Shown in pieces: positions 1 through 64,000 of a stretch of DNA of 64,000 bases; within the stretch, counting starts at the first letter, position 1, and each line of letters begins with the position of its first letter. The notes beneath the pieces were generated by a model. That model ran no database searches, was not told where the DNA came from, and saw only the letters and a list, made by a program, of their open reading frames with translations. Made by a program: the position numbers and the translations under genes. Where the stretch lies: NCBI GenBank assembly GCA_965216315.1, contig CBDCFN010000016.1, positions 2,240,001 through 2,304,000 of the forward strand. Reading direction: 5' to 3'. This stretch comes from a bacterium (GTDB lineage: Bacteria; UBA10199; 2-02-FULL-50-16; JAJFLM01).

Positions 1-876
1 CCCAAAACGCCGGATCGCTTCTTGATAGGTCATACGCTCAAACGGTAACTTCAGTTCCAAACCCAGCGCCTCTTTCCAAAGCGAACCCACCAAGCCCTCA
101 ATAACATTAATCAGCGTGTCTTCCGTGACAAAACTCATCTCGATATCAATCTGGGTAAATTCCGGTTGACGATCGGCACGCAGGTCCTCATCCCGAAAAC
201 AACGCACAACCTGAAAATAACGATCAAAACCGGAAACCATTAATAGTTGTTTAAACAGCTGGGGAGACTGCGGCAGGGAATAAAACTGGCCGTGATAAAG
301 CCGTGACGGCACCAAATAGTCACGGGCACCTTCCGGTGTCGACCTCGTTAAAAAAGGGGTCTCAATTTCTAAAAATCCCGTCTCCGTCAGATATTTTCGT
401 GCGGCCTGCATCACATGATGCCGCATCATCAGATTGCGCTGCAGAATGGGACGGCGCAGATCCATATAACGATAGCGTAATCGTATATCTTCGCCGGCAT
501 CGGTATTGTCCTCAATGAGAAAAGGCGGGGTCTCCGAGCGATTAAAGACTTCAAAGGCTTCGACGGCCACTTCGATCGCGCCGGTCGCCAATTTGTCATT
601 CTGCATCCCCTCGGGCCGCCGTCGCACGCGACCTCGAATTCCCATCACGTATTCCGTCCTCAGGTGATGGGCCAGTTCATGCACCTTGGCATCATCTTCC
701 GGATTGAAGACAATCTGCGTCACACCCTCACGGTCACGCAGATCCACAAAGATCAAGCCGCCGTGATCGCGGCGCGTGCCCACCCAACCCATGAGTACCA
801 CTTCCTGATCTATGGAGTCGGCCGTTAGGTCCCCACAGGAGTGGGTCCGTTTATAGGTATGAAGAAATTCTGACAT
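1..876 (-). CDS. aspS: Aspartyl-tRNA synthetase, N-terminal part (runs off the window); probably non-discriminating type
   Basis: Manual translation from ATG 876: [17 protein letters not shown]...[18 protein letters not shown], later [12 protein letters not shown] and [29 protein letters not shown] is the His signature of the non-discriminating enzyme; gatCA is nearby. Confidence 0.96.
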
Positions 877-885
877 TCAGCCCGT

Positions 886-1770
886 TTATTTAATTATCTT
901 GAATTCGATGCGCCGGTTCTTGGCTCGACCTGCCTTGGTCTCGTTAGATTCTATCGGGTTGCTGTCCCCGTAGCCTTTGGCCACAACTCGGTGCACGCCT
1001 ACACCCTGCAAAATCAGGTATGCTTTGACAACATTTGCACGCGCAATGGTCAAGGCCTCATTGATGGCCGAATCTCCCGAATTGTCGGTATACGCGGATA
1101 CCTGAACTTTGGGGACCTCATTAGGCTTCTCTTTCATGATCGACGCGACGCGCTCGAGTACGCGGCGGTCTCCGTCCGAGAGGTTGGTCGACCAGGCATT
1201 AAAGAGAAAGGGCGGCGTCTTGATTTGACTCTTTTCGGCATCGACAGATACGTCGGCACGCATCGGAACCGACCGGCGTCGCGTCGAGACCCGGGTTCCA
1301 CCCAGCCACATCGGTTCATTGGCTCCAATCGCCAAATCCGACTCATGCGCTCCGCCGCTGCTCGCGGCCGGCGCTGAATAACTGGGTGGTGGCGGTGCCG
1401 CGGCGACAGAACCCGAATGACCTCTCATCCGTGCGTCGCGACGTGCGGCCGCACTGCCGGTTTCTAACTGCAGATCTGACTCGACACCCGTATTGGATGA
1501 CGAGGGTTCCGGTGGGGGAGGCGTATAATGAGGTTCCGGGCGCGGCGTCGGTGTGACCGCCGAGCCACCTTCTCCTCTCATCCGTCGGTTCCTGCGTTCC
1601 GCTTCCTCGGGACTCTCCATCGCACCTTGAACATCCGCTTCATGGGCACGCCGTAGCCGCTCCGCTTCCGGGGACCCTTCTTCGGCAATCCCCAACGGCT
1701 CTTGTGCCATCGTCATCGCCGGTATTAATAACAAACCTGTTGCCAACAGCAGGTACATTTTTATTTTCAT
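886..1770 (-). CDS. OmpA-family peptidoglycan-binding protein with Pro/Arg-rich repetitive N-terminus
   Basis: Signal peptide; C-terminal OmpA-like motifs YTDNSG...N..L..ARA..V..YL, KGYG...P, NRRIEF. Confidence 0.88.
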   Translation of the reverse strand: MKIKMYLLLATGLLLIPAMTMAQEPLGIAEEGSPEAERLRRAHEADVQGAMESPEEAERRNRRMRGEGGSAVTPTPRPEPHYTPPPPEPSSSNTGVESDLQLETGSAAARRDARMRGHSGSVAAAPPPPSYSAPAASSGGAHESDLAIGANEPMWLGGTRVSTRRRSVPMRADVSVDAEKSQIKTPPFLFNAWSTNLSDGDRRVLERVASIMKEKPNEVPKVQVSAYTDNSGDSAINEALTIARANVVKAYLILQGVGVHRVVAKGYGDSNPIESNETKAGRAKNRRIEFKIIK

Positions 1771-1797
1771 GGCTTCTTCCCCCTCGAAATCATTTCA

Positions 1798-3060
1798 TCA
1801 TGACGATTGAACCCGCATGAGCAACGATTCCGCATCATCTAATCCAAGTTCTTCTTGTTCGCTCGTGGTCATATTGCGAAGAATCAATTTCTTCGCCGCA
1901 ACCTCGTCCGAGCCAAGAATCACTGTAAAATCCGCACTAATTCGATTCGCGCGTTTCATCAGGGCCTTCAGCCCTTTGTCCTCATAATTCATCTCAACCC
2001 GAACCCCACCTTGGCGAAGCGATTGGGCGAGCGCTATTCCATGGGACATCGCGTCAGAACCGAATGCGGCTACAAAGACCAAGGGCCCTCGCGGCGGTCT
2101 GGCCTCGGCCCTCTCTTGCAACAATGATACCAAACGTTCGACCCCAATTGCAAAACCCACGCCCGGTAAATGAGGCCCCCCCATCAAGCGCAGCAAGCCA
2201 TCATAGCGTCCTCCTCCAGCCACTGAATTTTGGGCCCCCAGCTGCTGGGAGGTGAATTCAAAGGCCGTCCGCTGATAATAATCGAGTCCGCGCACGATAT
2301 TCGGATTGATCGCATAGGAAGAGCCGAGGCGCCCGATGCCTTGCAGGACCCCATCAAAATGCTCCTCACAGTCATCACAGAGGTGCTCTTGAATGCTTGG
2401 GGCCTCCGCCGCAATCGCACGGCACCCCTCCTGCTTGCAATCAAGGACCCGCATCGGGTTCTTCACAATACGCCGCAGGCAGTCATCACAGAGCCGGTCG
2501 TGGCGCTCGTCTAAATAGCTCACCAGGGCGGCCACAAAATCGGGACGACAGACGGTACATCCCAAGGAATTAATTTCCAATTCGAGATCATCAACACCCA
2601 ACAGGCGAAAATACTGATCGGCCAAGTGAATGAGTTCCGCATCAACCATCGGGTGAGAGGACCCAATCACCTCCGCGCCGATTTGGTGAAACTGGCGCAG
2701 GCGGCCTTTTTGCGGCCGTTCGTAGCGGTACATCGGCCCTAAATAATACAGGCGCGCCAAGGGCTCCGTCTGATCATAATGGCTTTGAATGTAGGCGCGA
2801 ATCACTGAAGCCGTCCCCTCAGGACGCAGGCAAATCTTTTTTCCCTGCCGGTCCTCAAAGCTGTACATTTCCTTTTCAATAATAGCCGTCGTCTCGCCTA
2901 ATGTCCGTGTAAACAGCTCCAGGGCCTCAACCACCGGGGTACGGATCTGCCGATAATTGTAGAGGGAAAATAAGCGATGCGCCTCGGCCTCGGCCTGCTG
3001 CCACAGCGTGACCTCTTCAGGCAATACATCGGCCATTCCTCGGATGGATTGGATGGGCAT
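1798..3060 (-). CDS. hisS: Histidyl-tRNA synthetase
   Basis: LRPEGTA, RYERPQKGR.RQFHQ, RGLDYY, GGGRYDGL, GFAIGVER motifs. Confidence 0.98.
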   Translation of the reverse strand: MPIQSIRGMADVLPEEVTLWQQAEAEAHRLFSLYNYRQIRTPVVEALELFTRTLGETTAIIEKEMYSFEDRQGKKICLRPEGTASVIRAYIQSHYDQTEPLARLYYLGPMYRYERPQKGRLRQFHQIGAEVIGSSHPMVDAELIHLADQYFRLLGVDDLELEINSLGCTVCRPDFVAALVSYLDERHDRLCDDCLRRIVKNPMRVLDCKQEGCRAIAAEAPSIQEHLCDDCEEHFDGVLQGIGRLGSSYAINPNIVRGLDYYQRTAFEFTSQQLGAQNSVAGGGRYDGLLRLMGGPHLPGVGFAIGVERLVSLLQERAEARPPRGPLVFVAAFGSDAMSHGIALAQSLRQGGVRVEMNYEDKGLKALMKRANRISADFTVILGSDEVAAKKLILRNMTTSEQEELGLDDAESLLMRVQSS

Positions 3061-3152
3061 AGCGCTTCAATTTACAGAATAATTCAGTTTTATTCAATGA
3101 ATTTAAACGTTTACGCGCTCAGTGCTTCATGCTACCGTCCTCAGACGCCTCT

Positions 3153-4217
3153 ATGAAATTCCTCGTCCTAACCTTATTATTTGTAACCAGCCTGACCACG
3201 AGTGGCTGCTTCAATCCCTTCGAATGCCCTTTGGCCCTCCTCGCCCTCTGTGGGGGGGCCGATCCGGCTGAAACCCGGAGTGTCGATGAATTCTATCCCC
3301 TGGCGCTTGGGGGCGTGGCCCCTGACTGGGATATCGTCAGTGTTGAGGAGGACCTGGAATACGAGCAATTACGCTTTACGACCGCAAACCCTAGCCTGCT
3401 GGACCTTGAAATTCCCGCCGGCGAAACGTCATACGAATCCGCCGGCGCCGCTCAGCTCATTCCCATCGACGTCGGCATCACGACAAATACCATCGAAACG
3501 ATTAGTAACGGTGAAAGCGATGTCGTTTTGACCTATGAAACGATTACTCCGCCGCAAAAGCTCATCCAGATTCTCATTGCGGAATCCCAGGGGCCCATGG
3601 CCCGTGAGGCGAAACTTGATGACGCGGGTCAGGTCAAACGTGGGAGCATCAGCCCAACCGGAGAAGCCCTCGCGCACGTGATCCGCAACCGGGTCGAACT
3701 CATCCGCGAGACCGAAACACCCGGCCTGTTTGCCGCCGACGATTTTGATTTTTATGCCGACCCACCGACTTCTGAATACGATGCGGTAATCGAAGCCCAT
3801 TTAGGCGGAATCTATCAATTCTCACCCGTCGATCCAAGTGACATCAATCATGATATCTACCTCAATGCGGATGAGCGCGCTAACCTGGATGAATCGTTGC
3901 TGCAGCGGGCCTATGACCAGGCCGTTGTCAGTGCGGCTTTTGTCTTCAGCGGAACCCTCACGGATTCCACGCGCGACGCTTTCGGTTTTTATTCCCCGAC
4001 GGACGAAGAATATGATGTCTTAGAGGCCGCTTTACTGTCTAAAACGCGGGACCTCCCTGAAAATATCGGCACCGGCGATGACCAATTTCCGGCCTTTGCC
4101 CCGATTCAGATCTTAATTCTGTCAAATATCGTCACGCGCACGGAGGAGAGTACCGTTCCGGCCTTTGTCTTTGTGAGAACGCGCACGGCAGAGGAACCGG
4201 CGGTTATCGCCAATTGA
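3153..4217 (+). CDS. Hypothetical acidic exported protein, probable lipoprotein
   Basis: Long ORF; second ATG (3153) gives MKFLVLTLLF...TSGC signal/lipobox. Confidence 0.65.
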   Translation: MKFLVLTLLFVTSLTTSGCFNPFECPLALLALCGGADPAETRSVDEFYPLALGGVAPDWDIVSVEEDLEYEQLRFTTANPSLLDLEIPAGETSYESAGAAQLIPIDVGITTNTIETISNGESDVVLTYETITPPQKLIQILIAESQGPMAREAKLDDAGQVKRGSISPTGEALAHVIRNRVELIRETETPGLFAADDFDFYADPPTSEYDAVIEAHLGGIYQFSPVDPSDINHDIYLNADERANLDESLLQRAYDQAVVSAAFVFSGTLTDSTRDAFGFYSPTDEEYDVLEAALLSKTRDLPENIGTGDDQFPAFAPIQILILSNIVTRTEESTVPAFVFVRTRTAEEPAVIAN

Positions 4218-4279
4218 TTATGCTGATAAACCCACTAAAATCATTTGCGATTCTTCGTCTCGAGGACTATGTTCATCCT

Positions 4280-5008
4280 ATGAAGGCTTTCCTCCTCGCA
4301 GCGGTGGGGGCCATCATATTGGTGTTGGCTCCCGCTGAGACGGTCCAAGCTGAATTCTCTGATTCAGTGCTCGGCTCCGTTCGCAATATTCAAGAAAAGA
4401 TACTCCTCCGCGTTCAACGCAATATCACTGGAGCGGATGCTTCTACCATGTGGTCGCTATTTGATCAGGATGTCTTGCGTTCACTCAATGGTGGCGTGAT
4501 TCCCCTATCTACGGAAGCACTCAACCGCAAATATGGGTGGACCGACATTCGCATCCCCCTGACTTATACCGAAAAAAAAGGTGAGATAAAAACAGGCGCC
4601 ATCCGCATTCGTTTCTATCCACTTCCAAGCAGGGCAGCCGGCAGAAGCGACTGGCTTGCAGTTTACTATCACGGCTTTGGTGCAGTCCCTTCCGCCACAT
4701 TTCATATCTTCCGCTACAAAAATAACCGTTATATCCGCGCCGCGGCGATGGAAGAATCCGACTTCCTTCACAAAAATGACAACCTGCAGTGGAATGGAAT
4801 CCAAGTTCAAAAAGAACTCCAGCCTGGTCATTTTTCAACCTATTTTACGCCGGCGACAAGCAGCAAGAGCCGCAACCGCGTCCAGGCCCATTGGCATTGG
4901 AATGGTAAAAAGCTAAAGGTTTTACGCTGGTATCCTGAAGTTGATTTCAGAAAGACGAAAGACGGAACGTATGTCTCAGGGCGCGGCGCACCCGTTTCAC
5001 CGGATTAG
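4280..5008 (+). CDS. Hypothetical secreted protein
   Basis: ORF with Sec signal peptide MKAFLLAAVGAIILVLAPA...VQA from ATG 4280. Confidence 0.65.
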   Translation: MKAFLLAAVGAIILVLAPAETVQAEFSDSVLGSVRNIQEKILLRVQRNITGADASTMWSLFDQDVLRSLNGGVIPLSTEALNRKYGWTDIRIPLTYTEKKGEIKTGAIRIRFYPLPSRAAGRSDWLAVYYHGFGAVPSATFHIFRYKNNRYIRAAAMEESDFLHKNDNLQWNGIQVQKELQPGHFSTYFTPATSSKSRNRVQAHWHWNGKKLKVLRWYPEVDFRKTKDGTYVSGRGAPVSPD

Positions 5009-6297
5009 CCCTTCTTCTTCTTTTTGCCCTTAAACTGTTTCTCCAACTCCTCCGCCGTTACCATGACCGTCTCATCTAAATTGACGGCGGGAGTTGATTT
5101 TGAAGATATGGTTTTCTGCGTCTTATCGAGGTCGATGCCTTCTTTTTTGGCTTGAGGAGACGGGCTTGGTTTTTCTTCCGGTGGTGGCAAATCATCGACA
5201 CGAACCATCGTTGTTTTCTCAAGATCTTCGTCGCTGATCTTATCATGGAGCCCCTTTGCGGCCGGCGGAGTTTCGGGCGTCGGCAGTTCATCCAAACGTA
5301 CCATCGTCGTCTTTTCAAGATCTTCATCGCTGATCTTGTCATGAAGTCCCTTTGCGGCCGGCGGAGCTTCAGGCGTCACCGGCACATTAGGAAGACCAGC
5401 TTCATCCCGTAACGCACTCAACTCTTCCAAATATTCTTCATCATCAACAAATTCGTTATAAGCCCGTTGGTACAGCTTGGCCGCTCTTTGCGCGTCACCC
5501 GCCTTTACATAAGTCTCATACAGATCTCGAATGATACGCCTTACTTTTTCTCGTTGCTCGAGCTTGAGATAAACATCAATGGCCAATTCCTTAATTCCAG
5601 GAACCGCTTTCATTTCCGAACTCAACGACTCCAAGCGCTCCTGCGCCTTATCGACACTGTCTTTTTCCATATAGAGTCGACAAAGCGCATTGATGAGGCT
5701 CTCATCCGTCGCCTTGTGATAAAAAATCCGTTCATAAACCTCGATGAGAGCGTCCCTATCATTGCGCGCTTTCAAATCTTCAGCGGCTCTCTCATATTCA
5801 CGCAATGAGTCATCCGTGCTGCCCTCTTTTTGATAAATCTCCGCCAGACGAATGCGGCTTGTAATGGCCGATGGATCGGTCTCAACTATTTTTCGGCGAA
5901 CTTCGAGGAGTTCTTTGGAATGACCTGACTGCTCGTAATGATCCGCCACGATAAAATATTGGCTGATAGCATCTTTTTGGAGTCCGACTTCCCTATAAAG
6001 ATCACCCAATTTCTCATTAAGCGTCACCATCGTCGGGTTAAGCTTGAGCATCATTTTAAACAACGCAATCGCTTTGAGGTGGAACCGGTCTTGAACATAA
6101 CGCTGCGCCACTTCGTTATACGTCTCCAAGGCCTTCGCAATCTCTTTACGCTTCACAAAGAGATCTCCCAACTTCACCTTCAAACGCATGTCGTCTGGAT
6201 TCGCCGCAATGACTTTTTGATAAGCCTTGAGAGCCTTATCATACTTGCCATCGGCGACATATTTGTCGGCGGTTTCTATGGCTTTTTCTTTTTTCAT
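5005..6297 (-). CDS. TPR-repeat protein with repetitive disordered C-terminal tail
   Basis: Helical TPR-like repeats (KA...Y.K....NP.D, LGDL); overlaps the aroQ stop codon. Confidence 0.85.
   Translation of the reverse strand: MKKEKAIETADKYVADGKYDKALKAYQKVIAANPDDMRLKVKLGDLFVKRKEIAKALETYNEVAQRYVQDRFHLKAIALFKMMLKLNPTMVTLNEKLGDLYREVGLQKDAISQYFIVADHYEQSGHSKELLEVRRKIVETDPSAITSRIRLAEIYQKEGSTDDSLREYERAAEDLKARNDRDALIEVYERIFYHKATDESLINALCRLYMEKDSVDKAQERLESLSSEMKAVPGIKELAIDVYLKLEQREKVRRIIRDLYETYVKAGDAQRAAKLYQRAYNEFVDDEEYLEELSALRDEAGLPNVPVTPEAPPAAKGLHDKISDEDLEKTTMVRLDELPTPETPPAAKGLHDKISDEDLEKTTMVRVDDLPPPEEKPSPSPQAKKEGIDLDKTQKTISSKSTPAVNLDETVMVTAEELEKQFKGKKKKKG
5180..5372 (-). repeat. In-frame 96-nt (32-aa) tandem duplication in the TPR gene
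   Basis: PE.PPAAKGLHDKISDEDLEKTTMVR occurs twice; boundaries approximate. Confidence 0.9.
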
Positions 6298-6731
6298 TTC
6301 GTTCCGAGCAGACCAATCGCGGCTTGCAAGCCCAATATATAACTTTGTATGCCAAATCCGGTAATAACACCCGCTGTAACTGGAGCCGTATAACTCGTCT
6401 GACGGAATGATTCCCTCGCATGGATATTGCTTATATGCACTTCCACCGCGGGAACAGATACGGATGCCAAAGCATCACGTATCGCGACACTCGTGTGGGT
6501 AAACGCAGCCGGATTGATCACGAGAGCATCACAATCCTGTTCTGCTTGTTGAATACGCGTGACAATCTCACCCTCATGATTTGACTGATAGAACTGCAGG
6601 TCAACACCCCTATCATGAGCCACCTCGTTCATGAGTTTCTCTATATCTTCAAGCGAGATATTCCCGTAAACTTCGGGCTCACGCTTGCCAAGCATATTTA
6701 AGTTAGGGCCATTAATTACAAGAATCTTCAT
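6294..6731 (-). CDS. aroQ: Type II 3-dehydroquinate dehydratase
   Basis: NGPNLNMLGKREPEVYG, QSNHEG, INPAAFTHTS, EVHISN..RE.FR. Confidence 0.98.
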   Translation of the reverse strand: MKILVINGPNLNMLGKREPEVYGNISLEDIEKLMNEVAHDRGVDLQFYQSNHEGEIVTRIQQAEQDCDALVINPAAFTHTSVAIRDALASVSVPAVEVHISNIHARESFRQTSYTAPVTAGVITGFGIQSYILGLQAAIGLLGTK

Positions 6732-7255
6732 ACGACTGTCTTTTCCTCACCGGTTATCATCTCTTCTAGTTCTTGAATGCGCATTCTCAATTCACGATCC
6801 TTAGGATCTTGCACCGAAAGTTCCTGGAGAATGCGAATGGCTTCTTGGTATTCCCCTTGACCCACCAATATCTCTGCCATTGTCGGCGTGTGCCACATGT
6901 CTTTGCCCTGTACCGACTTTTTTTGCTTTAGTGCCTCCTGCCGCAATTTGGGGGCATATTTTAAAGCTTCCGGGTGACCTGGCATACGAGCGAGAACTTG
7001 CGCGGCCACTCTCTCCGCTTCGGTTTTCCGGTTCAACGCCCAGTATACCGAGGCCTGGATTAAACGTCCACTGATGGAGTCATGGTTGTGCTCCAGCCCA
7101 ATTTTACAGAGTTCTAAGGCCTCATCCAACAAACCCTGATCACGCAAAATTTCGGCCATCGGCACAAATACGATCGAGGCCCGATTACGACTCCACGTCT
7201 CAAAATACTTAAGAAATTGGGTGTGTTCGCGTAAAGGAGCGGGAACTTCGTTCAT
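6728..7255 (-). CDS. TPR-like hypothetical protein
   Basis: Between aroB and aroQ; TPTMAEIL..QG.Y.EA helical repeat. Confidence 0.75.
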   Translation of the reverse strand: MNEVPAPLREHTQFLKYFETWSRNRASIVFVPMAEILRDQGLLDEALELCKIGLEHNHDSISGRLIQASVYWALNRKTEAERVAAQVLARMPGHPEALKYAPKLRQEALKQKKSVQGKDMWHTPTMAEILVGQGEYQEAIRILQELSVQDPKDRELRMRIQELEEMITGEEKTVV

Positions 7256-7268
7256 GGGGAAGGTCTTC

Positions 7269-8423
7269 CTATGCCTTTAATAAGGCGGCTATTTCTTTGG
7301 GATCAACGGACTTCACCTTAACTCTCCCAATCTTTTCAACAAATACATATTGAAGTTCATCGCCACGCATTTTTTTGTCGCGCTTGAGACTCTGTTCCCA
7401 TTCTTTTTTGGAAAACTTGGGAAGTTTAATGGGGAGTCCATAGGCGGCGATGAGATCCGCAACTTCATGAGCAACTTCACTCGAACAGTATTTAAAGTGC
7501 TCGGATATCCGTGCCGCCTGTATCATTCCAATCGATACAGCCTCGCCATGCCCAAACTTGCGGTATTCAGTCAAACGCTCCACGGCATGACCGACGGTAT
7601 GACCAAAGTTAAGCGTCATCCGCTCACCAATCGTTTCCTTTTCATCGCGACTGACAATATCGGCTTTGATTTGACAACAAGTCTGAACAATCTTCTCTAA
7701 ATGCAACGTGTCCCGCTGCAAAATGGCAATACGATTGCTTTGCAAAAATTTAAAAAACTCCGCGTCGTAGATAATGGCATATTTAATCACTTCGGCCAGC
7801 CCACACAAAAATTCCCGGTCCGGGAGCGTCTCAAGGTAACCGACATCAATGTGAACATGGTTGGGCTGATAAAAGGCCCCGATGAGATTTTTACCTTCCT
7901 TGTGATCGACACCGACCTTGCCACCGACACTGGAATCCACCTGCGAGACGAGCGTGGTCGGTACCTGTACATAGCGTATCCCCCGCATGAAAGTCGCTGC
8001 GACAAAACCGCCGATATCCCCAAGCACGCCCCCTCCGACCAGGACCAGCACGCTGTGCCGATCCGCACCTTGATCAAGCAGCCAGTCATAACAAAGCTGG
8101 ACCGTTTCTAGATTCTTATTCCGTTCCCCGTCGGGAAGGATCAGATAGGGCGCCTTCATACCGCGTGCCCGGAGGCTACGCTTGAGATCGGGAACGAGCT
8201 GCGGACCGACAACAGAATTCGTCAGGATCAGGGCGCGCCCATCGGTACAAATAGTCTCTAACAGATCGCAGAGTGGCCCATTGTCATGACTCGAAATATC
8301 GATGCGATAACTATGCTGTTTCAGCTCAACCGTCAGTCCGGAAGGAGCCGCATTGGAGGATCGCTTGGACGACTTGCTCGGGGCTTTTTTCTGAGGTATC
8401 GATGACATAGTCTGCCTTGTCAT
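7269..8423 (-). CDS. aroB: 3-dehydroquinate synthase (start uncertain, overlaps aroK end)
   Basis: DGE..K, GGGVLGD..GF.AATFMRG, PTTL.SQVDSSVGGK, LNFGHT.GHA.E, HGEAV. Confidence 0.97.
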   Translation of the reverse strand: MTRQTMSSIPQKKAPSKSSKRSSNAAPSGLTVELKQHSYRIDISSHDNGPLCDLLETICTDGRALILTNSVVGPQLVPDLKRSLRARGMKAPYLILPDGERNKNLETVQLCYDWLLDQGADRHSVLVLVGGGVLGDIGGFVAATFMRGIRYVQVPTTLVSQVDSSVGGKVGVDHKEGKNLIGAFYQPNHVHIDVGYLETLPDREFLCGLAEVIKYAIIYDAEFFKFLQSNRIAILQRDTLHLEKIVQTCCQIKADIVSRDEKETIGERMTLNFGHTVGHAVERLTEYRKFGHGEAVSIGMIQAARISEHFKYCSSEVAHEVADLIAAYGLPIKLPKFSKKEWEQSLKRDKKMRGDELQYVFVEKIGRVKVKSVDPKEIAALLKA

Positions 8424-8856
8424 AGGACGCTTGGCGCTCCTGGATCAACCGAAGAATTTCCTGCATCGGGTCCGAACCCTCTAAAAGCGGCCTTTCGGCA
8501 GGATTCTGCCCCTCTGCTACCCGCTGGTAGATGGACTCGGGTGTCGCCGTCAAGGCCACTAACAGCCCCGCCGCCTGCATGAGCTGAAAATTACCCTCAT
8601 CCAGAATAGCGCCCCCTCCGGTCGCCACCACGACGGGACTCTGGGCACAGACCTCTTGGAGAACCGCTTTTTCCAGGGCCCTGAAGGCCGCCTCTCCATC
8701 CTGGGCGAATATTTCGGGGATGGTCCGCCCCGCACGCGCCTCGACGAGATGATCGGTATCCAGAAAGGGCCAGCCGAGCTCCTCGGCGAGGAGCAGGCCG
8801 ACGGTGGATTTGCCGGTGCCCATGAAGCCGGTCAGGATGATTCTATCTTGATTCAA
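8326..8856 (-). CDS. aroK: Shikimate kinase
   Basis: GFMGTGKSTVG P-loop, GE..FR..E, ATGGG, RPLL. Confidence 0.97.
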   Translation of the reverse strand: MNQDRIILTGFMGTGKSTVGLLLAEELGWPFLDTDHLVEARAGRTIPEIFAQDGEAAFRALEKAVLQEVCAQSPVVVATGGGAILDEGNFQLMQAAGLLVALTATPESIYQRVAEGQNPAERPLLEGSDPMQEILRLIQERQASYDKADYVIDTSEKSPEQVVQAILQCGSFRTDG

Positions 8857-10019
8857 TACCTTTTAACCTGTTCCAAATAGCCTTGATAATTCCGCTGCAC
8901 TTCCTCCAACGAATCACCCCCGAATTTTTCGAGAAAAGCATCCGCAATCTCAATCGCGACGATATTTTCCGCAATCAAGGCCGCCGCCGGGACAACGCAA
9001 ATATCGGAACGCTCAATGCTCGCCTCAAAGGCCTCTTTGGTCTGGACATTCACGGAACGCAACGGATTGTACAGGGTCGCGATCGGTTTGAGGGATCCAC
9101 GCACGACCACAGGGGCACCGTTGCTCATCCCGCCGGTGATCCCCCCGGCGCGATTGGTTTCGTGATAAAATCCGCGCCCCTGGTCATAAAAAATTTCATC
9201 GTGCACTTCCGAGCCGGGACGATCCGCCACCTCTTTGCCAATCCCAATCTCAACCCCCTTGATCGCCTGGATGCTCATGACGGCCGCCGCGAGGCGCGCG
9301 TCAAGTTTGCGGTCCCATTGTACATGACTCCCGAGCCCGATCGGTAGACCCGTACATACGACTTCAAAGAGCCCCCCGAGGCTATCGCCTTGCTTACGTG
9401 CCGCATCGATATTTTGCTTCCATTGCGCCTCGGCCTTGGCATCGAAGGTGCGACACTCGGACCCTTCCAAGCGCTTTGCGAGCTCTTCATAAGGCGGACA
9501 CTCCTCACTCACCGCCACGCCGCCGATTTTGGTCACATAGCTATAAAAACGTACCCCCACCGATTCGAGCAGCTGCCGTATCATCGCCCCCGCCGCAACC
9601 CGCATCGTCGTTTCACGGGCACTCGCCCGCTCCAACACGTTGCGGAGATCTTGATGCGCATACTTGATCCCACCCGCCAAGTCAGCGTGACCGGGACGTG
9701 GTCCGTAGACGGCCTTCGCATCACTCTGCTGGGCGGCATCGATCGACATGATCGTCTCCCAATTCTTCCAATCTTTGTTGGGAATCTGCAGACAGACCGG
9801 AGACCCTAAGGTCTTACCAAAACGAATCCCGGCGCTCACCTGGACGACATCCTTTTCGATCTTCATGCGGCCGCCGCGCCCATAACCCCCTTGGCGCCCT
9901 CGTAAGTGCTCATTGATCACATCAAGATCGATCGGCACTCCGGAAGGCATCCCCTCGACGATGACGCTGATAATAGGACCGTGTGACTCTCCAGCGGTTA
10001 AATAGCGAATACGTGACAT
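8853..10019 (-). CDS. aroC: Chorismate synthase
   Basis: TAGESHG, RPGHADL, ERASARET, TNRAGG..GGMSNG, ERSD. Confidence 0.98.
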   Translation of the reverse strand: MSRIRYLTAGESHGPIISVIVEGMPSGVPIDLDVINEHLRGRQGGYGRGGRMKIEKDVVQVSAGIRFGKTLGSPVCLQIPNKDWKNWETIMSIDAAQQSDAKAVYGPRPGHADLAGGIKYAHQDLRNVLERASARETTMRVAAGAMIRQLLESVGVRFYSYVTKIGGVAVSEECPPYEELAKRLEGSECRTFDAKAEAQWKQNIDAARKQGDSLGGLFEVVCTGLPIGLGSHVQWDRKLDARLAAAVMSIQAIKGVEIGIGKEVADRPGSEVHDEIFYDQGRGFYHETNRAGGITGGMSNGAPVVVRGSLKPIATLYNPLRSVNVQTKEAFEASIERSDICVVPAAALIAENIVAIEIADAFLEKFGGDSLEEVQRNYQGYLEQVKRY

Positions 10020-10091
10020 AGTGATACCTACTTAAAAGGCCGTTTAGAACTTTTGCAATGGGATTTTGAGGTCCGAGGTCCGACGGCTGGT

Positions 10092-10301
10092 TTAGTCTTC
10101 TGGAAAGACCTTCTCTTTTTCAGAGAGTTTAAAGCCCAAGGCGAGGATAATCTTGCGTTTGGTGTCCATCCGGCAGTCTTTTCCCTTTTCAACCCGGTCA
10201 ATTGTCAATGCGGAGATGCCGGCTTTGCGTGCTAACTCGGCCTTACTCATCAACTGCGACTCACGGAGATCGCGTACTGCGTTTTGTTTCGTCCCTGCCA
10301 T
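10092..10301 (-). CDS. Small XRE-family HTH protein of the type usually found next to type IV pilus genes
   Basis: LMSKAELARKAGISALTIDRVEKG..CRMDTKRKIILALG. Confidence 0.85.
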   Translation of the reverse strand: MAGTKQNAVRDLRESQLMSKAELARKAGISALTIDRVEKGKDCRMDTKRKIILALGFKLSEKEKVFPED

Positions 10302-10515
10302 GATGAACCTTTATAAATAATATCCACTCACCTTTATATAAGCAACTGATGAAGGTTACACAAACTTATAAACAAAGTCAATTTATACTATTTTATTGTA
10401 TTAATTAGTTATAATTAATACTAATTGATATATCACAATGGGGACTTTTTTGTGACGCAATGAGTCACAAATTGGGTTAAAAAAGGGCCCGAATTGCCTG
10501 GAAATTAAGCAGAAT

Positions 10516-11313
10516 TTACAGGTAAAGTTTTCGCGTGAGCGCCAGATACCAATCGAGAATCTGGGGACCATAAAAGAGATAGAGCCAGGCCGCGAAGGCC
10601 AGGAAGGGCCCATAAGGGATGGCCTGCTTGAGCCCCTTACGGGAGAGCCCCAGATAGATCAGGCCTATTACGGTCCCGAGCAGGGAACTCATCAGCATGA
10701 TGAAGATGACCGACTTCCAGCCGAAAAAGGCCCCCAGCATGGCCGCGAGCTTGGCGTCGCCCAACCCGAGGCCGACGCGCCCACGCAGCCGTTCATAGGT
10801 CCAGCCCAGCACCGCGAGGATACCGCCACCCAGTAAGATCCCGAGCAAGGAATCAATAAAGAGGGCCTGGGCAGGAGCATTCCCGAGATAAAGGTGAACG
10901 ATGACCCCGACCCCGATACCCGGCAACGAGAGGATATCCGGAATAATCAAGTGTTCGAGATCGATGAAAGTAATCGCAATCAAGGGGAGCGTGAGCAAAA
11001 TGAAATAGCCGACATATTGGGGCAGCGTGGGAAAGCGCAGCCAGATGGCGACCGACATGACGGCCGTAATCAATTCGACGCTGGGATAACGGATGGAAAT
11101 CTTGCGCCGGCAATGACGGCAATGGCCCCACAACAAGAGATAGCTGATGATCGGAATATTATCGTACCAGCGAATCGTTTCCTTACAACCGATACAACGC
11201 GAGCGCGGCCGCACGATCGATTCCCCGCGTGGCACCCGGTAAATGACAACGTTGAGAAAGCTGCCCATGATCAACCCGAAGAGAGAGACGTAAACGAGTT
11301 CCAAGCCAGCCAT
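10516..11313 (-). CDS. pilD: Prepilin peptidase/N-methyltransferase
   Basis: GSFLNVVIYR.P, two CxxC pairs, IDLEH.IIPD, G.GD.KL.AM.GAF.GW, IPYGPFLA. Confidence 0.97.
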   Translation of the reverse strand: MAGLELVYVSLFGLIMGSFLNVVIYRVPRGESIVRPRSRCIGCKETIRWYDNIPIISYLLLWGHCRHCRRKISIRYPSVELITAVMSVAIWLRFPTLPQYVGYFILLTLPLIAITFIDLEHLIIPDILSLPGIGVGVIVHLYLGNAPAQALFIDSLLGILLGGGILAVLGWTYERLRGRVGLGLGDAKLAAMLGAFFGWKSVIFIMLMSSLLGTVIGLIYLGLSRKGLKQAIPYGPFLAFAAWLYLFYGPQILDWYLALTRKLYL

Positions 11314-11362
11314 GGACTCTTAGTAGCATCAAGCAAGTACTTGAGGCCAGGAATTCTTAACT

Positions 11363-11758
11363 TCAACTCGCGGCTTTAACGATCACTCCAGCGAGGTTGC
11401 CCAATGACTGACCCAGGCGCTGAAAGGCCCCGATCAGTCCATTGGCCTGTGGTTGTGTCGTCGTCTTAACCTGCGTCCTTGTTGCCGTTTTCTTATCTGC
11501 CTTATGCTCGGCGACTTTTTTAGGGTTGGTCGTTGGTTTCGTAGCCTGGGCCGACGGAGTCGCCGGTTTCGCCGGCTTGGACCCCTTCCCGTCGACGATA
11601 TTTTTCAACGGTTTCTTTGCGATCGTAAATTGAGTTGCCGGTTGGGACGCCGCCGGCTGGGTGACTTTTCTTTGTGAGTCTGACGGCGCCCCGGTCGGCA
11701 AAAATGGAAAAGAACTCCAGTTAAAAATTCCTAATGCGGCTCCACCTGGAAAAGCCAT
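11363..11758 (-). CDS. Hypothetical basic, low-complexity protein
   Basis: GGAGG Shine-Dalgarno before ATG 11758; K/P/A/T-rich; promoter motif upstream. Confidence 0.65.
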   Translation of the reverse strand: MAFPGGAALGIFNWSSFPFLPTGAPSDSQRKVTQPAASQPATQFTIAKKPLKNIVDGKGSKPAKPATPSAQATKPTTNPKKVAEHKADKKTATRTQVKTTTQPQANGLIGAFQRLGQSLGNLAGVIVKAAS

Positions 11759-11848
11759 GACACACCTCCAAAAATTTCGTTTACTTGCACCAAGGATTCG
11801 CACCTAACGAATCGCACCCAAATAAGCATCTTACGCTTACGTTCTAGG

Positions 11849-11910
11849 TTATCGGGTCGGCCAATAATCGAGTTTGGGGCCGGGAGGGCTTTCAGTGGAC
11901 AGTTGAACAC
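11849..11910 (-). promoter_or_regulatory. Sigma28-like promoter AAAC-N16-CCGATAA (11849-11875) with palindrome GTGGAC-AGTT-GAACAC (11895-11910) 19 bp upstream
   Basis: Matches the motif pair repeated across the window. Confidence 0.65.
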
Positions 11911-11962
11911 ACCGAGGAAAGCCCTTTACTCACCCGCGATTTTCTTGTTACCCCTCGATTCT

Positions 11963-12253
11963 ATGCAGCTTAGCCGCGAAGAAGTTGAAAAGATCGCCGA
12001 CCTGGCCCGGCTCAAAATCAGCCACGAAGAGGCGGATAAGCTGGCCGGCCAACTCAGTAATATCCTGACCCTGATGGAGGCGCTGAACCGGCTCGACACC
12101 GAGGGCATCGAACCGACCTCTCACGCCCAAGATGAAGGTACTCCCTTGCGCGAAGATGTCGTCGTCAAAAACACGGTCCGCGATGCCATTCTCGATCAGG
12201 CTCCGGAGCGGGAAGACACCTTATTTAAGGTGCCCAAGGTGATCCAGTCATGA
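11963..12253 (+). CDS. gatC: Asp/Glu-tRNA amidotransferase subunit C
   Basis: EEVEKIA.LARL, EPTSH, LRED, FKVPKVI; overlaps gatA start. Confidence 0.95.
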
Positions 12254-13713
12254 ACTTATATGAACTCACGCTCCATGATCTACACGACAAACTCCGCACC
12301 AAGGAGGTGAGCTCCAAGGAGGTCACGGAATCCGTGCTCGGTCGTATCGAGGCCGTCGAACCCAAGGTCGCGGCTTACATTACCCGGACCGCGGAGCGGG
12401 CCCTTCAAGATGCCGCGCGCGCCGATGATTTTATTGCCAAGAACGATGAGATCAATCCACTGACGGGAATTCCCATCGCGCTCAAAGATATCTTTCTCAC
12501 TGAAGGGATCCCGACCACCTGCGCCTCGAAGATACTCGACGGTTTTATTCCTCCTTATAACGCCACCGCCGTCGAGAAAATGAATCAAGCCCATTGGGTC
12601 TTGTTGGGCAAACTCAACATGGACGAATTTGCGATGGGGTCTTCCAACGAGACCTCACACTTCGGTACTGTGAAAAATCCCTGGAACCTCGAATGCGTAC
12701 CCGGCGGCAGCTCCGGCGGCAGTGCCGCAGCCGTCGCCGCCGATGAATGTGTCGCCACGCTCGGCACCGATACCGGCGGATCGATTCGCCAACCCGCCGC
12801 GCTCTGCGGCGTCGTCGGACTCAAGCCGACCTATGGCCGCGTTAGCCGTTACGGCGTCATCGCCTTCGCCTCGTCACTCGACCAAGTCGGACCGATTACC
12901 AAGGACGTGCGCGATTGTGCGTTGATGTTACAAGCGATCGCCGGCCATGACCCCAAAGACTCGACCTCCGTTGATATTCCCGTCCCCGACTATAGTGCGA
13001 CCCTCGGCCAAGACATCAAGGGTCTCAAGATTGGTATCCCGAAAGAATTTTTCGTCGAAGGCTTGAGCCCCCAAATAGAAGCAGCGGTGCGCACCGCGAT
13101 CAAACAATTTGAATCACTCGGCGCAATAGTCAAAGAGGTCTCACTGCCGCATACCGAATATGCCGTTCCGACCTACTACATCCTGGCGCCCGCTGAAGCT
13201 TCGTCAAATCTGGCCCGCTACGACGGGATTCGTTACGGGTACCGCGACCCGGTCCCGCAGGACTTACTTGAGTTGTATAAAGAAAGTCGCTCCAAGGGCT
13301 TTGGAGACGAGGTCAAACGCCGCATCATGATCGGAACCTACGTCTTGTCGGCAGGCTACTACGACGCCTACTATCTCAAGGCGCAAAAGGTACGAACCTT
13401 GATTAAAAAAGATTATACGGATCTCTTCGATTCCGGTGCAGTGGATCTGATCGTGGGGCCGGTCAGCCCGACTCCCGCCTTTAAAATCGGTGAAAAGACC
13501 GATGACCCCCTCGAGATGTATCTGTCCGATGTCTTAACGATAGCGGTCAATCTCGCCGGGCTGCCGGGCATGTCTTTGCCCTGTGGATTTGTCGACGGGC
13601 TACCCATTGGTTTGCAGCTTATTGGCCGTCCGTTCGGGGAAGAAAAGATGTTACAGGCCGCCCATGCCTACGAACAGTCGACGGACTGGCACCAACAGCG
13701 CCCTTCTCTTTAA
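12250..13713 (+). CDS. gatA: Asp/Glu-tRNA amidotransferase subunit A
   Basis: [51 protein letters not shown]. Confidence 0.98.
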
Positions 13714-13735
13714 CTTGATTGAAATGAAATGCGCT

Positions 13736-14116
13736 TTAAGCGCGGTGACGATTGAGATGGCGTGGACGAATGTGACGAATGTCTAAACTCTGACCGGAAT
13801 AGCGGTCCTCATGGCGTGCGAGCCGGCGGCGACCTTCAAGACGATCCAGTTCATGACTGTCACTCGAGAAGTCCCCGGATCTATCTTCAGGAGAAGAATC
13901 GTCGGCATAGAGTCCCGGCTGGATGCTACCGATCCCGTCACCACCCCCCAGCGCCTCAATTTCTCTAATGCTGAGACCGGTCTCTTGCGCGATCATGTGA
14001 GCATCGGTGACTCCGGCTTCTATATAAGCCATGGCCTGCTCCCGGGGAGTACGACCAAAGGACGTGTCGCCACCTCTATTATTATCAATGTTCATGTTCG
14101 GCCCATCTATTGCCAT
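13736..14116 (-). CDS. Hypothetical protein
   Basis: AAGGA Shine-Dalgarno before ATG; sigma54 site immediately upstream. Confidence 0.55.
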   Translation of the reverse strand: MAIDGPNMNIDNNRGGDTSFGRTPREQAMAYIEAGVTDAHMIAQETGLSIREIEALGGGDGIGSIQPGLYADDSSPEDRSGDFSSDSHELDRLEGRRRLARHEDRYSGQSLDIRHIRPRHLNRHRA

Positions 14117-14142
14117 AATTAAAATCCTTCAGGTCTATTCAT

Positions 14143-14159
14143 TGCAAGATGAGTACCAA
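14143..14159 (-). promoter_or_regulatory. Sigma54 -24/-12 promoter
   Basis: Minus strand reads TTGGTACTCATCTTGCA (GG-N10-GC); IHF-like TAACTTATTGTAA at ~14183. Confidence 0.7.
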
Positions 14160-14290
14160 AACCGGCTTCAAGGCTAACTTTGTAACTTATTGTAATTATG
14201 TAGTTTTCCATAAGACATCGCACCGACTCCTCAAGAAATCCGCGGCCTTCTGTAGACAGAAGACCTCAGATAGGCTAGCCAAGGCCCCTT

Positions 14291-14788
14291 ATGTCCTCGT
14301 GGCTCCTCTGGCTTCATCTTAGCGGAATCATTATCAGTCTGGGCTCGGCCGTGCTCATCGTCGGGGCGGTTTATCCCGGCACGACCTGGATCGAAGATAA
14401 GTCACAGCGTTTTATGATGATCGCCGGCATCCTCAAATATTTTCACCCCCTCTTTCTCTTCGGCATTTGTTTGATTTTTATGACCGGCGCCATCGGCCTT
14501 ACGGACCTCAAGATCGATCTCGGTACCGCCTACTATACAAAGATCGGTTCCGTACTATTGCAAAAATTCGGGCTGACGATGCTCATTTTTCTCTTCGGCA
14601 GCATGCAATGCGTCGGCACCGGGCTCCGCGTTGCCCGCATGGCCAACGGTGTCATCGAATCCGACGAACCAACCAAGACCCGCTACCTGATGAAAATTTA
14701 TCGCACGACGATCATCAATATCATCCTGTTAGCGGTCACCCTCTACATTGGTTTGAAATTACCGGGCGCGATCGCTGCAGGGAGTTGA
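14291..14788 (+). CDS. Four-TM membrane protein (CopD/DUF4149-like)
   Basis: Four hydrophobic segments; N-terminal LWLH. Confidence 0.7.
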   Translation: MSSWLLWLHLSGIIISLGSAVLIVGAVYPGTTWIEDKSQRFMMIAGILKYFHPLFLFGICLIFMTGAIGLTDLKIDLGTAYYTKIGSVLLQKFGLTMLIFLFGSMQCVGTGLRVARMANGVIESDEPTKTRYLMKIYRTTIINIILLAVTLYIGLKLPGAIAAGS

Positions 14789-16020
14789 TGCTACACCTAC
14801 CTGATCCATTTGCCCGCGTTCTCCAATCCTACGTCAAGGCAAGCTATTACAAAAATACCCGCAAGGCCGACTTTGCCAAACGCGCTTTTACCGAGGGAGA
14901 TTATCGTTTTTTTATGAAGGGTGTTGCTCAATTGAGCGTCTACTTCACGGCCGACCGGGCGAACCTCCCCAAAAATTACTTCAATCAAAAAGAGCTGCGC
15001 TCGGGCTATCTGCTCTATTTTTTACCCATCAATGCGTTGAAAATAGCGGCCTTATTGAAACAAATCCCTCCTGATTTTTTCAAGTCTCCCCGTTCCGTCC
15101 TGGATATCGGAAGTGGTCCTGGCACCGGAGCGATCGGAACTCTACTCCATTTGGGCGCGGGAGAACCAAAACAGCGCCTTCACATCACATTGCTCGATCA
15201 AAACAAACACATCATGACGGATGGTGCCAATCTGATCCGCAGTATGGTCGACGCAAAACTTTGTGCAAAGCCGGAACAACTCAATATGATTCACTGTGAC
15301 CTCGCACGAGACCTCAATCAAAAACTCCCGCGTCAACAACAATACGATCTGGTCCTTATGGCCAACGTCCTCAACGAAATCCGTGACCTGAATCGGCGCG
15401 CCAAGCTAATCAACCAACTTGTTCAAAAACACCTGACACCGGATGGCCGCCTTATCATCGTTGAACCCGCCCTCCGGCGCCAAACTCGCGAGCTCATGGA
15501 ATTACGCGACATGATCGCAGACCGTGAAATCGCCTTTATCGATGCACCCTGCCTGCATCAAGAGGCCTGTCCGATGTTCGCGCATAATACGCGTGATTGG
15601 TGCCACATGTATTGGGAATGGGAACGCCCAGAGTTTATTGAGCATTTGGATGATCTGGTGGGGATACACAAAGATTACTTAAAGGCGTCGTATCTGATCT
15701 TATCAGCTCTCCCCTCCTTACAAAGGAGGGGATTAAGGGGAGGTCAAACTCGACCCCTCCCTCACCCTCCCCTTAGTAAGGGGAGGGAACATATATGGCG
15801 TGTTGTCAGCGGACCGCTAAATTCTAAAGGTAAAAGCGAGCGCCTTCTCTGCGGCCCAAGTGGCCTTCCCCATTTACACCGCCTCATGCGCCTCGACCGT
15901 AACCGTTCCAAGACCAACCAAGACTTCGACCGGGCGATGCGCGGGGACCTTGTTGTCACGGAAGCAAAGGATAAATTGGGAAAACAGGATTCGTTTCGGC
16001 TTAGCGGCGACGGCCTTTAG
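14788..16020 (+). CDS. Rsm22-like SAM-dependent methyltransferase
   Basis: VLDIGSGPGTG, ANVLNE, IVEPA, APC.H...CP...WCH; TGATG coupling to the upstream gene. Confidence 0.85.
   Translation: MLHLPDPFARVLQSYVKASYYKNTRKADFAKRAFTEGDYRFFMKGVAQLSVYFTADRANLPKNYFNQKELRSGYLLYFLPINALKIAALLKQIPPDFFKSPRSVLDIGSGPGTGAIGTLLHLGAGEPKQRLHITLLDQNKHIMTDGANLIRSMVDAKLCAKPEQLNMIHCDLARDLNQKLPRQQQYDLVLMANVLNEIRDLNRRAKLINQLVQKHLTPDGRLIIVEPALRRQTRELMELRDMIADREIAFIDAPCLHQEACPMFAHNTRDWCHMYWEWERPEFIEHLDDLVGIHKDYLKASYLILSALPSLQRRGLRGGQTRPLPHPPLSKGREHIWRVVSGPLNSKGKSERLLCGPSGLPHLHRLMRLDRNRSKTNQDFDRAMRGDLVVTEAKDKLGKQDSFRLSGDGL
15711..15787. repeat. REP-like palindromic doublet inserted in-frame in the methyltransferase gene
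   Basis: CCCCTCCTT-ACA-AAGGAGGGG and CCCTCCCCTT-AGT-AAGGGGAGGG; relative at 62686-62717. Confidence 0.8.
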
Positions 16021-18985
16021 TTACTTTCTCGGTCTTTTCCGTCACTTCTTCCTTTTCACCGACTTTTTGGACTTCGACGATGTGGAATTCGACACGACGG
16101 TTCTTCGCCATGCCTTCGGCAGTTTGGTTCGTCGCAATCGGTTGTCTTTCGCCACGCCCTTCGGAGGTCAGGCGTTCCGGTTCAACGCCAAAACCAATAA
16201 TCGCCTCTTTGACCTCACGCGCACGATTATTGGAAAGATTGATATTGTACTGATCCGAACCACGATGATCCGTGTGTCCCTGAATGACAACATGGCGAAT
16301 CCACGGTTGGTCGAGCATCAAGGCCGCAACCGCTTTAACCACCGGCTGCGACTCGGGCAGTATCTTCCAGCGCGCGGTCTCGAAATGAATCGGTTCGAGG
16401 ATCACGATCTGACCGCCTTCGAGCCGGACGTAGCTCTTATATGTCACCCGTCTCTCTGTCACCGATGCCGGACGCGGCGCCCGCTTCTTAATCGGCGCGG
16501 CCACATAAGAGAGCATCGCGAAGATGCGGTAATCAGGCGCCCCGTAACCATTGGTAATGCCTAAACCCGCGCCGACAGTGGCGTTAAGGCGACTTTCCAT
16601 AAAGCCCTTACGAATGCCAAACAACCATTCCAGCGGCGACCGATTGGCACGCACCCCGTTAAACGCAACCGAACCGTTTAGTTCGGTCAGACCATGGAGA
16701 TCCCAGGGCTGCCAAATGGGACGACGATAACCAATCCCGTAAAGAAATTCCTGGCCTATGGTCAGGTTAAAGAGATTCTCTTTTTCTCTGAAGCGCATGC
16801 CGATATTGGCCACCACCTTATTCTTCCAGAATTCGACATCATAAACACCACGGACCCCCCCGGTCACACTGGTATCTCCGGTATATTTTGCCGTACTCCC
16901 GGATGGCAAAGTCACAAAAGGAATAACGGCCGCCCCCATCGTCACATTATCCGTTTCCACATCTCCGTGGGTCCACAAGCGGAACTTAGCGGCCAAACCG
17001 ATATCACCGAACGCCGCGGTCGAACTTCCGGACGATGTTCCCACCGGCTCAACCTTTACATTCGGAAAAAAAGGTACGGAAATTCCCAGTTCCACCCAGT
17101 CGGCGAGACCATAGGCCCCGGTCAACGTCATATTAACGTGGTGGTCGACTAGAGAATCAAGCCGCGCCCCGGAACTTACCAAACCCAACTCCAGGGGGTT
17201 TTTTGAAAAGCTAAGACCTAAGCCAAGTGACCAGGCGCGCTTTTCTAACATGCGTGATTCATAGAGATTAACCAGGCCGAGGTTATCGAAGGCAGGACGA
17301 AACAATTCGCCATTGAGCGCATAGGAGGAACATGGAAGCGTCAGACTAACAAGAATAAAAAAAAACGCGAAGTACGGACGCCGGCGCCGACCTCTGAACA
17401 GTGCTAAGGCCATCGCCGCGATTGCCAACAGCAACCAATTGATCCAGGTCGATCGCCCTTTTAACTGAGATGCGTCAATCAACTGGCATGAAGCAAGGCC
17501 GCTCCCCTGAGCCTGAACGGCATCACCGCTGTTTGGAATCGCAATATCGGGATCGACACCATCACCCGGGGTCAGCGGATCATTGTCTATTCCATCGGGA
17601 ATGCCATCATCATCGGAATCCGGATTGGTCGGGTCCGTGCCAATGTCTGTCTCCTCTTCATCATCAAGGCCATCATCATCGGAATCCGGATCACGATAAT
17701 CAGGAATCCCGTCGCCATCCGTGTCGACCGGATCGGTATCCAGATCCGCATCGCCGGCCTCGGTGGCATCCGGGATCGTGTCATCATCGGTATCCAGATC
17801 ACGCACATCCGGAGTGCCGTCGCCATCCGTATCCGTTTCCTCATCGGAGGTGAGACAATCGATCGCATCGAACTCATCCGGGGTAATGCTCAGGTCGGCA
17901 TTGGTATCAAAATTGACAGTATCCGCCTCGTGAATGTCTCGTATCGTATCATTATCGCTATCAATATCGAGATAGTTTGGCGTCCCATCGCTATCCGTAT
18001 CGACGTTGGCGAACCCATCGTTGACATCAATGTCTCCATCGCCATCCGTATCCAGACCTGAAGCCGCCGCCTCTGCAGCACTAATAAAACAATCGCCATC
18101 CGTATCGTGATCGTCGAGATCCCGCTCCGTGATATCGGGAATCCCATCGTTGTCACTATCAGGATCCGAATTGTTGGGGATGTCATCGCCGTCATCATCA
18201 AAAAAGTCTTGTACATCGAGGGTAATACGAATGTCTTCGTCCCCAATCCCGCTATCCGCGAAACTACCCGCCTTAAAGATAATATCCATCGTTTCGTCCG
18301 GATCATTGAGGTCGAGAGTGGAAAAACCAGGATAAGTCGAAAAACCGATCATACTGAATTCCAAGTGTGGCGCGGCACCACTTGGAGAGGCAAAAACCGC
18401 GCTCCCTGTGGCCGCCGCAATGAGACTCCCGTAATAACCCTCCGAAAATGAAGCGTTAAGGCCGAGATCGGGTAAGGCCACCTCACTCACCCGAAAGCCG
18501 CCCGGAGCGCTCCGAACATCTGTTATCCCGGCTACGGCCTCAGGGGTTGTGCCTGGATCGGCATCAAAATCGAGAACCATGGCAAAAAATTCATCGGTCC
18601 CCAAATCAGCATTATCGGATCCGGCTAAACCGGCAAGAATGGCGCTCGTTCCGCCTGGGTCCCCATCTCCATCGGCATCGCCAAAAGGAATCTGAAAACC
18701 ACCCGCATTGCTTTGTTCATAGGTTTTAATCCCGACATCGACCGTGTCGGTCGTCGCATCATAAATCAGGCAAATTTGTTCGACATCAAAGCCACTGATG
18801 GTTCCGGCCGGAAACGCAACCGGCACGCCGACACTCACATCGTTGGGATCGGTAAAACACGCTTCGGCAGGAAAATCGACTGTCACGTCACCTGTGAACT
18901 CAATCGCGCGCGCGCTAACGGGTAATATTAATAAGATGAGTGCAAGAAAGGTGATTCGCATGAAGCGATGTTTGTTGATCATCAT
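16001..18985 (-). CDS. Large surface protein: N-terminal domain, Ca-binding DxDxDG (TSP3-like) repeats, internal Cys/TM/Arg segment, beta-barrel, OmpA C-terminal domain
   Basis: DTDGDGIPDYRDPDSDDDG repeats; GHTD.RGS..YN..LS..RA and NRRVEF OmpA motifs. Confidence 0.85.
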   Translation of the reverse strand: MMINKHRFMRITFLALILLILPVSARAIEFTGDVTVDFPAEACFTDPNDVSVGVPVAFPAGTISGFDVEQICLIYDATTDTVDVGIKTYEQSNAGGFQIPFGDADGDGDPGGTSAILAGLAGSDNADLGTDEFFAMVLDFDADPGTTPEAVAGITDVRSAPGGFRVSEVALPDLGLNASFSEGYYGSLIAAATGSAVFASPSGAAPHLEFSMIGFSTYPGFSTLDLNDPDETMDIIFKAGSFADSGIGDEDIRITLDVQDFFDDDGDDIPNNSDPDSDNDGIPDITERDLDDHDTDGDCFISAAEAAASGLDTDGDGDIDVNDGFANVDTDSDGTPNYLDIDSDNDTIRDIHEADTVNFDTNADLSITPDEFDAIDCLTSDEETDTDGDGTPDVRDLDTDDDTIPDATEAGDADLDTDPVDTDGDGIPDYRDPDSDDDGLDDEEETDIGTDPTNPDSDDDGIPDGIDNDPLTPGDGVDPDIAIPNSGDAVQAQGSGLASCQLIDASQLKGRSTWINWLLLAIAAMALALFRGRRRRPYFAFFFILVSLTLPCSSYALNGELFRPAFDNLGLVNLYESRMLEKRAWSLGLGLSFSKNPLELGLVSSGARLDSLVDHHVNMTLTGAYGLADWVELGISVPFFPNVKVEPVGTSSGSSTAAFGDIGLAAKFRLWTHGDVETDNVTMGAAVIPFVTLPSGSTAKYTGDTSVTGGVRGVYDVEFWKNKVVANIGMRFREKENLFNLTIGQEFLYGIGYRRPIWQPWDLHGLTELNGSVAFNGVRANRSPLEWLFGIRKGFMESRLNATVGAGLGITNGYGAPDYRIFAMLSYVAAPIKKRAPRPASVTERRVTYKSYVRLEGGQIVILEPIHFETARWKILPESQPVVKAVAALMLDQPWIRHVVIQGHTDHRGSDQYNINLSNNRAREVKEAIIGFGVEPERLTSEGRGERQPIATNQTAEGMAKNRRVEFHIVEVQKVGEKEEVTEKTEKVTKGRRR

Positions 18986-19132
18986 TTGTTATGGAAACTT
19001 GTTTGGCTTCAATCACTAAACACCAACAAGGTCAAGGCAAAACGCAGCTATGCAAACAAAAATACGTATTCTATAAAGAGTTTCTGTGGATAACTCTGAC
19101 GCGCAGCATCTAGCGAGCGACGCGAGCCCCTA

Positions 19133-19444
19133 TTACGTTTTGAACAAACTCATCAGGCCCGGCAAAAAACCGTCCGCCTTACCGGCAATTTTTTCTAATT
19201 CACCGTCATCAAGGTAGACACCGTGACAGCTAAAACACTTATCCACAGCGACACCTCTGAAGATGACTTCGTGCAGCTCCATCCCGCACTTCGGACAACG
19301 CATCCAGTGGAGTTTCTTGAGCTCGGCCTTTTGTTCGGCATCAATCTCGGCGTGGAGATCTTCCGCAAGTTTGCGTTTTTTTTCAGCTTCGACGCGGGCG
19401 AAGTATTCGTCTTCCGGCTTGGAGGGTTTTGATGTGCTACTCAT
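19133..19444 (-). CDS. Small zinc-ribbon (zf-TFIIB-like) protein
   Basis: EDEYFAR, HWMRCPKCG...DKC..C.GVYLD.GEL. Confidence 0.85.
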   Translation of the reverse strand: MSSTSKPSKPEDEYFARVEAEKKRKLAEDLHAEIDAEQKAELKKLHWMRCPKCGMELHEVIFRGVAVDKCFSCHGVYLDDGELEKIAGKADGFLPGLMSLFKT

Positions 19445-19492
19445 GAGCCTATTCTTAGCATAGTATAATTGAAATTTGCAATACCGTACAAT

Positions 19493-20695
19493 CTACCAGC
19501 CACGAAGCTTTGATTTCTTCTTGCCGACACTCGGCTCAGTATAAGGAGGAACGCCTGCAACCGTACACCGTGGGAAGGGCTGCCCCAAGAGCTTTTCAAT
19601 CGTGGCAATCCCCGCCTTGTCTTTCCAAGTCCCAATCACCGATGAAATGCCCTTTTGTCCCGCGCGCCCCGTCCGTCCTGACCGATGGACATAGTCCTCA
19701 GGATTTTGCGGGACTTGATAGCTGATAATTTGTGAAATTCCGAACACGTCGATCCCGCGCGACATCACGTCGGTTGCAACGAGAATGGAATGTTCGCCCT
19801 TCTTAAATCCTTCCAAGGCATGCATCCGCTCTTTTTGACTTCGATCCGAGTGAATCTCAATCGCAGGCTCACCATGCTTTTTAAGATAACGAACCAGCGC
19901 ATCCACATCGCGCTTCATTTGGGCAAAAATGAGAATGGAACCGGGCTCTTCTTTGACGATGGCCAACAGAAGATCCAAGCGTTTCTGCTCTTCCACCAGA
20001 TAAAGACGATGCTCGATCCCTGAAGCCGATGTCCCCGGCCGGGCCGCTTCAATATATTCCGGCGCCTCCATGAATTGGTCCGCAAGGCGTTTAATGCTCA
20101 TCGGCATCGTCGCTGAAAACATCATCGTGCGGTGATCCTTGGACAACATTTTAAGGATCTTTTCGATCTGCGGATAGAATCCCATATCAAGCATGCGATC
20201 CGCTTCGTCGAGCACCAACTCTTCAATCGTCTTGAGCGAAACGTTGCGGCGCTCGACATGGTCCATCAACCGCCCCGGTGTCGCGACGATAATATCCGGA
20301 ATCGCTTTAAGCGCCTTGATCTGCGGGCCCATTTTAACACCACCGATGAGGACCACCGTCTCTAACCTGTGGCTCTTGCCGAAGAAGTCGCAAAATTGCT
20401 TGGTCTGCAGGGCGATCTCGCGCGTGGGACAGAGAATGAGACCGCGAACCCCCTTGCCGTGGGTTAGTTTTTGGACGACCGGCAGGACAAAGGCCGCAGT
20501 CTTACCGGTCCCGGTCTGGGCACAGCCCATCACGTCATGACCCGAAAGCGCAATGGGAATCGCTTTCGCCTGGATAGGGGTCGGATGCTCAAAACCGACC
20601 TCATCGAGGACTTTAAGGATATCGGGCTCCAGCCCCAGTTCCTTAAAACCCGCATCGGTCGTCTCAACGATATGAAAAGGAAGCTCTTCAGTCAC
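19493..20695 (-). CDS. DEAD-box RNA helicase (RhlE-like)
   Basis: AQTGTGKT, PTREIA, TPGRL, DEAD, SAT, HRSGRTGR. Confidence 0.96.
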   Translation of the reverse strand: MTEELPFHIVETTDAGFKELGLEPDILKVLDEVGFEHPTPIQAKAIPIALSGHDVMGCAQTGTGKTAAFVLPVVQKLTHGKGVRGLILCPTREIALQTKQFCDFFGKSHRLETVVLIGGVKMGPQIKALKAIPDIIVATPGRLMDHVERRNVSLKTIEELVLDEADRMLDMGFYPQIEKILKMLSKDHRTMMFSATMPMSIKRLADQFMEAPEYIEAARPGTSASGIEHRLYLVEEQKRLDLLLAIVKEEPGSILIFAQMKRDVDALVRYLKKHGEPAIEIHSDRSQKERMHALEGFKKGEHSILVATDVMSRGIDVFGISQIISYQVPQNPEDYVHRSGRTGRAGQKGISSVIGTWKDKAGIATIEKLLGQPFPRCTVAGVPPYTEPSVGKKKSKLRGW

Positions 20696-20778
20696 CCGAA
20701 TGGGTGTCTCAGATCCCCCTAGAGCGAGTCAAGCTCCCTTTTAACAGTAACCATGCCAACCACTTTACCTATCCTCAG

Positions 20779-21450
20779 TCAGATCCTCGGTGGAAAAGAC
20801 CATGGGGGTATCGGCTGGGGAGCATTCAAGGACGGCGGCTGGAAATTCTCGAAGGGGTGGAAAGCTGGTTCCTCTTCCTGTACCGGCACCTCATCAAAAG
20901 GGTTGTAAGTGGGATCTTCAATATCCGGGCCTTCGATGATCGGAATCTCGAGCGGAATCTCTATCGCAATCGTCGGTATATACTCGGGCAAGGCAATCAT
21001 CCCCAATTCAATTTCCTCGAAACGGATATTACCGAAATCAACAGCGGCTTCGCTCGGTTCAATCTTGATATAGGGAGAGAGTAGACTCATTTCTTTACCG
21101 AACATCAACGGAATGGCGGTGTCATTCCCCAGGGATAAATCGATCGTGTAGTACTCTCCCGTCCGAACGTAGAAACTAAACGAGCAGTCGGATTCTGTCA
21201 GGTAAGAACGCTCCTTGCCACTGAGGTCCGTCACGATGATCGGACCGGCCGAACAAGCCACTCCCCCGAGGCTCAGGCCCTGGAGCTCAACATCGTGGGC
21301 CCATGGCACAAATCCCGTGACCTGTCGGTATTCATCCGGTGGATTCCCAATCTCGCTGCCTCCTTGCAAGTCGAAGACTTGGGTCTCCCCCCCACATGCG
21401 ACCCCCAAACTAGCAATCAAAACCAATAAAATGAAAAATCGTTTACCCAC
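20779..21450 (-). CDS. Lipoprotein of the GNP-motif family
   Basis: Lipobox GVAC, then GGSEIGNP; DCSFSF.V..G.YY domain; overlaps the end of the TIGR02147 gene. Confidence 0.8.
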   Translation of the reverse strand: MGKRFFILLVLIASLGVACGGETQVFDLQGGSEIGNPPDEYRQVTGFVPWAHDVELQGLSLGGVACSAGPIIVTDLSGKERSYLTESDCSFSFYVRTGEYYTIDLSLGNDTAIPLMFGKEMSLLSPYIKIEPSEAAVDFGNIRFEEIELGMIALPEYIPTIAIEIPLEIPIIEGPDIEDPTYNPFDEVPVQEEEPAFHPFENFQPPSLNAPQPIPPWSFPPRI

Positions 21451-22306
21451 GCTGCGGCTCTCCTTCCATCTCCGTAAAAGGGATCATCTGAATTCCCAAA
21501 AACACGACGTCTTCCGGCTTATCGTCATCCGCAACCAATTGAAGAATTTCGCGTCGAAACTCCTGAATCTTCTGTTTGAGTTGTGGAAGTCGTTTACGTG
21601 CAATACCCAATGTTAAGGCGCTCACGTCGCGCTGTTCCTTTGCGATAGCGGGCAGGCGCTCTTTGACGATGCCCAACATATTTTGATGATATTGCATGGA
21701 GATCTTCGACACGGCATCCGCGCCTGTCGAGACGAGCGGCTCAGCCTGTTCCCAACGCAGTCGGCCGTTATCGTTTAAGCGTCTGATAAACCGCAGACGT
21801 TCCAATAACCGAATCGATTCAAGCACGGTTTTCTCGTCGACTGCGGGCACCAAACGTGAGGCAATATTCTTGAGAGACCCATCAAAGTCCGCAGCGACAA
21901 TGAGCTCGCGAATCACCGGATGATACCAGTGCGTCCAATATTCATAGTGATCGATAGAAAGCGGTTTCAGCTCATAATATTGACGGAGCTTCACGAGCTT
22001 GCGATAGTATTGTTTTTTGTGGCTCTCCGACTTGGCCTGATTGAAGCAGACGAGGGCACGAAAATAGTCCCTTTGCTGCCGGTCCAACTTTAAACCCTTG
22101 ATAAATTTATTGAGGCTGCCATCGGTAAGGTTGCGCTCCCCGTCCATGACACGCTTGTACATATTCGGGGACTGAAAACCCGCCAAGCGCGAAAACATCC
22201 GCAGCGAGAACCCAAAACTTGACTTCGCTTCCTCGTACCACGCGCGCAAAAAGGCGCGATAGTCCAGAAAGTCGAATGGACTTATATTGACTAAATTTTT
22301 CTCCAT
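21443..22306 (-). CDS. TIGR02147/DUF4423-family HTH protein, copy 1
   Basis: F..LDYR.FL..WY, FS.R.FS..AG..S, G.RNL, V.FNQAK, WYHPVIREL, RDVS.LTLGI, I.EFR.EI. Confidence 0.9.
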   Translation of the reverse strand: MEKNLVNISPFDFLDYRAFLRAWYEEAKSSFGFSLRMFSRLAGFQSPNMYKRVMDGERNLTDGSLNKFIKGLKLDRQQRDYFRALVCFNQAKSESHKKQYYRKLVKLRQYYELKPLSIDHYEYWTHWYHPVIRELIVAADFDGSLKNIASRLVPAVDEKTVLESIRLLERLRFIRRLNDNGRLRWEQAEPLVSTGADAVSKISMQYHQNMLGIVKERLPAIAKEQRDVSALTLGIARKRLPQLKQKIQEFRREILQLVADDDKPEDVVFLGIQMIPFTEMEGEPQRG

Positions 22307-22424
22307 AATGCACCCAGCCTTGATTAAAGGCTCTGTGCTTGTATCGACTGAAGTTCAAAATTGTACACGGTTTTTTTGACGAATCCTTGCGAATGCGCAT
22401 CCGCGCGGATTCACCTGGGGCAAC

Positions 22425-24500
22425 TTAGCGTTTTAGCAGCAAAGAACAGCCGCCTACACTACGCGCCTTCGGAACGGATGCATCCGAGGATGAATCCGGC
22501 GGATTGACCGTAACCACGTCATCCCCAGGTTGCGTAGATGGAACATTGTCTTCTTCCTCGCTGCTTGGAAACTGACTTTCCGAGCCGGCCTCGACCGGGG
22601 GCTCTTCCCCGTTGTCTTCTCCCGTCATCGAATCGGGAACCAAGCGCGTCGGGAGGCCCATGTTGCCATCAGACTTAGGATCCTGTGCTTCAGGAGTCGC
22701 CGCTCGACCTTGATCCGTGCCACGATCGCGACGTGTCGAATCCTGATCGCTCCGACGGTTCTGACTGGCAACGCGAACGTCGAAAGTCCGCGGCAGAGTC
22801 ATCGACTTAGTCCAGGCTTCCAGCTGCGCCTCGCTCAAATACTCGAGGACATCCTCCGTAAAACCCAGCGCATTTTTTAACGAATACGGCTGACTCACTG
22901 CTGAGATTAACAGGCTGTTACCGGTCATGGCCTTTTGAAACGCCACCATCGCGCGGTCATAATAAGCGCGTCGTTCATGGACATTGTGAATACCGTGCCA
23001 CGTAACCACCTCGGACCAGTCCCCGTGATAGACCTGAAACACGATGTTATCCGCCTGAAAATCCGCATCCTTTTCGGGAAGGAACGTTTTAAACTCAATA
23101 GGTCCTTTATTATCCGCCGCGACATCGATGCGTTGCGCTGCCAATAAATATTGCGGATTGTTATCCGTATCTGCCGCATACACCATGAGCGTCGCCGTCT
23201 TCACATTAAAGAACTGTTCTGGATTTAGTTTTCCGGAGACAAACCAGCCGAAAGACAGCGTGACCATCGACCTGGCTGGCGCCCTTGAATAGGCTGACGT
23301 CCGTCGGCACCGGCAACCTAAACTGGGACTCCATCCGTATCCGTAAATACGAAGTTGTCACCGTTCCCGCCCTGAAAACCGCCACGCGGCATGTAGACGT
23401 GCGGTCGATAGGCGTTACTCTTCACGCCGGCGGCATTATCCGTGAAATAATTATCAAGCAAGAGAAGGTTCCGCCCTTCAATCGCCGCTACCGAATTGTT
23501 CTGAAAATGAGAATCAACGATGACCGTATTGGCGGCCCAGATACCGACTTCGTTGTTCGTCACGCTAACGTGACTAAGAATGACCACTTTGATCACTGAG
23601 CACGCAGATACCGTACTTAAAACCCGAGACCTTAAAACCGGTATAGAGCCCCGGACCGGTAATCACCACACCACACTCTTTACCGAATAATTGATTGTAA
23701 GGAGTGGGATAGCCCTTGCCTTCGGATTGCACGATGCCCGGCGGCAACTGATAGTCCGCTGCTTTGACAAATTCATAGGGTCGCGTCTGAATCCGTCCCG
23801 TGGCATCGCGCTCGTGCGAGAACTCCACACGCGGCCAATGAGCATCTGTCTCAAAAAGCTGCAAGTTTTGCGCATGAGTCACATTATCCCCATGTAATAC
23901 AATGCTGTCCGGACCAAACACCGCTACAGGGCTAAACATTAGAAAGGGTTTTGATAGGGATAAAGTCCTGGATTCCCCCTCATCACTTGCAAAACGAAGA
24001 GTGATACTGTGGAGACGTTGCTTTTCCTGACTCCATTCCGGTGAATTACTTGCATCCAATCCGAAGGTAACTCCCGGCGTATGTTGGAGCCAATTCGGTC
24101 CTGAAAGCTGCATGGCATCCGGAGTCCAGTGTTTAGCAAAGTGCCATTCGGGAGGAATGTCTTCATAACCAATCGTCTCCGTCATTCCATAAATAACGGA
24201 TCCGTATTGCTGGGCGATACCATGCTTACAAGCGGCGTCGTATTTCGAACACGCCGCGTCGGCAATTTTTTGTCGAATATTATATCGTGCTGGTTCCGCC
24301 TGCTTATTAAAATAAAAAACCTTTTGCAGATAAGAAACATCATGGACCGTTATCGGCCAGTCAGCCCCGACAAGATCCACACACTGCCCGGTCGATTCAC
24401 AACTCAGCCATTCTCCGTATTCATCCAGATAGGCCTCGGCCTGCGCCGTCACCAGACTGCACAGGGCCGCTACAATTGATAAAGTGATAAATCGTCTCAT
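22425..24500 (-). pseudogene. One ~690-aa secreted beta-helix protein with GGCSL tail, split by about three +1 frameshifts (ORFs 23574-24500, 23318-23596, 22425-23267)
   Basis: First and last ORFs share a frame; removing one A at ~23589 restores alignment to paralogue 24497-26161; may be sequencing error. Confidence 0.7.
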
Positions 24501-26161
24501 CGTCCACTCCGGTCTGGTCTTTGCAACCGGTTCTTAATCCGCTTGGGTTTCGGCACCGGCACAAACTGACGTGCTGCATCCGCACCAGCCCGCTTTAGTT
24601 CAGTCTGGGGCGCCGCCGGCTGGAGAGGAACCCACTGGAAGTCAGGCGCCTGAAGATTCGCCATCGCCTCTAGTTCTGCCGCGGTAAAGACCGCTACCGG
24701 AATACCGATCGCATAGCTGCGAGGCAATTCATCAACACTCATAAATTCTCTAATCGCCAGGGCCTCCCACGGTTGAGGGCCCAACGGGCTATCAATTGAT
24801 GCCGCAATAAGATGGAGCGGCAGTTCTTTCGAAGCGATGGGACCACTAAAGGCCTGTTCCAGGACCAGGCTGTTACTCTCCGGGATACTATAGAAATCAG
24901 CACTGCCCAGCATGTTTAGTTCCAACCAGCTTTGAGCCACGCCTCCTTGATAAAGACTCGCGTAGACCCCGTGCATGCTCCAACCGGATTCCTGCTTGGG
25001 TTCATTATAGAGGGCGAGTTTCGAATCAGCGCCATCGGAAACAAGCACGGCGCTTTTGAGCAGAAAATCTTCATCGTCCACCCAACCTTGGGGCATTCCC
25101 TTGACCATGTTTCCGGAAAACCAATTCCCTAACAAAAATAAATGCGGCTTCGCGCTCGCACTCAATTCAAAAGTATCACTGTCCTCAAACTGCGAACGCG
25201 CAACAAACAAGGGCGCTTCATCCAGGACCTGCATATGGCTCTCCGCGTTATTCGTAAAGCGGGACTGATTGATGAGTCCACTTGCGACTGCATCACCCAT
25301 CCGCTTAAACCTCACGCCAATCCCGTTGCCGCTAATCGACATGCGGCTCAAGAGAACCTGGCCACCCTCGACGCAGATTCCCACGGGAAAGCCGCTGACA
25401 ATAAAGCGCTTGAGGACGACCGGATGTGCCGATTTGATAATGATCCCGCATTCGCCGGAGAATTCGGGCGCCGGTTTGATCCTCACCGACCACGGTTGGT
25501 TGGGGGCATCAAGCACACTGGAATCCGCCATCCCTAACAAGGCGTCGCCGCGCATGATCAATGGATAATTATTTTGACCTAAGGCGGCGTAGTTATTCCA
25601 AATACCTCCACTGTTTACATTCGGATTGATCACGAGCGGCTCCTTAATCGCAATATCCATGAAGGGCTTAGGACCAATATCTTCTTGATACTTCTTTGGA
25701 GAAAACTGGGGATGATAGTCCGCCGGTGGCTCCGGCAACAATTGAATCGTCGTGGAGGTATAATAAGGGAGTGGCAGACCCCACGCAGCCGGTTCTTCCA
25801 TCATACCGGCCAAATACCACTCCGGTTCTGAATTCGGCCGTACACAAGCAGCGGCGTCTTTTTGATTAATGATCTGCTGTTCAAAGGCGTTACTCCCCTG
25901 CGGCCAGCTGGCTTGTGCCTGGTATTGATCATTAATATTCTGTCCGTCGTCCGCCAGCATCTTCATGATCTTAACGAGATGAGCGCCCATGTCCGCCTGT
26001 GACGGATCAACGGTACAGCTGATCAATTTTTCGCATTCTTCGTAATTAGGACAAGACCAGCCCTCGCCGGCCATCTGGGCCTGGGCCGCTGGGGAAAAAC
26101 TAAACAAGCCAACCACGATCCCGGCAAAGAGATAAATTTTCCGTGAAAATAAAATAGCCAT
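24497..26161 (-). CDS. Secreted protein with short right-handed beta-helix region
   Basis: Signal peptide ending AQA; VSGFPVGICV...ISGNGIGV...FTNN pattern. Confidence 0.75.
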   Translation of the reverse strand: MAILFSRKIYLFAGIVVGLFSFSPAAQAQMAGEGWSCPNYEECEKLISCTVDPSQADMGAHLVKIMKMLADDGQNINDQYQAQASWPQGSNAFEQQIINQKDAAACVRPNSEPEWYLAGMMEEPAAWGLPLPYYTSTTIQLLPEPPADYHPQFSPKKYQEDIGPKPFMDIAIKEPLVINPNVNSGGIWNNYAALGQNNYPLIMRGDALLGMADSSVLDAPNQPWSVRIKPAPEFSGECGIIIKSAHPVVLKRFIVSGFPVGICVEGGQVLLSRMSISGNGIGVRFKRMGDAVASGLINQSRFTNNAESHMQVLDEAPLFVARSQFEDSDTFELSASAKPHLFLLGNWFSGNMVKGMPQGWVDDEDFLLKSAVLVSDGADSKLALYNEPKQESGWSMHGVYASLYQGGVAQSWLELNMLGSADFYSIPESNSLVLEQAFSGPIASKELPLHLIAASIDSPLGPQPWEALAIREFMSVDELPRSYAIGIPVAVFTAAELEAMANLQAPDFQWVPLQPAAPQTELKRAGADAARQFVPVPKPKRIKNRLQRPDRSGR

Positions 26162-26230
26162 GATGTCCTGTCCTTTCGCTCTCAGGCGGTTAAAATAAGC
26201 GCGGCTCCCTGCCGCCTGGGACGAGATATA

Positions 26231-26247
26231 TGCAAGCCGGATGCCAA
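26231..26247 (-). promoter_or_regulatory. Sigma54 -24/-12 promoter for the 26161->22425 operon
   Basis: Minus strand reads TTGGCATCCGGCTTGCA. Confidence 0.75.
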
Positions 26248-26341
26248 GAAGAGCAAAGGGGCAAAAGAGCTAAAATTCTAATAATAACAAATATTTGTAT
26301 ACTTATTATTTTTATAACTGCCTAAAAATACTAGATATTAT

Positions 26342-26378
26342 GGTGATGGTAGTCACCATAATGGTGACTATTGTCTAT
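26342..26378. promoter_or_regulatory. Tandem palindromic sites GGTGAT-GGTA-GTCACC and GGTGAC-TATT-GTCTAT
   Basis: Together they also form the perfect inverted repeat TAGTCACCAT-A-ATGGTGACTA; ~100 bp upstream of the sigma54 promoter. Confidence 0.55.
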
Positions 26379-26402
26379 TTTTGAATACGAATTATTGGCC
26401 AT

Positions 26403-26439
26403 AAAAAAGGGGCGGTTCTGTAAAGAACCGCCCCTTTTT
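26403..26439 (-). terminator. Intrinsic (possibly bidirectional) terminator after the surface-protein array
   Basis: AAAAAAGGGGCGGTTCT-GTA-AAGAACCGCCCCTTTTT. Confidence 0.9.
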
Positions 26440-26461
26440 CTCAGTAAAGTTCTTTATTGGC

Positions 26462-28276
26462 CTATCTTATTAAACTGCAGCCACCACCAGTCCCAGTCGA
26501 GGTCGTCTCATCCGTGCAATCCGCCGCACAGCCATCGCCGTCATCGGTGTTGCCGTCATCGCATTCTTCGCTGGCATCAACGGTCCCGTCGCCACAGACG
26601 GCCTCCGTTCCGCAGGTGGAGCTACAACCGTCCCCATCGGTCGCGTTACCATCGTCGCACTCTTCACCAGAGTCGACGACGCCGTCACCGCAAAAGGCTT
26701 CAATGCAATTAGTGCGGCAGGCATCGGCCGCGGTATCACTGTTAACGCTTCCATCATCGCAGTCTTCGACATCGGCCTGAATGACCCCGTCACCGCACGT
26801 CGTCGACACACAAGTGTCTAGACACGCATCACCGTTATCGGCATTGCCGTCATCGCAGCCCTCACCGGTATCCGTAACCCCGTCACCGCAAGATGGGTTT
26901 TCACAACTGGTTCGACACGCATCGGGTTCGGTATCGCTGTTGTTGGCTCCGTTGTCGCACTCTTCCGTCGTATCGACAGTCCCGTCACCACACGGACCAA
27001 CCTCGACGGCACCGATGTCGCACGTGCTGGTCCCGTCATTATCGCCATCTTGAGAACGGTCGCTCCCTCGCTGATCCTCCGTCAGGTCCGCGTTGGTTTC
27101 ATCCTTACATCCGCCCGGGTTGCCGGCATCAATGACCGGGCTGTCCTTGAGTGGCCCCAGGGTCAGGGTCGGACCGCCGTTATCCGCTAAGGCGGCCTGC
27201 AAGAGCGGATCCTCTCCGGTGATGTGGTTCGACGTCGCACCACCGAAAGTACAACCGTTGATGTCTTCAAGCAGATTGTAATCATTCGAGGTCAGGGTCG
27301 TGGCGGAACCTTCATCCTTACAATCGGCCGCGGCACCATCCCCGTCCTCATTGACTTCTTCATCGACATTGTCGGCAATAATCGTATTCGCGATCGTCAG
27401 CTCGACTCCCAATGTCCCCCCAAAGGAGATACCGCCGCCATCACCCTGTTCTGTATTGTTGCCCGCCAGGGTCACGCTAAAAAGGTTTGCGTCCACATTA
27501 AAAAAGAAAATACCGCCACCATTATTCAGAGCACTGTTTCCGGCGATGGTGGAATTAACGATATCCACATCGACCGTCGTCCCCACACCTTTGATGTTTA
27601 AACCACCACCCGTGTCCCAAGTCGTTTCATTGCCCGAAATCGTGGAATTCTCGATGAAAACACTCGGTGTCCCGGTGGTCTCATAGACATTGACACCGGC
27701 GCCGCCGGCCCCCGACACACTATTATTGCTGATGGTCGAATTACTGATGATAAGCGCATTCCCTCTGAAATCGATTCCGCCACCACCCCCCTGGCCATGA
27801 TTCTCGGTAATAACCGAATTTTGAACCGTTAGTGAATCCGTTGCATCCACCCGAACACAGACTCCATACGAAGTTGTCGTGGACCCTGTTAGGGTCAGAC
27901 CATCAACAAGAAAAGTCTTACTATTGTCCCCGCTATCAAAAAGGAAAACGCGTCTCGGACCATCAGCATCAATGGTGAGCTGCGACGCACCGGGACCCAG
28001 GATGTCGACCGACTCGGTAATGGCCGGCAAGGCACTGGTCAGCTTGATCGTCCCGCTCACATTGGTCAGATTGATCTCATCGCCCACCGGATTGGCATTG
28101 GCCGCCGCAATGGCATCGCGGAGCGAACAGTCGTTCGTCCCATCACAGGTAGCGGCACAATCCGCTCCACTAGCAGCGACGTCACTGGTATCATCGACGC
28201 AATAAGTCTTGGCTATCGCCGCCGAAGCCGTCGCACTCGTGAACAAGTATAAGAAAACGACAATAAACCGTGACAT
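26462..28276 (-). CDS. Secreted CSLREA/beta-helix (choice-of-anchor Q-like) protein with myxobacterial Cys-rich repeats and GGGCSLIR tail
   Basis: CSLRDAI..AN, LADNGGPT, DQRG..R, CDIGAVE, CGDG...GEECDDGN repeats; GGAGG before ATG 28276. Confidence 0.9.
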   Translation of the reverse strand: MSRFIVVFLYLFTSATASAAIAKTYCVDDTSDVAASGADCAATCDGTNDCSLRDAIAAANANPVGDEINLTNVSGTIKLTSALPAITESVDILGPGASQLTIDADGPRRVFLFDSGDNSKTFLVDGLTLTGSTTTSYGVCVRVDATDSLTVQNSVITENHGQGGGGGIDFRGNALIISNSTISNNSVSGAGGAGVNVYETTGTPSVFIENSTISGNETTWDTGGGLNIKGVGTTVDVDIVNSTIAGNSALNNGGGIFFFNVDANLFSVTLAGNNTEQGDGGGISFGGTLGVELTIANTIIADNVDEEVNEDGDGAAADCKDEGSATTLTSNDYNLLEDINGCTFGGATSNHITGEDPLLQAALADNGGPTLTLGPLKDSPVIDAGNPGGCKDETNADLTEDQRGSDRSQDGDNDGTSTCDIGAVEVGPCGDGTVDTTEECDNGANNSDTEPDACRTSCENPSCGDGVTDTGEGCDDGNADNGDACLDTCVSTTCGDGVIQADVEDCDDGSVNSDTAADACRTNCIEAFCGDGVVDSGEECDDGNATDGDGCSSTCGTEAVCGDGTVDASEECDDGNTDDGDGCAADCTDETTSTGTGGGCSLIR

Positions 28277-28315
28277 ACGCACCTCCATAAACCCGCCAAT
28301 TTTTTAGTTCCGCCA

Positions 28316-30628
28316 TTACCGAATCAACGAACACCCGCCGCCGCTGCTAGACGCCGATACGACAATGGTTTGGTTAAACGAACCACTTCCATCGGTACCA
28401 CAATCGACATCAACCGTAATCTGACCGGTCCCTGCCGAACCGGCGGTTAGAATTGTCGTACAAGCGGTGTCATCGGAATAGTTACCGCGCTCTGAAGGAG
28501 TGATCGACCAGCTACAATCACATGTATCGGGCAAATTTTGCGCTAACACGAAAGCCGTTGGCCCCCCACACGTCGCATCCGGCGCATTCAAGGTAACCTG
28601 CTGACCTTCAGTTAACTGAACGAAGTCAACATCCGGGTTGGAGCAGGCCAAGTCGTCTTCCTGTTCGATATTGCAAACATCCGAGCACCCGTCACCGGCA
28701 GTCGTGTTACCGTCATCGCAGTCCTCTCCGCTGTCAACGGTGCCGTCACCACAGACACCGACGCCACCACCGCCATTCTCGTCCGTGCAGTCCGCTGCGC
28801 AACCATCCCCATCTATTGCATTACCGTCATCACATTCTTCACCAGCTTGTAGAACACCGTCACCACAGGCGGTTGCTCCCTCGTTCGTGCAATTCTCTGC
28901 GCAACCGTCACCACTCGTATTATTCCCGTCATCGCATTCCTCACCGGCATCCAAGTTGCCGTCTCCGCAATTGGCCGGCACTTCAAACTGACAGGACGCA
29001 TCGCAACCATCATCGGGATCGTTATTGCCGTCATCGCACTCTTCGCCGGCAGTCATATTAGTTACACTGTCGCCACAAGAAGAACTGGTACAATCGGCAT
29101 TACAGGTGGCTGATTCACCCCCGTCGTCGCAATCCTCTCCCTCGCCAGGCTCCACCACGCTGTTACCACAACCTGGGGCGACAAAAAATTGCCCGTAGAT
29201 TTCAAGCTCGTCTATGGCGAGACCCGCATCGGCATCATCATCGCCTTCCCAGGTGATCAAAAAAAGATTTTCCGTCGTACTGGCACCAATGGCCGGATCG
29301 TTGGCAGCATAATTCGTATCTGTTACCGTATTCCCCATGCTGCTCAACAGGAAGTCGGATTCGAGCTCAGAGCCCGATGATGAAATGCGCTGACCAAATA
29401 TTTCGAAAGCATTATCGGCACCTGTATCATCGTCATCGGCCCGCCAAATGACAAGATATTCATTTGCCGTCGCATTGTGTGAGACTCGCGGAGCCGTTGC
29501 ATCATAAGTTCCGTCATTATCACTGCTCCCCATATCACTAATGCGAAAATCCGACAGTAAAGGTGTCCCGTCATTACCTACCCGACGGCCGAAAATTTCA
29601 TTTTCATTATCAGCCAGACCCGTATCATCGTCATCGCCATACCAGACGACAAGGTACTGATTATCTGTTGAGTTATAAGCCACATCCGGTGAGCGCGCCT
29701 GACGGTTAGCGTCGCTGTCCATGTTACCCATGCTGCTAATACGAAATTCGGAACCATCTTCCGTTCCGTTCGCATTGACAAGCTGACCAAAAATCTCAAA
29801 AGCATTGTCACCACCGGTCGACTCGTCATCACCCTCCCAAACCACTAGGAACTGATTTTCTGTCGCGTTATAGGTAACCGCCGTATTGACTGCATCGAAA
29901 GCTGTATCCGCATTGGTATTTCCCATGTCACTCAGTCGAAGTTGCGAACCCTCCAATGAACCGTCTGTCGCATCAATGCGGCGTCCAAATATTTCCTGGG
30001 CGCCATCAACCGTCGTGCCATTATCATCCGCCTGCCAAACCACAAAGTATTCGTTACTAGTCGAATTGTATGCGATATCTGGATTATCCGCCCGGTAGTT
30101 GGCATCATTATCAGGACCCATCGTACTGATCCGAAAATCAGTTACGTCCGGAGTCCCATCGGCATTAATTATCTCACCATAGATCTCGAATTCATTATCG
30201 GCCAGCGATCCCGAGTCGGCATCACCACGCCAGACAACAAGGTACTGATTTTCTGTAGAACTATAGGCGACCGCAGGTGATACACCGTCATCATTGGCAT
30301 CTCCATCACCATCCATCTGGCTAATACGAAAGCGTGATCCAAGTGGATCCAGGGTATCCGCATCGTAGCGCTGTCCATAAATTTCGAGTTCGTTATCAAC
30401 TATCGAACCGTCGTCTTCATCTCCCTGCCAGACGACTAGAAATTCATTATCAGTAGAATTATAAGCCACGGCCGGATCCTGAGCATCAAAATTAGCATCC
30501 CCATCCGTATCCATAACGCTAATCCGAAAGTCATCCGTCCCGATCTCTGGAGCATAGACCAACATAGACACCAGACTCACAACTATAAACACCATTACAA
30601 CGGAAAAATTGCGTAATGCGTTAAACAT
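28316..30628 (-). CDS. Secreted acidic repeat protein (probable beta-propeller) with Cys-rich repeats and GGGCSLIR tail
   Basis: About seven repeats FRIS.MG...P.VAYN.T.N.YLVVW.GD...EI.G; CGDG/ECDDGN repeats. Confidence 0.85.
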   Translation of the reverse strand: MFNALRNFSVVMVFIVVSLVSMLVYAPEIGTDDFRISVMDTDGDANFDAQDPAVAYNSTDNEFLVVWQGDEDDGSIVDNELEIYGQRYDADTLDPLGSRFRISQMDGDGDANDDGVSPAVAYSSTENQYLVVWRGDADSGSLADNEFEIYGEIINADGTPDVTDFRISTMGPDNDANYRADNPDIAYNSTSNEYFVVWQADDNGTTVDGAQEIFGRRIDATDGSLEGSQLRLSDMGNTNADTAFDAVNTAVTYNATENQFLVVWEGDDESTGGDNAFEIFGQLVNANGTEDGSEFRISSMGNMDSDANRQARSPDVAYNSTDNQYLVVWYGDDDDTGLADNENEIFGRRVGNDGTPLLSDFRISDMGSSDNDGTYDATAPRVSHNATANEYLVIWRADDDDTGADNAFEIFGQRISSSGSELESDFLLSSMGNTVTDTNYAANDPAIGASTTENLFLITWEGDDDADAGLAIDELEIYGQFFVAPGCGNSVVEPGEGEDCDDGGESATCNADCTSSSCGDSVTNMTAGEECDDGNNDPDDGCDASCQFEVPANCGDGNLDAGEECDDGNNTSGDGCAENCTNEGATACGDGVLQAGEECDDGNAIDGDGCAADCTDENGGGGVGVCGDGTVDSGEDCDDGNTTAGDGCSDVCNIEQEDDLACSNPDVDFVQLTEGQQVTLNAPDATCGGPTAFVLAQNLPDTCDCSWSITPSERGNYSDDTACTTILTAGSAGTGQITVDVDCGTDGSGSFNQTIVVSASSSGGGCSLIR

Positions 30629-30694
30629 ATACCATCTCCCCCTTATTTAATGTACGACTCAGCATTGACGTCTCTCTCATTCCAACTCCATGGA

Positions 30695-33600
30695 TTAACG
30701 CCTAACTAACGAACACCCGCCGCCGCTGGAGCCGGAAGCCGCTCTCACCGTTATCTTCTGGAAGTAACTGCCCACACCGGCGGCCCCGCAGTCAACCGAG
30801 ACCAGAATATTGCCGCCTCCGGTCGTTTCCGGCGTAAAATCCGTCGTACAGGCCGTCGTATCCGCGAAGCTACCGCGGGCACTCGGATCGACCGTCCAGT
30901 CGCAGGTACAACTCGACGGCGCGATCTGGGTCAGCACACTGCCGCTCGGACCGAGGGTCGGATCCGGAGCGTTAAGCGTCTCGACGACACCGACAATCAT
31001 GTTGTTAAAATCAACATCAGGATTCACGCCGGTCAGATCACCGGCGAGATTGGAAATGCAATCCGTCGTACAGCCGTCGGTATTGACGTCGTTGCCATCA
31101 TCGCAGTCTTCACCGGTATCGACGATACCGTCGCCGCAAATCGGCAGGGCACAATCCGACTGACATCCGTCGGCGTCAGTTGTGTTGCCATCGTCACACC
31201 CTTCCCCCGCTGCAGCATTATGGTTGCCATCACCACAGCTTGCGGTCGTACAATCATCATCACAGGTCGACGATTCACCGGACGTATCGCAACTTTCACC
31301 TGCGGTCGTATTCAAATTACCATCGCCACACGTCGCATCCGTGCAGTCATCATCACACGTCGCCGATTCACCACTATCGTCGCAATCTTCACCGGCCGCC
31401 GCGTTCGTCTTCCCATCGCCACAACTGGCAAGCGTACAATCGTCATTACAACTTGCTGACTCGCCACCGCCGTCACAGGCCTCACCGGCCATCGCATTGT
31501 GATTGCCGTCACCACAGCTCACGGCCGAGCAATCGTCATCACAGGTCGGTGACTCACCGGAATCATCGCAGCTTTCGCCGGGATCAATAAATCCATCACC
31601 GCATATTCCACTTTCATAGGCGCCAATATCGCAAACCGTATTGACGGGTCGGGTAAACCCGCGCTGATCCGTCGTGAGCGGGTTGCTGTCTTCATCCGTA
31701 CAACCGCCGGGATTTCCGGCATCAATCGCGGGACTCCCACTAGCCAAGGCATGAGTCTGGGTCGGACCCCCGTTGTCCGCTAGGGCGACCTCAAGGATAT
31801 CAGCGATTACATTGGCTCCGCTGCCAATGATGTTGGTCTGATCGCCCGGTCCCGCACCACCTAAACAGCCCGTGCTATCACCGAGAATGTTGTAGCCTGA
31901 GGATGTCAGCGGACCCGAGCAGTCCGGATGAACCGTAGGTCCTCCGCCAACACTGTCATCGTGATTGCCCGCAATAATCGAATTCTCCACCGTCACGGTT
32001 CCACCGGAGACACGAATACCGCCCCCATCATGATTGGACCCGTCATCCGTATCGCTATCGGCGGTGTTGTCCGTGATCGTCACGTTCTTGAGCGTGAAAT
32101 TACCGGTTCCCCAGGTGATCGCACCGCCGCCTTCGATGACACTGTTGCCACTGAAGGTCGAATTGACGATCGTTCCATCACCACCCGCACCTTGAGGAAC
32201 AAGGGCGCCCCCGAATTCCGCTGTGTTTCCCGTGAATAGACTATCCCGAATCACGAACTGGACGTCGTTGCCAAGTCGAACCGCTCCGCCGCCACTTCCC
32301 GTCGCGTCATTTTGATCGAAATGACAACGATCAATCTCCAAATCCGGTCCATTAACACTGAGACCACCACCAGATACACTGGAAGTATTCAACTGGAACA
32401 AACAGTCCGAAAGTCTGAGCGTTGAGGCTGTCTCAATACCCCCTCCATTAGCAGCGCTAATATCGCCATTCACGATACCCACCCCACTCATACTCACCGT
32501 GAAGGCATTGGTAAAAGCCGGATCGATATGAAAGACACGATCGATATTATTGGCATCAACCGTCGTTGACGTCGCTCCTGCTCCAGCCAAGGCCAAATGA
32601 CTTAAAACATCCAGGTCACCCGTCGCGGCGGCGTCTTCACCGGTTCCGGCAATACTCAGGGTATAGGTCCCCGCCGGAACAAAAATGATATCGAGCCCGG
32701 CATTGTCGTTGGCCTCTTGGATCGCGGCGCGCAGAGTACAATTAGTCCCGCCGTCATCGCATACGCCGTCGATCGTGTCATCGACGACATCAGACGTACT
32801 GTCGACCGTAAAGGCCTGGGCCTCGAACGCCCCGACATCACAGGTCGCCGTCGTATCCCCGTCACCATCGACTGAACGTGTTAACCCGCGTTGATCCACT
32901 CCTGCGATATCGGAATCGCTACCGCAAACGGTCTGATTCCCCGCATCGATCGCCGAGCTCCCCGGTAATAAAGATCTTGTCGTCGTCGTGCCGCCGTAAT
33001 CCGCCAAATCGGCCAGCAGCGGATCGGTATTTTGCTGGTCACCTGTCGCCGTAAAACCGCAGTCCGTGCCGCTCTCGATGTTGTTGCCACTCGAGGTGAT
33101 TGAGCCGCCACTACAGTTGTCCGGATTCTCACCCGTCCCCTCGGTATTGTCGGCGATGATGGTGTTCTGGATGGTGACTACCCCTGTCGAGTTATTGAGT
33201 ATTCCGCCACCCAATTGACCAGAATCTCCCAGGTCCGCTCGATTATTGACGATCGTTGAGTTAATGATGGTAATCGAAGTGGTACTATTATTAAAGATGG
33301 CGCCGCCATTGTTATCGGAGTCGTTTCCACTCAGCGTCGAATTCTTGATCGTCACCGTAAAGCCATCGGAAGCATTTTCATTGACGAAGATCGCGCCACC
33401 GTCACCATTGATGTCATTGTTTGAGAATGTCGAGTTAAGAATCACCGCATCAGAGCTGTTCACCAGCAGAGCCCCATCCGAACCACTCGTTGACTGATTG
33501 CCGGTGATCACGCAGGAATCTATGGTTATAGTACTCAGAGAGGCGCGAACACCGGCACCCTGACCACTCGAGATATCACCGCCGGTAATCGTAACTCCCG

Positions 33601-33964
33601 ATAATTCGTATGTACCATTATTAAAATTGAGTACTCGTCCTACACCGGCAGCATCGACGGTCAGCTGATCGGCCCCGGGTCCCGTGATCACGACGTCGGC
33701 AACCACCGTATCGAGGACCGATCCCAACGTGATCGTTCCGCTGACTCCGGTCAGATCAATGGTTTCGCTGCTATCATCACCGGCAATACATTCGCCTCCC
33801 ATCGCACCGGAGGCCGTGTTGGCATTCGCTGCGATAATCGCCTCGCGTAGGGTACAGACGCCATCATCCGCCGCGGTATCTCCCGTGTCATTGACGACAA
33901 TTGTCGCCGCCGAGGCCGTTAAACTGAAAAAAACACTCAAAGTAATCAGGGTATAGCGAAACAT
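30695..33964 (-). CDS. Secreted double CSLREA/beta-helix protein with Cys-rich repeats and GGGCSLVRR tail
   Basis: Two CTLR.AI..AN modules, each ending DQRG...CD.GA.E; GAGGA before ATG 33964. Confidence 0.9.
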   Translation of the reverse strand: MFRYTLITLSVFFSLTASAATIVVNDTGDTAADDGVCTLREAIIAANANTASGAMGGECIAGDDSSETIDLTGVSGTITLGSVLDTVVADVVITGPGADQLTVDAAGVGRVLNFNNGTYELSGVTITGGDISSGQGAGVRASLSTITIDSCVITGNQSTSGSDGALLVNSSDAVILNSTFSNNDINGDGGAIFVNENASDGFTVTIKNSTLSGNDSDNNGGAIFNNSTTSITIINSTIVNNRADLGDSGQLGGGILNNSTGVVTIQNTIIADNTEGTGENPDNCSGGSITSSGNNIESGTDCGFTATGDQQNTDPLLADLADYGGTTTTRSLLPGSSAIDAGNQTVCGSDSDIAGVDQRGLTRSVDGDGDTTATCDVGAFEAQAFTVDSTSDVVDDTIDGVCDDGGTNCTLRAAIQEANDNAGLDIIFVPAGTYTLSIAGTGEDAAATGDLDVLSHLALAGAGATSTTVDANNIDRVFHIDPAFTNAFTVSMSGVGIVNGDISAANGGGIETASTLRLSDCLFQLNTSSVSGGGLSVNGPDLEIDRCHFDQNDATGSGGGAVRLGNDVQFVIRDSLFTGNTAEFGGALVPQGAGGDGTIVNSTFSGNSVIEGGGAITWGTGNFTLKNVTITDNTADSDTDDGSNHDGGGIRVSGGTVTVENSIIAGNHDDSVGGGPTVHPDCSGPLTSSGYNILGDSTGCLGGAGPGDQTNIIGSGANVIADILEVALADNGGPTQTHALASGSPAIDAGNPGGCTDEDSNPLTTDQRGFTRPVNTVCDIGAYESGICGDGFIDPGESCDDSGESPTCDDDCSAVSCGDGNHNAMAGEACDGGGESASCNDDCTLASCGDGKTNAAAGEDCDDSGESATCDDDCTDATCGDGNLNTTAGESCDTSGESSTCDDDCTTASCGDGNHNAAAGEGCDDGNTTDADGCQSDCALPICGDGIVDTGEDCDDGNDVNTDGCTTDCISNLAGDLTGVNPDVDFNNMIVGVVETLNAPDPTLGPSGSVLTQIAPSSCTCDWTVDPSARGSFADTTACTTDFTPETTGGGNILVSVDCGAAGVGSYFQKITVRAASGSSGGGCSLVRR

Positions 33965-34118
33965 TCTTTTCTCCTCATTTAAGTAGGCATACACACACTA
34001 ATTTCCACGTCTCCCCATAGCGCAGGGATGATCGACAGCTCAGCAAAGAGACCTTGTAGAGTCAATATTAAGCCTCTCGACGACGACAAATACCGTATCT
34101 CTCCGGATACACCCCGGA

Positions 34119-37100
34119 TCAGCGCCTTACCAGCGAACAACCGCCACTGCTGCTCCCGTTGCCGTTCGTGTCTCCGGACTCGTTCGTACAATCGGCGGCA
34201 CAACCGTCTCCCGCGGTCGTGTTGCCGTCATCGCATTCTTCACCGGTATCCAGGGTCCCATCCCCGCAAACGCCGCCACTCGTCGTTTCGGTCGTGCAGT
34301 CCGCGGCACATCCATCGCCATCAGCTGCATTACCGTCATCACACTCTTCGCCGGCGTCGACGATCCCATCCCCGCACACAGGAAACTGACAATCCGACTG
34401 GCAACCGTCTCCATCGGTCGTATTCCCATCGTCACAGGCCTCGCCGGCGGTGGCATTGGTCGTACCATCGCCACAAACGGCATCCGTGCAATCATCATCG
34501 CACGTCGCCGACTCCCCACTATCATCACAATCCTCGCCGGCCGCCGCATTCACATTGCCATCACCACAACTGACCGCCGTGCAGTCGTCATCACAGCTCG
34601 CCGACTCGCCGCCGTCGTCACAGGCCTCACCGGCCATCGCATTGTGATTACCGTCGCCGCAACTCACCGCCGAGCAATCGTCGTCGCAGGTCGCCGACTC
34701 ACCACTGTCGTCACAGGTCTCGCCGCCATCGACCTCACCATCGCCACAAGTGCCATTTTCGTAGGCCCCGACATCACACACGCTATTCACCGGTCGCGTG
34801 AAACCGCGTTGATCGGTATCAAGCAGCACGCCATCCTTATCGCGGCAACCCGCGCCATCACCCGTATCAATAGCCGGGCTATTTGCCGCCAAGGCATGCG
34901 TCTGGGTCGGGCCACCATTATCCGCAAGTGCCAGATTGATGATGCCAGCCAGGGTATAAGTCCCGTCAAAGATAATATCGACTTGATCGCCCGTATCTGC
35001 CCCGTAGGTACAACCCGAGTCATCACCAACGATATTGTATTCCGCCGAAGAGATATTCCCGCTACAGTCGGGACCAGTGCCGCCGTTGCTCCTATTGCCG
35101 GCAAGTAAAGTATTTTTCAGCGTAATGGTACCGCCACTGCTTTGATAGATGCCCCCACCATTCCCATTGCCAATCCCGCCGTCACTGTTATCGAGATCCG
35201 AATCGTTGTCGACAATCGTCACATTGTTCAGCGTCGCCGTTGGAAACAGGACCGCCAAACCACCGCCATGGTGATTGGTTTGGTTCCCCGAGATCGTGCT
35301 GTTGGTGATATCCAAAGTACAACTATCGCAGGCAATGCCGCCACCTACACTCGTGATCGTTGCCGTCGAGGTATTCCCCGAGATCGTCGAGTTACTGATA
35401 GTCAGTGTTCCATTACTCGTCGCAATCCCCCCTCCGCTCGCGGAAGCCGTATTACCACTGATAGTGCAATTATTGATCGTCAAATCAGAACCGACATTGG
35501 CACCGATACCACCACCATTACCGGAACTCCCGAGATTGGATTCATTGCCACTGACCGTGCAGTCACTCAAGGTAACCGTCTCACCGTTCGAAACAAAGAT
35601 ACCGCCTGCAGCACCACCTACCAAACCGTTACTAATCGTCATACCGGAGAGCGTAAAGGTATTATCGTTGGTTGAACTACTAAATTGAAGAACCCGCGAA
35701 TTTTGTCCGTTATCAATCGTAAGATTGCTCTGCCCCGGACCGTAAATCGCTACAGATTCAGAAGCACTGAGGACGGCTGTCGTATTGATCGTCCCGGTCA
35801 CGGAGAAATGAATCGCCTCCGGCCCGGGTCTATTCACGGCATTCGCCTGCTCAATAGCGGCCCTCAACGTACACGGACCGTCGCCATCACTGTCATCGGT
35901 ATCACAATAACCATCCGCGGTACTGAAATCGGATCCGTCTGCCAAGCTATCGACGACGTAGACCTGTAGTTCAAAAGCCCCAACGTCACAGATGACCATG
36001 CCGTCTCCGTCGGCGTCATCGGAACGAGTGTGTCCGCGCTGGTCCAGGAAATTAATATCCGGATCCGTGCTGCAAGGCGTATCATTGCCCGCATCGATGG
36101 CCGGGCTGCCGGGCAAGAGGGCCCGGGTCATCGTGTCTCCTCCGTTGTCAGCTAAATCTCTTAGTAGGGGATCCGTATTTTGCTGATCAGCTCCGGCCGT
36201 AAAACCGCAGTCGCTACCGCTTTCGATATTGTTGCCGTTTGAACTAATCCCGCTCCCATCGCAGTTATCGTCGACTCCAGAAGCCTTATTATCCGCAATA
36301 ATTGAATTGAGGACACTAATAGATCCGCCAGCCGAATCATCCGCAAGTCCGCCGCCAAACCACGTATTCGCATTGCCGTCATCCGCATCATTATTAGTCA
36401 CCGTCACATTCACCAGCGTCGCCGTCGCCGCAGCCCCTACAATACCAATACCGCCTCCAGGACCAGACGTGGTATTATCGTGAATCGTCGAATTCTTGAC
36501 GATCAATGTACCGCCATTAGTGTGAAGACCTCCACCAAAGTTCCCTGCTTCATTATTGTCGATTGTCGAGTTAATAATGGTGATTGTTGAACTGGTACCG
36601 GATACTCCACCGCCGTTAGGAGTTCCCGACGTTGCGGTATTGCCCGTGATGTGACAGGAATCAATATTAAGAGTTTCCCCCGATCCCACCAGAACACCAA
36701 CACCATTTCCTCCCGCTAGCTGGCCACCTGTAAGTTCCAACCCGCTGAGATTAAATGTTTGATCGTTAGACGTGCTATTGAAATTGAAAACACGTGCACT
36801 GGTCGTCGCCCCATTGGCATCAATCGTCAACTGGTCCGCACCAAGCCCAGTAATCGTAAGCGATTCCGTTATATTATCGAGTCCCGTTGAAGCCAAAGTA
36901 ATCTTACATGGACACCCCGCCAGACTAAACTGGATTTCATCGGCCCCTGAATTGTTTGCATGATTGGCCTCTTCAATTGCTGCACGAAGGCTACATTGAT
37001 TGCCCCCCGTTCCAAGGTCAGCATCGCAAACGCCATCACCTATATTGGCATCTGATGCATCAACATCCGTGTCACCATCTTTTTGGTTAACAGTAAACGT

Positions 37101-37160
37101 CGCCGCCGTCGCAGTCGCACTCGTGAACAAGATAAATAACGTGATGACCCATTTGGACAT
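34119..37160 (-). CDS. Secreted double CSLREA/beta-helix protein with Cys-rich repeats and GGCSLVRR tail
   Basis: CSLRAAIEEAN, CTLRAAIEQAN, GGG/NNT repeats, CGDG repeats. Confidence 0.9.
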   Translation of the reverse strand: MSKWVITLFILFTSATATAATFTVNQKDGDTDVDASDANIGDGVCDADLGTGGNQCSLRAAIEEANHANNSGADEIQFSLAGCPCKITLASTGLDNITESLTITGLGADQLTIDANGATTSARVFNFNSTSNDQTFNLSGLELTGGQLAGGNGVGVLVGSGETLNIDSCHITGNTATSGTPNGGGVSGTSSTITIINSTIDNNEAGNFGGGLHTNGGTLIVKNSTIHDNTTSGPGGGIGIVGAAATATLVNVTVTNNDADDGNANTWFGGGLADDSAGGSISVLNSIIADNKASGVDDNCDGSGISSNGNNIESGSDCGFTAGADQQNTDPLLRDLADNGGDTMTRALLPGSPAIDAGNDTPCSTDPDINFLDQRGHTRSDDADGDGMVICDVGAFELQVYVVDSLADGSDFSTADGYCDTDDSDGDGPCTLRAAIEQANAVNRPGPEAIHFSVTGTINTTAVLSASESVAIYGPGQSNLTIDNGQNSRVLQFSSSTNDNTFTLSGMTISNGLVGGAAGGIFVSNGETVTLSDCTVSGNESNLGSSGNGGGIGANVGSDLTINNCTISGNTASASGGGIATSNGTLTISNSTISGNTSTATITSVGGGIACDSCTLDITNSTISGNQTNHHGGGLAVLFPTATLNNVTIVDNDSDLDNSDGGIGNGNGGGIYQSSGGTITLKNTLLAGNRSNGGTGPDCSGNISSAEYNIVGDDSGCTYGADTGDQVDIIFDGTYTLAGIINLALADNGGPTQTHALAANSPAIDTGDGAGCRDKDGVLLDTDQRGFTRPVNSVCDVGAYENGTCGDGEVDGGETCDDSGESATCDDDCSAVSCGDGNHNAMAGEACDDGGESASCDDDCTAVSCGDGNVNAAAGEDCDDSGESATCDDDCTDAVCGDGTTNATAGEACDDGNTTDGDGCQSDCQFPVCGDGIVDAGEECDDGNAADGDGCAADCTTETTSGGVCGDGTLDTGEECDDGNTTAGDGCAADCTNESGDTNGNGSSSGGCSLVRR

Positions 37161-37330
37161 GATTCCCCCTTGTAAGTTGCGCCCAGGCGTGACCGCATGA
37201 AGGCGTTATTGTACGCATGTGGGGTGGAGATAGGCAAGCACAAGGCCCGTGATCAGCGGCTTAGAGGCCTACCTGGCTCAAAATGGCCTAAATAACCATG
37301 AATTACAGGCGATCCCTCGCTTGTATTCGT

Positions 37331-37368
37331 GAGATTGCCACGTCGGCTTTGAGCCGACTCGCAATGAC
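37331..37368. repeat. Fragment of a GAGATTGCCACG...CTCGCAATGAC-type intergenic palindromic element
   Basis: GAGATTGCCAC-GTCGGCT-TTG-AGCCGAC-TCGCAATGAC; single copy in the window. Confidence 0.55.
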
Positions 37369-37387
37369 AACAATTGATTTTATTAAA

Positions 37388-38950
37388 TTACTTCCTAATC
37401 AACGAACAGCCACCGGAACCGCCGCTTTCATCCGTACAGGTACTGCTGCAACCATCCCCGGCCGTCGTATTGCCATCGTCGCACTCCTCGCCGGTCTGGA
37501 GAATCCCGTCGCCGCAAGCGGCCGCCCCTTCATTTTGACAAGTGGAAGAACAACCATCACCGTCAGCCGTGTTCCCGTCGTCACACTGCTCGCCCGCATC
37601 GACGGTGCCATCGCCGCAGGCAGCACCGCCGCCGGTCTCAGTCGTGCAATCCGCCGCACAGCCGTCGCCGTCCGTCGTATTACCATCGTCACATTCTTCA
37701 CCGGTGTCGACGTTGCCATTCCCGCAACCGACCTCGACGGCGCCCGCATCACACAAGGCCGTCCCGTCGCCGTCCCCGTCGGCAGGACGCGTAAAGCCAC
37801 GCTGGTCTGCGGTCAACTCAATCGCGTCTTCATCGACGCAGGAGCCGTCGGCAATGAGATCGATCGCCGGGCTATTGGCCGCCAGCGTGTGCGTCGGTGT
37901 CGGTCCTCCGTTATCCGCCAGTGTCGCTGCGACGATGGGATCGGTTACGGAGTTGTCGTCGCCGGTCTGATTAAACTGACCTGCGCAGGTCGCATCATCG
38001 CTGAGGTTATGGCCATCGGAGCTGAGATTGGCAAGAGTACCCGCACAATTTTGCTTCACGCCATTAGCCGTATTATTAACGAAAATAGAATTTTGTATTG
38101 TCGCATTCTGCGTAATCAGCAGCGCACCACCCGCGCCGGCTGGATCAGCAGCTTCATTGTTAACAAACGTCGAACTAAAAACATTCAGTGTCCCGGTACT
38201 GTTTTCTATAGCGCCACCACCCGTTGTATTGCTGGTCGATGTGTTGTTCGAGAACGTGCTGTTAATAACGAAACATGTCCCCGTTTCACAGAAAAAGGCT
38301 CCGCCACGACTACTCGCCGTATTATCGGACAGAGTTGTGTTACGGAAGATGACCGTCTGATTATTGTTCATCGCCACGCTGCCACCGTCAGTACCATCTC
38401 CATTTTTTAAGTGGCATTCCTCTATAAGAAGCGCGAATTTGGTGTCGTCACCCGCACCGTCGCTGACGGTATACACGTGACCTCCGCGACCACTCGACGG
38501 GAGGTTGTCGGCATCAAGTGTCATCCCCTTAATGACCACTGTACCATTGGTCGCAAGATTCGGATGAAAATGCCGGTCATCAAAGCCGGGGCCGGATTTT
38601 ATCGTCGTCAGATCGGCGCCGGCTCCCATGATCGTCACCGGTTCAAAAATATCCAGGTCCCCGATATTTTCAAATTGATTGAACGCGTCTTGATCCGTCT
38701 CCGTATTGGCATTGCGGTCGATGTCAATTATGTATTCCCCTTCACCGAGTATAATCACATCATGCGCCGCATCGGTATTGGCCTTAATCACCGCTCCACG
38801 CAAACTGCAGTCATTATCCGTCGCGTCATCACAAGTTGTCGCTGCCGCATTATCGTCGGTGCGATCAACGAGGTAGGTCGCCGCCTGAATCTGCGTTGAA
38901 AAAAACAGCGCCGCTAACGTTATTACGATATAAGAATAAAATTTTGCCAT
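37388..38950 (-). CDS. Secreted CSLREA/beta-helix protein with Cys-rich repeats and GGCSLIRK tail
   Basis: CSLRGAV..AN, GDLDI, LADNGGPT, CDAGAVE, ECDDGN repeats. Confidence 0.9.
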   Translation of the reverse strand: MAKFYSYIVITLAALFFSTQIQAATYLVDRTDDNAAATTCDDATDNDCSLRGAVIKANTDAAHDVIILGEGEYIIDIDRNANTETDQDAFNQFENIGDLDIFEPVTIMGAGADLTTIKSGPGFDDRHFHPNLATNGTVVIKGMTLDADNLPSSGRGGHVYTVSDGAGDDTKFALLIEECHLKNGDGTDGGSVAMNNNQTVIFRNTTLSDNTASSRGGAFFCETGTCFVINSTFSNNTSTSNTTGGGAIENSTGTLNVFSSTFVNNEAADPAGAGGALLITQNATIQNSIFVNNTANGVKQNCAGTLANLSSDGHNLSDDATCAGQFNQTGDDNSVTDPIVAATLADNGGPTPTHTLAANSPAIDLIADGSCVDEDAIELTADQRGFTRPADGDGDGTALCDAGAVEVGCGNGNVDTGEECDDGNTTDGDGCAADCTTETGGGAACGDGTVDAGEQCDDGNTADGDGCSSTCQNEGAAACGDGILQTGEECDDGNTTAGDGCSSTCTDESGGSGGCSLIRK

Positions 38951-39073
38951 GATATCGACCCCCTGGTTTCGTGGAATCGTAAGTATACCCTATTGAGCAA
39001 AGCAGACAAGTTTTGTCGGATATGTGTATCAATTGGCAGGAATCAAGGGCAGAGGCCTCGATCTATCGAATTT

Positions 39074-39850
39074 CTATTCGGGCATTTCCTCGACCGACCC
39101 ATCCGTATTCATCATTGCCCCGTCTTTTGCGATACGCTCCATGAGTTCGTGTAGTGGAACGGCATGACTCCGACGGGATTCAAACTTTCGCTCTTCATGC
39201 TTTTCATCCGTCGCCGCACCTTCTTCCGCGTCGTCATCCTCCCGCATTTCCTTTGCTTGCATCGGCATCAATCCAGCCAGATGACCGTAACTGGATTTAT
39301 TTAAAGTTGTGAATGAAGTATCCGTCTCTGCTTCGGTATTCGGAAGCGCGACCCAACGATCGTCGTCGAGAGCCAGACCAAGCTGTCCCCAGCTTAGCGG
39401 ACGTTCGCTCGCCTCGACATGAAGCTGTTCACTCAAACCCTCTTCCGTCGTGAAAAGCAAAGGGATCTGCTCCTCGCTGCTGAGACTCAAGGAGAAATGA
39501 TAATACTGCCCGGTCTCAACCCAAAAACTAAAACGACACTCGAAATCGACCGAACCGATGACGACGGTTTGAGGACCCTGCTGCACCCAAATCTGGCGTC
39601 CGACGCAGTCGCCGTCGCCCGCGAATTCCGCTTCTGCCTGCCACTCGGACTGCGGCGGCACCATGCCGATGATCTGGCGATAGGCGGACGGTGGATTACC
39701 GGCCTCGGTCCCGCCTTGAAACTGGCTTAGCGGCGGCTGCGTGCCGCAGGCAAAGCCGCCCAGGGCCTGAATGAACAGGCCCACCACGATGACGATGCAT
39801 TTTCGTATGGTGTATTCTCCCGATAAGATATTTTGCTTAAGTGAGAACAT
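39074..39850 (-). CDS. Lipoprotein of the GNP-motif family (start uncertain)
   Basis: GFAC lipobox, GGTEAGNP, ECRFSF.V.TG.YY; closest in-window paralogue is 20779-21450. Confidence 0.75.
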   Translation of the reverse strand: MFSLKQNILSGEYTIRKCIVIVVGLFIQALGGFACGTQPPLSQFQGGTEAGNPPSAYRQIIGMVPPQSEWQAEAEFAGDGDCVGRQIWVQQGPQTVVIGSVDFECRFSFWVETGQYYHFSLSLSSEEQIPLLFTTEEGLSEQLHVEASERPLSWGQLGLALDDDRWVALPNTEAETDTSFTTLNKSSYGHLAGLMPMQAKEMREDDDAEEGAATDEKHEERKFESRRSHAVPLHELMERIAKDGAMMNTDGSVEEMPE

Positions 39851-39858
39851 CACCTAAG

Positions 39859-39919
39859 TTATCGAAAGAATAAAGGAAATGTTGTATACAGCGGAAAATA
39901 TCTGTTGACTCAAGTCAAC
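39859..39919 (-). promoter_or_regulatory. Promoter CAAC-N15-TCGATAA (39859-39884) with GTTGAC-TCAA-GTCAAC (39904-39919) 19 bp upstream
   Basis: Perfect palindrome at the conserved spacing. Confidence 0.75.
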
Positions 39920-39929
39920 AGCTGCGCCT

Positions 39930-40754
39930 TTAGCGCAGCTGTTCGTGCAGATCTTCCGGATCTTCGATCGGCTGCTGCGCGCCACCGATCTCATTCAATG
40001 ATTTGATGACCTTAATAACGCTGTCTCTTTTGATCATCATTTTATCATCACCCTGTTCTTCTTCCTGCTCCGTAATACCGTAAGTTCCGGTGAACGGATT
40101 AGTCACCTCTTCGGCGCCTTGATTCTCCTCGGTGCCGCCAAAGCCTTCTGCAGGACCGGCCTGTTCCGTCTCGTCTTCACCTTCGCCCTCAGGATAATAG
40201 GGACCGCCGGTCCCTTCACTGGACCCGCCCGCCCGGGCGGCATAACTATCGCCTTGCTGGTAGAAGGAGATCTTGCCAATATCGTGGGTCACTCCGCGGC
40301 CTTCGAAACGGACATGAGGCGTATCATCATCGCCAAAGCCAACTCGAACCCGGGTGCCGTCAGGCATTTCAATATCAAACATATACTTGTCGCCAGACCG
40401 CAATCCAGGGATCGTAAAATCACAACTCGGCGTTACAGACGCACTTGTCTCTAAATGAGTGTGCACGTTCGTGGCAATAACCTTAACGCCCGCGCAGGCG
40501 TTCGGTAAATTCGGATCAAAACCGGGAATCTCCTGCATACGAGGAACGTTACCGGTCACCGAAACGATGCCGGGGTTTTCGGCCTGCCCGGGATCTTGAT
40601 CAGTCACCGAGGGACCGTTCCTGGGGTTACCCGCTTCGGTACCGCCTCGAAGTCCGGGATTTCCTAAACCGCCACCACTACCCCCAGTATTGCAAGCAGT
40701 GACCGTTATCGCCACGACAGCCAAGGTTAAAACTAAATTAAATGCTTTCTTCAT
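39930..40754 (-). CDS. Lipoprotein of the GNP-motif family
   Basis: MKKAF...VTAC lipobox, GGGLGNP and GGTEAGNP, SCDF.I.....G..Y; directly after TIGR02147 copy 2. Confidence 0.8.
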   Translation of the reverse strand: MKKAFNLVLTLAVVAITVTACNTGGSGGGLGNPGLRGGTEAGNPRNGPSVTDQDPGQAENPGIVSVTGNVPRMQEIPGFDPNLPNACAGVKVIATNVHTHLETSASVTPSCDFTIPGLRSGDKYMFDIEMPDGTRVRVGFGDDDTPHVRFEGRGVTHDIGKISFYQQGDSYAARAGGSSEGTGGPYYPEGEGEDETEQAGPAEGFGGTEENQGAEEVTNPFTGTYGITEQEEEQGDDKMMIKRDSVIKVIKSLNEIGGAQQPIEDPEDLHEQLR

Positions 40755-40779
40755 GATGTAACACCCTTTCGTACGCTTC

Positions 40780-41628
40780 TTACGCTCTTTCATGTTTTGT
40801 CACCGGCAGCATCTGGATACTGAGCAAGACAACATCATCTGGATTGTCATCGTCAGCAACCAACTGGAGGATTTCGCGTCGAAACTCCTGAATGCGTTTT
40901 TTGATCTGCGGGACTCTTTCTTTAATAATTCCTAAAGTCAGAGCACTGACATCCCGTTCTTTTTGTTCCACCTCGGGAAGCTGCCCTTTTAATAAATCAA
41001 ACAAACTCTGGTGATAATTTAAAAGCACGAGGGAATCGGCTTCGGCACCGCTCGTTACAAGCGGTGTCGCCTGTTTCCACTTATTGGTCACCGCATCACG
41101 CTCAATAAAATGAAGTCGCGCCAACAATTCGACGGACTTTTTTACTTGCGCGGGAGACACTTCCGGCTGCAATCTTTTAGCCAACCACTCGATTGAACCG
41201 TCAAAATCCTTAGAAATGATCAACTCGCGCACAACCGGATGATACCAGGTTGAAAAATACTCGTAACGATCCTGCGCAAGTGGCTCTAACTGACTGTAGC
41301 GTTGAGAACGAATCAACTTCTTATAGTAAGCGTTTTTTTCCGCGTGCGTTTTCGCCTGATTAAAGAAGACGAGATTACGAAAGTGCTCGCGCTCCGGACG
41401 CTCCAGTTTGATTCCTTTAATGAATTTCTTGAGGCTTTCCTCAGTCAGGTTACGTTCGCCATCCATGACGAGTTTAAAAATATTGGAGGATTTAAAGCCG
41501 GCTTGCCGGGAAAAGACCCGATATGAAAACCCGTACCGCTCTTTGGCCGATTCATACCAATCGCGCAAGAAGGCCCGGTAATCCATATAATCGAATACTG
41601 AGACGTTATTGTTGCCGTTGTTACCCAT
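40780..41628 (-). CDS. TIGR02147/DUF4423-family HTH protein, copy 2
   Basis: Same motif set as copy 1 (DYR.FL.DWY, FSYR.FS..AG, WYHPVVREL, RDVSALTLGI). Confidence 0.9.
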   Translation of the reverse strand: MGNNGNNNVSVFDYMDYRAFLRDWYESAKERYGFSYRVFSRQAGFKSSNIFKLVMDGERNLTEESLKKFIKGIKLERPEREHFRNLVFFNQAKTHAEKNAYYKKLIRSQRYSQLEPLAQDRYEYFSTWYHPVVRELIISKDFDGSIEWLAKRLQPEVSPAQVKKSVELLARLHFIERDAVTNKWKQATPLVTSGAEADSLVLLNYHQSLFDLLKGQLPEVEQKERDVSALTLGIIKERVPQIKKRIQEFRREILQLVADDDNPDDVVLLSIQMLPVTKHERA

Positions 41629-41676
41629 GTCACTTACCTATACGCTATTATACCCTGTATACTGCCTGTTCTCTAG

Positions 41677-41703
41677 TTATCGTTCAGCGTCCGGCTTGAG
41701 TTG
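41677..41703 (-). promoter_or_regulatory. Promoter CAAC-N16-ACGATAA for TIGR02147 copy 2
   Basis: Motif match; no phased palindrome seen. Confidence 0.65.
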
Positions 41704-41826
41704 CCTCATTTTGACGAAATTTATCAATTTTTTGTATGCAGCAATCCCTATCTAACTATCTGTTATTATTAATTTTTTAATTTCTATCTTATTTATGCCC
41801 TTTTTTTTGAGTCAACAGGCCCCCCT

Positions 41827-41888
41827 GTTGACCCAGGTCAACAGATAATCCTGACGAAACGCAACGAAGACTCGAACGAATCCGATAA
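41827..41888 (+). promoter_or_regulatory. GTTGAC-CCAG-GTCAAC (41827-41842) 19 bp upstream of promoter CAAC-N16-CCGATAA (41862-41888)
   Basis: Perfect palindrome; extra GTCAAC half-site at 41811. Confidence 0.75.
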
Positions 41889-41931
41889 GTCTCAACGAAA
41901 CGAACCGCAATTTCTGAGCATGGAGGCAACA

Positions 41932-42522
41932 ATGGGTGAACCAAGCACACTTCTTAATATCTATAATAGCACCAAAGACTATATTTGGAACTTAGCCGCT
42001 GCGCAGCCCGTGGAAACGGATAGCGATGTCGCTTCCGGCGCTGATGACACGGCGCAAACTCATGCGAATACGGATTTACTAGACAAGACCGTCACCCCCT
42101 GCAAAAAGGCAACTCCTTCGGTCGTTCGCCTTCATCAAGCCCCGATGCGCCCCGGCCAGCGGGACGATGGGGATACCGAATTCACCAATTTCATGAAACG
42201 ACCCGGTTTCGGGCACGACGAACGCGTCGTCAGAGAGCTTGGTTATGCGTTTGACAAGTCGAAACTACCGGACACGATTACAGTCCGCATGCAAATATCG
42301 TCCAATGGAAGTATTGCGGTCGCCGAACTCCCGGAAGACTACAAACCACCGAAGGGCATTTCACGGGAGGAAATGAACCACATCATTCATCGAGCGCTCG
42401 TGCCTTTTAGCGTGCCTAGCTATGCAGTGCCGGAAGCATCGCGAACGAATCCATGCGCGTGGATCACGCACACCATATCGCTGAATCCGACACCGGATCC
42501 GGCATCAGTACCTAACAGTTAA
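41932..42522 (+). CDS. Hypothetical protein without signal peptide
   Basis: GGAGG before ATG 41932; bracketed by promoter and terminator. Confidence 0.7.
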   Translation: MGEPSTLLNIYNSTKDYIWNLAAAQPVETDSDVASGADDTAQTHANTDLLDKTVTPCKKATPSVVRLHQAPMRPGQRDDGDTEFTNFMKRPGFGHDERVVRELGYAFDKSKLPDTITVRMQISSNGSIAVAELPEDYKPPKGISREEMNHIIHRALVPFSVPSYAVPEASRTNPCAWITHTISLNPTPDPASVPNS

Positions 42523-42528
42523 AAACAG

Positions 42529-42597
42529 CTTACACATACGCACCCATGACACTCCGAAAAAGGTCATCCTCTTCACCCCTTGAGGATGGCTTTTTTT
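42529..42597 (+). terminator. 3' UTR 27-nt motif (copy 1) plus intrinsic terminator
   Basis: CTTACACATACGCACCCATGACACTCC then AAAAAGGTCATCCTC...GAGGATGGCTTTTTTT. Confidence 0.8.
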
Positions 42598-42608
42598 CGT
42601 TCACTCGT

Positions 42609-42670
42609 GTTGACTGACGTTAACAGATAAACTTTTTGCAACGCAACAGTGTGTCGGTAGGTACCGATAA
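42609..42670 (+). promoter_or_regulatory. GTTGAC-TGAC-GTTAAC (42609-42624) 19 bp upstream of promoter CAAC-N16-CCGATAA (42644-42670)
   Basis: Motif pair with conserved spacing. Confidence 0.75.
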
Positions 42671-42676
42671 CTAATA

Positions 42677-42758
42677 TACAACAAGTTATTCAACTTACAC
42701 ATACGCACCCATGACACTCCAAAAAGGTCATCCCTCTCCCCGGGGGGATGACCTTTTT
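42677..42758 (+). ncRNA. Candidate ~80-nt sRNA (motif copy 2 plus terminator); 5' end estimated
   Basis: Own promoter, no complete ORF, 27-nt motif at 42694-42720, terminator AAAAAGGTCATCCC...GGGATGACCTTTTT. Confidence 0.65.
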
Positions 42759-42770
42759 ACTTTTAAAGGT

Positions 42771-42841
42771 GTTAACTTACGTCAACAGATAAAGCCTTCG
42801 TTAACGAATATTAAACAACATCGTTTGCGAATAACCGATAA
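42771..42841 (+). promoter_or_regulatory. GTTAAC-TTAC-GTCAAC (42771-42786) 29 bp upstream of promoter CAAC-N15-CCGATAA (42816-42841)
   Basis: Motif pair. Confidence 0.7.
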
Positions 42842-42890
42842 TACTACAGGTAGGCTAACTGATAACTCGTTTCAGAAAGGTTGGGATAAC

Positions 42891-43238
42891 ATGTCGTATC
42901 AAATTCATACCGTCCGTCCGGGAGACACGTTGGCAAGCATTGCGCGGCACTACGGCGTCACCATGCAGCAACTCCGGAAGCTGAATGTTCATCTCACGCA
43001 ATCGAGTGGCTCGATTCCTCGTACGAGTGCAGGAAGTAAGATTTACGTCGGTGACGAAGTCCGTATTAAAGAGCTCCTTGAGTGCGGCCGCAACGTCGGG
43101 CCTTTTCAGTTGGGTTGTCGTTATGCGTCGAGTGACACATTAAAACTGGAGTTTGGTATCAAGGGCGACGTAAGCACACAACCCCTTAATTCCTCAATCA
43201 TGGTTGGCGCCAGAATCACTTTTTCCGGGGGCAACTAA
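42891..43238 (+). CDS. Small LysM-domain protein, no signal peptide
   Basis: HTVRPGDTLASIARHYGVT...L..LN...IYVGD; GAAAGG Shine-Dalgarno-like sequence upstream. Confidence 0.85.
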   Translation: MSYQIHTVRPGDTLASIARHYGVTMQQLRKLNVHLTQSSGSIPRTSAGSKIYVGDEVRIKELLECGRNVGPFQLGCRYASSDTLKLEFGIKGDVSTQPLNSSIMVGARITFSGGN

Positions 43239-43247
43239 ATAGCTGAA

Positions 43248-44435
43248 CTAGGGTTGCGCCGTAAACGAAGTCGTTGCGGCCTTGGTCTTACCGCCCGTCC
43301 CGCAGTCGATTTCATCGACCTTGACCTCGTATTCGGTCCCGGCGGCAAAGGGGTCAACGCCGTGCTCGCACGCGATCTCATCCGCCCCCAGCTGATGGTT
43401 GGTGCAATCGACGTCGATCGCGAGTCCTTTGGGCTGAATAATCAGCGCGCTGGGAAAATCGATCAGGCCAAGATGATATTTGCAGCCCAAGCGAACAATC
43501 ACCTGTTCCGAGAGGCCTACGCCCGTCTGACCGTTGAAGGGATAAATTCTCAAGACCGGAACCATCCCCCCCAAATCTTCCTCACGACAAGGTGAGCCGG
43601 GATCATTGTCATCGATAAAACCATTGAGGTCACAATCCCGCTCCATTTGATCAAGTACGCCGTCGTTATCATCGTCCGTGTCGATCGCATCCGAGTCCCC
43701 ATCCTCGTCGCGGTCCGTATAGATCTCCGGATTGTGTTCCGGAATCGCGTCAAGACCCTCGATCTGCACCCGACCTAAGTCAACGGGTTTCTCGGCCGGG
43801 AGCCCGACGTAAAACTCATTTTGGCGGATAAAGGCGCGCTGCTTACTGAGATGTTCCATCTTCACGACCAGGCGCGCGACGAGGTCACCGGTCTTTTTTC
43901 GGAACTCCAGCATATAAGCGCGCTTGGTCGGCACAGCGAGCTTAAAAGAGCAATCCGATTCAATTCTCGTAGTGAGCTCTTGTCGTGCAGAGTTGATCGC
44001 GGTCACGGTCGCGGCCGGACAGACCTTGACTACCGCAATTTTAGTCGCCTGCTCGGCCCATTCCGTCCGGATGTTTACCAGACTCATCTGCATGAGCGGC
44101 CTGATATCCTTATACGGCAATTCGCGCACCGGGCTCTCGATCAGCTGCCGTTCCTCTTCCACGGGCTGCAGCTGACCGATGATCAGGCGTAGCGGAGCCG
44201 GATCCTGATCGTAAGGTGTTCCCGGCCGTGGCCCTGGTCCCGGATCAGTCGGCGTCGCTTCCGGATTCCCGAAATCCGTTCCCCCGAACTCTGGGTTCCC
44301 GAAATCCGTTCCGCTGATCGTTTGCTCGGTATCGACAATGTCCGGTGGTGCGGTATCCGCTCCCTGCGGCTGGACGCACGCGGCAATAAAAAAGACGAGC
44401 GCAATAGTACTGAGCAACCGGCTCCAGCAGGTCAT
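43248..44435 (-). CDS. Lipoprotein of the GNP-motif family (2 copies) with DxDxDG repeats and Ig-like C-terminus
   Basis: IAAC lipobox, SGTDFGNPEFGGTDFGNP, DCSF.L.VP...Y; ATGA overlap with TIGR02147 copy 3. Confidence 0.82.
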   Translation of the reverse strand: MTCWSRLLSTIALVFFIAACVQPQGADTAPPDIVDTEQTISGTDFGNPEFGGTDFGNPEATPTDPGPGPRPGTPYDQDPAPLRLIIGQLQPVEEERQLIESPVRELPYKDIRPLMQMSLVNIRTEWAEQATKIAVVKVCPAATVTAINSARQELTTRIESDCSFKLAVPTKRAYMLEFRKKTGDLVARLVVKMEHLSKQRAFIRQNEFYVGLPAEKPVDLGRVQIEGLDAIPEHNPEIYTDRDEDGDSDAIDTDDDNDGVLDQMERDCDLNGFIDDNDPGSPCREEDLGGMVPVLRIYPFNGQTGVGLSEQVIVRLGCKYHLGLIDFPSALIIQPKGLAIDVDCTNHQLGADEIACEHGVDPFAAGTEYEVKVDEIDCGTGGKTKAATTSFTAQP

Positions 44436-45292
44436 GATCCACCTGCCTCGTCCGTCGGCTCTTCGACCATCGGGAATAAATAGATATTCAACTGCAAGAC
44501 CTCCTCCGTCTCCGTATCATCGGCGACCAGCTTGAGGATGTCCTGTCGAAATTTTTCGATTTTCTTCTTTATCTGGTGCAGGCGGGGCTTGGTTACTCCC
44601 AAGGTCAACGCCCCCATATAGCGCCTCGGTGCCGGAACGGCCCCAAGCAGGTGGGGGAGAAGCTTCATCATAGTCTTATGATAATTGAAAAGCTCAACGG
44701 ATTCAATAGCGGTCCCGGGGGCGAGCACGGAAGAGCTCTGTTCCCAGCGTCCTGACGGGCTGCGATGGATCAATTCGAGCTTTTCCAAGAGCTCGAGCGA
44801 GGCTTCGACCTGCTCCAATTTGATCCGTTTTCCGAGCCGCGTCATCAACCATTCCGGGGTTCCATCATAGTCCTTGGCCGTGATGAGCTCGCGAATGACC
44901 GCATGGTACCAAGCCGAACAATATTCATGCTGATGGGCTCTAATCGGTTGTCTTTGTTGGTATTTTTTCGAACGCAGCAACAAGTTGTAGTAACGATCCT
45001 CTTCTTCATGGGTCTTGGCCTGGTTATACGCGACCAGATTGCTAAAAAAATCGGCGTCCTGGGCCGCCAGCTTCAAGGCCTTAACCGTCTTCGGCAAGGT
45101 ATCCGCAGTTAAGTTCCGTTTTCCCTGAATGACCAACATGATGTAGTTGGAGGACTTGAACCCGGCGCGTTCCGCAAATCTTCGATAGGACATGGAGGCC
45201 CGGGTCTTTTTCTTCGCCTCAAACCAGTCGCGCAAATAGGTACGATAATCGTTGTAATCGTAGAGATTTATGTCCTCTGCCGGCTCCGACAC
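44432..45292 (-). CDS. TIGR02147/DUF4423-family HTH protein, copy 3
   Basis: DYR.YL.DW, SYRRFAERAG.KS, G.RNL, WYHAVIREL, LTLGV, I.KFR.DIL. Confidence 0.9.
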   Translation of the reverse strand: MSEPAEDINLYDYNDYRTYLRDWFEAKKKTRASMSYRRFAERAGFKSSNYIMLVIQGKRNLTADTLPKTVKALKLAAQDADFFSNLVAYNQAKTHEEEDRYYNLLLRSKKYQQRQPIRAHQHEYCSAWYHAVIRELITAKDYDGTPEWLMTRLGKRIKLEQVEASLELLEKLELIHRSPSGRWEQSSSVLAPGTAIESVELFNYHKTMMKLLPHLLGAVPAPRRYMGALTLGVTKPRLHQIKKKIEKFRQDILKLVADDTETEEVLQLNIYLFPMVEEPTDEAGGS

Positions 45293-45357
45293 CTACCAAA
45301 AATACCTGTAATTACTTGTAGGCGCAACTAAATGGTCTCTTTGGGAGTTCTGGACCG

Positions 45358-47238
45358 CTAACCCTCACCATTCGGGTCTTGGATGACCATGCGTGCCGCC
45401 GCCGTCCAATAGTCGACGTCAATCTCCGCATCGACGAGGAGGCGTGCCCCGGCCAAGGTCGTAATCTCCGGATGTTCGTGGAAGCGAATCGGGATCAACG
45501 GGATAAAGTAAGGTGGGTAACGCTCCAATACATAATCAAGCAGCTCCATTTTATCATCGTCGCTAAGCCACTCGAGTCGCGCTAACCCCAAAAACCGAAA
45601 GGCCTGTCGCAAGTTGAGCGGCTTCGGATAGAGCGACACATGGGCCGTTTGATAGATATTCCATAATTCGTGGAGGTGGCTCTCGATCTGACTGCGCTGT
45701 TTCTGCGGCGAGGTCACGCCGCCACCTACGAAGATGATGTGCTGTCCCGGATAACGCAAAAACCGTTTGGCAAATTCCGCAAATTTCTCGACATACTTAC
45801 CCGAGATATAAACAGACTCATCAAAAATAAACACTGTCGGTTGCACGATATCATCGATCTCGCGGATCAAGCCGATGGCCCGATCACCTCCCCCCATCGC
45901 CTGGGCATCAAGCGAAACGACTCGGTGCCCCCTTTCTGATAAGACCCGTTCCAAATTCCAGATGAGAACCTCACTTTTTCCGGAGCCCGAAAGGCCGGTC
46001 GAAGAGACGAGCTGGACACCATCCTCAATCGCGCTAACGACCTGATCGACTTCGGAAGCACGATAGTCACGAAGCGACTTATCCGAAGGATCTCGATCGA
46101 TCGACCGCAGCAGCCGACTATCCTGAGTACGAAAGCCCACCACATGATAAGGGGATCGCGGTTGAGTCCGCTGCGATAAGTCAGGAATCGGCGGGGTCTG
46201 ACGCGGGCGCGGAAATAGGTGGGGTCGATAAATAATCAAGGCATTGCGCACCGTCTCCGGCAAATTGGTAAAGGGCATCCCGAGCACACCCCGTACACGA
46301 CGGAGAATGCGGCCGCCGCGTCCCGCAATAACCGATTCACGAAAACGGCTGATAGTCTCATCATCCTTTAAATCCAATTGCATCGTGTAGCTGGAGCGAT
46401 CGAGCAAGAAGGCCAGCCCCGGACGGCGCGCCACGTCCACGACCTGATCAACCGTAAACTGATAACCATGACGCTCAATAATCTCGGACACAACTCGCAG
46501 CCAGCCGAGTTTAATCCGGGGGAGCACAATAAACCCAGCGAGTTCGCGTGGACTCCTCAGTTCATTGTATTTATCTTGAGCAAAGGCCTCGCCGTAATCG
46601 CCCGCAAATTCCTTCAGTTTATTGCCGATGGCATTGCGAGTTCCCTGATCGATCGTAACCCCATCAAAGAAGCGGTAGGCATAACGGCCGACCTCACGCG
46701 CTTCGATCTGGAAGTCACTCACCATCCCACTCTTGCGCGCAAAATGAAGTAGATTTTGATGGATCTGCAGAGCCAGTCGGGACTTGGATCCCGTAATTTC
46801 TATGGATGTATCACTCCTTCGCGTCAGCGATCCGTCCGCATTCCGTTGCCAGACGTACGTACAACTTCCATTGATACTGTCACCATTCCCTTTAAACTCG
46901 GCGTGCGTCTCAAAAGTATTTTCGTTGTGTCTCGCCACACGCAGGCAATCAAGCTTCAAGGAAATGTTCATTCCTTCAAAGGCATTAATCAGATCCTGGA
47001 TGGTGACCCGCTCCCCAAAGAATTGCGCAAACGCTTGATGCAAAGCGGGATGCCGCGACGCATCCTCAATCGCATAGTCGACATCGTCGATCGATACGGA
47101 GCTGAGCCGGTGCGTTTGAATAGGAAACGGCCCCGAAGGAGGATTTAAAATATCGAAAGAATCCCCGGAGGCCAGAACAGTCGTCATCAAGCCTATTGAG
47201 GCTAAACCGTTCGTATAGGAGGACACCACAGGCAGCAT
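45358..47238 (-). CDS. Hypothetical protein with C-terminal P-loop NTPase domain
   Basis: GLSGSGKS Walker A, VFIFDE Walker B; start at ATG 47238 or GTG 47244. Confidence 0.7.
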   Translation of the reverse strand: MLPVVSSYTNGLASIGLMTTVLASGDSFDILNPPSGPFPIQTHRLSSVSIDDVDYAIEDASRHPALHQAFAQFFGERVTIQDLINAFEGMNISLKLDCLRVARHNENTFETHAEFKGNGDSINGSCTYVWQRNADGSLTRRSDTSIEITGSKSRLALQIHQNLLHFARKSGMVSDFQIEAREVGRYAYRFFDGVTIDQGTRNAIGNKLKEFAGDYGEAFAQDKYNELRSPRELAGFIVLPRIKLGWLRVVSEIIERHGYQFTVDQVVDVARRPGLAFLLDRSSYTMQLDLKDDETISRFRESVIAGRGGRILRRVRGVLGMPFTNLPETVRNALIIYRPHLFPRPRQTPPIPDLSQRTQPRSPYHVVGFRTQDSRLLRSIDRDPSDKSLRDYRASEVDQVVSAIEDGVQLVSSTGLSGSGKSEVLIWNLERVLSERGHRVVSLDAQAMGGGDRAIGLIREIDDIVQPTVFIFDESVYISGKYVEKFAEFAKRFLRYPGQHIIFVGGGVTSPQKQRSQIESHLHELWNIYQTAHVSLYPKPLNLRQAFRFLGLARLEWLSDDDKMELLDYVLERYPPYFIPLIPIRFHEHPEITTLAGARLLVDAEIDVDYWTAAARMVIQDPNGEG

Positions 47239-47272
47239 ACTCACTTCATCGCCGCTCTGCGTAAGAAGTTGC

Positions 47273-48121
47273 TTAAGCCTTGGGGCTCGTTAACGGAAAC
47301 ATGTGAATATTGACCTGAACGACCTCTTCCGGGGTTTCATCTGCGGAGACGAATTTGAGGATGTCCTGACGAAATTTTTGGACTTTTTTCTTGAGTTGCT
47401 CCAGCCTTTCTTTACGCACCCCGAGGGTCAATGCACTGATATCGCGTCGTTCTCCCGGTACGGTATCAAGAACCTCCTTGGTCAACTCGAGCATATTATA
47501 ATGATATGCAAATAATTCGATCGAGCGAACATCCGCCCCCGTCGAAACTAAACTATGGCTCTGTTTCCACCGACCTTTTTTATTGCGCTTGGCGAAGCCC
47601 AAGGTTTCTAATAATTCGAGAGAATGCGTCACATCGGCAACAGATACTTTCGGAAAAATCCGTTCCGCAATCCATTCAGCAGTCCCGTCATATTCTTTTG
47701 CCGTAATGAGTTCGCGAATGACGGCATGGTACCAACGAGAGCAATATTCATATTGGTGCGTGCGTATCGGTTCTAACTGGTTATACTTTCTCGACCGCAG
47801 CATGCGTTGATAATAACGCTCTTTGTCCCGCTGATGTTCCTCCTGCGTATAATGAACCAGGTTTTCAAAAAATTCCGTCTCCTGCTTGTTCAGCTTGAGC
47901 GCCTTGGCCACTTTAGGAATGCTTTCTTGGCTCAAATTTCGCTTGCCCTGCAACACCATCATAATGAAATTCCAGGACTTGAGGCCGGCACGCTCCGAGA
48001 ACTTTCGATACGACATGCCCGCCCGGGTCTGTTTAGCAGCTTTGTACCAATCGTTTAGAAAATCACGATAATCTAGATAACTAAACGGGCTGACCTGATT
48101 GGCAATGCGTGACTGTGACAT
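47273..48121 (-). CDS. TIGR02147/DUF4423-family HTH protein, copy 4
   Basis: Same motifs; closest to copy 3 (PIR.HQ.EYCS.WYHAVIRELITAK.YDGT). Confidence 0.9.
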   Translation of the reverse strand: MSQSRIANQVSPFSYLDYRDFLNDWYKAAKQTRAGMSYRKFSERAGLKSWNFIMMVLQGKRNLSQESIPKVAKALKLNKQETEFFENLVHYTQEEHQRDKERYYQRMLRSRKYNQLEPIRTHQYEYCSRWYHAVIRELITAKEYDGTAEWIAERIFPKVSVADVTHSLELLETLGFAKRNKKGRWKQSHSLVSTGADVRSIELFAYHYNMLELTKEVLDTVPGERRDISALTLGVRKERLEQLKKKVQKFRQDILKFVSADETPEEVVQVNIHMFPLTSPKA

Positions 48122-48443
48122 AGGGGTTTCAATGATCTTATAACAACCCCCTCATCAAGTACACAGAAATTGGCATGATGCTTTTAAAGAAAAGAGGCTA
48201 ATAATACCTCGCTTTTTAGCAGCGAGTTTTCTGTACACGCTCAATGCACAGAGCCTTGTTGCAGAGGACACCGGCAAGGCGGCACAGCAGGCAATGACGG
48301 GGCGACGACCGGAGAGACGCCGCCCCGCCCAGGGTTCAGCTAGCGGTATTGACCGATTCCAAGGAAACGGACGCACCCGACAACCACCAGCAGAGCCAGA
48401 GTGCCTACAGAGAGAAGAACTGATGACTCGCCCGAACAGTTAG

Positions 48444-48515
48444 TTATCGGATATATGAGGTCCGCGGATGCGGATTATCAGCAGAATATTCTATAATCAG
48501 TGTACTTTAGTACAC
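48444..48515 (-). promoter_or_regulatory. Promoter CATC-N16-CCGATAA (48444-48470) with GTGTAC-TTTA-GTACAC (48500-48515) 29 bp upstream
   Basis: Perfect palindrome and motif pair. Confidence 0.7.
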
Positions 48516-48565
48516 TAACAAGTCTCATTTATTTAACAATTCTAAGCAACTATGATTAGTCGATT

Positions 48566-49711
48566 CTATAAAGCCGTCTTAAAAGTCCAACTCGTCTGCG
48601 GAATACTTTCCCCGCCGTCACAGTCGGTCTCCAGCAGCGTCGCCGTGTACGTCATGTTGTGCACAAAGGGAAGCGCGTGCGTACACTCAATAACCGTATT
48701 GCCAACAAAGAGAACCGACACGCACGCAATCGTGGCAGCCACTTCATCCTCGAGTTTGATCTTGCCCGAATCAAACTGGCCGACATCAACGGGGCAACTG
48801 ACCTTGACCCGTATCTTTTGCAACTCACCTATATCCGTTTCGCCACTAAAAGGAGACGCTGCGAGCACTCGCGGTCCGGAAGAGGATCCTCCTGCGGAAC
48901 ACGCGGAATCTTCGTCGCCATCATCGGGAAAGCCATCGAGGTCACAGTCCGGCTCTTCCACATCAGGAATTCCATCATTATCGTCGTCAGGATCGTCTTT
49001 GTCATTGAGGCCATCTCCGTCGCGGTCACTCCACGCGCGCGGATCATTGGCCGCCGTTGCAATCTTACCTGTGCGCGCAATAGCCCCCAAATCGAGCGGG
49101 GTGTCCGAAGCCGGGATGTTGAAAGTATGAAGCGGAACGCCTCCGACTACTGAGACGACTAAACGCGATTGGATCGAGCCTGCCGACCAAAAACTCATAT
49201 GATAAAGTTGATTGGAGGGGACCTCAATACGGAAAGAACAATCGTCTTGAATATCGGACTCATGAACCTCTCCATCGGAAGCGGTTAACTTGACGTGGTC
49301 GACCCCGCAAATCAGCTTCGGCGGGGTCGCGAAGGAACCGGGACCAGGCGCGGGCGGTTCCGGCACGGTACTTCCTCCCGTCGTAAACCCCGGGGCCAAA
49401 CCTACCTGGTCGCCCGCGAATCCAGGATTGTCTCCCGGTGCCGGCTCCTCGTTCCCTGAAGGGGCCTTTTCTGCAATGAGTTTCAACTGACCCGTCACGA
49501 GAGCGATGGGATTGCCGAATTCGGAACCCCCTTGAGGATTACCAAATTCCGAACCTCCCTGTTCCTGCGGATTACCGAATTCGGAAGCGCCGGTCTTTTC
49601 GACCTCAGCCCCAGTGGGGACGTTATCGGGAGAATCAAGACCGCCTCCCGGTACACAGGATGTCAGTAGGAATAACAGGGCCGTAATCGAAACAATTGAA
49701 CGCGCGTGCAT
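48566..49711 (-). CDS. Lipoprotein of the GNP-motif family (3 copies) with DxDxDG repeats and Ig-like C-terminus
   Basis: LTSC lipobox, GASEFGNP/GGSEFGNP/GGSEFGNP, DCSF.I.VP...Y; paralogue of 43248-44435. Confidence 0.82.
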   Translation of the reverse strand: MHARSIVSITALLFLLTSCVPGGGLDSPDNVPTGAEVEKTGASEFGNPQEQGGSEFGNPQGGSEFGNPIALVTGQLKLIAEKAPSGNEEPAPGDNPGFAGDQVGLAPGFTTGGSTVPEPPAPGPGSFATPPKLICGVDHVKLTASDGEVHESDIQDDCSFRIEVPSNQLYHMSFWSAGSIQSRLVVSVVGGVPLHTFNIPASDTPLDLGAIARTGKIATAANDPRAWSDRDGDGLNDKDDPDDDNDGIPDVEEPDCDLDGFPDDGDEDSACSAGGSSSGPRVLAASPFSGETDIGELQKIRVKVSCPVDVGQFDSGKIKLEDEVAATIACVSVLFVGNTVIECTHALPFVHNMTYTATLLETDCDGGESIPQTSWTFKTAL

Positions 49712-49760
49712 AGACTCTCCCTTTATACCATGTTGTCCCCCGTCAGGGAATAACTACCGA

Positions 49761-51239
49761 TTATTGTCTCAACAGCGCACGGCGCCCAAACAACACGCCT
49801 AATGCTGCCAAGGCCATCACGAAGAGGCCGAGTGTATTTGCCGCGTGAGGCGTCGCGTTCAGGCTACAACCACCCGATGTCGCGAGTGATTCACTTTCTT
49901 CACCCGTTCCATCACCGACGATAACTTCTTCATTTTCCGCCGGATTCTCTTCCGCATCCTCTCCCTTATCCGCGTCTATGTTTATAAGTTCGCCTTCACA
50001 TTGATCATCACAACCGTCGCCATTTTCTTCATTCCCGTCGTCGCAGTCCTCTCCCTCATCCACAATACCATTGCCACAGAGACCTTTTTCGAAGGCCCCG
50101 ACATCCGAACTGACCCCAAGAGGCCTCGGAAAACCGCGCTGGTCTTCAGCCAGCTTGACAATGATGGCGGCATCAATAGCGAGGCTGCCGGCTCCAAGCG
50201 CATGTGTGCGGGTGTCTCCGCCGTTAAAAGCCAAGGCTTGCAACTTAAGATCGGCACTGTCGACTCCCGATTGATCCGTCGTTTCCGTAAGGTTACAGGT
50301 TCCGTCGACATCAATGTTGCCACCACCCGATGTAATCGTCCCGAGACCACCGGACGTATCGCAATTCGCGTCAACGCCGCCGGATCCGTCTACCTGTGCC
50401 AACAAACTATTATACAAATTCACTTCGCCATCACCGGCAACGAGATGAGCCGCTAGCAGGTCAGCACGATTATGATAGAAAGTGACATGCCAGAGATCCA
50501 CATCGTCCGCGAGACTCACCAGCCCGCCACCGGTCGGCGCCGTATTGTTACTGATCGTGACATTCACCAACTTGATGTTGCTAGAGCCCGTTCCAACGGC
50601 AACACCGCCACCAAAATCGGCAGCGCTATTGTCGCTGACCAAACAGCGCTCCATATCAAGCGTTCCGGTTCCTATCGCCAGACCGCCGCCAGCGTCGGCT
50701 TCATTGCCGATAAGCTCGACATCACGCAAAATAATATCACCGGATCCATCCGAATAGATTCCGGCACCGGGTTCCGTGGGGCTCGATCCACTCTGAATCG
50801 AGAGTCGCTCAAAAGTTACGTTCGCATTATTTAAAACGTGAAACACTCGACTGTGTTGACCACCACTGATAATCGGCAGAGGCAATTTCTTAAGCGGGAT
50901 AGCACCCGAACTCAAACTCGGGTCCCCTTGGATGATGACATCATCCGTGATATCAAAATCGCGCAGGCCATTCGCATCATCATCGACAAGCATCGTCTCA
51001 TCGATTCCATAAATGCCGTTGGCAATGATAATCGTATCTTCGCCGGGATTGCTATTCGCTAGATTAATCGCCGCACGCAAGGTGCATGACGTTCCGCCAC
51101 CGAGCATGAAGAAACAGATACCACCATCTTCCGTTCGATCCACGGTATAAGTCTCCGCGTGGACTTGAGCCGCCGCCAACATCGCGACAACCACCGCGCT
51201 AATAATTGAGAATTTTTTAATCGTTTCCAGTATACCCAT
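49761..51239 (-). CDS. Secreted CSLREA/beta-helix protein with full MYXO-CTERM-like anchor
   Basis: CTLRAAI..AN, DQRG.PR, one Cys repeat, GGCSL-spacer-TM-RR tail. Confidence 0.88.
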   Translation of the reverse strand: MGILETIKKFSIISAVVVAMLAAAQVHAETYTVDRTEDGGICFFMLGGGTSCTLRAAINLANSNPGEDTIIIANGIYGIDETMLVDDDANGLRDFDITDDVIIQGDPSLSSGAIPLKKLPLPIISGGQHSRVFHVLNNANVTFERLSIQSGSSPTEPGAGIYSDGSGDIILRDVELIGNEADAGGGLAIGTGTLDMERCLVSDNSAADFGGGVAVGTGSSNIKLVNVTISNNTAPTGGGLVSLADDVDLWHVTFYHNRADLLAAHLVAGDGEVNLYNSLLAQVDGSGGVDANCDTSGGLGTITSGGGNIDVDGTCNLTETTDQSGVDSADLKLQALAFNGGDTRTHALGAGSLAIDAAIIVKLAEDQRGFPRPLGVSSDVGAFEKGLCGNGIVDEGEDCDDGNEENGDGCDDQCEGELINIDADKGEDAEENPAENEEVIVGDGTGEESESLATSGGCSLNATPHAANTLGLFVMALAALGVLFGRRALLRQ

Positions 51240-51277
51240 GATCTTTCCTCCAGTTAGAAATTTTTCGGTCCTACTAG

Positions 51278-51350
51278 TTATCGACTCCGGTGGGGTCTAA
51301 GTTGAGCGTCAATGAGGAATATTTACCTAAAACAGTGTACATGAGTACAC
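51278..51350 (-). promoter_or_regulatory. Promoter CAAC-N16-TCGATAA (51278-51304) with GTGTAC-ATGA-GTACAC (51335-51350) 30 bp upstream
   Basis: Perfect palindrome and motif pair. Confidence 0.75.
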
Positions 51351-51458
51351 ATATAATCTTAATAAAACTTAATTATTTTAATTAGTTAGATAATATTTAT
51401 TTGAGATATTTGCGAAATTGTTGTCCACATAGACTTGTGGAGTCGGACTGAGGGGCAT

Positions 51459-51491
51459 AAAAAAAGGGCCGGGCCCCGAAGAGCCCGACCC
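51459..51491 (-). terminator. Intrinsic terminator
   Basis: Minus strand: GGGTCGGGCTC-TTCG-GGGCCCGGCCC-TTTTTTT. Confidence 0.9.
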
Positions 51492-51513
51492 AGGTGTGTC
51501 TCATGCGTATGGG

Positions 51514-52026
51514 TTAGGTGTTCACAAAAGGATTAACTACCTTTGGCGCTTTCGACGTGGCTGGTTTGTATGGTCCGCCGCGATAGACGAACGGACTCTG
51601 ATTCGCCCTCTTGTCGAGCGCGTCGATCTCGTCCGTCGAAAGGCGATGTTCCGCACAATAGTCATGAATCTGATCGGATAGCTGCCAATAATTACTGCGA
51701 TTTCCGGCCTTAATCTGACTGGCCGCTTGCTTCATCATCCCTTCCGCTTCGGCTTTGTAGAGCGCATGATTTTCCGTGCGTTCCAACGCAACGTTTACGG
51801 CACGTAATTTAACCGTTTGTACGTAACTCTCCGGCAAAAAAGAACCGAGTTCTTCCGCCCGAACGGCCAAATGATCCAAAGCCGCGTCGACAGTGACAAG
51901 ACTTTCAAACTGGCCGGCCTCAACAAGCTCAACCACGCGCGTCATATCTTCATGTAAACGCAGTTCCTGGCGATTCATCTGATTATAATTAATATTCGGT
52001 AATTTGTGTGTTGCTCGTATAGACAT
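51514..52026 (-). CDS. Hypothetical helical protein, no signal peptide
   Basis: GGGGAG before ATG 52026; own promoter and terminator. Confidence 0.7.
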   Translation of the reverse strand: MSIRATHKLPNINYNQMNRQELRLHEDMTRVVELVEAGQFESLVTVDAALDHLAVRAEELGSFLPESYVQTVKLRAVNVALERTENHALYKAEAEGMMKQAASQIKAGNRSNYWQLSDQIHDYCAEHRLSTDEIDALDKRANQSPFVYRGGPYKPATSKAPKVVNPFVNT

Positions 52027-52079
52027 TGGTCTCCCCCAATACACTTTGAGTTAATATTTTAATTCTCCAATGTCGCTTA

Positions 52080-52197
52080 TTATCGGGAGATGCCATTGAA
52101 ACGTTTCGTCGGCGCCTAAATTAACGTGTACCATGGTCCACTAGAATACCTACCACTCGACAGATACAACACAACGCACACACAATCGAACCGATAA
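52080..52197. promoter_or_regulatory. Divergent promoters (52080-52106 minus, 52172-52197 plus) sharing GTGTAC-CATG-GTCCAC (52126-52141)
   Basis: Palindrome is 19 bp from the left -35 and 30 bp from the right -35. Confidence 0.75.
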
Positions 52198-52220
52198 ACT
52201 ATTTGCATAAGGAGTTTGTC

Positions 52221-52745
52221 ATGAGCATTTATTCACTTCCTAAAACACAGGACGAACAAAAAAATATTCTGACAGAGTCGGCGTCAGAACAGGAAGAAGA
52301 CTATTCATTTACCATTGACGGCAACTTAATGGTCGACACGGGGGCCAATATAAGCACGGATAAGGCCACCGCTTCGATGACTTTTCAGCTGGGCGGCACT
52401 TTCTTTTGGCATCTCCACCCTGACATCTCGCCCGGCTTTTACGTCGGTGCCCGCTATCACTTAGTTCCGGAACGCGCCCATCGCGTCCACCGTGTCGGCC
52501 TCACTGCGAGTCCCGCGTTGATGATTCATCTAGCACGCACAACAATCATCGCCGAGGGCGGTCTACGCCCTCAATATAATCACACTGACGCGGCTTTTGA
52601 TCTCGGCGGCGGAGGTTCCATCAATATTGTATTTTCCGATTGGGGCGTGGGCGTTTTTGCGGAGCAACACGACATTCTCATGGATAGAATGCGCGATGGC
52701 GTGAGTCTTGGTATCCGCCTCTTTACTCATTTTATCCTGTACTAG
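52221..52745 (+). CDS. Hypothetical beta-strand-rich protein, no signal peptide
   Basis: TAAGGAG before ATG 52221; alternating Gly/hydrophobic strands. Confidence 0.7.
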   Translation: MSIYSLPKTQDEQKNILTESASEQEEDYSFTIDGNLMVDTGANISTDKATASMTFQLGGTFFWHLHPDISPGFYVGARYHLVPERAHRVHRVGLTASPALMIHLARTTIIAEGGLRPQYNHTDAAFDLGGGGSINIVFSDWGVGVFAEQHDILMDRMRDGVSLGIRLFTHFILY

Positions 52746-52791
52746 GTCCTATCTTGCTTCCAGCATTGATTTAGTTTAAAGCTTGGAGCCC

Positions 52792-53631
52792 ATGTCCACC
52801 GCGATTTCAATCAAGGGGCTCTACAAGAAGTATGGCAAGTTTGAGGCCTTGCGCAATGTGGAACTCGAAATCCCACAAGGCGAATTTTTCGGCCTGTTGG
52901 GTCCTAATGGGGCCGGTAAAACAACCCTCATCAAGACGATTGTTGGCCTCGCGAAAAAGAATGCCGGCTCGGTTGAAGTCTGCGGCCTGGATGTCACTCA
53001 ACACTATATCCGGACACGTGCCTTGATCGGCCTTTCTCCGCAAGAACCCAACGTCGACCGCTATTTTAAGGTCCGCAAATTGATGGAGTTTCAAGGCGGC
53101 TTTTATGGACAGTCACGAACGGAACGGCGGCACCGCACGGAAGAGTTGATTGAACAGTTCGGATTGACTGAAAAAATTAACACTCAATTCTGGCGGCTCT
53201 CCGGCGGCATGCAAAAGCGCGTCATGGTCGCGCGTTCGATGATGGCGTATCCTAAAATCCTCATCTTAGACGAGCCTACTTCGGGAGTGGATGTGGAACA
53301 ACGCTATGAACTTTGGGAACAGCTGCGTGGCCTTAATAAAGATGGGACAACGATTATCCTCACCACTCACTATATTGATGAAGCCGAACAACTCTGCGAA
53401 CGAGTCGGCATTATTGATCAAGGACAGATCATCGAAATAGGCCCTCCTCAAGAATTGATTCAACGGCACTGCCAACAATACTTCATCGTCAATGGCGAAC
53501 AGCATCAACAAATCAATGGACTGCAAGTCAATGACGTCCAAATTGAAAAAGGCAGCCTCGAAAAGGTCTTTTTGAAACTGACAGGTCATTCCATTCATCA
53601 AGATGAAGCTCGGGAGGACACGTCCGCATGA
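52792..53631 (+). CDS. ABC transporter ATP-binding protein (YadG-like)
   Basis: GPNGAGKTT, LSGGM, ILDEPT, LTTHY. Confidence 0.95.
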   Translation: MSTAISIKGLYKKYGKFEALRNVELEIPQGEFFGLLGPNGAGKTTLIKTIVGLAKKNAGSVEVCGLDVTQHYIRTRALIGLSPQEPNVDRYFKVRKLMEFQGGFYGQSRTERRHRTEELIEQFGLTEKINTQFWRLSGGMQKRVMVARSMMAYPKILILDEPTSGVDVEQRYELWEQLRGLNKDGTTIILTTHYIDEAEQLCERVGIIDQGQIIEIGPPQELIQRHCQQYFIVNGEQHQQINGLQVNDVQIEKGSLEKVFLKLTGHSIHQDEAREDTSA

Positions 53632-54392
53632 AATCATGGAATGCAATCTCCACGCTGATCGAACGCGAGTTCTATCGTTTTTTCCGTCTTGCCGGCCAGA
53701 CTATTGCCCCACCGGTCATCATGACCATCTTATTTATTGTGATTTTCGGCTATTCACTCGGTAGTCGCATCCGTGAGATCTCGGGTTTTTCCTATATTAT
53801 CTATATCATTCCGGGGCTCGCGGGAATGGGCGTCATCAATAACGCCTATGCCAATTGCACCACGTCGCTTTTCATGGCGCGCAGTGACCGATCAATTGAA
53901 AACATCCTCGTCACTCCTATCAGCTATATACGTATCGTCTCTTCGATGGTCATGGGCGGCATGGCCCGCGGAATGATTGTCGGCGGCATCACCGTCGCGG
54001 TCGCCGTTCCTTTAACCGGACTCGAGATCGCATCAATCCCCGCCACGATAGGAGTGATGATCCTTGTCGCAATTTGCTTCGCGTCCTTTGGAGTCATCAA
54101 CGGACTCTGGGCTGAGAGTTGGGATCACGTCGCCACGGTAGCCAATTTCGTTATTACGCCGTTCATCTACCTTGGTGGTGTCTTTTATTCGATTTCCATG
54201 CTGCCGCCAACCTGGAGACAGGTCTCTGCCGGCAATCCACTTTACTACATGATTGACTCGATGCGCTGGGCCATCCTGGGCAGCAGTGATATCGATCCGT
54301 CAATCAGTATCAGCATCATCGCTGGGCTGGCCTTGATCACCTTTTCGACTGCTGTCTATCTATTTCGGCGCGGCTACAAACTCGTTGTCTAA
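53628..54392 (+). CDS. ABC-2 type permease (YadH-like)
   Basis: RE..RF, QTI.PP, PGL..M, YLGGVFY, NP.YYMI. Confidence 0.93.
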   Translation: MKSWNAISTLIEREFYRFFRLAGQTIAPPVIMTILFIVIFGYSLGSRIREISGFSYIIYIIPGLAGMGVINNAYANCTTSLFMARSDRSIENILVTPISYIRIVSSMVMGGMARGMIVGGITVAVAVPLTGLEIASIPATIGVMILVAICFASFGVINGLWAESWDHVATVANFVITPFIYLGGVFYSISMLPPTWRQVSAGNPLYYMIDSMRWAILGSSDIDPSISISIIAGLALITFSTAVYLFRRGYKLVV

Positions 54393-55183
54393 GAGCGTGC
54401 TATTTTAGCCTTTAAGATCTCTTTTTTGATAAGCGACCTAAACTCTTCGACTTTTTTAGCGATCTTTTGCTCACTCCCAAGGTCTTGCAAGGTCACTCGC
54501 TGCGGCGCTCCCCATCTCATCACTACTTTTGATGGAAACAGGAATGGTAGTTTCGGAATAATCATGAACGGCGTTTTCACCAACGGCTTTACGAGACTAT
54601 CGATAACAAATTTGTTTTGAATGAGCCAAATCTTAAGTGTTTTCTCCAAACCTGCATGCCCAATCGGAATGATCGATACTGACTCTTTACCTGTCTCCTT
54701 TAAATACTGCTTGGCAATCCTTAAGAAACCCGCATGAAAGGCCGCCACCGAGTGGCCGTTATTAAATGCTTTAACAAAATCCAATCCTTCCGGAAATAGT
54801 AAGATATGACGACGTTTCAGCGCTTGAACCCCTGTTGCAACTGAAAGCGGAACACATTGCCCTAACTGGAGATATTCTCTGAAAATAGGTATTTTGAAGG
54901 CCTCGCGCAACACCATCATATGAATCTTTCCAGCGCCTTGAGAGAAGACATGCTGACACACCAGCGGCGCCTCAAGGGTCAGAGCATGATTGAGAATGAA
55001 AATTACGTGCTCCTTTTTCGCCCGCACTATACCTTCCTCGACAGAACCTTCGTGCCGAACACGATAGTGTAAGTCATGAAGATACTTAAGCCAGGATTTC
55101 GCATGGAGCTCGTAGACAGAATCGCTGACAATGGAATCGTCATAATTGAAGGAAAAAACCTTTTTTAATAGTCGTGGCATCAT
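54389..55183 (-). CDS. Lysophospholipid acyltransferase-like protein
   Basis: NH-X4-E, LFPEG, F..GF.R.A, IIPIG..G. Confidence 0.7.
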   Translation of the reverse strand: MMPRLLKKVFSFNYDDSIVSDSVYELHAKSWLKYLHDLHYRVRHEGSVEEGIVRAKKEHVIFILNHALTLEAPLVCQHVFSQGAGKIHMMVLREAFKIPIFREYLQLGQCVPLSVATGVQALKRRHILLFPEGLDFVKAFNNGHSVAAFHAGFLRIAKQYLKETGKESVSIIPIGHAGLEKTLKIWLIQNKFVIDSLVKPLVKTPFMIIPKLPFLFPSKVVMRWGAPQRVTLQDLGSEQKIAKKVEEFRSLIKKEILKAKIARS

Positions 55184-55209
55184 CGCAACTATTATGAATA
55201 TTAATTAAA

Positions 55210-55782
55210 TCAAACTGGTCTGTCTAATTTTTTATATGTTAGCTTTTTTTCGTCTGGAATCACGGGGATGAGTTCGATCGACATCGTCATCATCTCTTCA
55301 GGAACGACATCATCGTCGACTAAATTGAGAAGTTTACTCCGAAACTCTCGGATTATTTTTTTGAGTTGAGGCAAGTTATCTCTAATGATTCCAAAAGTAA
55401 TCTCACTTAAATCGCGTTTACCCTGATCGAGGCTGAGTGTTTGAAGGCGATGCACATTACGAATAGCCATCAGTTCTAGATAGTGTTCCTTAATTTCGTC
55501 AGGGCTCTCAGCCTGATTTAAGAAGACGAGATGCCGAAAATACTCCGCTTCGTCGTCTTCCAAGCGCAAACCTCGAATAAATTTTCTTAAACTTTTTAGT
55601 GTTAGGTTGCGGTCGCCATCCATAACGAGCTTGAGGATATTAGAAGAACCAAACCCGGCATGTTGTGAAAAGATACGGAGAGAAAATCCGTAGGTCAGGC
55701 GCTTGGCACTCTCATACCAGTCCTTGAGAAAAGTCCTATAATCGAGATAATCATAGACACAGATGTCGGATACAATATTCAT
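55210..55782 (-). CDS. TIGR02147-family protein, copy 5, internally deleted
   Basis: N-terminal HTH part and C-terminal RD.S..T.GI part present; WYH..IREL block absent. Confidence 0.8.
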   Translation of the reverse strand: MNIVSDICVYDYLDYRTFLKDWYESAKRLTYGFSLRIFSQHAGFGSSNILKLVMDGDRNLTLKSLRKFIRGLRLEDDEAEYFRHLVFLNQAESPDEIKEHYLELMAIRNVHRLQTLSLDQGKRDLSEITFGIIRDNLPQLKKIIREFRSKLLNLVDDDVVPEEMMTMSIELIPVIPDEKKLTYKKLDRPV

Positions 55783-55816
55783 GCTAAACCTGTATCCGCT
55801 TTGATGCCCACTTTCC

Positions 55817-55842
55817 TTATCGGTCAAAGCCAAATTTTGTTT
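55817..55842 (-). promoter_or_regulatory. Promoter AAAC-N15-CCGATAA for TIGR02147 copy 5
   Basis: Motif match. Confidence 0.6.
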
Positions 55843-55995
55843 TCAACTATTTTTAATTTTTTGAAAAAACTCTTAATTTCAGCGACTTATAATGACTACG
55901 AGGCAGGCGGAACGGACCGCAGCCTCTCGGTCCGCCCGCCAGCAGTGCTATCGCACCGGTCATACCCTCGCGATAGGTGGAGTCATTTTCATCGA

Positions 55996-56448
55996 TTAGG
56001 GTGCCCGCAGGAATTCAAACGAAAGGCTCACCCCAAGCGTGACAGCCCACGAGTCAAGCTCCGTAACATCCATAAAGCCGGCTTTCAGATAAATCGGTAT
56101 TTCGACAGATGGCAGGATTCCAAACGCGCCCGCGGCAGCGCCGACTTGAGTTTTATCGGCATTAAGATCGCGAAGTACCTCAGCTTCAACTCCAGCCCAG
56201 ACCCCAAAAAAGACGGGGCCCATAACGTTGGCACTGCCACCCACGCGTTTACTGTCCGCACTCATATAACTGCTGACACCAATGCCCAGGCTCATGCCGG
56301 TGGTATCCGTGGCCTGCAGGTTTAGGGCCGCGTTCCCCCCCACCTGATGACCATTCTCGGTCGGTACCGCCGCTCCGCCAACGCGCCAAAGATCATGCAG
56401 TCTCAATTCCTCTCCAAATAATTTGATCGTCTTTCCTGGTCCACCCAT
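55996..56448 (-). CDS. Hypothetical beta-barrel-like protein, no signal peptide
   Basis: AAGGAGG before ATG 56448; amphipathic strands ending VTLGVSLSFEF. Confidence 0.7.
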   Translation of the reverse strand: MGGPGKTIKLFGEELRLHDLWRVGGAAVPTENGHQVGGNAALNLQATDTTGMSLGIGVSSYMSADSKRVGGSANVMGPVFFGVWAGVEAEVLRDLNADKTQVGAAAGAFGILPSVEIPIYLKAGFMDVTELDSWAVTLGVSLSFEFLRAP

Positions 56449-56752
56449 AATTATTCCTCCTTCGCCCCAATAAGCTAAGAGAAATTTCGGCACGTGAGTG
56501 GAAATGTTTCTCGTCAATTCAAACGAAACGTTAATCTTTGCATTCGTTTGGATGCGATTAGGACGGGACACCGCACGGGGATAACGATGCCCCGCCGTTG
56601 CGTTCGGCTAACGACGTGCACGCACCTCAACCGAGTCACGTACACTCCCCGGTCACCAGCTGTATGCACTCATTACAGTATTAAGATTTTGAATGGGAGC
56701 AAAGAAAAGAAACAAACGCGCAATTCTTTTTGCATTCATTTGTATGCAGCGA

Positions 56753-57199
56753 CTATGGAGTAACTGATTTGCGATTCTGAAACCAACCAATTCCCGCACC
56801 GAGTAAAGCGGCGATGGGCGCCGTCAACCAACCGAACAACAAGAGACTCCAAAAAGTAAAAGCAAGACTCCCATAGAGCCCATCGATCGGACCAATTGGG
56901 GGCTCATTGAGTGAAGAACGTGAGTCAATGATGTTTAAATAAAGTATATGAATATACCAAGTCACTGGATGCGACGCGATGCCGACGATCAATCCGATTA
57001 AGGCCCCGCGCTTGCCGTTGACAAAAGACCATTTCTTAATAACCAAGTACCAGAGTCCCAATGAGACGAGAAAGGCAGCCAGGCCCGCGGACCCAGTCAG
57101 TTGCATCCAACCCCCACCTTCCGCGGAAGCCAACACCAACATGGCGACAAAGGCACCCGTTAGTCCGAAAACCAATGCCGCCTTGACAGAACGAATCAT
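56753..57199 (-). CDS. Hypothetical four-TM membrane protein
   Basis: Four hydrophobic segments. Confidence 0.7.
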   Translation of the reverse strand: MIRSVKAALVFGLTGAFVAMLVLASAEGGGWMQLTGSAGLAAFLVSLGLWYLVIKKWSFVNGKRGALIGLIVGIASHPVTWYIHILYLNIIDSRSSLNEPPIGPIDGLYGSLAFTFWSLLLFGWLTAPIAALLGAGIGWFQNRKSVTP

Positions 57200-57314
57200 A
57201 TTCGAAGTCTAACTGATATCGACGAATCGTTCTACTACTCACACACTTACATTTACGACGTTTTGAGCTGTAATTATAACTGATGACAAGAAGCGTGCGG
57301 CTTAGTAAAGGAGT

Positions 57315-59375
57315 ATGTCGATGTCGGAACCTAAACACACGAATCGTCTCGCCCAAGAAAAAAGCCCGTATCTCCTCCAACACGCCCACAATCCGGTCGA
57401 CTGGTATCCCTGGGGCCCGGAAGCGTTTGAGAAAGCCAAGGCCGAAGACAAAGCGATTTTTCTCTCCATCGGTTACGCGACCTGCCATTGGTGTCACGTG
57501 ATGGAACGCGAGTCCTTCGAAAATGAAGAAATCGCTAAGATCATGAACGAACACTTTATCAATATTAAAGTCGACCGCGAGGAGCGCCCCGATGTCGATC
57601 AGATTTATATGACCGCAGTCCAGGCCATGACCGGCGGCGGGGGCTGGCCCCTCTCAGCCTTCTTAACACCCGAACGCACCCCTTTTTACGGCGGAACTTA
57701 TTTTCCGCCTGATCGCCGTTATGGACGCCCGGGCTTTCCCGAAATACTCGAAGAAATTGCGCGCGTCTGGCGCGAAGAACGCGATCGTGTCATCGGCACC
57801 AGCAAACAATTAACGGAGGTCATTGAACAAAACCTCACGAATCAACCGGGTGAACTTCTCGATGAAGCGGTCCTCAAGAAATTTTATCAACACACCTCCC
57901 ATAGCTTTGATGCCGAATATGGCGGCTTCGGCCCTGCACCGAAGTTTCCGCGGAGCGAGCAGATCTCGATCTTACTTCGGATCCATCGGAGAACCGGTGA
58001 AAAACGGGCTCTCGAAATGGCGACACGCACGCTGGATGCCATGGCGCGGGGAGGAATCTATGATCACTTGGGAGGCGGCTTTGCGCGTTATGCAACGGAC
58101 CAGCGCTGGTTGATTCCGCACTTTGAGAAAATGCTCTACGACAATGCCCTGCTCACGCGTTCTTATCTCGAGGCCTACCAGGTCACCCATAACGAAGACT
58201 GGGCGAGTATCGCTAAAGAAACTTTGGATTACGTCTTGCGCGACATGACGGCAGAGTCCGGCGGCTTCTTTTCCGCGGAAGACGCGGATAGCGAAGATGA
58301 AGAAGGAAAATTTTATACCTGGTCCGAACCGGAACTAAAAACCGTTCTCACGGAGGCCGAATTAAAGGAGTTCAAGCAGCTGTTTCCCCTCAGCCTTGCC
58401 AGCATACTCGATGGCAAGTTTGTCCTGCACCTGGACCCAAAAGCCCCCTGGCAAGAACGCTATACACAAGGCAATAAAGGGATTCTGCAAAAACTCTTTG
58501 AGCAGCGTGCGCGGCGAATACGCCCGCTACTGGACGACAAAATCCTTGCCTCCTGGAATGGGCTGATGATCAGTGCCATGGCGCAAGCGGCCGGCATTCT
58601 GCAAGAAGTGCGCTACTTGGCAGCGGCTCAAAATGCGATGCATTTTATCATCGACAACTTTTGGGATGGCGAGATCTTGAAGCGACGCTATCGTGCCGGT
58701 GAGGTGCGTTACAATGGTTCCCTCGACGATTATGCCTGCATCATCGCGGCCCTGCTCGACCTCTACGCAGCGGATTTTGACTCCCAATGGTTTACCCTCG
58801 CGGTTAATCTACAAAAAAGTGTGGATCGCTTATTTTGGGACGCGTCTGCAAGCGGCTACTACTACACGGATGCAACGGACAATTCACTGATCACTCGCAC
58901 CAAGGAACTCTACGATGGTGCCATGCCTTCGGGAAACTCCATCACGGCAATGAATCTCATCCGGCTTTACCATTACACCCTAGATGAAAGGTATCTGCAA
59001 CGTTTTCACGAAGTCATTCGTGCCGTTTCGGGGCGTCTCAAAGACAATCCCCTCATTGCCCCGGCGTTACTACTCGCCATCGACTTTGCAACAGATGAGC
59101 CGGCCGAAATCGTCATTGCCGGGATGAAGGATGATCCCTGCGTCCAAGAAACACTCAACGATCTCGCGCAGAGTTTTTTACCGAATAAAGTCGTTGCCCT
59201 TGCCGACAGTATGGATCCAGAGCGCCTCCAACAAATGCCACTTATCGAAGGCAAGGTGCCTCAGAACAATAGGGCCACCATCTATATCTGTAAAAACCAT
59301 AGCTGTCAGAAACCGGTACACGAATGGCCCAAAGCCAAGAAATCCTTAACTCCCAGTAAATACGATATTTCTTAG
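57315..59375 (+). CDS. YyaL/SPATA20-type thioredoxin-domain protein
   Basis: [55 protein letters not shown]. Confidence 0.95.
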
Positions 59376-59396
59376 CTCTCACCTTTAAGATTTCAT

Positions 59397-59459
59397 GTGG
59401 ACCTAGGTACACTGAGAATTATTTCAGGTACACAACAACGCCTCCACTCAAACCGATAA
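59397..59459 (+). promoter_or_regulatory. GTGGAC-CTAG-GTACAC (59397-59412) 20 bp upstream of promoter CAAC-N16-CCGATAA (59433-59459)
   Basis: Motif pair; extra GTACAC half-site at 59428. Confidence 0.72.
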
Positions 59460-59525
59460 AACCCAACGTAGTCATTTATAAAAACTAACAGAGAGTCATC
59501 AAATACTCATCGTTAAGGAGATCTC

Positions 59526-59939
59526 ATGAAACCGCGTATCGTATCTAAAGAACAGTTTAATAATATGACCAGCAAAGAGGTCTGCGGTGACGCCTGGACC
59601 GGACCTCAAGTCGAAGACAAAGGCAAAATAGGCACGCTTGAGCTGACGGACGGTCAGGTTGTTCATCCTATTTGTGGCATGCAAACCTCACCTGCCGGAC
59701 CCGACGGCGAGCTGATCAGCATTGACCGTACTTGGTACGATGGAAACAGCGGACATTTATCTAATGTTCGTTGGTACTTTAGCGCTAACCCTACTTACAA
59801 TTCCTTTTCGAATGAATCGCCGCTGACGCGTTTAAAAGATGTCCTTCAAGCCAATCCGAACATCACTAATGTGTCTTCGAACCTGTGGAAATACATTACA
59901 CAGCAGGAGATCATCTGGAACAACATGTCCGAATGTTAA
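59526..59939 (+). CDS. Hypothetical protein, no signal peptide
   Basis: TAAGGAG Shine-Dalgarno; promoter upstream. Confidence 0.7.
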   Translation: MKPRIVSKEQFNNMTSKEVCGDAWTGPQVEDKGKIGTLELTDGQVVHPICGMQTSPAGPDGELISIDRTWYDGNSGHLSNVRWYFSANPTYNSFSNESPLTRLKDVLQANPNITNVSSNLWKYITQQEIIWNNMSEC

Positions 59940-59953
59940 AGAGAGGATCCACG

Positions 59954-60262
59954 TCACGACTCTGGTCTGTCATCGCGCTTTTGCCATTCGCTAAAGGCCT
60001 GAGGATTCGTTGCTAAATCAAGAGCCGATATCTTCTTTGAGTGCCCCCGTGTAGCTTTAGCGTAGCCCATCACAAAACCGATAAGCCCTATCGGCACCGC
60101 GGCTATACCGCCCCAAACAACGGGCATGACGCACAGACCTGCAACATACGATGTCCCCGAATCGGCAGCACAAACAATCACACTAAAGAGCGCACCGAGC
60201 GCCACACAAATTCCTGCGGCACCGAAACCCCAAACTATGGCCCTTAAAAAGCGTTGTTTCAT
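59954..60262 (-). CDS. Small two-TM membrane protein
   Basis: GGAG Shine-Dalgarno; two hydrophobic segments. Confidence 0.6.
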   Translation of the reverse strand: MKQRFLRAIVWGFGAAGICVALGALFSVIVCAADSGTSYVAGLCVMPVVWGGIAAVPIGLIGFVMGYAKATRGHSKKISALDLATNPQAFSEWQKRDDRPES

Positions 60263-60443
60263 TATCGCGTAAATCTACTCCGGCCCGTCATTTTATTCCA
60301 GTTTCCTTACACCTCAGGCATTCGCGTTACTCGAATGTACTACTATCCAGTCGAATTGATCCTTAAAAAATAAGGACTGAGACTTGTCACATAAGCAACA
60401 ATTACTTCTTGTCGTGAGTTTATTCCTTATATAGAGTCCCCCA

Positions 60444-62696
60444 ATGCTGCGTCGTCTGACCCCGGCCATAGTTATCGCATTGATCATTGGAGCGGTCTAT
60501 CTGCTGTATCTCCACCATCAAATCATCTCCAAGTTTGAGTACCATCGGTGGAATTTGCCCTCACGGGTCTATTCGGATGCTTTCCCACTCTATCCGGGAC
60601 GGCAGGTCCCGGCCTCGGCCATCCATCAGCGACTCCGCCATTTAGGTTATATTTCCGTCGGCTCGCAACCACGTCACCACGGCCAGTACCATTACGCCGG
60701 TGGGCAGTTTGCAATTTATCTCCACAGCTTCGACTACCCCGAAGACAAGTTTGAAGGATATCCCATCTCATTCAGCGTTGGCGATGGTGTCGTTCAAGAC
60801 CTGATCCGACGGGATACCGGCGAGCCACTCTCCCTGACCCGACTCGAACCGGAGTTGGTTGCCTCGATCTTTGACCAGGAGATGGAAGACCGAACCGTCG
60901 TCAAACTCGAACAAGTCCCGGATGACCTGATTGAATCCATTATCGCGATCGAAGACGAACGCTACTATTCGCACTTTGGGGTGGATCCCATCGGCATTGC
61001 CCGCGCCTTTGTCTCCAATATCACTAAGGGCGGTATTGTTCAGGGCGGTTCAACCCTGACCCAACAACTCGTAAAGAATATTTTTCTTTATCCAAAAAAA
61101 TCCTTCGTCCGTAAATTCAACGAAATGATCATGGCCCTGATGATGGAGATTCGCTACAGCAAAGATGAAATCCTGCAGGCCTATCTCAACGAAATTTACC
61201 TAGGACAACAGGGGGCGGCCAGCATCTCCGGCGTTGCCGAAGCGTCACGCTACTATTTCTCCAAAGAGGTCAGTCAGCTCAGCGTGGCCGAATGTGCCCT
61301 GCTTGCCGGCATGATCCGCTCTCCCGGCTATTACTCGCCCTTCAATAATCCGAAACGGGCACGCGACCGCCGCAACTTCGTTTTAAAACGCCTCCATGAT
61401 AAGAAACTGATCCTCGCCCAAGAGTACAAACAGGCGCGTCAAGTGCCGTTGCCCAAGAAACGTAAGCGCGACAAGCTAAGTAATGCCCCTTTCTTTGTCG
61501 ATTTTGTCCAAAAACAGCTCAAAGAAAATTTTCCGGCCGACAAACTTCGTTCGGAAGGCCTGAGAATCTTCACAACCTTAGACATGAGCATGCAGCGAGC
61601 GGCGGAAAAGTCGGTCTCTGATTGGCTCAACCGCCTGGAAAAAGATTATGCCTATCTCAAAAAGAAAGCCAAAGAAGGGAAGCACTTGGAATCCGCGCTC
61701 ATCGCCGTGCAACCACAAACAGGCTATGTCAGGGCCTATGTCGGCGGCCGTGACTACACCAAAGTGCAATTCGACCACATCAGTGATGCGCGCCGCCAAC
61801 CCGGCTCCGCCTTCAAACCCTTTGTCTTCCTCACGGCCTTAGATCCGTCACGCCGGGATCCACCCTTCACCTTATCTTCTCTCATTGACGATGATCCGTT
61901 TCATGTGAAGGCGGGCGGCAAGCGTTGGTCACCGAAGAACTATGACAAAAAAAACCACGGCAAAGTCCGCCTCCGGACGGCACTCGAAAAAAGTCTCAAC
62001 GTTGCCACTTCGCGATTAGCCTTAGAGGTCGGACTGGAACACGTGGTCTACACGGCACGTGAAGCGGGCATCACCAGCAAACTGGAAGCCTATCCGTCGC
62101 TCGCGTTGGGTTCCTTTGAAGTCACTCCTTTGGAACTCGTTGCCGCCTACACAATCTTTCCGAATCAGGGAGTCCGCACCCGCCCCGTCGCCATCCGCCA
62201 GGTTGTCACTAAGGAGGGCGAGGTCTTGGAGAAGAAAGACTTTCAGATGAAGCGGATTTTTTCGGAAGACGTTATCTATTTAATGAACCGATTGCTCGCC
62301 GGCGTCGTCGATCGAGGCACGGCGACACGCGCACGCAGCATGGGTCTTACCGGCATTGCGGCAGGCAAAACGGGAACGACGACGGACTATCGAGACGCCT
62401 GGTTTGTGGGCTATACACCGGACTTGCTGGCCCTCTCCTGGGTTGGCTATGATGATAATGCCAAGACCCAACGTTCCGGCTCTAGCGGCGCCCTGCCTAT
62501 TTGGACCAATTTCATGAAGCAGGCGACAAGGGGCCGTCAGTACAAAGATTTTATCGCGACTCCGAAGATAATCGTCGTTGATGTTGACAAACAGACCGGG
62601 CTCTTGTCCAAAAGAAGCTGTGGACCAAGTTATGAAGAGTATTTCATCGAAAAGACCGAACCGACGCGCTTCTGCGACGAGCCGGACCTCCCCTAA
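60444..62696 (+). CDS. mrcB: Class A penicillin-binding protein, PBP1B-like
   Basis: UB2H-like region, EDERYY.H.G, GGSTLTQQLVKN, RK..E, QPGSAFKP, SLN, GKTGT. Confidence 0.9.
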   Translation: MLRRLTPAIVIALIIGAVYLLYLHHQIISKFEYHRWNLPSRVYSDAFPLYPGRQVPASAIHQRLRHLGYISVGSQPRHHGQYHYAGGQFAIYLHSFDYPEDKFEGYPISFSVGDGVVQDLIRRDTGEPLSLTRLEPELVASIFDQEMEDRTVVKLEQVPDDLIESIIAIEDERYYSHFGVDPIGIARAFVSNITKGGIVQGGSTLTQQLVKNIFLYPKKSFVRKFNEMIMALMMEIRYSKDEILQAYLNEIYLGQQGAASISGVAEASRYYFSKEVSQLSVAECALLAGMIRSPGYYSPFNNPKRARDRRNFVLKRLHDKKLILAQEYKQARQVPLPKKRKRDKLSNAPFFVDFVQKQLKENFPADKLRSEGLRIFTTLDMSMQRAAEKSVSDWLNRLEKDYAYLKKKAKEGKHLESALIAVQPQTGYVRAYVGGRDYTKVQFDHISDARRQPGSAFKPFVFLTALDPSRRDPPFTLSSLIDDDPFHVKAGGKRWSPKNYDKKNHGKVRLRTALEKSLNVATSRLALEVGLEHVVYTAREAGITSKLEAYPSLALGSFEVTPLELVAAYTIFPNQGVRTRPVAIRQVVTKEGEVLEKKDFQMKRIFSEDVIYLMNRLLAGVVDRGTATRARSMGLTGIAAGKTGTTTDYRDAWFVGYTPDLLALSWVGYDDNAKTQRSGSSGALPIWTNFMKQATRGRQYKDFIATPKIIVVDVDKQTGLLSKRSCGPSYEEYFIEKTEPTRFCDEPDLP

Positions 62697-62717
62697 CCCC
62701 TCCTTGGTAAGGAGGGG
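62686..62717. repeat. REP-like element overlapping the PBP1B stop codon
   Basis: ACCTCCCCTAA-CCCCTCCTT-GGT-AAGGAGGGG, near-identical to the reverse complement of 15711-15744. Confidence 0.8.
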
Positions 62718-63126
62718 AAGTCTCTGCATCTTGTTGGTTGCGTTGTGTTTGACCTTTACCGCATGTCCCAAGCGGCCAACAACGCGTCCTCCCCGACCTG
62801 AGGTCGAACATCGCCGCCCCGAGGTCATTCGCCCCAACGGACAAGACTCGCCGGAACAAAAGGCCGCCGATCAACTGATCGTCGCGGGGATTGCCGCGCT
62901 CAAAGACGATGACGCGGAAAAAGCTGCAACTCATTTCGAGCAGGCCGTTCGCATCGCTTCCTCTTACGGTCCCGCCTACTATTGGCTGGCACGTGCCAAG
63001 TATGACCTCGACCAACTCACGCGCGCCTGGGATTTGCTCGACCGCGCGGAATTATTGATCGGCCATGAGAGCCGCTGGCTCGAGCGCATCGACCAGCTCC
63101 GCGCCGCAATTTCCGACGCACGGTAG
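62704..63126 (+). CDS. TPR lipoprotein downstream of PBP1B (LpoP-like activator candidate); start uncertain
   Basis: FTAC lipobox, Pro-rich linker, TPR A...FE.AVRI......YYWLA. Confidence 0.75.
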   Translation: MVRRGSLCILLVALCLTFTACPKRPTTRPPRPEVEHRRPEVIRPNGQDSPEQKAADQLIVAGIAALKDDDAEKAATHFEQAVRIASSYGPAYYWLARAKYDLDQLTRAWDLLDRAELLIGHESRWLERIDQLRAAISDAR

Positions 63127-63172
63127 CCCCTTTCCCCGCGCCCCAATAGCGAGTATAATGAAGCCATTCGAC

Positions 63173-63667
63173 ATGGCGACACGGAAGCAGGCAGCAGCGG
63201 ACCCGAAGAAAAAGCCGGCCAAAAAGCGCGTCAAAAAAAAGCACGTCGTCGACTCAGTCAGATTCTCTAAACAATTAAAGTGGTTGGAGCCTTATCTGCG
63301 CCGGGCCAAGGACAAGATGCCCAGCCTGGAGCTGCCCCGCTACGTCCGTCCGTTCAAACCTTCAAAAAACAAGATCTTGAGGACGCTGGGCAATGCCTTC
63401 TTTGAAACCAAGACGATTTCACTCGCGACCCACGATCAGCTGCTCCAAAAGCAACCGGACAATACGTATCTGGTCTATCGCATCGTCAAACTGCATCGAA
63501 AACGCATCTTGGAAACCTTTGCGCACGAACTCGCCCACTTCCGCTATCCGGATCACAACTACGAACAGGAAGAGTATACCAAGTCGATTTTTAAGGCCTT
63601 CGAGATGAAAGAGACCTGCCCCACCTGCAAGGGCACGGGTAAGGTGCATGCCCTCTGTGAAAGCTAA
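63173..63667 (+). CDS. HExxH zinc-metallopeptidase-like protein with C-terminal CxxCxGxG motif
   Basis: AHELAH...H; CPTCKGTG; start 63158 or 63173. Confidence 0.7.
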   Translation: MATRKQAAADPKKKPAKKRVKKKHVVDSVRFSKQLKWLEPYLRRAKDKMPSLELPRYVRPFKPSKNKILRTLGNAFFETKTISLATHDQLLQKQPDNTYLVYRIVKLHRKRILETFAHELAHFRYPDHNYEQEEYTKSIFKAFEMKETCPTCKGTGKVHALCES

Positions 63668-63686
63668 ACCGACCTCACAGGGATGA

Positions 63687-63714
63687 GTAGCGGTTCAATG
63701 AATTGAACCGCTAC
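63687..63714. repeat. GTAG-type REP-like hairpin between convergent genes
   Basis: GTAGCGGTTCAA-TGAA-TTGAACCGCTAC, within a longer imperfect stem 63673-63730. Confidence 0.7.
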
Positions 63715-63747
63715 CAACCCTGGAATGAGGAGGTCTCACCCTAGCTC

Positions 63748-63999
63748 TTAGTGAACCGGAGACTGCGTGAGGTGTTCACGGATCTGTGCAAGCGCATCCG
63801 GGTTATCACGGAAGTACGCCTGGGCCAACGACTGGGCATCCCGGCTACCGCCGACGTAAATATCCCGCGTCGCAATGGGCGCCACCGGTACGGCTGGTTC
63901 ATCCGGCGGATTTCCCGTCACGACGACGGGGGTCCGAACGGGCCCGCCTGCATTGGCAAGGGGCATGGCTCCGGCGGGTCGGCGGTTAGCAAAGTTTGC
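63748..63999 (-). CDS. Probable C-terminal end of a gene entering from the right edge
   Basis: Frame open from the window edge to the stop at 63748. Confidence 0.45.
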   Translation of the reverse strand, partial: ANFANRRPAGAMPLANAGGPVRTPVVVTGNPPDEPAVPVAPIATRDIYVGGSRDAQSLAQAYFRDNPDALAQIREHLTQSPVH

Positions 64000-64000
64000 C

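Follow-up and report, generated by a model that had tools for sequence, protein, structure and literature searches.

Palindromes spaced by helical turns from sigma-28-like promoters as putative operators of TIGR02147 proteins

Palindromes, promoters and TIGR02147 genes in the window

The window, which is the whole 64-kb stretch of DNA that was analysed, contains five of the 14 TIGR02147 paralogues of this genome. Short palindromes of the form GTNNAC-N4-GTNNAC are located between its genes. In the list below, recognition helices and promoters are predictions, and gaps are measured from the palindrome end to the CGATAA of the -10 element unless the -35 box is named.

21443..22306, minus strand: TIGR02147 paralogue, helix QSPNMYKRV; one-mismatch box upstream at 22353-22368
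40780..41628, minus strand: TIGR02147 paralogue (278 bits, cut-off 50), DUF4423, helix KSSNIFKLV
44432..45292, minus strand: TIGR02147 paralogue, helix KSSNYIMLV
47273..48121, minus strand: TIGR02147 paralogue (278 bits), helix KSWNFIMMV
55210..55833, minus strand: shortened TIGR02147 paralogue, internal deletion of about 100 residues
11895..11910, minus strand: operator-like box with one mismatch, toward the promoter GTGTTCAACTGTCCAC then TGAAAGC; -10 at 11849-11855, gap 40 bp; drives gene 11363-11803 (minus)
39904..39919, minus strand: T-class palindrome GTTGAC-N4-GTCAAC then AGATA, gap 39 bp; -35 at 39881-39885, -10 at 39859-39865; drives lipoprotein gene 39074-39853 (minus), whose product has a lipobox
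41827..41842, plus strand: T-class palindrome GTTGAC-CCAG-GTCAAC then AGATAA, gap 40 bp; -35 at 41861-41865, -10 at 41882-41888; drives 41920-42522 (plus)
42599..42624, plus strand: three half-sites 10 bp apart (GTTCAC, GTTGAC, GTTAAC), forming the overlapping palindromes 42599 and 42609, gaps 50 and 40 bp; -35 at 42643-42647, -10 at 42664-42670
42771..42786, plus strand: T-class palindrome GTTAAC-TTAC-GTCAAC then AGATAA, gap 49 bp; -35 at 42815-42819, -10 at 42835-42841; drives a LysM protein gene
48500..48515, minus strand: G-class palindrome GTGTAC-N4-GTACAC, gap 50 bp; -10 at 48444-48450; drives small ORF 48155-48376, then TIGR02147 gene 47273-48121
51335..51350, minus strand: G-class palindrome GTGTAC-N4-GTACAC, gap 51 bp; -35 at 51301-51305, -10 at 51278-51284; drives 49761-51239 (minus), encoding a beta-helix / choice-of-anchor-Q protein
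52126..52141, common to two divergent promoters: G-class palindrome GTGTAC-CATG-GTCCAC; left, -10 at 52080-52086, gap 40 bp, drives 51514-52044 (minus); right, -10 at 52191-52197, gap 50 bp, drives 52203-52745 (plus) and ABC transporter genes 52783-54392
59397..59412, plus strand: G-class palindrome GTGGAC-CTAG-GTACAC, gap 41 bp; -35 at 59432-59436, -10 at 59453-59459; drives 59526-59939 (plus)

Exact palindromes start at nine positions (39904, 41827, 42599, 42609, 42771, 48500, 51335, 52126 and 59397) against 0.42 expected (sd 0.64, largest 2), a count reached in none of 100 dinucleotide shuffles of the window. Eight of the nine sites named in a preliminary description of this DNA are among them, and the ninth, 11895, has one mismatch, as stated there; the exact site 42599, which overlaps 42609 by one half-site, was missing from that list. 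As a class, one-mismatch sites show no enrichment (20 versus 16.0 expected, with 19 of 100 shuffles reaching 20), so the case for 11895 is made by its promoter spacing and by the longer conserved box GTGTTCAnnTGTCCAC, which has six genomic copies including this one, with a 40-bp gap in four and a 49-bp gap in one. All sites are intergenic, as had been described, after the starts of two ORFs called too long, 11903 (gatC) and 42711 (the LysM gene), are corrected; the true start of the latter, in whose product a LysM domain is detected, is likely to be near 42891. Sites 42609 and 42771 belong to a tandem duplication of roughly 165 bp that spans the palindrome and the AGATAAA after it, and no AAC -35 box was found at the 48500 promoter. 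In the whole genome the bare pattern has 49 matches versus roughly 19 expected from the scaled shuffle rate of the window, and 17 of the 49 are inside crude ORFs.

The nine sites, which the preliminary description placed under one pattern, are not a single operator: they divide into three or more half-site classes, and each class is grouped around its own TIGR02147 paralogue. T-class boxes (GTT[G/A/T]AC) surround gene 40780-41628, the candidate reader of this class, and G-class boxes (GTG[T/G]AC) surround 47273-48121, their candidate reader. The 41827 palindrome and its promoter are divergent from 40780-41628, and a related palindrome is kept in the same divergent position beside the orthologues in two relatives (G001 and G051). 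Another paralogue (C16:2320632), whose helix KSTNFIMLV resembles that of 47273-48121, is preceded by GTGTAC-TCTAA-GTACAC. Against a simple assignment, helix SSNIFKLV accompanies T-class boxes in three genomes but GCATAC-TCAA-GTATGC at C16:900337. No palindrome is present directly upstream of 44432-45292. Two of the paralogues overlap lipoprotein genes, 40780-41628 the downstream gene 39930-40793 by 14 nt and 44432-45292 the gene 43248-44435 by 4 nt. Throughout this genome, 12 of 20 palindrome-bearing promoters are within 5 kb of a TIGR02147 gene, versus 16 of 224 without a palindrome.

Spacing and promoter class

At all listed pairs in the window the gap to CGATAA is 39-41 or 49-51 bp. Measured to the 5-nt nCAAC -35 box it is 18-19 or 28-29 bp, in agreement with the 19-20 and 29-30 bp reported earlier once the box edge is shifted by one base. 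The genome-wide histogram proposed in the preliminary description, comprising 33 exact-palindrome/CGATAA pairs with gaps of 0-199 bp, is not flat: 14 pairs fall at 39-41 bp and 12 at 49-51 bp (26 of 33), and the remaining seven occur once each at 55, 73, 102, 114, 125, 144 and 149 bp. No exact site in the genome is closer than 39 bp to the -10 element, and none overlaps a -35, a -10 or a start region. The palindrome-to-(-10) spacers are 30-32% identical pairwise (maximum 57.5%); recent duplication therefore does not account for the spacing, except at 42609/42771.

The same geometry recurs in 60 relatives, where 67 palindrome-promoter composite matches were found versus seven for the backwards pattern, 59 of the 67 in the two gap classes seen here (39-41 and 49-51 bp). 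Composite matches are absent from all 10 relatives that lack TIGR02147, and paralogue count and composite matches are correlated among the relatives (Spearman 0.46). Some genomes with many paralogues (18 in G018, 10 in G010 and 8 in G024) nevertheless have no exact composite match; half-site variants explain this only in part, an example being GTGTCC-N4-GGACAC in G018, where the gap is 40 bp. In G060 five of six composite matches are GTTTAC-N4-GTAAAC sites, and with the query used no close KSINF-type paralogue was found there, the best match being 59% identical with helix HSTNFFMLV. The recurrence of the two gap classes here and in the relatives supports the one-face geometry proposed earlier. 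The palindromes are placed four or five helical turns upstream of what appears to be an alternative-sigma promoter.

GCAAC-N16/17/18-CGATAA occurs 47, 16 and 23 times, versus 1-7 times at other spacings, and AAC-N16-18-CGATAA occurs 244 times versus 64 for the backwards control. Judged by its elements, nCAAC-N16-18-CGATAA appears to be a sigma-28 (FliA)-like class, presumably used by a sigma factor of that type; the genome encodes a FliA/WhiG-like sigma, which at 133 bits is below the NCBIfam FliA/WhiG cut-off of 189.6. The "one promoter class" of the preliminary description can be named in this way, and the same box-to-(-35) distance is also present on sigma-70-like promoters. Further intergenic palindromes are located 17-20 or 29-31 bp from CAAC or TTGAC -35 boxes, and the -10 elements of these promoters are degenerate or sigma-70-like.

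TIGR02147 proteins as candidate readers

In 70 TIGR02147 loci from UBA10199-type 'Deltaproteobacteria' and Fibrobacterota, the 350 nt upstream of the gene were searched for GTnnnn-N4-nnnnAC. A perfect palindrome is present in 22 loci, about 67-fold above the shuffle mean of 0.33 (maximum 3), and the density is 22 in 25,176 nt upstream, compared with two in 105,810 nt from other parts of these loci; the other 48 upstream regions have no perfect palindrome of this type, which counts against TIGR02147 as the reader. Half-sites are invariant where flanks have diverged, the DNA around the boxes is A/T-rich, and the genes' own promoters follow the layout box-N18-TTGnnn-N17-TAnnnT-N6/7-ATG. Several of these promoters are sigma-70-like and apparently leaderless, with the palindrome centred at -61.5, which suggests positive autoregulation.

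The half-site co-varies with the predicted recognition helix: GTATCC occurs with SPNFLKRV (4/4), GTGTTC with TSNF[LM][MW]LV (5/5), GTATTC with SPNFLKLV (3/3, plus two more in a separate comparison) and GTATAC with N[FM][FL]KLV (4/4). Helix identity is 0.70 for the same half-site versus 0.46 for different ones, which none of 5000 permutations reaches, although orthology confounds this comparison, the rest of the protein giving 0.575 versus 0.454. Nor is the code one-to-one, as GTTTAC has two helix partners, KSINFxKFV (UBA10199-type genomes) and NSTSWLLHL (Fibrobacteria).

The protein itself could serve as such a reader. Its AlphaFold model (pLDDT 88.6) matches XRE/Cro/cI heads in residues 15-93 (3pxp Z 8.8, DdrO 7.1, P22 c2 6.6, C.BclI 6.3) and winged helices in residues 118-199; the fold Z-scores are middling, which counts against the assignment, and Pfam assigns the N-terminus to no HTH family. 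The predicted homodimer scores 0.77 versus 0.00 for the best control, its runs agree in at least 96% of contacts with a partner pLDDT of at least 79, and its interface comprises residues 128-154 and 199-280. The homodimer mark is reached by 20 of 30 proteins solved as one-chain pairs and by one of 23 solved as single chains. TIGR02147 proteins are accordingly modelled as XRE-type HTH homodimers. That they are the binders, as suggested before, is supported computationally by upstream enrichment (22/70), invariant half-sites, helix co-variation and clustering (12/20).

Activation, alternatives and known systems

What could such proteins do at these promoters? With a probability of about 0.6, the palindromes are operators of TIGR02147 (DUF4423) paralogues, most likely class I-like activators. 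The general site form would be GTnnnC/AC-N4-GT/GnnnAC, each paralogue reading its own half-site variant as a homodimer held by the C-terminal domain, with two N-terminal XRE-type helix-turn-helix heads left free. A box ending 18-19 or 28-29 bp upstream of the -35 would be centred near -61 or -71 from the predicted transcription start, on one DNA face. From there the dimer would most likely recruit RNA polymerase via its alpha C-terminal domain, for which the A/T-rich DNA separating box and -35 would be the docking site, independently of which sigma is bound, most target promoters in this genome being apparently sigma-28 (FliA)-like. The activator role proposed in the preliminary description draws its support from box position and weaker -35 boxes; activation itself we infer. 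Compared with 60 palindrome-free promoters, the 24 palindrome-bearing ones have a poorer extended -35 match, less often G before CAAC (20% versus 61%) and less often T at the three positions after it (29-41% versus 56-66%), a comparison biased by the selection of the palindrome-free set for having AAC.

On the one hand, most proteins of the XRE/Cro/cI type are repressors, DdrO, HigA and P22 c2 are among the nearest structural matches, and a repressor that blocks an UP element could likewise act from -61. If TIGR02147 proteins acted on the boxes in repression, anti-activation or dual regulation, they could do so by covering or bending the UP-element region, which would exclude the alpha C-terminal domain, or by looping between neighbouring boxes. 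The A/T-rich DNA around the boxes is in keeping with this, as are promoters that carry two- or three-half-site arrays or two boxes (for example 42599/42609, C16:104937/104966 and 2115187/2115197). On the other hand, no exact box covers a -35, -10 or start (the smallest gap to CGATAA is 39 bp), the gap classes are one helical turn apart and their centres coincide with the positions known from class I activation, the -35 elements of promoters with a box are weaker, and the geometry is identical on two promoter types, all of which makes repression unlikely.

It is very improbable that the T-class boxes (TTGAC-N4-GTCAA) are sites of the single FNR-like regulator of the genome (C16:937794-938504) and their link to TIGR02147 coincidental. 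In its favour are the similarity of the T-class core to the FNR box TTGAT-N4-ATCAA, the presence in the genome of one full CRP/FNR protein, which carries an N-terminal Cys cluster, and the textbook role of the CRP/FNR family in class I and class II activation. However, invariance is limited to G1, T2, A5 and C6, and where the FNR-box TTGA has its G the boxes have G, A or T. The GTGTAC and GTCCAC classes and the boxes upstream of TIGR02147 genes in other phyla would be left unexplained; moreover, orthologues more than 45% identical exist in many site-less relatives (G010, G013, G038, G049, G024, G017 and others), whereas the site-bearing G060 (6), G056 (5) and G052 (3) have only 26-29% identical matches. 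That the boxes match the pattern by chance, are left over from duplicated promoter modules or form RNA/DNA hairpins is already disfavoured and barely credible: the modest genome-wide enrichment with its matches in crude ORFs and the 42609/42771 duplication favour it, but the spacing is bimodal here and in 60 other genomes, the backwards pattern yields seven matches versus 67, the spacers are unrelated, the stems have only 6 bp with a variable 4-nt centre, and boxes upstream of promoters are not in the transcript.

The putative activation by TIGR02147 proteins can be compared with four known systems. CRP activates as class I from -61.5 (lac), and elsewhere from -71.5 and further turns upstream. 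Shared with it are a dyad-symmetric 16-bp dimer site upstream of the -35, allowed positions one helical turn apart (here near -61 and -71), an A/T-rich stretch as a possible dock for the alpha C-terminal domain, and an arrangement that works irrespective of core promoter type. Unlike CRP/FNR, the predicted binder combines an XRE-type HTH with a winged-helix-containing DUF4423 domain; unlike CRP, it exists as many paralogues with half-sites of their own, the targets are mostly sigma-28-like, and activation and the alpha-CTD contact are presumed. Cro/cI and C proteins (C.BclI, P22 c2) activate when abutting the -35 and repress when overlapping it. Like these autoregulators, including the restriction-modification C proteins, TIGR02147 is a predicted small HTH dimer whose gene is preceded by its own putative operator, with palindromic, paralogue-specific ('private') operators and half-sites about 10 bp apart; unlike in these systems the box lies another 18 bp upstream, and none of the exact sites in the genome is in a repressor position.

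PlcR of the Bacillus cereus group is an XRE-type HTH activator of many secreted-protein genes, which binds a 16-bp palindromic PlcR box with a 4-bp centre, senses peptides through a TPR domain and works with a small signalling peptide. The TIGR02147 proteins would likewise be XRE-type HTH activators, with a palindrome of the same dimensions upstream of many genes for secreted proteins, and in both systems the regulator gene is followed by a gene for an exported partner; TIGR02147 differs from PlcR in its winged-helix/helical DUF4423 domain and in the lipoprotein gene that follows it, and PlcR is not among the sequence or fold matches listed.

In Bdellovibrio bacteriovorus, attack-phase promoters of the form TTAAG-N16-CCGATA were assigned to FliA, and 92 of 140 match the FliA-type motif (Karunker et al. 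2013, PMC3627812). The portion of that report consulted mentions neither an upstream palindrome nor an accessory activator, the -35 here is (G)CAAC(T) and not TTAAG or TAAA, and the cognate sigma here is under the NCBIfam FliA/WhiG cut-off. As far as the consulted part describes them, the two systems share the -10 CCGATA(A) and the 16-bp spacer, and in both the promoter class extends far beyond flagellar genes, with about 180 matches above control in the present genome.

Palindromes at fixed distances from a sigma-28-like promoter

The exact palindrome GTNNAC-N4-GTNNAC, the candidate operator that is called the box here, occurs nine times in the window against 0.42 expected, and none of 100 dinucleotide shuffles reaches nine. 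Eight of the nine sites in the preliminary description are exact palindromes and the one at 11895 has one mismatch, as was said there; the ninth exact copy, an overlapping site at 42599, was absent from it. One-mismatch sites are not enriched as a class in the window (20 against 16.0 expected), and mismatched sites were therefore kept out of the evidence; 11895 is counted on two grounds alone, its distance to a promoter and its being one of the six copies that the genome has of a longer box, GTGTTCAnnTGTCCAC; in five of the six, TGAAAGC comes next.

Every window site has CGATAA, the -10 word, at a gap of 39-41 or 49-51 bp from the end of the palindrome, on one or both sides, and an nCAAC or nAAAC box lies 16-17 bp before CGATAA at all sites except 48500. 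The gaps of 19-20 and 29-30 bp to the -35 box reported earlier are reproduced, given that the edge of that box is set one base apart. The window corresponds to C16:2240001-2304000 of a genome of 2.96 Mb in 16 contigs, which holds 49 exact palindromes. A crude ORF map, by which intergenic DNA makes up 7.2% of the total, places 31 of them between genes and one at a gene edge. The two preferred distances persist genome-wide: among 33 pairs of palindrome and CGATAA with a gap of 0-199 bp, 14 have gaps of 39-41 bp and 12 of 49-51 bp, the other seven being scattered single gaps. The spacers between box and -10 element are only 30-32% identical to one another, which argues that the distance has been kept independently and not copied. 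Intergenic palindromes without an exact CGATAA nearby still lie 17-20 or 29-31 bp from a CAAC box or a sigma-70-like TTGAC box, and degenerate -10 words (CGAAAA, CGATGA, CGACAC, CGATAC) follow those CAAC boxes. A generic scan for other perfect 6-bp inverted repeats at both gap classes returned few variants, GTATTC-N4-GAATAC (twice) and GTCTAA-N4-TTAGAC, and repeats with 3-, 5- or 6-bp centres were not enriched there.

The promoter itself is widespread. CCGATAA is intergenic in 98 of its 655 copies (15%, twofold the 7.2% baseline) and is locked to GCAAC at N16, N17 and N18 (47, 16 and 23 times; any other spacing occurs 1-7 times). AAC-N16-18-CGATAA has 244 matches genome-wide, the same pattern reversed has 64, and the exact palindrome is present at only 20 of the 244 (about 8%), so that the box is accessory to the promoter, not a component of it. 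The -10 element is CCGATAA-like, as in sigma-28/FliA promoters; the -35 element is (G)CAAC(TTT) and not of the TAAA/TTAAG type. Because this -35 word differs and the sigma factor is one that we infer, the promoter is termed sigma-28-like, presumably a variant that works like the sigma-28 type. The best sigma gene, on the same contig (C16:350511-351410, equal to L001:1333-2232), has FliA/WhiG as its top family, but its 133 bits fall short of the 189.6-bit cut-off. An FlhA-like export-gate gene (C16:339137-341182; 698 bits, just under the cut-off of 772) lies some 9 kb away, and no Pfam match to flagellin was found in this genome of 98% completeness. The regulon of sigma-28-like promoters may have survived the loss of a flagellum, or may never have served one.

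Two further features were observed. Beyond the window, the minus strand of C16:2161600-2187400 carries at least 12 sigma-28-like promoters at intervals of about 1.3-3.7 kb. The majority of them share another conserved upstream stretch (TTTGCGAATTTTCGTCA-like) where the palindrome would be, which suggests either a repeated gene family or a second accessory element. Within the window, a tandem duplication of about 165 bp (42526-42631 and 42691-42793) carries in each copy a 35-nt word conserved at 94% identity, followed by a hairpin that resembles a terminator and has a T run, and by the palindrome with AGATAAA. With the second hairpin as its end, the transcript from the promoter at 42664 would be only about 75-90 nt long; it could represent a small RNA that is related to the 3' end of gene 41920-42522. 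An Rfam scan of 39000-60000 gave no match at gathering score.

Box classes and the TIGR02147 proteins

The genome encodes 14 paralogues of the TIGR02147 family (Pfam DUF4423), five of them in the window.

TIGR02147 genes of the window and their scores (NCBIfam cut-off 50 bits)
21443-22306, TIGR02147, 262 bits
40780-41628, TIGR02147, 278 bits
44432-45292, TIGR02147, 260 bits
47273-48121, TIGR02147, 278 bits
55210-55833, minus strand, shortened TIGR02147, 125 bits

DUF4423 occupies the C-terminal half in the two window paralogues scanned (122 and 138 bits, cut-off 30). The product of the shortened gene lacks about 100 middle residues and keeps the putative HTH head and the last 60 or so; it may be a copy in decay or a variant made up of head and tail.

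The nine sites of the preliminary description are real, and the boxes of the window fall into three classes.

Box classes, read towards the promoter
T class, at 39904, 41827, 42609 (with 42599) and 42771: GTT[G/A]AC-N4-GT[C/T]AAC followed by AGATAA; around TIGR02147 gene 40780-41628
G class, at 48500, 51335, 52126 and 59397: GTG[T/G]AC-N4-GT[A/C]CAC; around TIGR02147 gene 47273-48121
Asymmetric box, at 11895: a class of its own

A further class, GTCCAC/GTTCAC, is found outside the window near 94-105 kb of the contig. Heterodimers on 'hybrid' boxes (GTGGAC with GTACAC) were set aside for a degenerate GTGKAC half-site, which is preferred since both orientations occur.

A one-mismatch box, GTTCAAAATTGTACAC, lies at 22353-22368, 47 bp upstream of the longest-ORF start of TIGR02147 gene 21443-22306, and neither CGATAA nor a clear sigma-70-like promoter was recognised at the usual distance from it. 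Large secreted proteins with choice-of-anchor-Q domains and cysteine-rich acidic 'myxo_disulf' repeats are encoded by five consecutive genes (520-1099 aa; 26462-38950, minus strand) and by a sixth at 49761-51239 (minus strand), which sits behind a G-class box. Three TIGR02147-adjacent genes, 39930-40793, 39074-39853 and 43248-44435 (all minus strand), have products without a Pfam or NCBIfam family that share G-[TS]-[ED]-x-G-N-P words near the N-terminus (for example GGTEAGNP and GTDFGNPE). The first and third carry lipoprotein-type signal peptides, and the product of 39074-39853 has an N-terminal hydrophobic stretch and then a Cys.

Box-bearing promoters are concentrated near TIGR02147 genes. 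Within 5 kb of such a gene lie 12 of the 20 box-bearing sigma-28-like promoters and 16 of the 224 box-free ones; within 3 kb the counts are 7 of 20 and 13 of 224 (Fisher p = 3e-4, a value that overstates the case because the sites are clustered). In 60 related genomes the composite pattern of palindrome and CGATAA promoter occurs 67 times, against 7 for the backwards control, and in 59 of the 67 hits the gap is 39-41 or 49-51 bp. Of the ten relatives without a TIGR02147 match, not one has a composite hit, and three or more hits are found in 6 of 15 genomes with at least five paralogues, against 2 of 45 with fewer. The Spearman correlation between paralogue count and composite hits is 0.46 over the 60 relatives, which are kin and not independent samples. 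Several paralogue-rich relatives have zero exact hits, in part because their half-sites deviate from GTNNAC, as in GTGTCC-N4-GGACAC at a 40-bp gap in the relative G018.

The strongest evidence for TIGR02147 as the probable binder is the presence of boxes at the regulators' own genes. Among 70 usable loci of 80 returned, from UBA10199-type 'Deltaproteobacteria', Fibrobacterota and Oligoflexales MAGs, 22 have a perfect GTnnnn-N4-nnnnAC palindrome within 350 nt upstream and 48 have none. This amounts to 22 palindromes in 25,176 nt of upstream DNA against 2 in 105,810 nt elsewhere in the same loci; in shuffles the mean is 0.33 and the maximum 3. In orthologous groups the half-sites are invariant and the flanks diverged.

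The half-sites also vary together with the predicted recognition helix. GTATCC goes with SPNFLKRV (4 of 4 loci), GTGTTC with TSNF[LM][MW]LV (5 of 5), GTATTC with SPNFLKLV (3 of 3, and two more), GTATAC with N[FM][FL]KLV (4 of 4) and GTTTTC with SSGF[IL]KLV (2 of 2). Helix identity is 0.70 for pairs with the same half-site and 0.46 otherwise, a difference that none of 5000 label permutations reaches; the rest of the protein is also more alike with the same half-site (0.575 against 0.454), and orthology therefore accounts for part of the signal. Helices of the type NF-I-M-[LM]-V belong to the paralogues 47273-48121, 44432-45292 and C16:2320632, with GTGTAC boxes beside two of the three, and orthologues with SSNIFKLV in the genome under study and in the relatives G001 and G051 have without exception retained a T-class box in the divergent intergenic region, 200-240 bp upstream. 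The code is not one-to-one. A KSINF-type paralogue was expected in G060, which is rich in GTTTAC-N4-GTAAAC, and was not among the four of its 11 paralogues read with one query, the best match being 59% identical with a different helix. In G039 and G032, rich in GTCCAC-N4-GTGGAC, an orthologue of the paralogue at C16:97715 of the genome under study was expected, but the best matches to it are only 48-52% identical; G039 instead has a distant paralogue, with helix QSYLQMIM, behind a box of that type.

An AlphaFold model of a TIGR02147 paralogue, built with 57 sequences, has a pLDDT of 88.6. In a wide structural search its residues 13-96 match XRE/Cro/cI heads with Z of 6.3-8.8, middling by the tool's calibration: 3pxp (Z 8.8, rmsd 2.6 over 76 residues), DdrO (7.1), P22 c2 (6.6) and C.BclI (6.3). 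Residues 118-199 match winged helices (LexA, Z 6.9; MarR; IclR). Foldseek returned nothing from the PDB at E <= 0.001, the sole match of a profile search among PDB sequences was to calmodulin, by chance (E 0.71), and the N-terminal domain matches no Pfam HTH family at E <= 0.01. The two-copy prediction reaches 0.77 against 0.00 for the best of three controls, with at least 96% of contacts agreeing between runs and a partner pLDDT of at least 79; among proteins of solved structure, 20 of 30 that are pairs of one chain come up to the mark used, as does 1 of 23 that are single chains. The predicted interface (residues 128-154 and 199-280) leaves the N-terminal heads free. Such a predicted homodimer would fit a dyad site.

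Proposed activation and competing explanations

Considering the sequence evidence together, we put at roughly 80% the probability that the boxes are TIGR02147 operators, as was proposed in the preliminary description. If the proteins do bind there, it is quite probable that they are activators. At the regulators' own genes the layout is box-N18-TTGnnn-N17-TAnnnT-N6/7-ATG, in which the position of the -10 element suggests leaderless mRNAs; the box on these sigma-70-like promoters would then be centred at -61.5. On the sigma-28-like promoters the centres would be near -60/-61 and -70/-71, assuming that CGATAA spans -12 to -7. Class I activators are classically centred at about -61 and -71. With the starts so placed, the box lies upstream of the -35 element at two positions one helical turn apart, as at class I activator-dependent promoters. 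That the one-turn phasing holds on two types of sigma promoter points to a contact with some part of RNA polymerase that does not depend on sigma. In the simplest option, a dimer at the box would contact the alpha C-terminal domain, which would sit on the A/T-rich sequence just beyond the box: AGATAA for the T class, and A/T runs at the promoters of the regulators themselves. Box-bearing promoters fit the extended -35 less well, with a selection caveat on the comparison set; the weaker -35 and the A/T-rich stretch are indirect hints of stimulation through that domain.

Repression by TIGR02147 from about -61 is a less probable alternative that fits the geometry less well, and no exact box stands in a repressor position among the genome-wide palindrome/CGATAA pairs. 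The reading of the T-class boxes as sites of an FNR-like protein is disfavoured. Their core resembles the FNR box, and the genome encodes one such protein (C16:937794-938504, equal to L005:792-1505, minus strand), which is its only full CRP/FNR-family regulator and has an N-terminal Cys cluster; a stand-alone cNMP-binding-domain ORF follows this gene. However, the invariant positions of the boxes differ from those of the FNR box, the core G being variable and the TTGA/TGTGA core not invariant, and the other classes would be left unexplained. Moreover, many genomes that lack the sites have orthologues of the FNR-like protein, and three that have sites offer only matches of 26-29% identity to it. 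An origin of the boxes by chance, duplication or hairpins is excluded by the controls.

Joint reading and comparison with known systems

The TIGR02147/DUF4423 family has no described function; full-text searches of the literature brought it up in one paper, where a DUF4423 protein is an entry in a proteome table. A joint reading, which we offer tentatively and regard as doubtful in its entirety, is that the family is a large unstudied group of class I-type activators in UBA10199-type 'Deltaproteobacteria', Fibrobacterota and Bdellovibrio-like bacteria. Its code would be partly readable, with helix changes from K-L to K-R or from K to M accompanying single-base changes in the half-site. Each member would share its transcript with an exported lipoprotein, through which an envelope signal may be fed back to it, and the paralogues would divide a global sigma-28-like regulon of about 180 promoters into locally controlled sub-regulons.

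From the present results the family gains a concrete DNA motif, a position rule (the box ends 18 or 28 bp before the -35 element), candidate regulator-operator pairs and a candidate specificity code. The family is expanded in Fibrobacter, a degrader of fibre, and in predators of the Bdellovibrio type, in which little is known of local regulators. New in this work are the helical phasing in two classes, seen throughout the genome and in 60 relatives, the recognition of the promoter as sigma-28-like, the -61.5 geometry that two promoter types have in common, the division of the nine sites into paralogue-linked classes, the cross-phylum enrichment and the co-variation test of boxes and helices.

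On the joint reading the system would also be a rare case of accessory activators on the sigma-28 holoenzyme. The results suggest that promoters of the sigma-28 type, which are commonly regarded as needing no activator, can be controlled by activators bound upstream. Among the titles and abstracts listed as matches for activators of FliA-dependent promoters, none names an upstream activator site on sigma-28 promoters. The closest known promoters are those of the Bdellovibrio attack phase, 92 of 140 of which read TTAAG-N16-CCGATA and were assigned to FliA (PMC3627812). The -10 element CCGATA(A) and the N16 spacing are alike in the two systems, whereas the -35 word is TTAAG in Bdellovibrio and (G)CAAC here (PMC3627812).

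Follow-up and report, generated by a model that had tools for sequence, protein, structure and literature searches.

Regulators and tagged lipoproteins in the window

Why would one family of putative regulators stand again and again beside exported proteins that share a short peptide? The question is raised by a 64-kb window (the whole stretch of DNA analysed), in which five TIGR02147-like genes and five paralogous lipoproteins with a GNP peptide after the lipobox had been predicted. HMM search placed all five genes in the family. Four are full-length and clear members, scoring 260–278 bits with TIGR02147 ('Fsuc_second'; NCBIfam cut-off 50 bits) and 98.9–138.2 bits with DUF4423 (Pfam cut-off 30 bits). 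The fifth, 55210–55833, lacks profile positions 113–212 and is therefore an internally deleted copy, matching TIGR02147 in two pieces (124.7 bits) and falling under the DUF4423 cut-off (27.6 bits); its downstream neighbour is an acyltransferase gene. Coordinates are collected in Table 1.

Table 1. Regulators, tagged lipoproteins and palindromes located in the 64-kb window
Feature	Position	Strand	Remarks
Tagged lipoprotein, cassette 1	20779..21450	-	lipobox Cys19; tag GSEIGNP 21340-21360; two-Cys beta domain
TIGR02147/DUF4423 regulator, cassette 1	21443..22306	-	TIGR02147 262.4 bits, DUF4423 98.9 bits; model pLDDT 87.6
Tagged lipoprotein 2b, second gene behind regulator 2	39074..39853	-	tag GTEAGNP 39692-39712
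Tagged lipoprotein 2a	39930..40793	-	likely start ATG 40754; tag GTEAGNP 40623-40643
TIGR02147/DUF4423 regulator, cassette 2	40780..41628	-	TIGR02147 278.2 bits
Palindrome B, TGTTGAC-N4-GTCAACA	41826..41843		198 nt upstream of regulator 2
Palindrome B, further copies	39903-39920, 42608-42625, 42770-42787		one copy 50 nt upstream of 39074-39853
Tagged lipoprotein 3	43248..44435	-	two GTDFGNP tags, 44292-44312 and 44262-44282; beta domain
TIGR02147/DUF4423 regulator, cassette 3	44432..45292	-	TIGR02147 260.3 bits
TIGR02147/DUF4423 regulator 4	47273..48121	-	TIGR02147 278.3 bits
Palindrome A, GTGTAC-N4-GTACAC	48500..48515		between lipoprotein 4 and regulator 4
Tagged lipoprotein 4, upstream of regulator 4	48566..49711	-	three tags: 49568-49588, 49535-49555, 49508-49528
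Palindrome A, second copy	51335-51350		96 nt upstream of 49761-51239
TIGR02147 copy with internal deletion, without partner	55210..55833	-	profile positions 4-112 and 213-269 only

The translations bear out the predicted lipoproteins. Each has a hydrophobic leader, a lipobox Cys and then a tag, G-[ST]-[ED]-x-G-N-P, in the forms GGSEIGNP (20779), GGTEAGNP (39074 and 39930), [SG]GTDFGNP twice (43248) and G[AG]SEFGNP three times (48566). The five lipoboxes, found by reading and regular expression, end in GVAC, GFAC, VTAC, IAAC and LTSC; a lipoprotein call here means a basic n-region and a hydrophobic h-region, with the lipobox Cys reached by about residue 40. Across 73 aligned partner N-termini, conservation of the Cys column is 90% or more. 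The two-Cys beta domain said to be common to these lipoproteins was evident in an alignment of 20 sequences, with invariant columns C19, G30, G31, N36, P37, G46, C66, C89 and F91 (20779 numbering). Lipoprotein 3 continues with an acidic, Asp-rich linker and then an Ig-like C-terminal domain, the latter by alignment with lipoprotein 4, which itself has a Big_5 match (E = 1.1e-4). In the structural model of lipoprotein 4 the tags fall within residues 21–62 at pLDDT below 50, the last of them directly adjoining the first beta strand. Foldseek with the lipoprotein model returned generic Ig-like domains only (for example CopC and L,D-transpeptidase Ig domains).

Three gene pairs had been described as overlapping or adjacent, and the overlaps measure 8 nt (21443/20779), 14 nt (40780/39930) and 4 nt (44432/43248, ATGA); the second becomes a 25-nt gap if ATG 40754 is the true start. 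Lipoprotein 39074 comes after 39930, and 445 nt separate lipoprotein 48566 from regulator 47273 downstream of it. That regulator is the window's exception among the full-length copies: the gene downstream of it, 45358–47244, encodes a 628-aa product with a P-loop-like GLSGSGKS string and neither signal peptide nor tag.

The regulator resembles a DNA-binding protein

The regulator has no signal peptide. It looks like a cytoplasmic protein built from an XRE-like HTH at the N-terminus, a MarR-like winged helix in the middle and a conserved C-terminal part, and DNA binding is predicted. Outside the HTH, its conserved surface includes the motifs WYHxxIRE, NYH and RDxSxLTL and those of the C-terminal tail. 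Its model is that of a helical HTH protein in which helices 145–170 and a beta hairpin at 174–187 resemble the winged helix of MarR. Foldseek matches of this model to MarR, SlyA, FabT and MecI were weak (best E 0.016, MarR-type 0.05–0.2), with none at E ≤0.001. A PDB sequence search with the regulator profile gave nothing better than E = 0.15, and a Pfam search gave no HTH family at E ≤0.01. Among Atlas look-alike clusters, those outside PF14394 have HTH_3 or HTH_26 (scores 0.85–0.90); we treat these as leads only.

Regulator and tag are linked across genomes

The cassette consists of two genes, a TIGR02147 regulator followed by a usually translationally coupled gene for an exported, tagged protein. 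In the genome from which the window comes, a tagged lipoprotein stands directly behind 12 of the 13 full-length regulators. Of the 11,442 ORFs in this genome that reach 60 aa, 13 contain the strict motif [ST][DE]xGNP, and 10 of these 13 stand in or beside TIGR02147 cassettes. Eight of 140 lipoproteins predicted by regular expression are tagged, and all eight are cassette partners or their neighbours; there is one orphan tagged gene, at C16:1825329.

Linkage in other genomes was approached from both sides. Starting from the regulator, 80 loci were drawn from 'Deltaproteobacteria'/UBA10199-type, Myxococcota, Fibrobacterota, Bdellovibrionota and Bradymonadales records, and 79 had, downstream, a gene for an exported partner that bears the tag or a near variant of it. 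The strict motif was present at 56 loci and the strict or a relaxed motif at 75, to which reading by eye added four variants. As a control, the other six-frame ORFs of the same 80 loci had the strict motif in 2 of 1,783, both of them lipoproteins. Starting instead from the motif in metagenomes, and counting only loci with at least 950 nt of upstream DNA, we found a TIGR02147 match just upstream on the same strand in 38 of 60, and on the opposite strand in none. Loci without a regulator match lacked a signal peptide before the Cys in 21 of 22 cases by reading, and a strict automatic classifier gave 23 of 24. The enrichment beside TIGR02147 genes elsewhere, on which the original prediction hung, was thus seen from either starting point.

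Across 93 genomes of the phylum, a DNA pattern for the tag had 151 matches versus 47 for its reversed control. Matches to the tag pattern tracked TIGR02147 copy number (Spearman 0.57), and in the 16 phylum genomes without TIGR02147 the pattern was at background (7 versus 7), the other 77 having the family. Among Bdellovibrionota, 33 genomes have TIGR02147 and 8 lack it. Copy numbers can be high: TIGR02147 matches per genome reached 37 in one Fibrobacter, 18 in one relative of the window's organism and 20 in one Bdellovibrionota genome. Tractable hosts with cassettes include Myxococcus xanthus, Bdellovibrio bacteriovorus HD100 and Fibrobacter succinogenes S85. No mini-ORFs were found behind the partner-less regulators of loci L090, L092, L110 and L111; at L092 a lipoprotein is present, untagged.

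The pairing of regulator and tag is previously undescribed, and the regulator family occurs in at least five bacterial groups. A literature search on the family names and tag strings found no paper describing the tag, the tagged partner or the operator boxes discussed below. The view that TIGR02147 has no established function agrees with the literature; the family names carry none. This large family now gains a defined partner, an exported protein almost always bearing a portable seven-residue tag, and two unknowns become one defined module whose function can be tested.

The tag is a portable peptide

Over all partners, the consensus on the mature N-terminus is G-[TS]-[ED]-x-G-N-[PG], in one to four copies. 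Its codons use every synonym (Asn as AAT 35 times and AAC 32 times; four codons each for Gly, Thr and Pro), and since synonymous codons vary so freely, selection has acted on the peptide. A DNA or RNA element in its place is ruled out by this full use of synonyms at each tag codon. The tagged partners form 21 clusters unlinked by BLAST, including serpin, beta-propeller, Big_5, DUF4382 and CarboxypepD_reg proteins. The tag is therefore independent of how the passenger folds, a short linear motif set in a disordered tether.

On a tree of the regulators, passenger clusters change 22 times for 21 clusters, versus 45–51 times when shuffled (range over the first 10 of 200 rounds). Subfamilies of the regulator and families of passengers have co-diverged, so part of the linkage is common descent. 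Might the tag then have no function of its own, being an inherited junction or first-strand N-cap from a single cassette ancestor? Co-divergence would fit such an origin, as would the abutment of the last tag on a first beta strand that is modelled at high pLDDT. We nonetheless regard it as very improbable, given that the tag is conserved in 21 passenger clusters unrelated in sequence and in five groups of phylum rank while its synonymous codons have turned over completely. Additional tags sit in disordered stretches well away from any fold, and the adjoining signal peptides are not conserved.

Nor is the tag bound to lipoproteins. All five window partners are lipoproteins, as had been proposed, but in Bdellovibrionota the partner is frequently made with a standard signal peptide and carries G-x-E-x-G-N-G at a non-lipidated mature N-terminus. 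Two Bdellovibrionota mini-proteins, of 68 and 71 aa, consist of the tag only. In lipidated partners the distance from Cys to tag is 3–33 residues, the modal form being C-x-G-T-E-x-G-N-P.

A position in the disordered stretch that joins anchor and first beta strand would also suit a proteolytic maturation site, at which a cut at or after N-P frees the passenger from its lipid anchor or stub. Tandem copies would then be several cleavage sites, and some passengers, such as serpins, usually act as soluble proteins. This seems improbable to us: the cassette encodes no protease, and cleavage leaves unexplained both the exclusive tie to one regulator family and the tag-only mini-proteins.

Cue or address label

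Could the tag instead serve as an address or docking label of the envelope, recognised by a single conserved factor in the periplasm or outer membrane? Tagged proteins would then be placed on the surface, in vesicles or the matrix, or on a scaffold, and the regulator would serve cassette transcription only. The modal position directly after the lipidated Cys, a core that is near-invariant over paralogs and phyla, and the irrelevance of the passenger fold all suit this possibility, which we hold to be rather unlikely, though it is the main rival to the reading preferred below. Targeting segments of this general kind are familiar. The CsgA curli subunit has an N-terminal, 22-residue Gly/Asn-rich segment read by an outer-membrane secretion component; the tag is likewise Gly/Asn-rich and at the mature N-terminus of proteins exported by Sec, but the CsgA segment is peculiar to a single protein family with its own dedicated channel and has no paired regulator gene. 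The lipoprotein export signal (LES) of Bacteroidota, which marks many surface lipoproteins genome-wide, is like the tag a short acidic motif just past the +1 Cys that is independent of the passenger.

According to the accessible part of its description, the LES reads K-(D/E)2 at +3 to +5, or Q-A-(D/E)2, and its position is critical (PMC5080379). The tag's conserved acidic residue, near the N-terminus, recalls the C-X-K-(D/E)2-X of that account (PMC5080379). For Myxococcus xanthus, the accessible portion of a sorting study names residues +2 (Lys) and +7 (Ala), and reports no conserved motif among outer-membrane lipoproteins (PMC3222651). There too, residues at the mature lipoprotein's N-terminus set its destination, in a phylum that also carries the cassette. 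The usual place of the tag, two residues past the lipidated Cys, is in fact the site of the sorting signals given in those portions of both studies (PMC5080379, PMC3222651).

The likeness does not extend to detail. The M. xanthus signals are single residues, and that portion of the study holds nothing resembling G-T-E-x-G-N-P (PMC3222651). Unlike the LES, the tag has a single acidic residue, variable spacing, tandem copies and non-lipidated carriers, and neither K-(D/E)2 nor Q-A-(D/E)2 occurs in it at a fixed +2 to +6; such flexibility is at odds with the critical position that the accessible part of the LES report describes (PMC5080379). The tag is also limited to genes behind one regulator family, the orphan aside; a label ought to have spread to exported proteins of other kinds. 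Bdellovibrionota partners have no lipid anchor to be sorted, and two have no cargo at all. Tandem copies, variable distance from the Cys, and non-lipidated and tag-only carriers fit a cue better than an address label. Should the tag prove to be a label, these phyla, in which little is known of the export routes of lipoproteins and other proteins, would gain a new sorting signal, and protein targeting in Myxococcus, Bdellovibrio or Fibrobacter a practical tool.

A regulator that may read the tag

The best explanation, which we advance tentatively, couples the regulator functionally to the tag peptide, which it would bind. The TIGR02147 family itself would be the reader of the tag, and the activity of each regulator would be tied to the exported protein made with it. 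Because the regulator is not exported and the tag is, the two could meet only before export or after re-uptake. In the likelier form, the regulator would bind the not-yet-exported precursor translated from the same mRNA, which would give cis feedback on production or export; specificity would come from co-translation and not from peptide sequence. In the less likely form, a released tag peptide would be sensed after re-uptake, as in Rap-Phr. A cue read in this manner by a regulator would be a new way to tie transcription to an exported protein in diderms.

The layout invites comparison with Rap-Phr and other RRNPP systems of Bacillota, in which the gene for a cytoplasmic regulator precedes, and often overlaps, that of an exported precursor conserved only in a short peptide. 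The same order, regulator and then exported precursor with a short conserved peptide, is that of the 79 loci above. Unlike RRNPP proteins, the cassette regulator has an unrelated fold and diderm hosts, and neither Pfam, the PDB profile search, Foldseek nor the model revealed a TPR-type or other recognised peptide-binding domain. The tag also differs from Phr peptides in being at the mature N-terminus, usually of a large functional passenger, and in having the same core among the paralogs of one genome. One Polyangiales genome has an identical TETGNP core in all five of its paralogous cassettes, and another genome with three cassettes has GTETGNP twice and GTEGGNP once.

Such (near-)identity makes a diffusible, cassette-specific signal unlikely. 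It also weakens the idea of cognate and non-cognate peptides in the original prediction, since five paralogous Polyangiales cassettes have one core between them. We give little credence to the tag as a released peptide or lipopeptide signal, freed from exported partners and taken up or sensed via the regulator. If it were one, it would mean peptide communication among predatory, gliding and polymer-degrading diderms (Myxococcota, Bdellovibrionota, Fibrobacterota and relatives), by proteins unrelated to the Gram-positive RRNPP systems. One paper came up that mentions DUF4423, in passing: it lists Bd3700 (DUF4423) among proteins upregulated during growth within prey, with a peak at 3–4 h in its supplements (PMC12546842).

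Upstream boxes and palindromes

The cassette opens with a putative operator region, where the regulator may bind DNA and control its own expression. GTATAC, GTATTC or GAATAC boxes were present upstream in 46 of 77 loci, typically as two boxes 10–11 bp apart, and CGTATAC occurred in 19 of 77 upstream regions versus 1 of 71 control regions. In the window's own genome, single GTATAC-type boxes were enriched, with 14 boxes in 8 of 14 regulator upstream regions (expected 0.155 per region); of 21 box pairs genome-wide, only one lay upstream of a regulator. Two palindromes recur as well. Palindrome A is found at seven intergenic sites of the genome, including one upstream of regulator C16:2320632. 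Palindrome B has 15 genome copies, all intergenic, and is also found upstream of regulators C16:97715 and C16:105078.

Regulator and lipoprotein genes in the window

Five TIGR02147-like genes (NCBIfam; DUF4423 in Pfam) had been proposed in the window. HMM scans found four full-length regulators, scoring 260–278 bits where the TIGR02147 cut-off is 50; the fifth lacks profile positions 113–212. The five predicted paralogous lipoproteins were all confirmed by translation, each bearing the peptide G-[ST]-[ED]-x-G-N-P (the tag) just after its lipobox Cys, and they do share a two-Cys beta domain, in which C...DCSF is invariant in an alignment of 20 sequences. As originally described, three regulator–lipoprotein pairs abut or overlap and the other two lipoproteins lie near a regulator: 39074 (genes are named by start coordinate) is the second gene downstream of regulator 40780, and 48566 sits upstream of regulator 47273. 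We term a regulator gene plus a downstream gene for a tagged exported protein a cassette, and the partner sequence after the tag its passenger.

Features of the window and of its contig CBDCFN010000016.1 (C16; the window spans C16:2240001-2304000); bare coordinates are window positions
Feature	Position	Strand	Detail
TIGR02147/DUF4423 regulator	21443-22306	minus	full-length; HMM scan
TIGR02147/DUF4423 regulator	40780-41628	minus	full-length; HMM scan
TIGR02147/DUF4423 regulator	44432-45292	minus	full-length; HMM scan
TIGR02147/DUF4423 regulator	47273-48121	minus	full-length; HMM scan
TIGR02147 copy	55210-55833	minus	truncated; HMM scan
Tagged lipoprotein	20779-21450	minus	1 tag copy; translation
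Tagged lipoprotein	39074-39853	minus	1 tag copy; translation
Tagged lipoprotein	39930-40793	minus	1 tag copy; translation
Tagged lipoprotein	43248-44435	minus	2 tag copies; translation
Tagged lipoprotein	48566-49711	minus	3 tag copies; translation
628-aa protein	45358-47244	minus	directly downstream of regulator 47273; P-loop-like GLSGSGKS string; no signal peptide
Orphan lipoprotein	C16:1825329-1826009		GTETGNP (strict motif); no regulator nearby
Orphan lipoprotein	C16:1826062-1826907		NGETGSNN; upstream of the preceding; no regulator nearby
Palindrome A, GTGTAC-N4/5-GTACAC	48500-48515		between lipoprotein 48566 and regulator 47273
Palindrome A	51335-51350		
Palindrome A	C16:2320538, 2308829, 466193, 1121213, 1696993		
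Palindrome B, TGTTGAC-N4-GTCAACA	39903-39920, 41826-41843, 42608-42625, 42770-42787		
GGCS-type ending	22425-23267, 26462-28288, 28316-30628, 30695-33994, 34119-37160, 37388-38950	minus	

The truncated copy, which has lost the central winged-helix region, has no partner and is followed by an acyltransferase gene; it is probably a decaying cassette. A tagged partner might have been expected at the position of the gene for the 628-aa protein, which lies between two regulators; the protein matched no family in HMM scans. In lipoproteins 43248 and 48566 and their relatives L002-L024, a conserved Asp-rich segment (DxDxDGxxDxxDxDDDxDGIxDxxExDCDxDG) separates the beta domain from an Ig-like domain. 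The segment is similar to the calcium-binding thrombospondin type 3 repeat, and L003 has a TSP_3 match.

Linkage of tag and regulator

The 2.96-Mb genome holds 13 full-length TIGR02147 genes and one truncated. A tagged lipoprotein lies directly downstream of 12 of the 13, eight with the strict motif [ST][DE]xGNP and four with a one-residue variant (TQAGNP, TEATNP, TEFENP, S[VQ]AGNP). Of 11,442 ORFs 60 aa or longer in the genome, 13 contain the strict motif; ten lie within or beside cassettes, one is an orphan lipoprotein, and two lack N-terminal lipoprotein context. A crude regular expression predicted 140 lipoproteins, and the eight of these that carry the tag are all cassette proteins.

Genes downstream of TIGR02147 members elsewhere bear out the association. 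Scanning species-representative genomes yielded 80 loci, from 'Deltaproteobacteria'/UBA10199-type MAGs, Myxococcota, Fibrobacterota, Bdellovibrionota and Bradymonadales; the counts below were made after correcting four mis-called ORFs in high-GC DNA. An exported partner follows the regulator in 79, its start often overlapping the regulator stop (ATGA); one locus, L067, has none. The strict motif was present in 56 loci and a strict or relaxed one in 75, and variants were identified by eye in four more (GVTETGS, STGVGNP). The modal layout is C-x-G-T-E-x-G-N-P, with 3 to 33 residues from Cys to tag. Other six-frame ORFs of these loci gave two strict matches in 1,783, both lipoproteins. About 21 of 30 loci from five same-class relatives had clear variants, including GTETGS, TEVGNP, TGVGNP and ITEVGNA. 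All five partners in a Polyangiales genome carry TETGNP, and all three in a second genome are tagged. In a Fibrobacter genome, where the family has 37 matches, the tag takes a degenerate form, A-G-G-[TS]-x-[TE]-T-x-N-[PG], before a CarboxypepD-like strand.

The reverse search started from metagenome matches to a degenerate DNA pattern encoding C-x-G-T-E-T-G-N-P. It gave 80 loci, whose upstream DNA was then queried with an HMM derived from the aligned regulators. Where at least 950 nt was available upstream, a same-strand regulator was found in 38 of 60 loci and an opposite-strand one in none. Read by eye, 21 of the 22 regulator-less loci have no signal peptide before the Cys, so we take them as chance or unrelated matches; the other, L183, encodes a lipoprotein but has no regulator. 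When lipoprotein contexts were instead called by a strict automatic classifier, 24 were accepted, 23 with a regulator. Across 93 genomes of the host phylum, the tag-coding pattern matched 151 times versus 47 for a reversed control, and its count tracked TIGR02147 copy number (Spearman 0.57, kinship among genomes overstating their independence); in the 16 genomes without TIGR02147 it was at background (7 versus 7). The tag is near-exclusively linked to one regulator family.

Selection on the tag and diversity of passengers

Tag codons show complete synonymous turnover, indicating selection on the peptide, while adjoining signal peptides are not conserved; that the tag is an inherited junction without function seems very improbable. 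Post-tag sequences of 78 partners fell into 21 clusters without BLAST links, including serpins, beta-propellers, Big_5, DUF4382-like and CarboxypepD_reg domains. Mapped on a FastTree phylogeny of the regulators, these clusters required 22 changes, versus 45–51 after shuffling (range over the first ten of 200 randomizations); passenger family and regulator subfamily therefore co-diverge, with the tag common to all. The cassette with its tag, peptide-level selection and independence from the passenger are established.

A model of 48566 (pLDDT 76.9) agrees with the predicted placement of tags in disordered linkers (residues 21–62). The last copy runs directly into the first beta strand, which is modelled with confidence; a beta sandwich, then an acidic linker and an Ig-like domain follow. 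A cleavage site is an improbable role for the tag.

Among 30 Bdellovibrionota genomes, one locus each, about 16 partners start with G-x-E-x-G-N-[GP] or GNGGG, often after an ordinary signal peptide without Cys. Directly behind a TIGR02147 gene, two loci encode tag-only exported mini-proteins: L262 (68 aa) and L270 (71 aa, two GTEVGNGGP copies). The lipid anchor is thus dispensable, and the tag can occur without cargo.

The regulator and its upstream DNA

In its structure model (pLDDT 87.6) the regulator is helical; residues 145–187 form a winged helix, and the conserved C-terminal tail is extended. Sequence searches found no solved relative; Foldseek matched MarR, SlyA, FabT and MecI weakly, and Atlas look-alike clusters outside the family, at the level of leads, carry XRE-type HTH domains. 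GTATAC, GTATTC or GAATAC boxes lie upstream of the regulator in 46 of 77 loci, typically a pair spaced 10–11 bp with a third 65–85 bp further upstream; CGTATAC occurred in 19 of the 77 upstream regions versus 1 of 71 controls, which are mostly coding DNA. We infer that the regulator binds DNA.

Two palindromes occur at cassette promoters of this genome and also at some other secreted-protein genes. Palindrome A has seven intergenic copies, including upstream of one regulator and of secreted-protein genes, and may be the operator for one subfamily of TIGR02147. Palindrome B has 15 copies, four in the window and 11 beyond, all intergenic; it precedes three TIGR02147 genes (40780, C16:97715, C16:105078), one copy lies before lipoprotein 39074, and two flank the LysM ORF 42711-43238.

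Recognition of the tag

We tentatively favor a reading in which the tag is recognized by the regulators themselves, most plausibly on precursor translated from the same cassette mRNA, because linkage is near-exclusive in both directions and the tag is tandemly repeated, independent of the lipid anchor and present on mini-proteins without cargo. Against this, regulator and tag are in separate compartments, and the core tag is identical among paralogs of one genome. The main rival, an envelope sorting or docking label, fits the tag's position and invariance but not its confinement to cassettes, and we consider it rather doubtful. The cassette resembles N-terminal lipoprotein signals in anatomy, yet the known ones are unlike the tag: PMC5080379 gives the Bacteroidota export signal as C-X-K-(D/E)2-X with critical position, and the tag has no such K-(D/E)2 at fixed positions; PMC3222651 gives +2 Lys and +7 Ala for M. 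xanthus sorting. Rap-Phr-type cassettes are also similar in anatomy, but their defining TPR domain is absent from this regulator. Tag strings were not found in the literature searched. One paper in the same literature, PMC12546842, mentions DUF4423; there Bd3700 is one of the predator proteins upregulated while the predator grows inside its prey (supplements: 16 peptides, peak at 3–4 h, log2 fold change 2.67 versus attack phase).

C-terminal GGCS-type endings

Twenty-one large secreted proteins of this genome, six in the window and 15 elsewhere, have G-[GS]-C-[ST]-L-x(1-6)-stop as their exact C-terminus (e.g. GGCSLIR, GGCSLVRR). Many, including five of the six in the window, match choice-of-anchor-Q or cysteine-rich acidic repeats. 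The ending resembles the GGCS box of the MYXO-CTERM-type signal with the transmembrane helix missing, and may be a shortened sorting signal; four other proteins, e.g. 49761-51239, have GGCS box, helix and basic tail.

What the first reader, a model, noticed from the sequence alone, without database searches (positions are those of the whole stretch)
42529..42758. Duplicated 27-nt motif plus terminator: a stand-alone sRNA and a 3'-UTR sibling
Seen: CTTACACATACGCACCCATGACACTCC is identical at 42529-42555 (3' UTR of 41932-42522) and 42694-42720. Each copy is followed by a related terminator with differing loops and stem changes that keep pairing. Copy 2 has its own operator and promoter, and only ~80 nt before termination. 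A perfectly kept, unstructured, C-rich stretch before a terminator is typical of a base-pairing seed.
Basis: partly seen in the sequence, partly recalled or inferred. Interest (0 to 1): 0.8.

Follow-up and report, generated by a model that had tools for sequence, protein, structure and literature searches.

The report
Candidate twin small RNAs, one promoter-driven
Two identical 27-base unpaired stretches, each in front of a transcription terminator, look like a pair of sister regulatory RNAs, one riding on the tail of a gene and one with its own promoter, an ordinary kind of bacterial regulator that is new in sequence and not yet shown to be expressed.

Summary
The 27-mer lies at 42529-42555 and 42694-42720 (none of 100 shuffles gave a match). 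These are its only copies in the genome. Each copy is predicted unpaired and is followed by a strong terminator.

Identity is uneven between the two units: 42 of 44 positions over the motif plus the 5' stem arm, 75% from the 3' stem arm through the operator, and close to random in the promoter spacers. This is not a neutral recent duplication.

Copy 2 lies about 24 nt behind a promoter of a class I could support statistically, rCAAC-N15-17-CCGATA with 89 sites and a sharp spacing peak. An upstream palindrome is found at 7 loci under the strict pattern.

Best reading (about 0.55): sister base-pairing sRNAs, an 82-84 nt primary transcript and a 3'-UTR copy, most simply made by a tandem duplication that put a copy of the LysM gene's promoter in front of a second 3'-UTR module.

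The motif is complementary to start regions of mRNAs with the same promoter class (none of 405 shuffles equal it). One match is a perfect 16-mer over a lipoprotein start codon.

Open: no RNA data exist, no homologue was found elsewhere, and no Hfq or ProQ gene was found. It would be a new member of a known kind.

The parts
41808..41848 (+). Operator 1: three half-sites (GTCAACAG / CTGTTGAC / GTCAACAG) followed by ATAA, upstream of promoter P1
   Evidence: (I13, D2)
41861..41888 (+). Promoter P1, GCAAC-N16-CCGATAA, drives the 200-aa orphan gene
   Evidence: A roughly 85%-identical relative in run X6 keeps 41806-41892 with 3 differences in 87 nt.
41932..42522 (+). Orphan protein gene (197 aa from ATG 41932 behind GGAGG, or 200 aa from 41920); no Pfam family
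   Evidence: One weak homologue in 1 of 92 other genomes of the class (G074, E 4.7e-7).
42529..42555 (+). Motif copy 1 (putative seed) in the 3' UTR
   Evidence: predicted unpaired
42557..42598 (+). Terminator 1: 15-bp stem including two G.U pairs, 10-nt loop, T-run
   Evidence: (I9)
42608..42630 (+). Operator 2, TGTTGAC-N4-GTTAACAGATAA
   Evidence: (D2)
42643..42670 (+). Promoter P2, GCAAC-N16-CCGATAA, for the stand-alone copy
   Evidence: It is the only one of 89 promoters of the class with a strong terminator (-23.1) within 100 nt. The one ORF listed behind it starts inside the motif and runs through the terminator.
42677..42760 (+). Predicted stand-alone sRNA (about 82-84 nt): 17-nt leader, 27-nt motif, terminator. 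Both ends are inferred.
42694..42720 (+). Motif copy 2 (putative seed)
42721..42758 (+). Terminator 2: perfect 14-bp arms (17 bp in the minimum-energy fold)
   Evidence: (I6)
42770..42792 (+). Operator 3, TGTTAAC-N4-GTCAACAGATAA
   Evidence: (D2)
42815..42841 (+). Promoter P3, ACAAC-N15-CCGATAA, for the LysM gene
42891..43238 (+). LysM-domain protein gene (115 aa)
   Evidence: PF01476, E 1e-12

Best explanation
The locus encodes two sister trans-acting, base-pairing small RNAs that share one 27-nt single-stranded seed. Copy 1 is the 3' UTR of the orphan gene 41932-42522. It would act as part of that mRNA or after cleavage near 42523-42529. Copy 2 is a primary transcript of about 82-84 nt (about 42677-42760) from its own promoter P2.

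P2 is an alternative-sigma promoter (GCAAC-N16-CCGATAA). A palindromic site sits about 60 nt upstream of the inferred start, so the palindrome is more likely an activator site than a repressor operator.

The simplest origin is a tandem duplication of a 165-nt unit (3'-UTR motif, terminator, operator, promoter of the LysM gene). That would place a promoter copy in front of the second motif and turn a 3'-UTR element into an independent sRNA gene.

The seed would pair with translation-start regions of mRNAs made from the same promoter class and block their ribosome binding: an incoherent feed-forward loop. The best candidates are a lipoprotein mRNA at G000:C16:1825995-1826010 and a 561-aa orphan at C16:2163400.

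Shown: the sequence anatomy, the promoter class, the uneven conservation and the complementarity statistics. Inferred: transcription, the RNA ends, processing, pairing in vivo and its effect.
For: 1. Identity is confined to the functional parts.
- 42 of 44 positions are identical over the motif plus the 5' stem arm.
- 75% are identical over the 59 nt from the 3' stem arm through the operator (D1).
- Little beyond the -35 and -10 boxes matches in the promoter part.
- At 75% background identity, 42 or more of 44 has a probability of about 4e-4 (my binomial estimate).

2. The motif is predicted unpaired in both contexts and both terminators are strong. The two wobble changes keep pairing only in + strand RNA.

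3. P2 belongs to a real promoter class.
- rCAAC-Nx-CCGATA counts are 53, 18 and 18 at x = 15, 16 and 17.
- They are 1 at x = 14, 12 at x = 12-13 together and 11 at x = 18-19 together; the backwards control gives 10.
- Most of the 89 sites lie shortly upstream of ORFs.
- The strict operator-plus-ATAA pattern occurs at 7 loci in the genome, 3 of them here.

4. Targets.
- In the 150 nt behind the 86 other promoters of the class, 7 regions pair at -25 kcal/mol or better. None of 405 shuffles gave as many or reached the sum of the top five.
- The longest perfect complement in the genome is 16 nt. Only 26 of 2000 shuffles reach 16. It covers the start codon of a lipoprotein mRNA, starting 9 nt behind a CCGATAA box.
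- Among 7105 candidate start regions the best hit is -36.5, the next -28.9, and none of 21 shuffles reach -36.5.
- Cofolding the 84-nt RNA gives net -28.8 and -27.3 kcal/mol for these two, against -8.4 and -5.2 for the two neighbouring genes.

5. An RNase E/G gene is present, so 3'-UTR processing is possible.
Against: - There is no expression evidence. No RNA run is listed, and the contigs laid cannot show transcripts.
- There is no comparative evidence. The motif is absent from all 92 other genomes of the class at up to 3 mismatches and from the metagenome collection (no hit; 3 hits, all unrelated contexts). 'Conservation' therefore rests on two paralogous copies in one genome, and short-tract gene conversion could produce the same pattern.
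- Genome-wide, the best duplex energy is not exceptional: 2 of 22 shuffles do better than -36.5.
- The target enrichment leans on a 42-kb island of partly paralogous genes, which are not independent. Outside the island it is marginal: 10 of 405 shuffles reach the top-five sum and 16 of 405 the best hit. The island test was defined after seeing the hits.
- No Hfq or ProQ gene was found in a genome that is 98.3% complete.
- The start site and the activity of P2 are inferred from a motif.
Confidence: 0.55

Rival explanations
1. The 44-nt block plus hairpin is a cis-acting 3'-end module. It would set termination efficiency or transcript stability, or be bound by a protein. It was copied together with the operator-promoter unit and has no trans targets.
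For: The conserved block runs straight into the terminator stem. No chaperone gene (Hfq, ProQ) was found. The target statistics are partly carried by paralogues.
Against: Only 2 terminators in the genome carry the motif, so it is not a general terminator feature. In copy 2 there is nothing to stabilise apart from the short transcript itself. The 16-nt perfect complement at a start codon (26 of 2000 shuffles) and the regulon-wide excess (0 of 405 shuffles) would go unexplained.
Confidence: 0.15
2. An evolutionary relic: an old tandem duplication whose central 44 nt were recently made alike by short-tract gene conversion. Copy 2 may or may not be transcribed, and it has no function.
For: The only 'conservation' is between two adjacent paralogous copies in one genome. 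No homologue exists elsewhere. Adjacent repeats are prone to conversion.
Against: The identical tract is bounded by diverged sequence on both sides, which leaves little homology to start conversion. The downstream stem changes are all pairing-preserving and the operator and promoter boxes are kept, so the unit is under selection. The complementarity statistics argue for a function.
Confidence: 0.15
3. Copy 2 is a leader or attenuator of the LysM gene. P2 transcripts end at terminator 2 unless a signal allows read-through, which would give the LysM gene a second, conditional promoter.
For: P2, terminator 2, P3 and the LysM gene are collinear on the + strand.
Against: The fold shows no alternative anti-terminator pairing: the motif stays unpaired and the terminator is -27.4 kcal/mol. 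P3 already serves the LysM gene. The same motif and hairpin follow a coding gene in copy 1, where a leader role makes no sense. Rfam finds no riboswitch or leader above its threshold (best score 21.1 against a cut-off of 55).
Confidence: 0.08
4. The repeat is a DNA-level protein-binding site or encodes a small peptide.
For: An ATG lies inside the motif (42546 and 42711). On the - strand the motif reads GGAG, 4 nt, then ATG and a 5-codon frame (read).
Against: The + strand frames diverge after the 1-nt indel and have no ribosome-binding site. The copy 2 frame runs through the terminator. The - strand mini-frame lies downstream of a hairpin and no promoter of the class points that way. The G.U changes fit RNA on the + strand only. 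The motif is not palindromic and is unlike the operator.
Confidence: 0.03

Closest known systems
CcsR1-4 ('cuckoo') sRNAs of Rhodobacter sphaeroides
   Same: Homologous sRNAs repeated in tandem behind a small protein gene, made from an alternative-sigma (RpoHI/HII) promoter, released from the 3' UTR by RNase E, and carrying a C-rich anti-Shine-Dalgarno sequence (PMC8034643, passages seen).
   Different: In CcsR the anti-SD motif CCUCCUCCC sits in hairpin loops; here the motif is a linear unpaired 27-mer. The upstream gene here has no DUF1127 or any other Pfam family. The second copy here has its own promoter instead of being co-transcribed. There is no sequence similarity (Rfam).
3'-UTR-derived sRNAs of enterobacteria and Vibrio (for example SdhX, NarS, OppZ, MicX/MalH)
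   Same: The seed lies just upstream of the mRNA's own Rho-independent terminator. 3' UTRs are described as a playground for sRNA evolution, and MicX and MalH show the same locus with or without its own promoter in different species (review PMC9438474, passages seen).
   Different: Those sRNAs depend on Hfq or ProQ, and no such gene was found here. Here the processed-type copy and the promoter-driven copy coexist side by side in one genome. The words 'sibling' and 'duplication' do not occur in that review, which is no proof of novelty.
FliA (sigma-28)-type attack-phase promoters and AP sRNAs of Bdellovibrio bacteriovorus
   Same: The -10 box CCGATA and the spacing of about 16 nt match the consensus TTAAG-N16-CCGATA, found in 92 of 140 attack-phase promoters. 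That promoter class drives many non-flagellar surface and unknown proteins and some lineage-specific sRNAs (PMC3627812, passages seen).
   Different: The -35 box here is rCAAC, not TTAAG: TTAAG-N15-17-CCGATA occurs only 6 times in this genome. The best FliA/WhiG-family sigma scores 133.5 bits, below the curated 189.6. The taxon of this genome was not established.
Tandem sibling sRNAs in general (OmrA/OmrB, PrrF1/PrrF2, Qrr1-4; recalled, no paper read here)
   Same: Adjacent paralogous sRNA genes with an identical seed and diverged remainder. As I recall, the Qrr genes also combine an alternative-sigma promoter with an upstream activator site.
   Different: In those pairs both members are stand-alone genes. 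Here one member is embedded in an mRNA 3' UTR. This comparison rests on memory only.

Membership tests
Trans-acting base-pairing sRNA (stand-alone gene) | Own promoter | tested here: met
   GCAAC-N16-CCGATAA at 42643-42670 fits a promoter class with a sharp spacing peak and has an upstream palindrome. This is in silico only; no TSS data.
Trans-acting base-pairing sRNA (stand-alone gene) | Rho-independent terminator closing a short non-coding transcript | tested here: met
   Hairpin 42721-42758, -27.4 kcal/mol for the 86-nt RNA. No conserved ORF.
Trans-acting base-pairing sRNA (stand-alone gene) | Conserved single-stranded seed | tested here: inconclusive
   Unpaired in both folds and 27 of 27 identical between the two copies. 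However, no orthologue exists to show conservation across species.
Trans-acting base-pairing sRNA (stand-alone gene) | Complementary mRNA targets | tested here: inconclusive
   Excess over shuffles in same-class 5' regions (0 of 405). A 16-nt perfect match at a start codon (26 of 2000). Genome-wide energy is not exceptional (2 of 22), and paralogues inflate the excess.
Trans-acting base-pairing sRNA (stand-alone gene) | Detected as a short RNA | not testable with these tools
   No RNA holder listed; only contigs could be laid.
Hfq- or ProQ-dependent sRNA | Chaperone gene present in the genome | tested here: not met
   No match to PF17209 or PF04352 in a 98.3%-complete genome, with controls positive.
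3'-UTR-derived sRNA | Seed between the stop codon and the mRNA's own terminator | tested here: met
   The motif starts 6 nt after the TAA at 42520-42522 and ends 1 nt before the hairpin.
3'-UTR-derived sRNA | Processing enzyme and a processed 5' end | tested here: inconclusive
   RNase E/G gene present (361.8 bits). The cleavage itself is not testable.
Any Rfam family | Score at or above the family's gathering threshold | tested here: not met
   6 matches at E up to 10 in 41500-43300, all far below threshold (best 21.1 against 55).
Sigma-28 (FliA) promoter | -10 box CCGATA with a spacer of about 16 nt | tested here: met
   consensus taken from PMC3627812.
Sigma-28 (FliA) promoter | -35 box TTAAG as in Bdellovibrio, and a FliA orthologue | tested here: not met
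   The -35 box is rCAAC. TTAAG-N15-17-CCGATA occurs 6 times. The best FliA_WhiG hit is 133.5 bits, below 189.6.
CcsR / cuckoo RNA | CCUCCUCCC in hairpin loops and an adjacent DUF1127 gene | tested here: not met
   The motif is absent from the sequence. The upstream protein has no Pfam family.

The most novel reading that the evidence does not exclude
A stand-alone sRNA gene was born from an mRNA 3' UTR by a single 165-nt tandem duplication that captured the next gene's activator site and alternative-sigma promoter. The two sisters act without Hfq or ProQ, through an unusually long 27-nt seed, as feed-forward repressors of a lineage-specific regulon of orphan secreted and lipoproteins driven by the same sigma factor.
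Probability: 0.3. Interest if true: 0.6.

Novelty: new member of a known kind. Interest (0 to 1): 0.4.

Why it matters
If the RNAs are made, this is a compact natural example of how an independent sRNA gene can arise from a 3' UTR: one duplication borrows a neighbour's promoter. It would also give a first handle on post-transcriptional control in a little-studied lineage that appears to lack Hfq and ProQ. That lineage runs a large regulon of orphan proteins from a CCGATA-type promoter with an unusual -35 box. The predicted targets and the exact seed make the hypothesis directly testable. In kind, though, it is an ordinary sRNA architecture.

Tried and rejected
- RNA evidence: no RNA holder is listed among the 13 runs returned. 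The four runs laid are contigs only and say nothing on expression.
- Homologues: 40 relatives by DNA search gave only chance-level matches. A recurring hit to 42625-42644, checked in the one locus I looked at (L005), lay inside a coding region that I read as Mfd-like, so I took these hits as unrelated.
- Motif in the class: the 27-mer with up to 3 mismatches is in none of the 92 other genomes.
- Metagenome scans: the 3' 20-mer gave no hit. The central 21-mer gave 3 hits. Two lie in what reads as coding sequence of unrelated contigs (I did not translate them) and one in a CA-repeat contig. None has a terminator, so I take them as chance.
- More siblings in the genome: the next best same-sense match has 7 mismatches and no terminator. 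Other blastn-short hits are terminator arms.
- Covariance model: not built. MAFFT misplaced the 1-nt indel, so the two stems fell out of register, and a two-sequence profile would add little to the mismatch search.
- Self-regulation: pairing with the host gene's own start region (-16.7), the LysM gene (-9.5) and the two DUF4423 neighbours (-17.8, -11.3) is unremarkable. The 12-nt near-match at the start of the DUF4423 gene (D5) therefore counts as chance.
- Small ORFs on either strand: rejected (see rivals).
- Synteny through the DUF4423 neighbour: one relative at 55% identity, in a different context, with no motif.
- Candidate target proteins: no Pfam family for the 3 tested.
- Run X5: the 30 loose letters ahead of its contig are not in this genome at up to 5 substitutions. 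The contig stays unexplained.

Full report
**Observation**

The 27-mer CTTACACATACGCACCCATGACACTCC occurs at 42529-42555 and 42694-42720 on the + strand. With up to 3 mismatches these are the only matches in the window, and none of 100 shuffles gave a match. They are also the only copies in the whole 2.96-Mb assembly on either strand. The next best same-sense match has 7 mismatches and no terminator.

Copy 1 begins 6 nt after the stop codon of the ORF 41920/41932-42522. The near-identical block is 44 nt, not 27: 42526-42569 against 42691-42733, with one substitution and one 1-nt indel. It includes the 5' arm of each terminator stem.

**Structure**

Folded alone, the 3' UTR (42523-42600) and the putative short transcript (42675-42760) both leave the motif unpaired. 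Both form one strong terminal hairpin, at -21.3 and -27.4 kcal/mol.

The loops differ (TTCACCCCTT against TCTCCCCGGG). In the stems, two positions differ on one side and become G.U wobbles in copy 1, and one position differs on both sides (U-A against C-G). All of these changes keep pairing. The wobbles would be C.A mismatches in an RNA from the other strand, so the selected hairpin is on the + strand (my reading).

**Not a neutral duplication**

The two copies lie 165 nt apart, and identity falls in steps:
- 42 of 44 positions over the motif plus the 5' arm.
- 75% over the next 59 nt, from the 3' arm through the operator, in one register (D1).
- In the promoter part, little beyond the -35 and -10 boxes matches. 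The distance from operator to -35 differs by 9-11 nt, and the spacers look unrelated.

Taking 75% as a generous neutral level, 42 or more matches in 44 has a probability of about 4e-4 (my estimate). Short-tract gene conversion between the neighbouring copies remains possible.

**Promoter and operator**

Three units lie in a row on the + strand:
- Operator 41808-41848 and promoter 41861-41888, ahead of the orphan gene.
- Operator 42608-42630 and promoter 42643-42670, ahead of motif copy 2.
- Operator 42770-42792 and promoter 42815-42841, ahead of the LysM gene at 42891-43238.

The promoter form rCAAC-Nx-CCGATA is a real class in this genome. Counts are 53, 18 and 18 for x = 15, 16 and 17. They are 1 for x = 14, 12 for x = 12-13 together and 11 for x = 18-19 together. 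The pattern read backwards gives 10.

Most of the 89 sites lie a few tens of bases upstream of ORFs. These are mostly orphan or lipoprotein-like proteins, plus one ORF whose N-terminus looks like flagellin (my reading).

The -10 box and spacing equal the FliA-type consensus TTAAG-N16-CCGATA, reported for 92 of 140 attack-phase promoters of Bdellovibrio bacteriovorus (PMC3627812, passages seen). The -35 box is different. The best FliA/WhiG-family sigma here scores 133.5 bits, below the curated 189.6. I therefore call it 'sigma-28-like' only. I did not establish the taxon.

The strict palindrome TGTTrAC-N4-7-GTyAACAGATAA occurs at 7 loci (8 matches, one site read on both strands), 3 of them here. 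Looser versions of the pattern add a few more. Its centre lies about 60 nt upstream of the inferred start, a typical activator position (inference).

Of the 89 promoters, P2 is the only one followed within 100 nt by a strong terminator (-23.1). The only ORF listed behind it starts inside the motif, runs through the terminator and is not shared with copy 1.

**Origin**

The two units abut, at roughly 42508-42672 and 42673-42840. The leader of copy 2 also shows weak residual likeness to the last codons of the orphan gene (my reading).

The simplest history is one tandem duplication of the unit [3'-UTR motif, terminator, operator, LysM promoter]. That would put a promoter in front of a second copy of the 3'-UTR module. 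This is inference; the reverse order of events cannot be excluded.

**Targets**

Scanned over the whole genome, the best non-self duplex (-36.5 kcal/mol) is not exceptional: 2 of 22 shuffled motifs do better.

Restricted to 7105 candidate start regions (a Shine-Dalgarno-like word, a start codon and 80 or more open codons), the top hit is -36.5 at G000:C16:2163400 on the - strand. This is a 561-aa orphan behind a CCGATAA box. The next hit is -28.9, and none of 21 shuffles reach -36.5; their best is -35.7.

An a-priori set gives the clearest result. I took the 150 nt behind the 86 other promoters of the same class.
- 7 regions pair at -25 or better. None of 405 shuffles gave as many or reached the sum of the five best.
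- Leaving out the 13 promoters of one 42-kb island, the result is marginal: 10 of 405 shuffles reach the sum and 16 of 405 the best hit.

The island (C16:2,160-2,202 kb) holds 5 of the 20 best start regions, and none of 600 shuffles match its top-five sum. I delimited it after seeing the hits, and several of its genes are paralogues, so these figures overstate the case.

The longest perfect complement anywhere in the genome is 16 nt, at C16:1825995-1826010. Only 26 of 2000 shuffles reach 16. It covers the start codon of a lipoprotein-like ORF and begins 9 nt behind a CCGATAA box, so that mRNA would be nearly leaderless.

Cofolding the 84-nt RNA with these two 5' regions gives a net -28.8 and -27.3 kcal/mol. 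The two neighbouring genes give -8.4 and -5.2. The 3' half of the motif (CCCATGACACTCC) is the complement of a ribosome-binding site plus ATG plus GG, and the 5' half pairs with the lipoprotein start. Different targets using different parts could explain why all 27 nt are kept. None of the three target proteins tested has a Pfam family.

**Cofactors**

No Hfq and no ProQ gene was found in a genome rated 98.3% complete, with positive controls. An RNase E/G gene is present. If the RNAs work, they do so without the classical enterobacterial chaperones. A long C-rich seed would suit that (established pattern, recalled, not tested here).

**Comparative and read evidence**

Rfam gives nothing near threshold. 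The motif is in none of the 92 other genomes of the class. The orphan gene has one weak homologue (G074, 27% identity, E 4.7e-7), which also carries ACAAC-N16-TCGATAA but no motif. Metagenome scans gave no hit for the 3' 20-mer and 3 chance hits for the central 21-mer.

Contigs of two samples from one study (X1, X4) contain both copies without any difference. That supports the assembly, but it is not independent evidence.

A run of another organism label (X6) has contigs about 85% identical that keep 41806-41892 (operator 1 and P1) with 3 differences in 87 nt, while the 120 nt before it are diverged. This fits selection on the control region; X6 does not cover the motif.

Run X5 holds a 221-nt contig at depth 82 that equals 42460-42622, preceded by 58 unlike letters that are not in this genome. 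I cannot explain it.

**Comparison with known systems**

The architecture is that of a classical base-pairing sRNA and of a 3'-UTR-derived sRNA (review PMC9438474, passages seen).

The closest described arrangement I could document is CcsR1-4 of Rhodobacter sphaeroides: homologous sRNAs in tandem in the 3' UTR of a small gene, made from an alternative-sigma promoter and carrying C-rich anti-Shine-Dalgarno motifs (PMC8034643, passages seen). It differs in motif, structure and upstream gene, and its copies lack their own promoters.

I confirmed the module and its class, but I did not test the regulator link.

**Verdict**

The sRNA reading is the best explanation (about 0.55), but expression is unproven. 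It would be a new member of a known kind, with a neat possible origin story. Interest is moderate.

Noticed in passing
G000 genome-wide; in the window 41861-41888, 42643-42670, 42815-42841: There is a promoter class rCAAC-N15-17-CCGATA with 89 sites and a sharp peak at spacer 15 (53 sites). It shares the -10 box of Bdellovibrio FliA-type promoters but has a different -35 box. It mostly drives orphan, lipoprotein-like and MG-starting proteins.
   Followed up: partly
window 41808-41848, 42608-42630, 42770-42792, 39898-39920 (- strand); also G000:C15:50958, C16:104931-104958, C16:1131507, C16:1803934: The palindrome TGTTrAC-N4-GTyAACAG(ATAA) recurs upstream of such promoters. Site 1 has three half-sites. 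One site (C16:104931-104958) is read in both directions, and on one side a promoter of the class follows ahead of a DUF4423 gene. The regulator is unknown.
   Followed up: partly
G000:C16:2,164,000-2,202,000 (outside the window): An island holds 13 promoters of the class on the - strand, several with near-identical spacers (GCAACTTTCGCAA...). It contains paralogous orphan proteins starting MGCDLYGASNLEG..., none with a Pfam family among those tested.
   Followed up: partly
G000:C16:1825995-1826048 (- strand): A lipoprotein-like ORF (signal peptide ending LWGC) has its ATG only about 16 nt behind a CCGATAA box, so its mRNA would be nearly leaderless. The start is perfectly complementary to 16 nt of the motif.
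   Followed up: partly
window 42460-42622, run X5: A 221-nt contig at depth about 82, in a run labelled as another organism, equals this stretch exactly (end of the orphan ORF, motif, terminator, start of operator 2). It is preceded by 58 letters not found in this genome, and nothing else of the 1.8 kb is covered.
   Followed up: partly
G000:C16:2034457 and 2035748 (outside the window): Two promoters with an identical 28-nt sequence are followed by similar weak hairpins at +59 and about +97-99, ahead of different ORFs.
   Followed up: no
window 40780-41628 (-) and 44432-45292 (-): Two DUF4423 (TIGR02147-type) genes flank the locus. Three more DUF4423-like N-termini (my reading) follow promoters of the class elsewhere: C16:105034, 284268 and 98731.
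   Followed up: no
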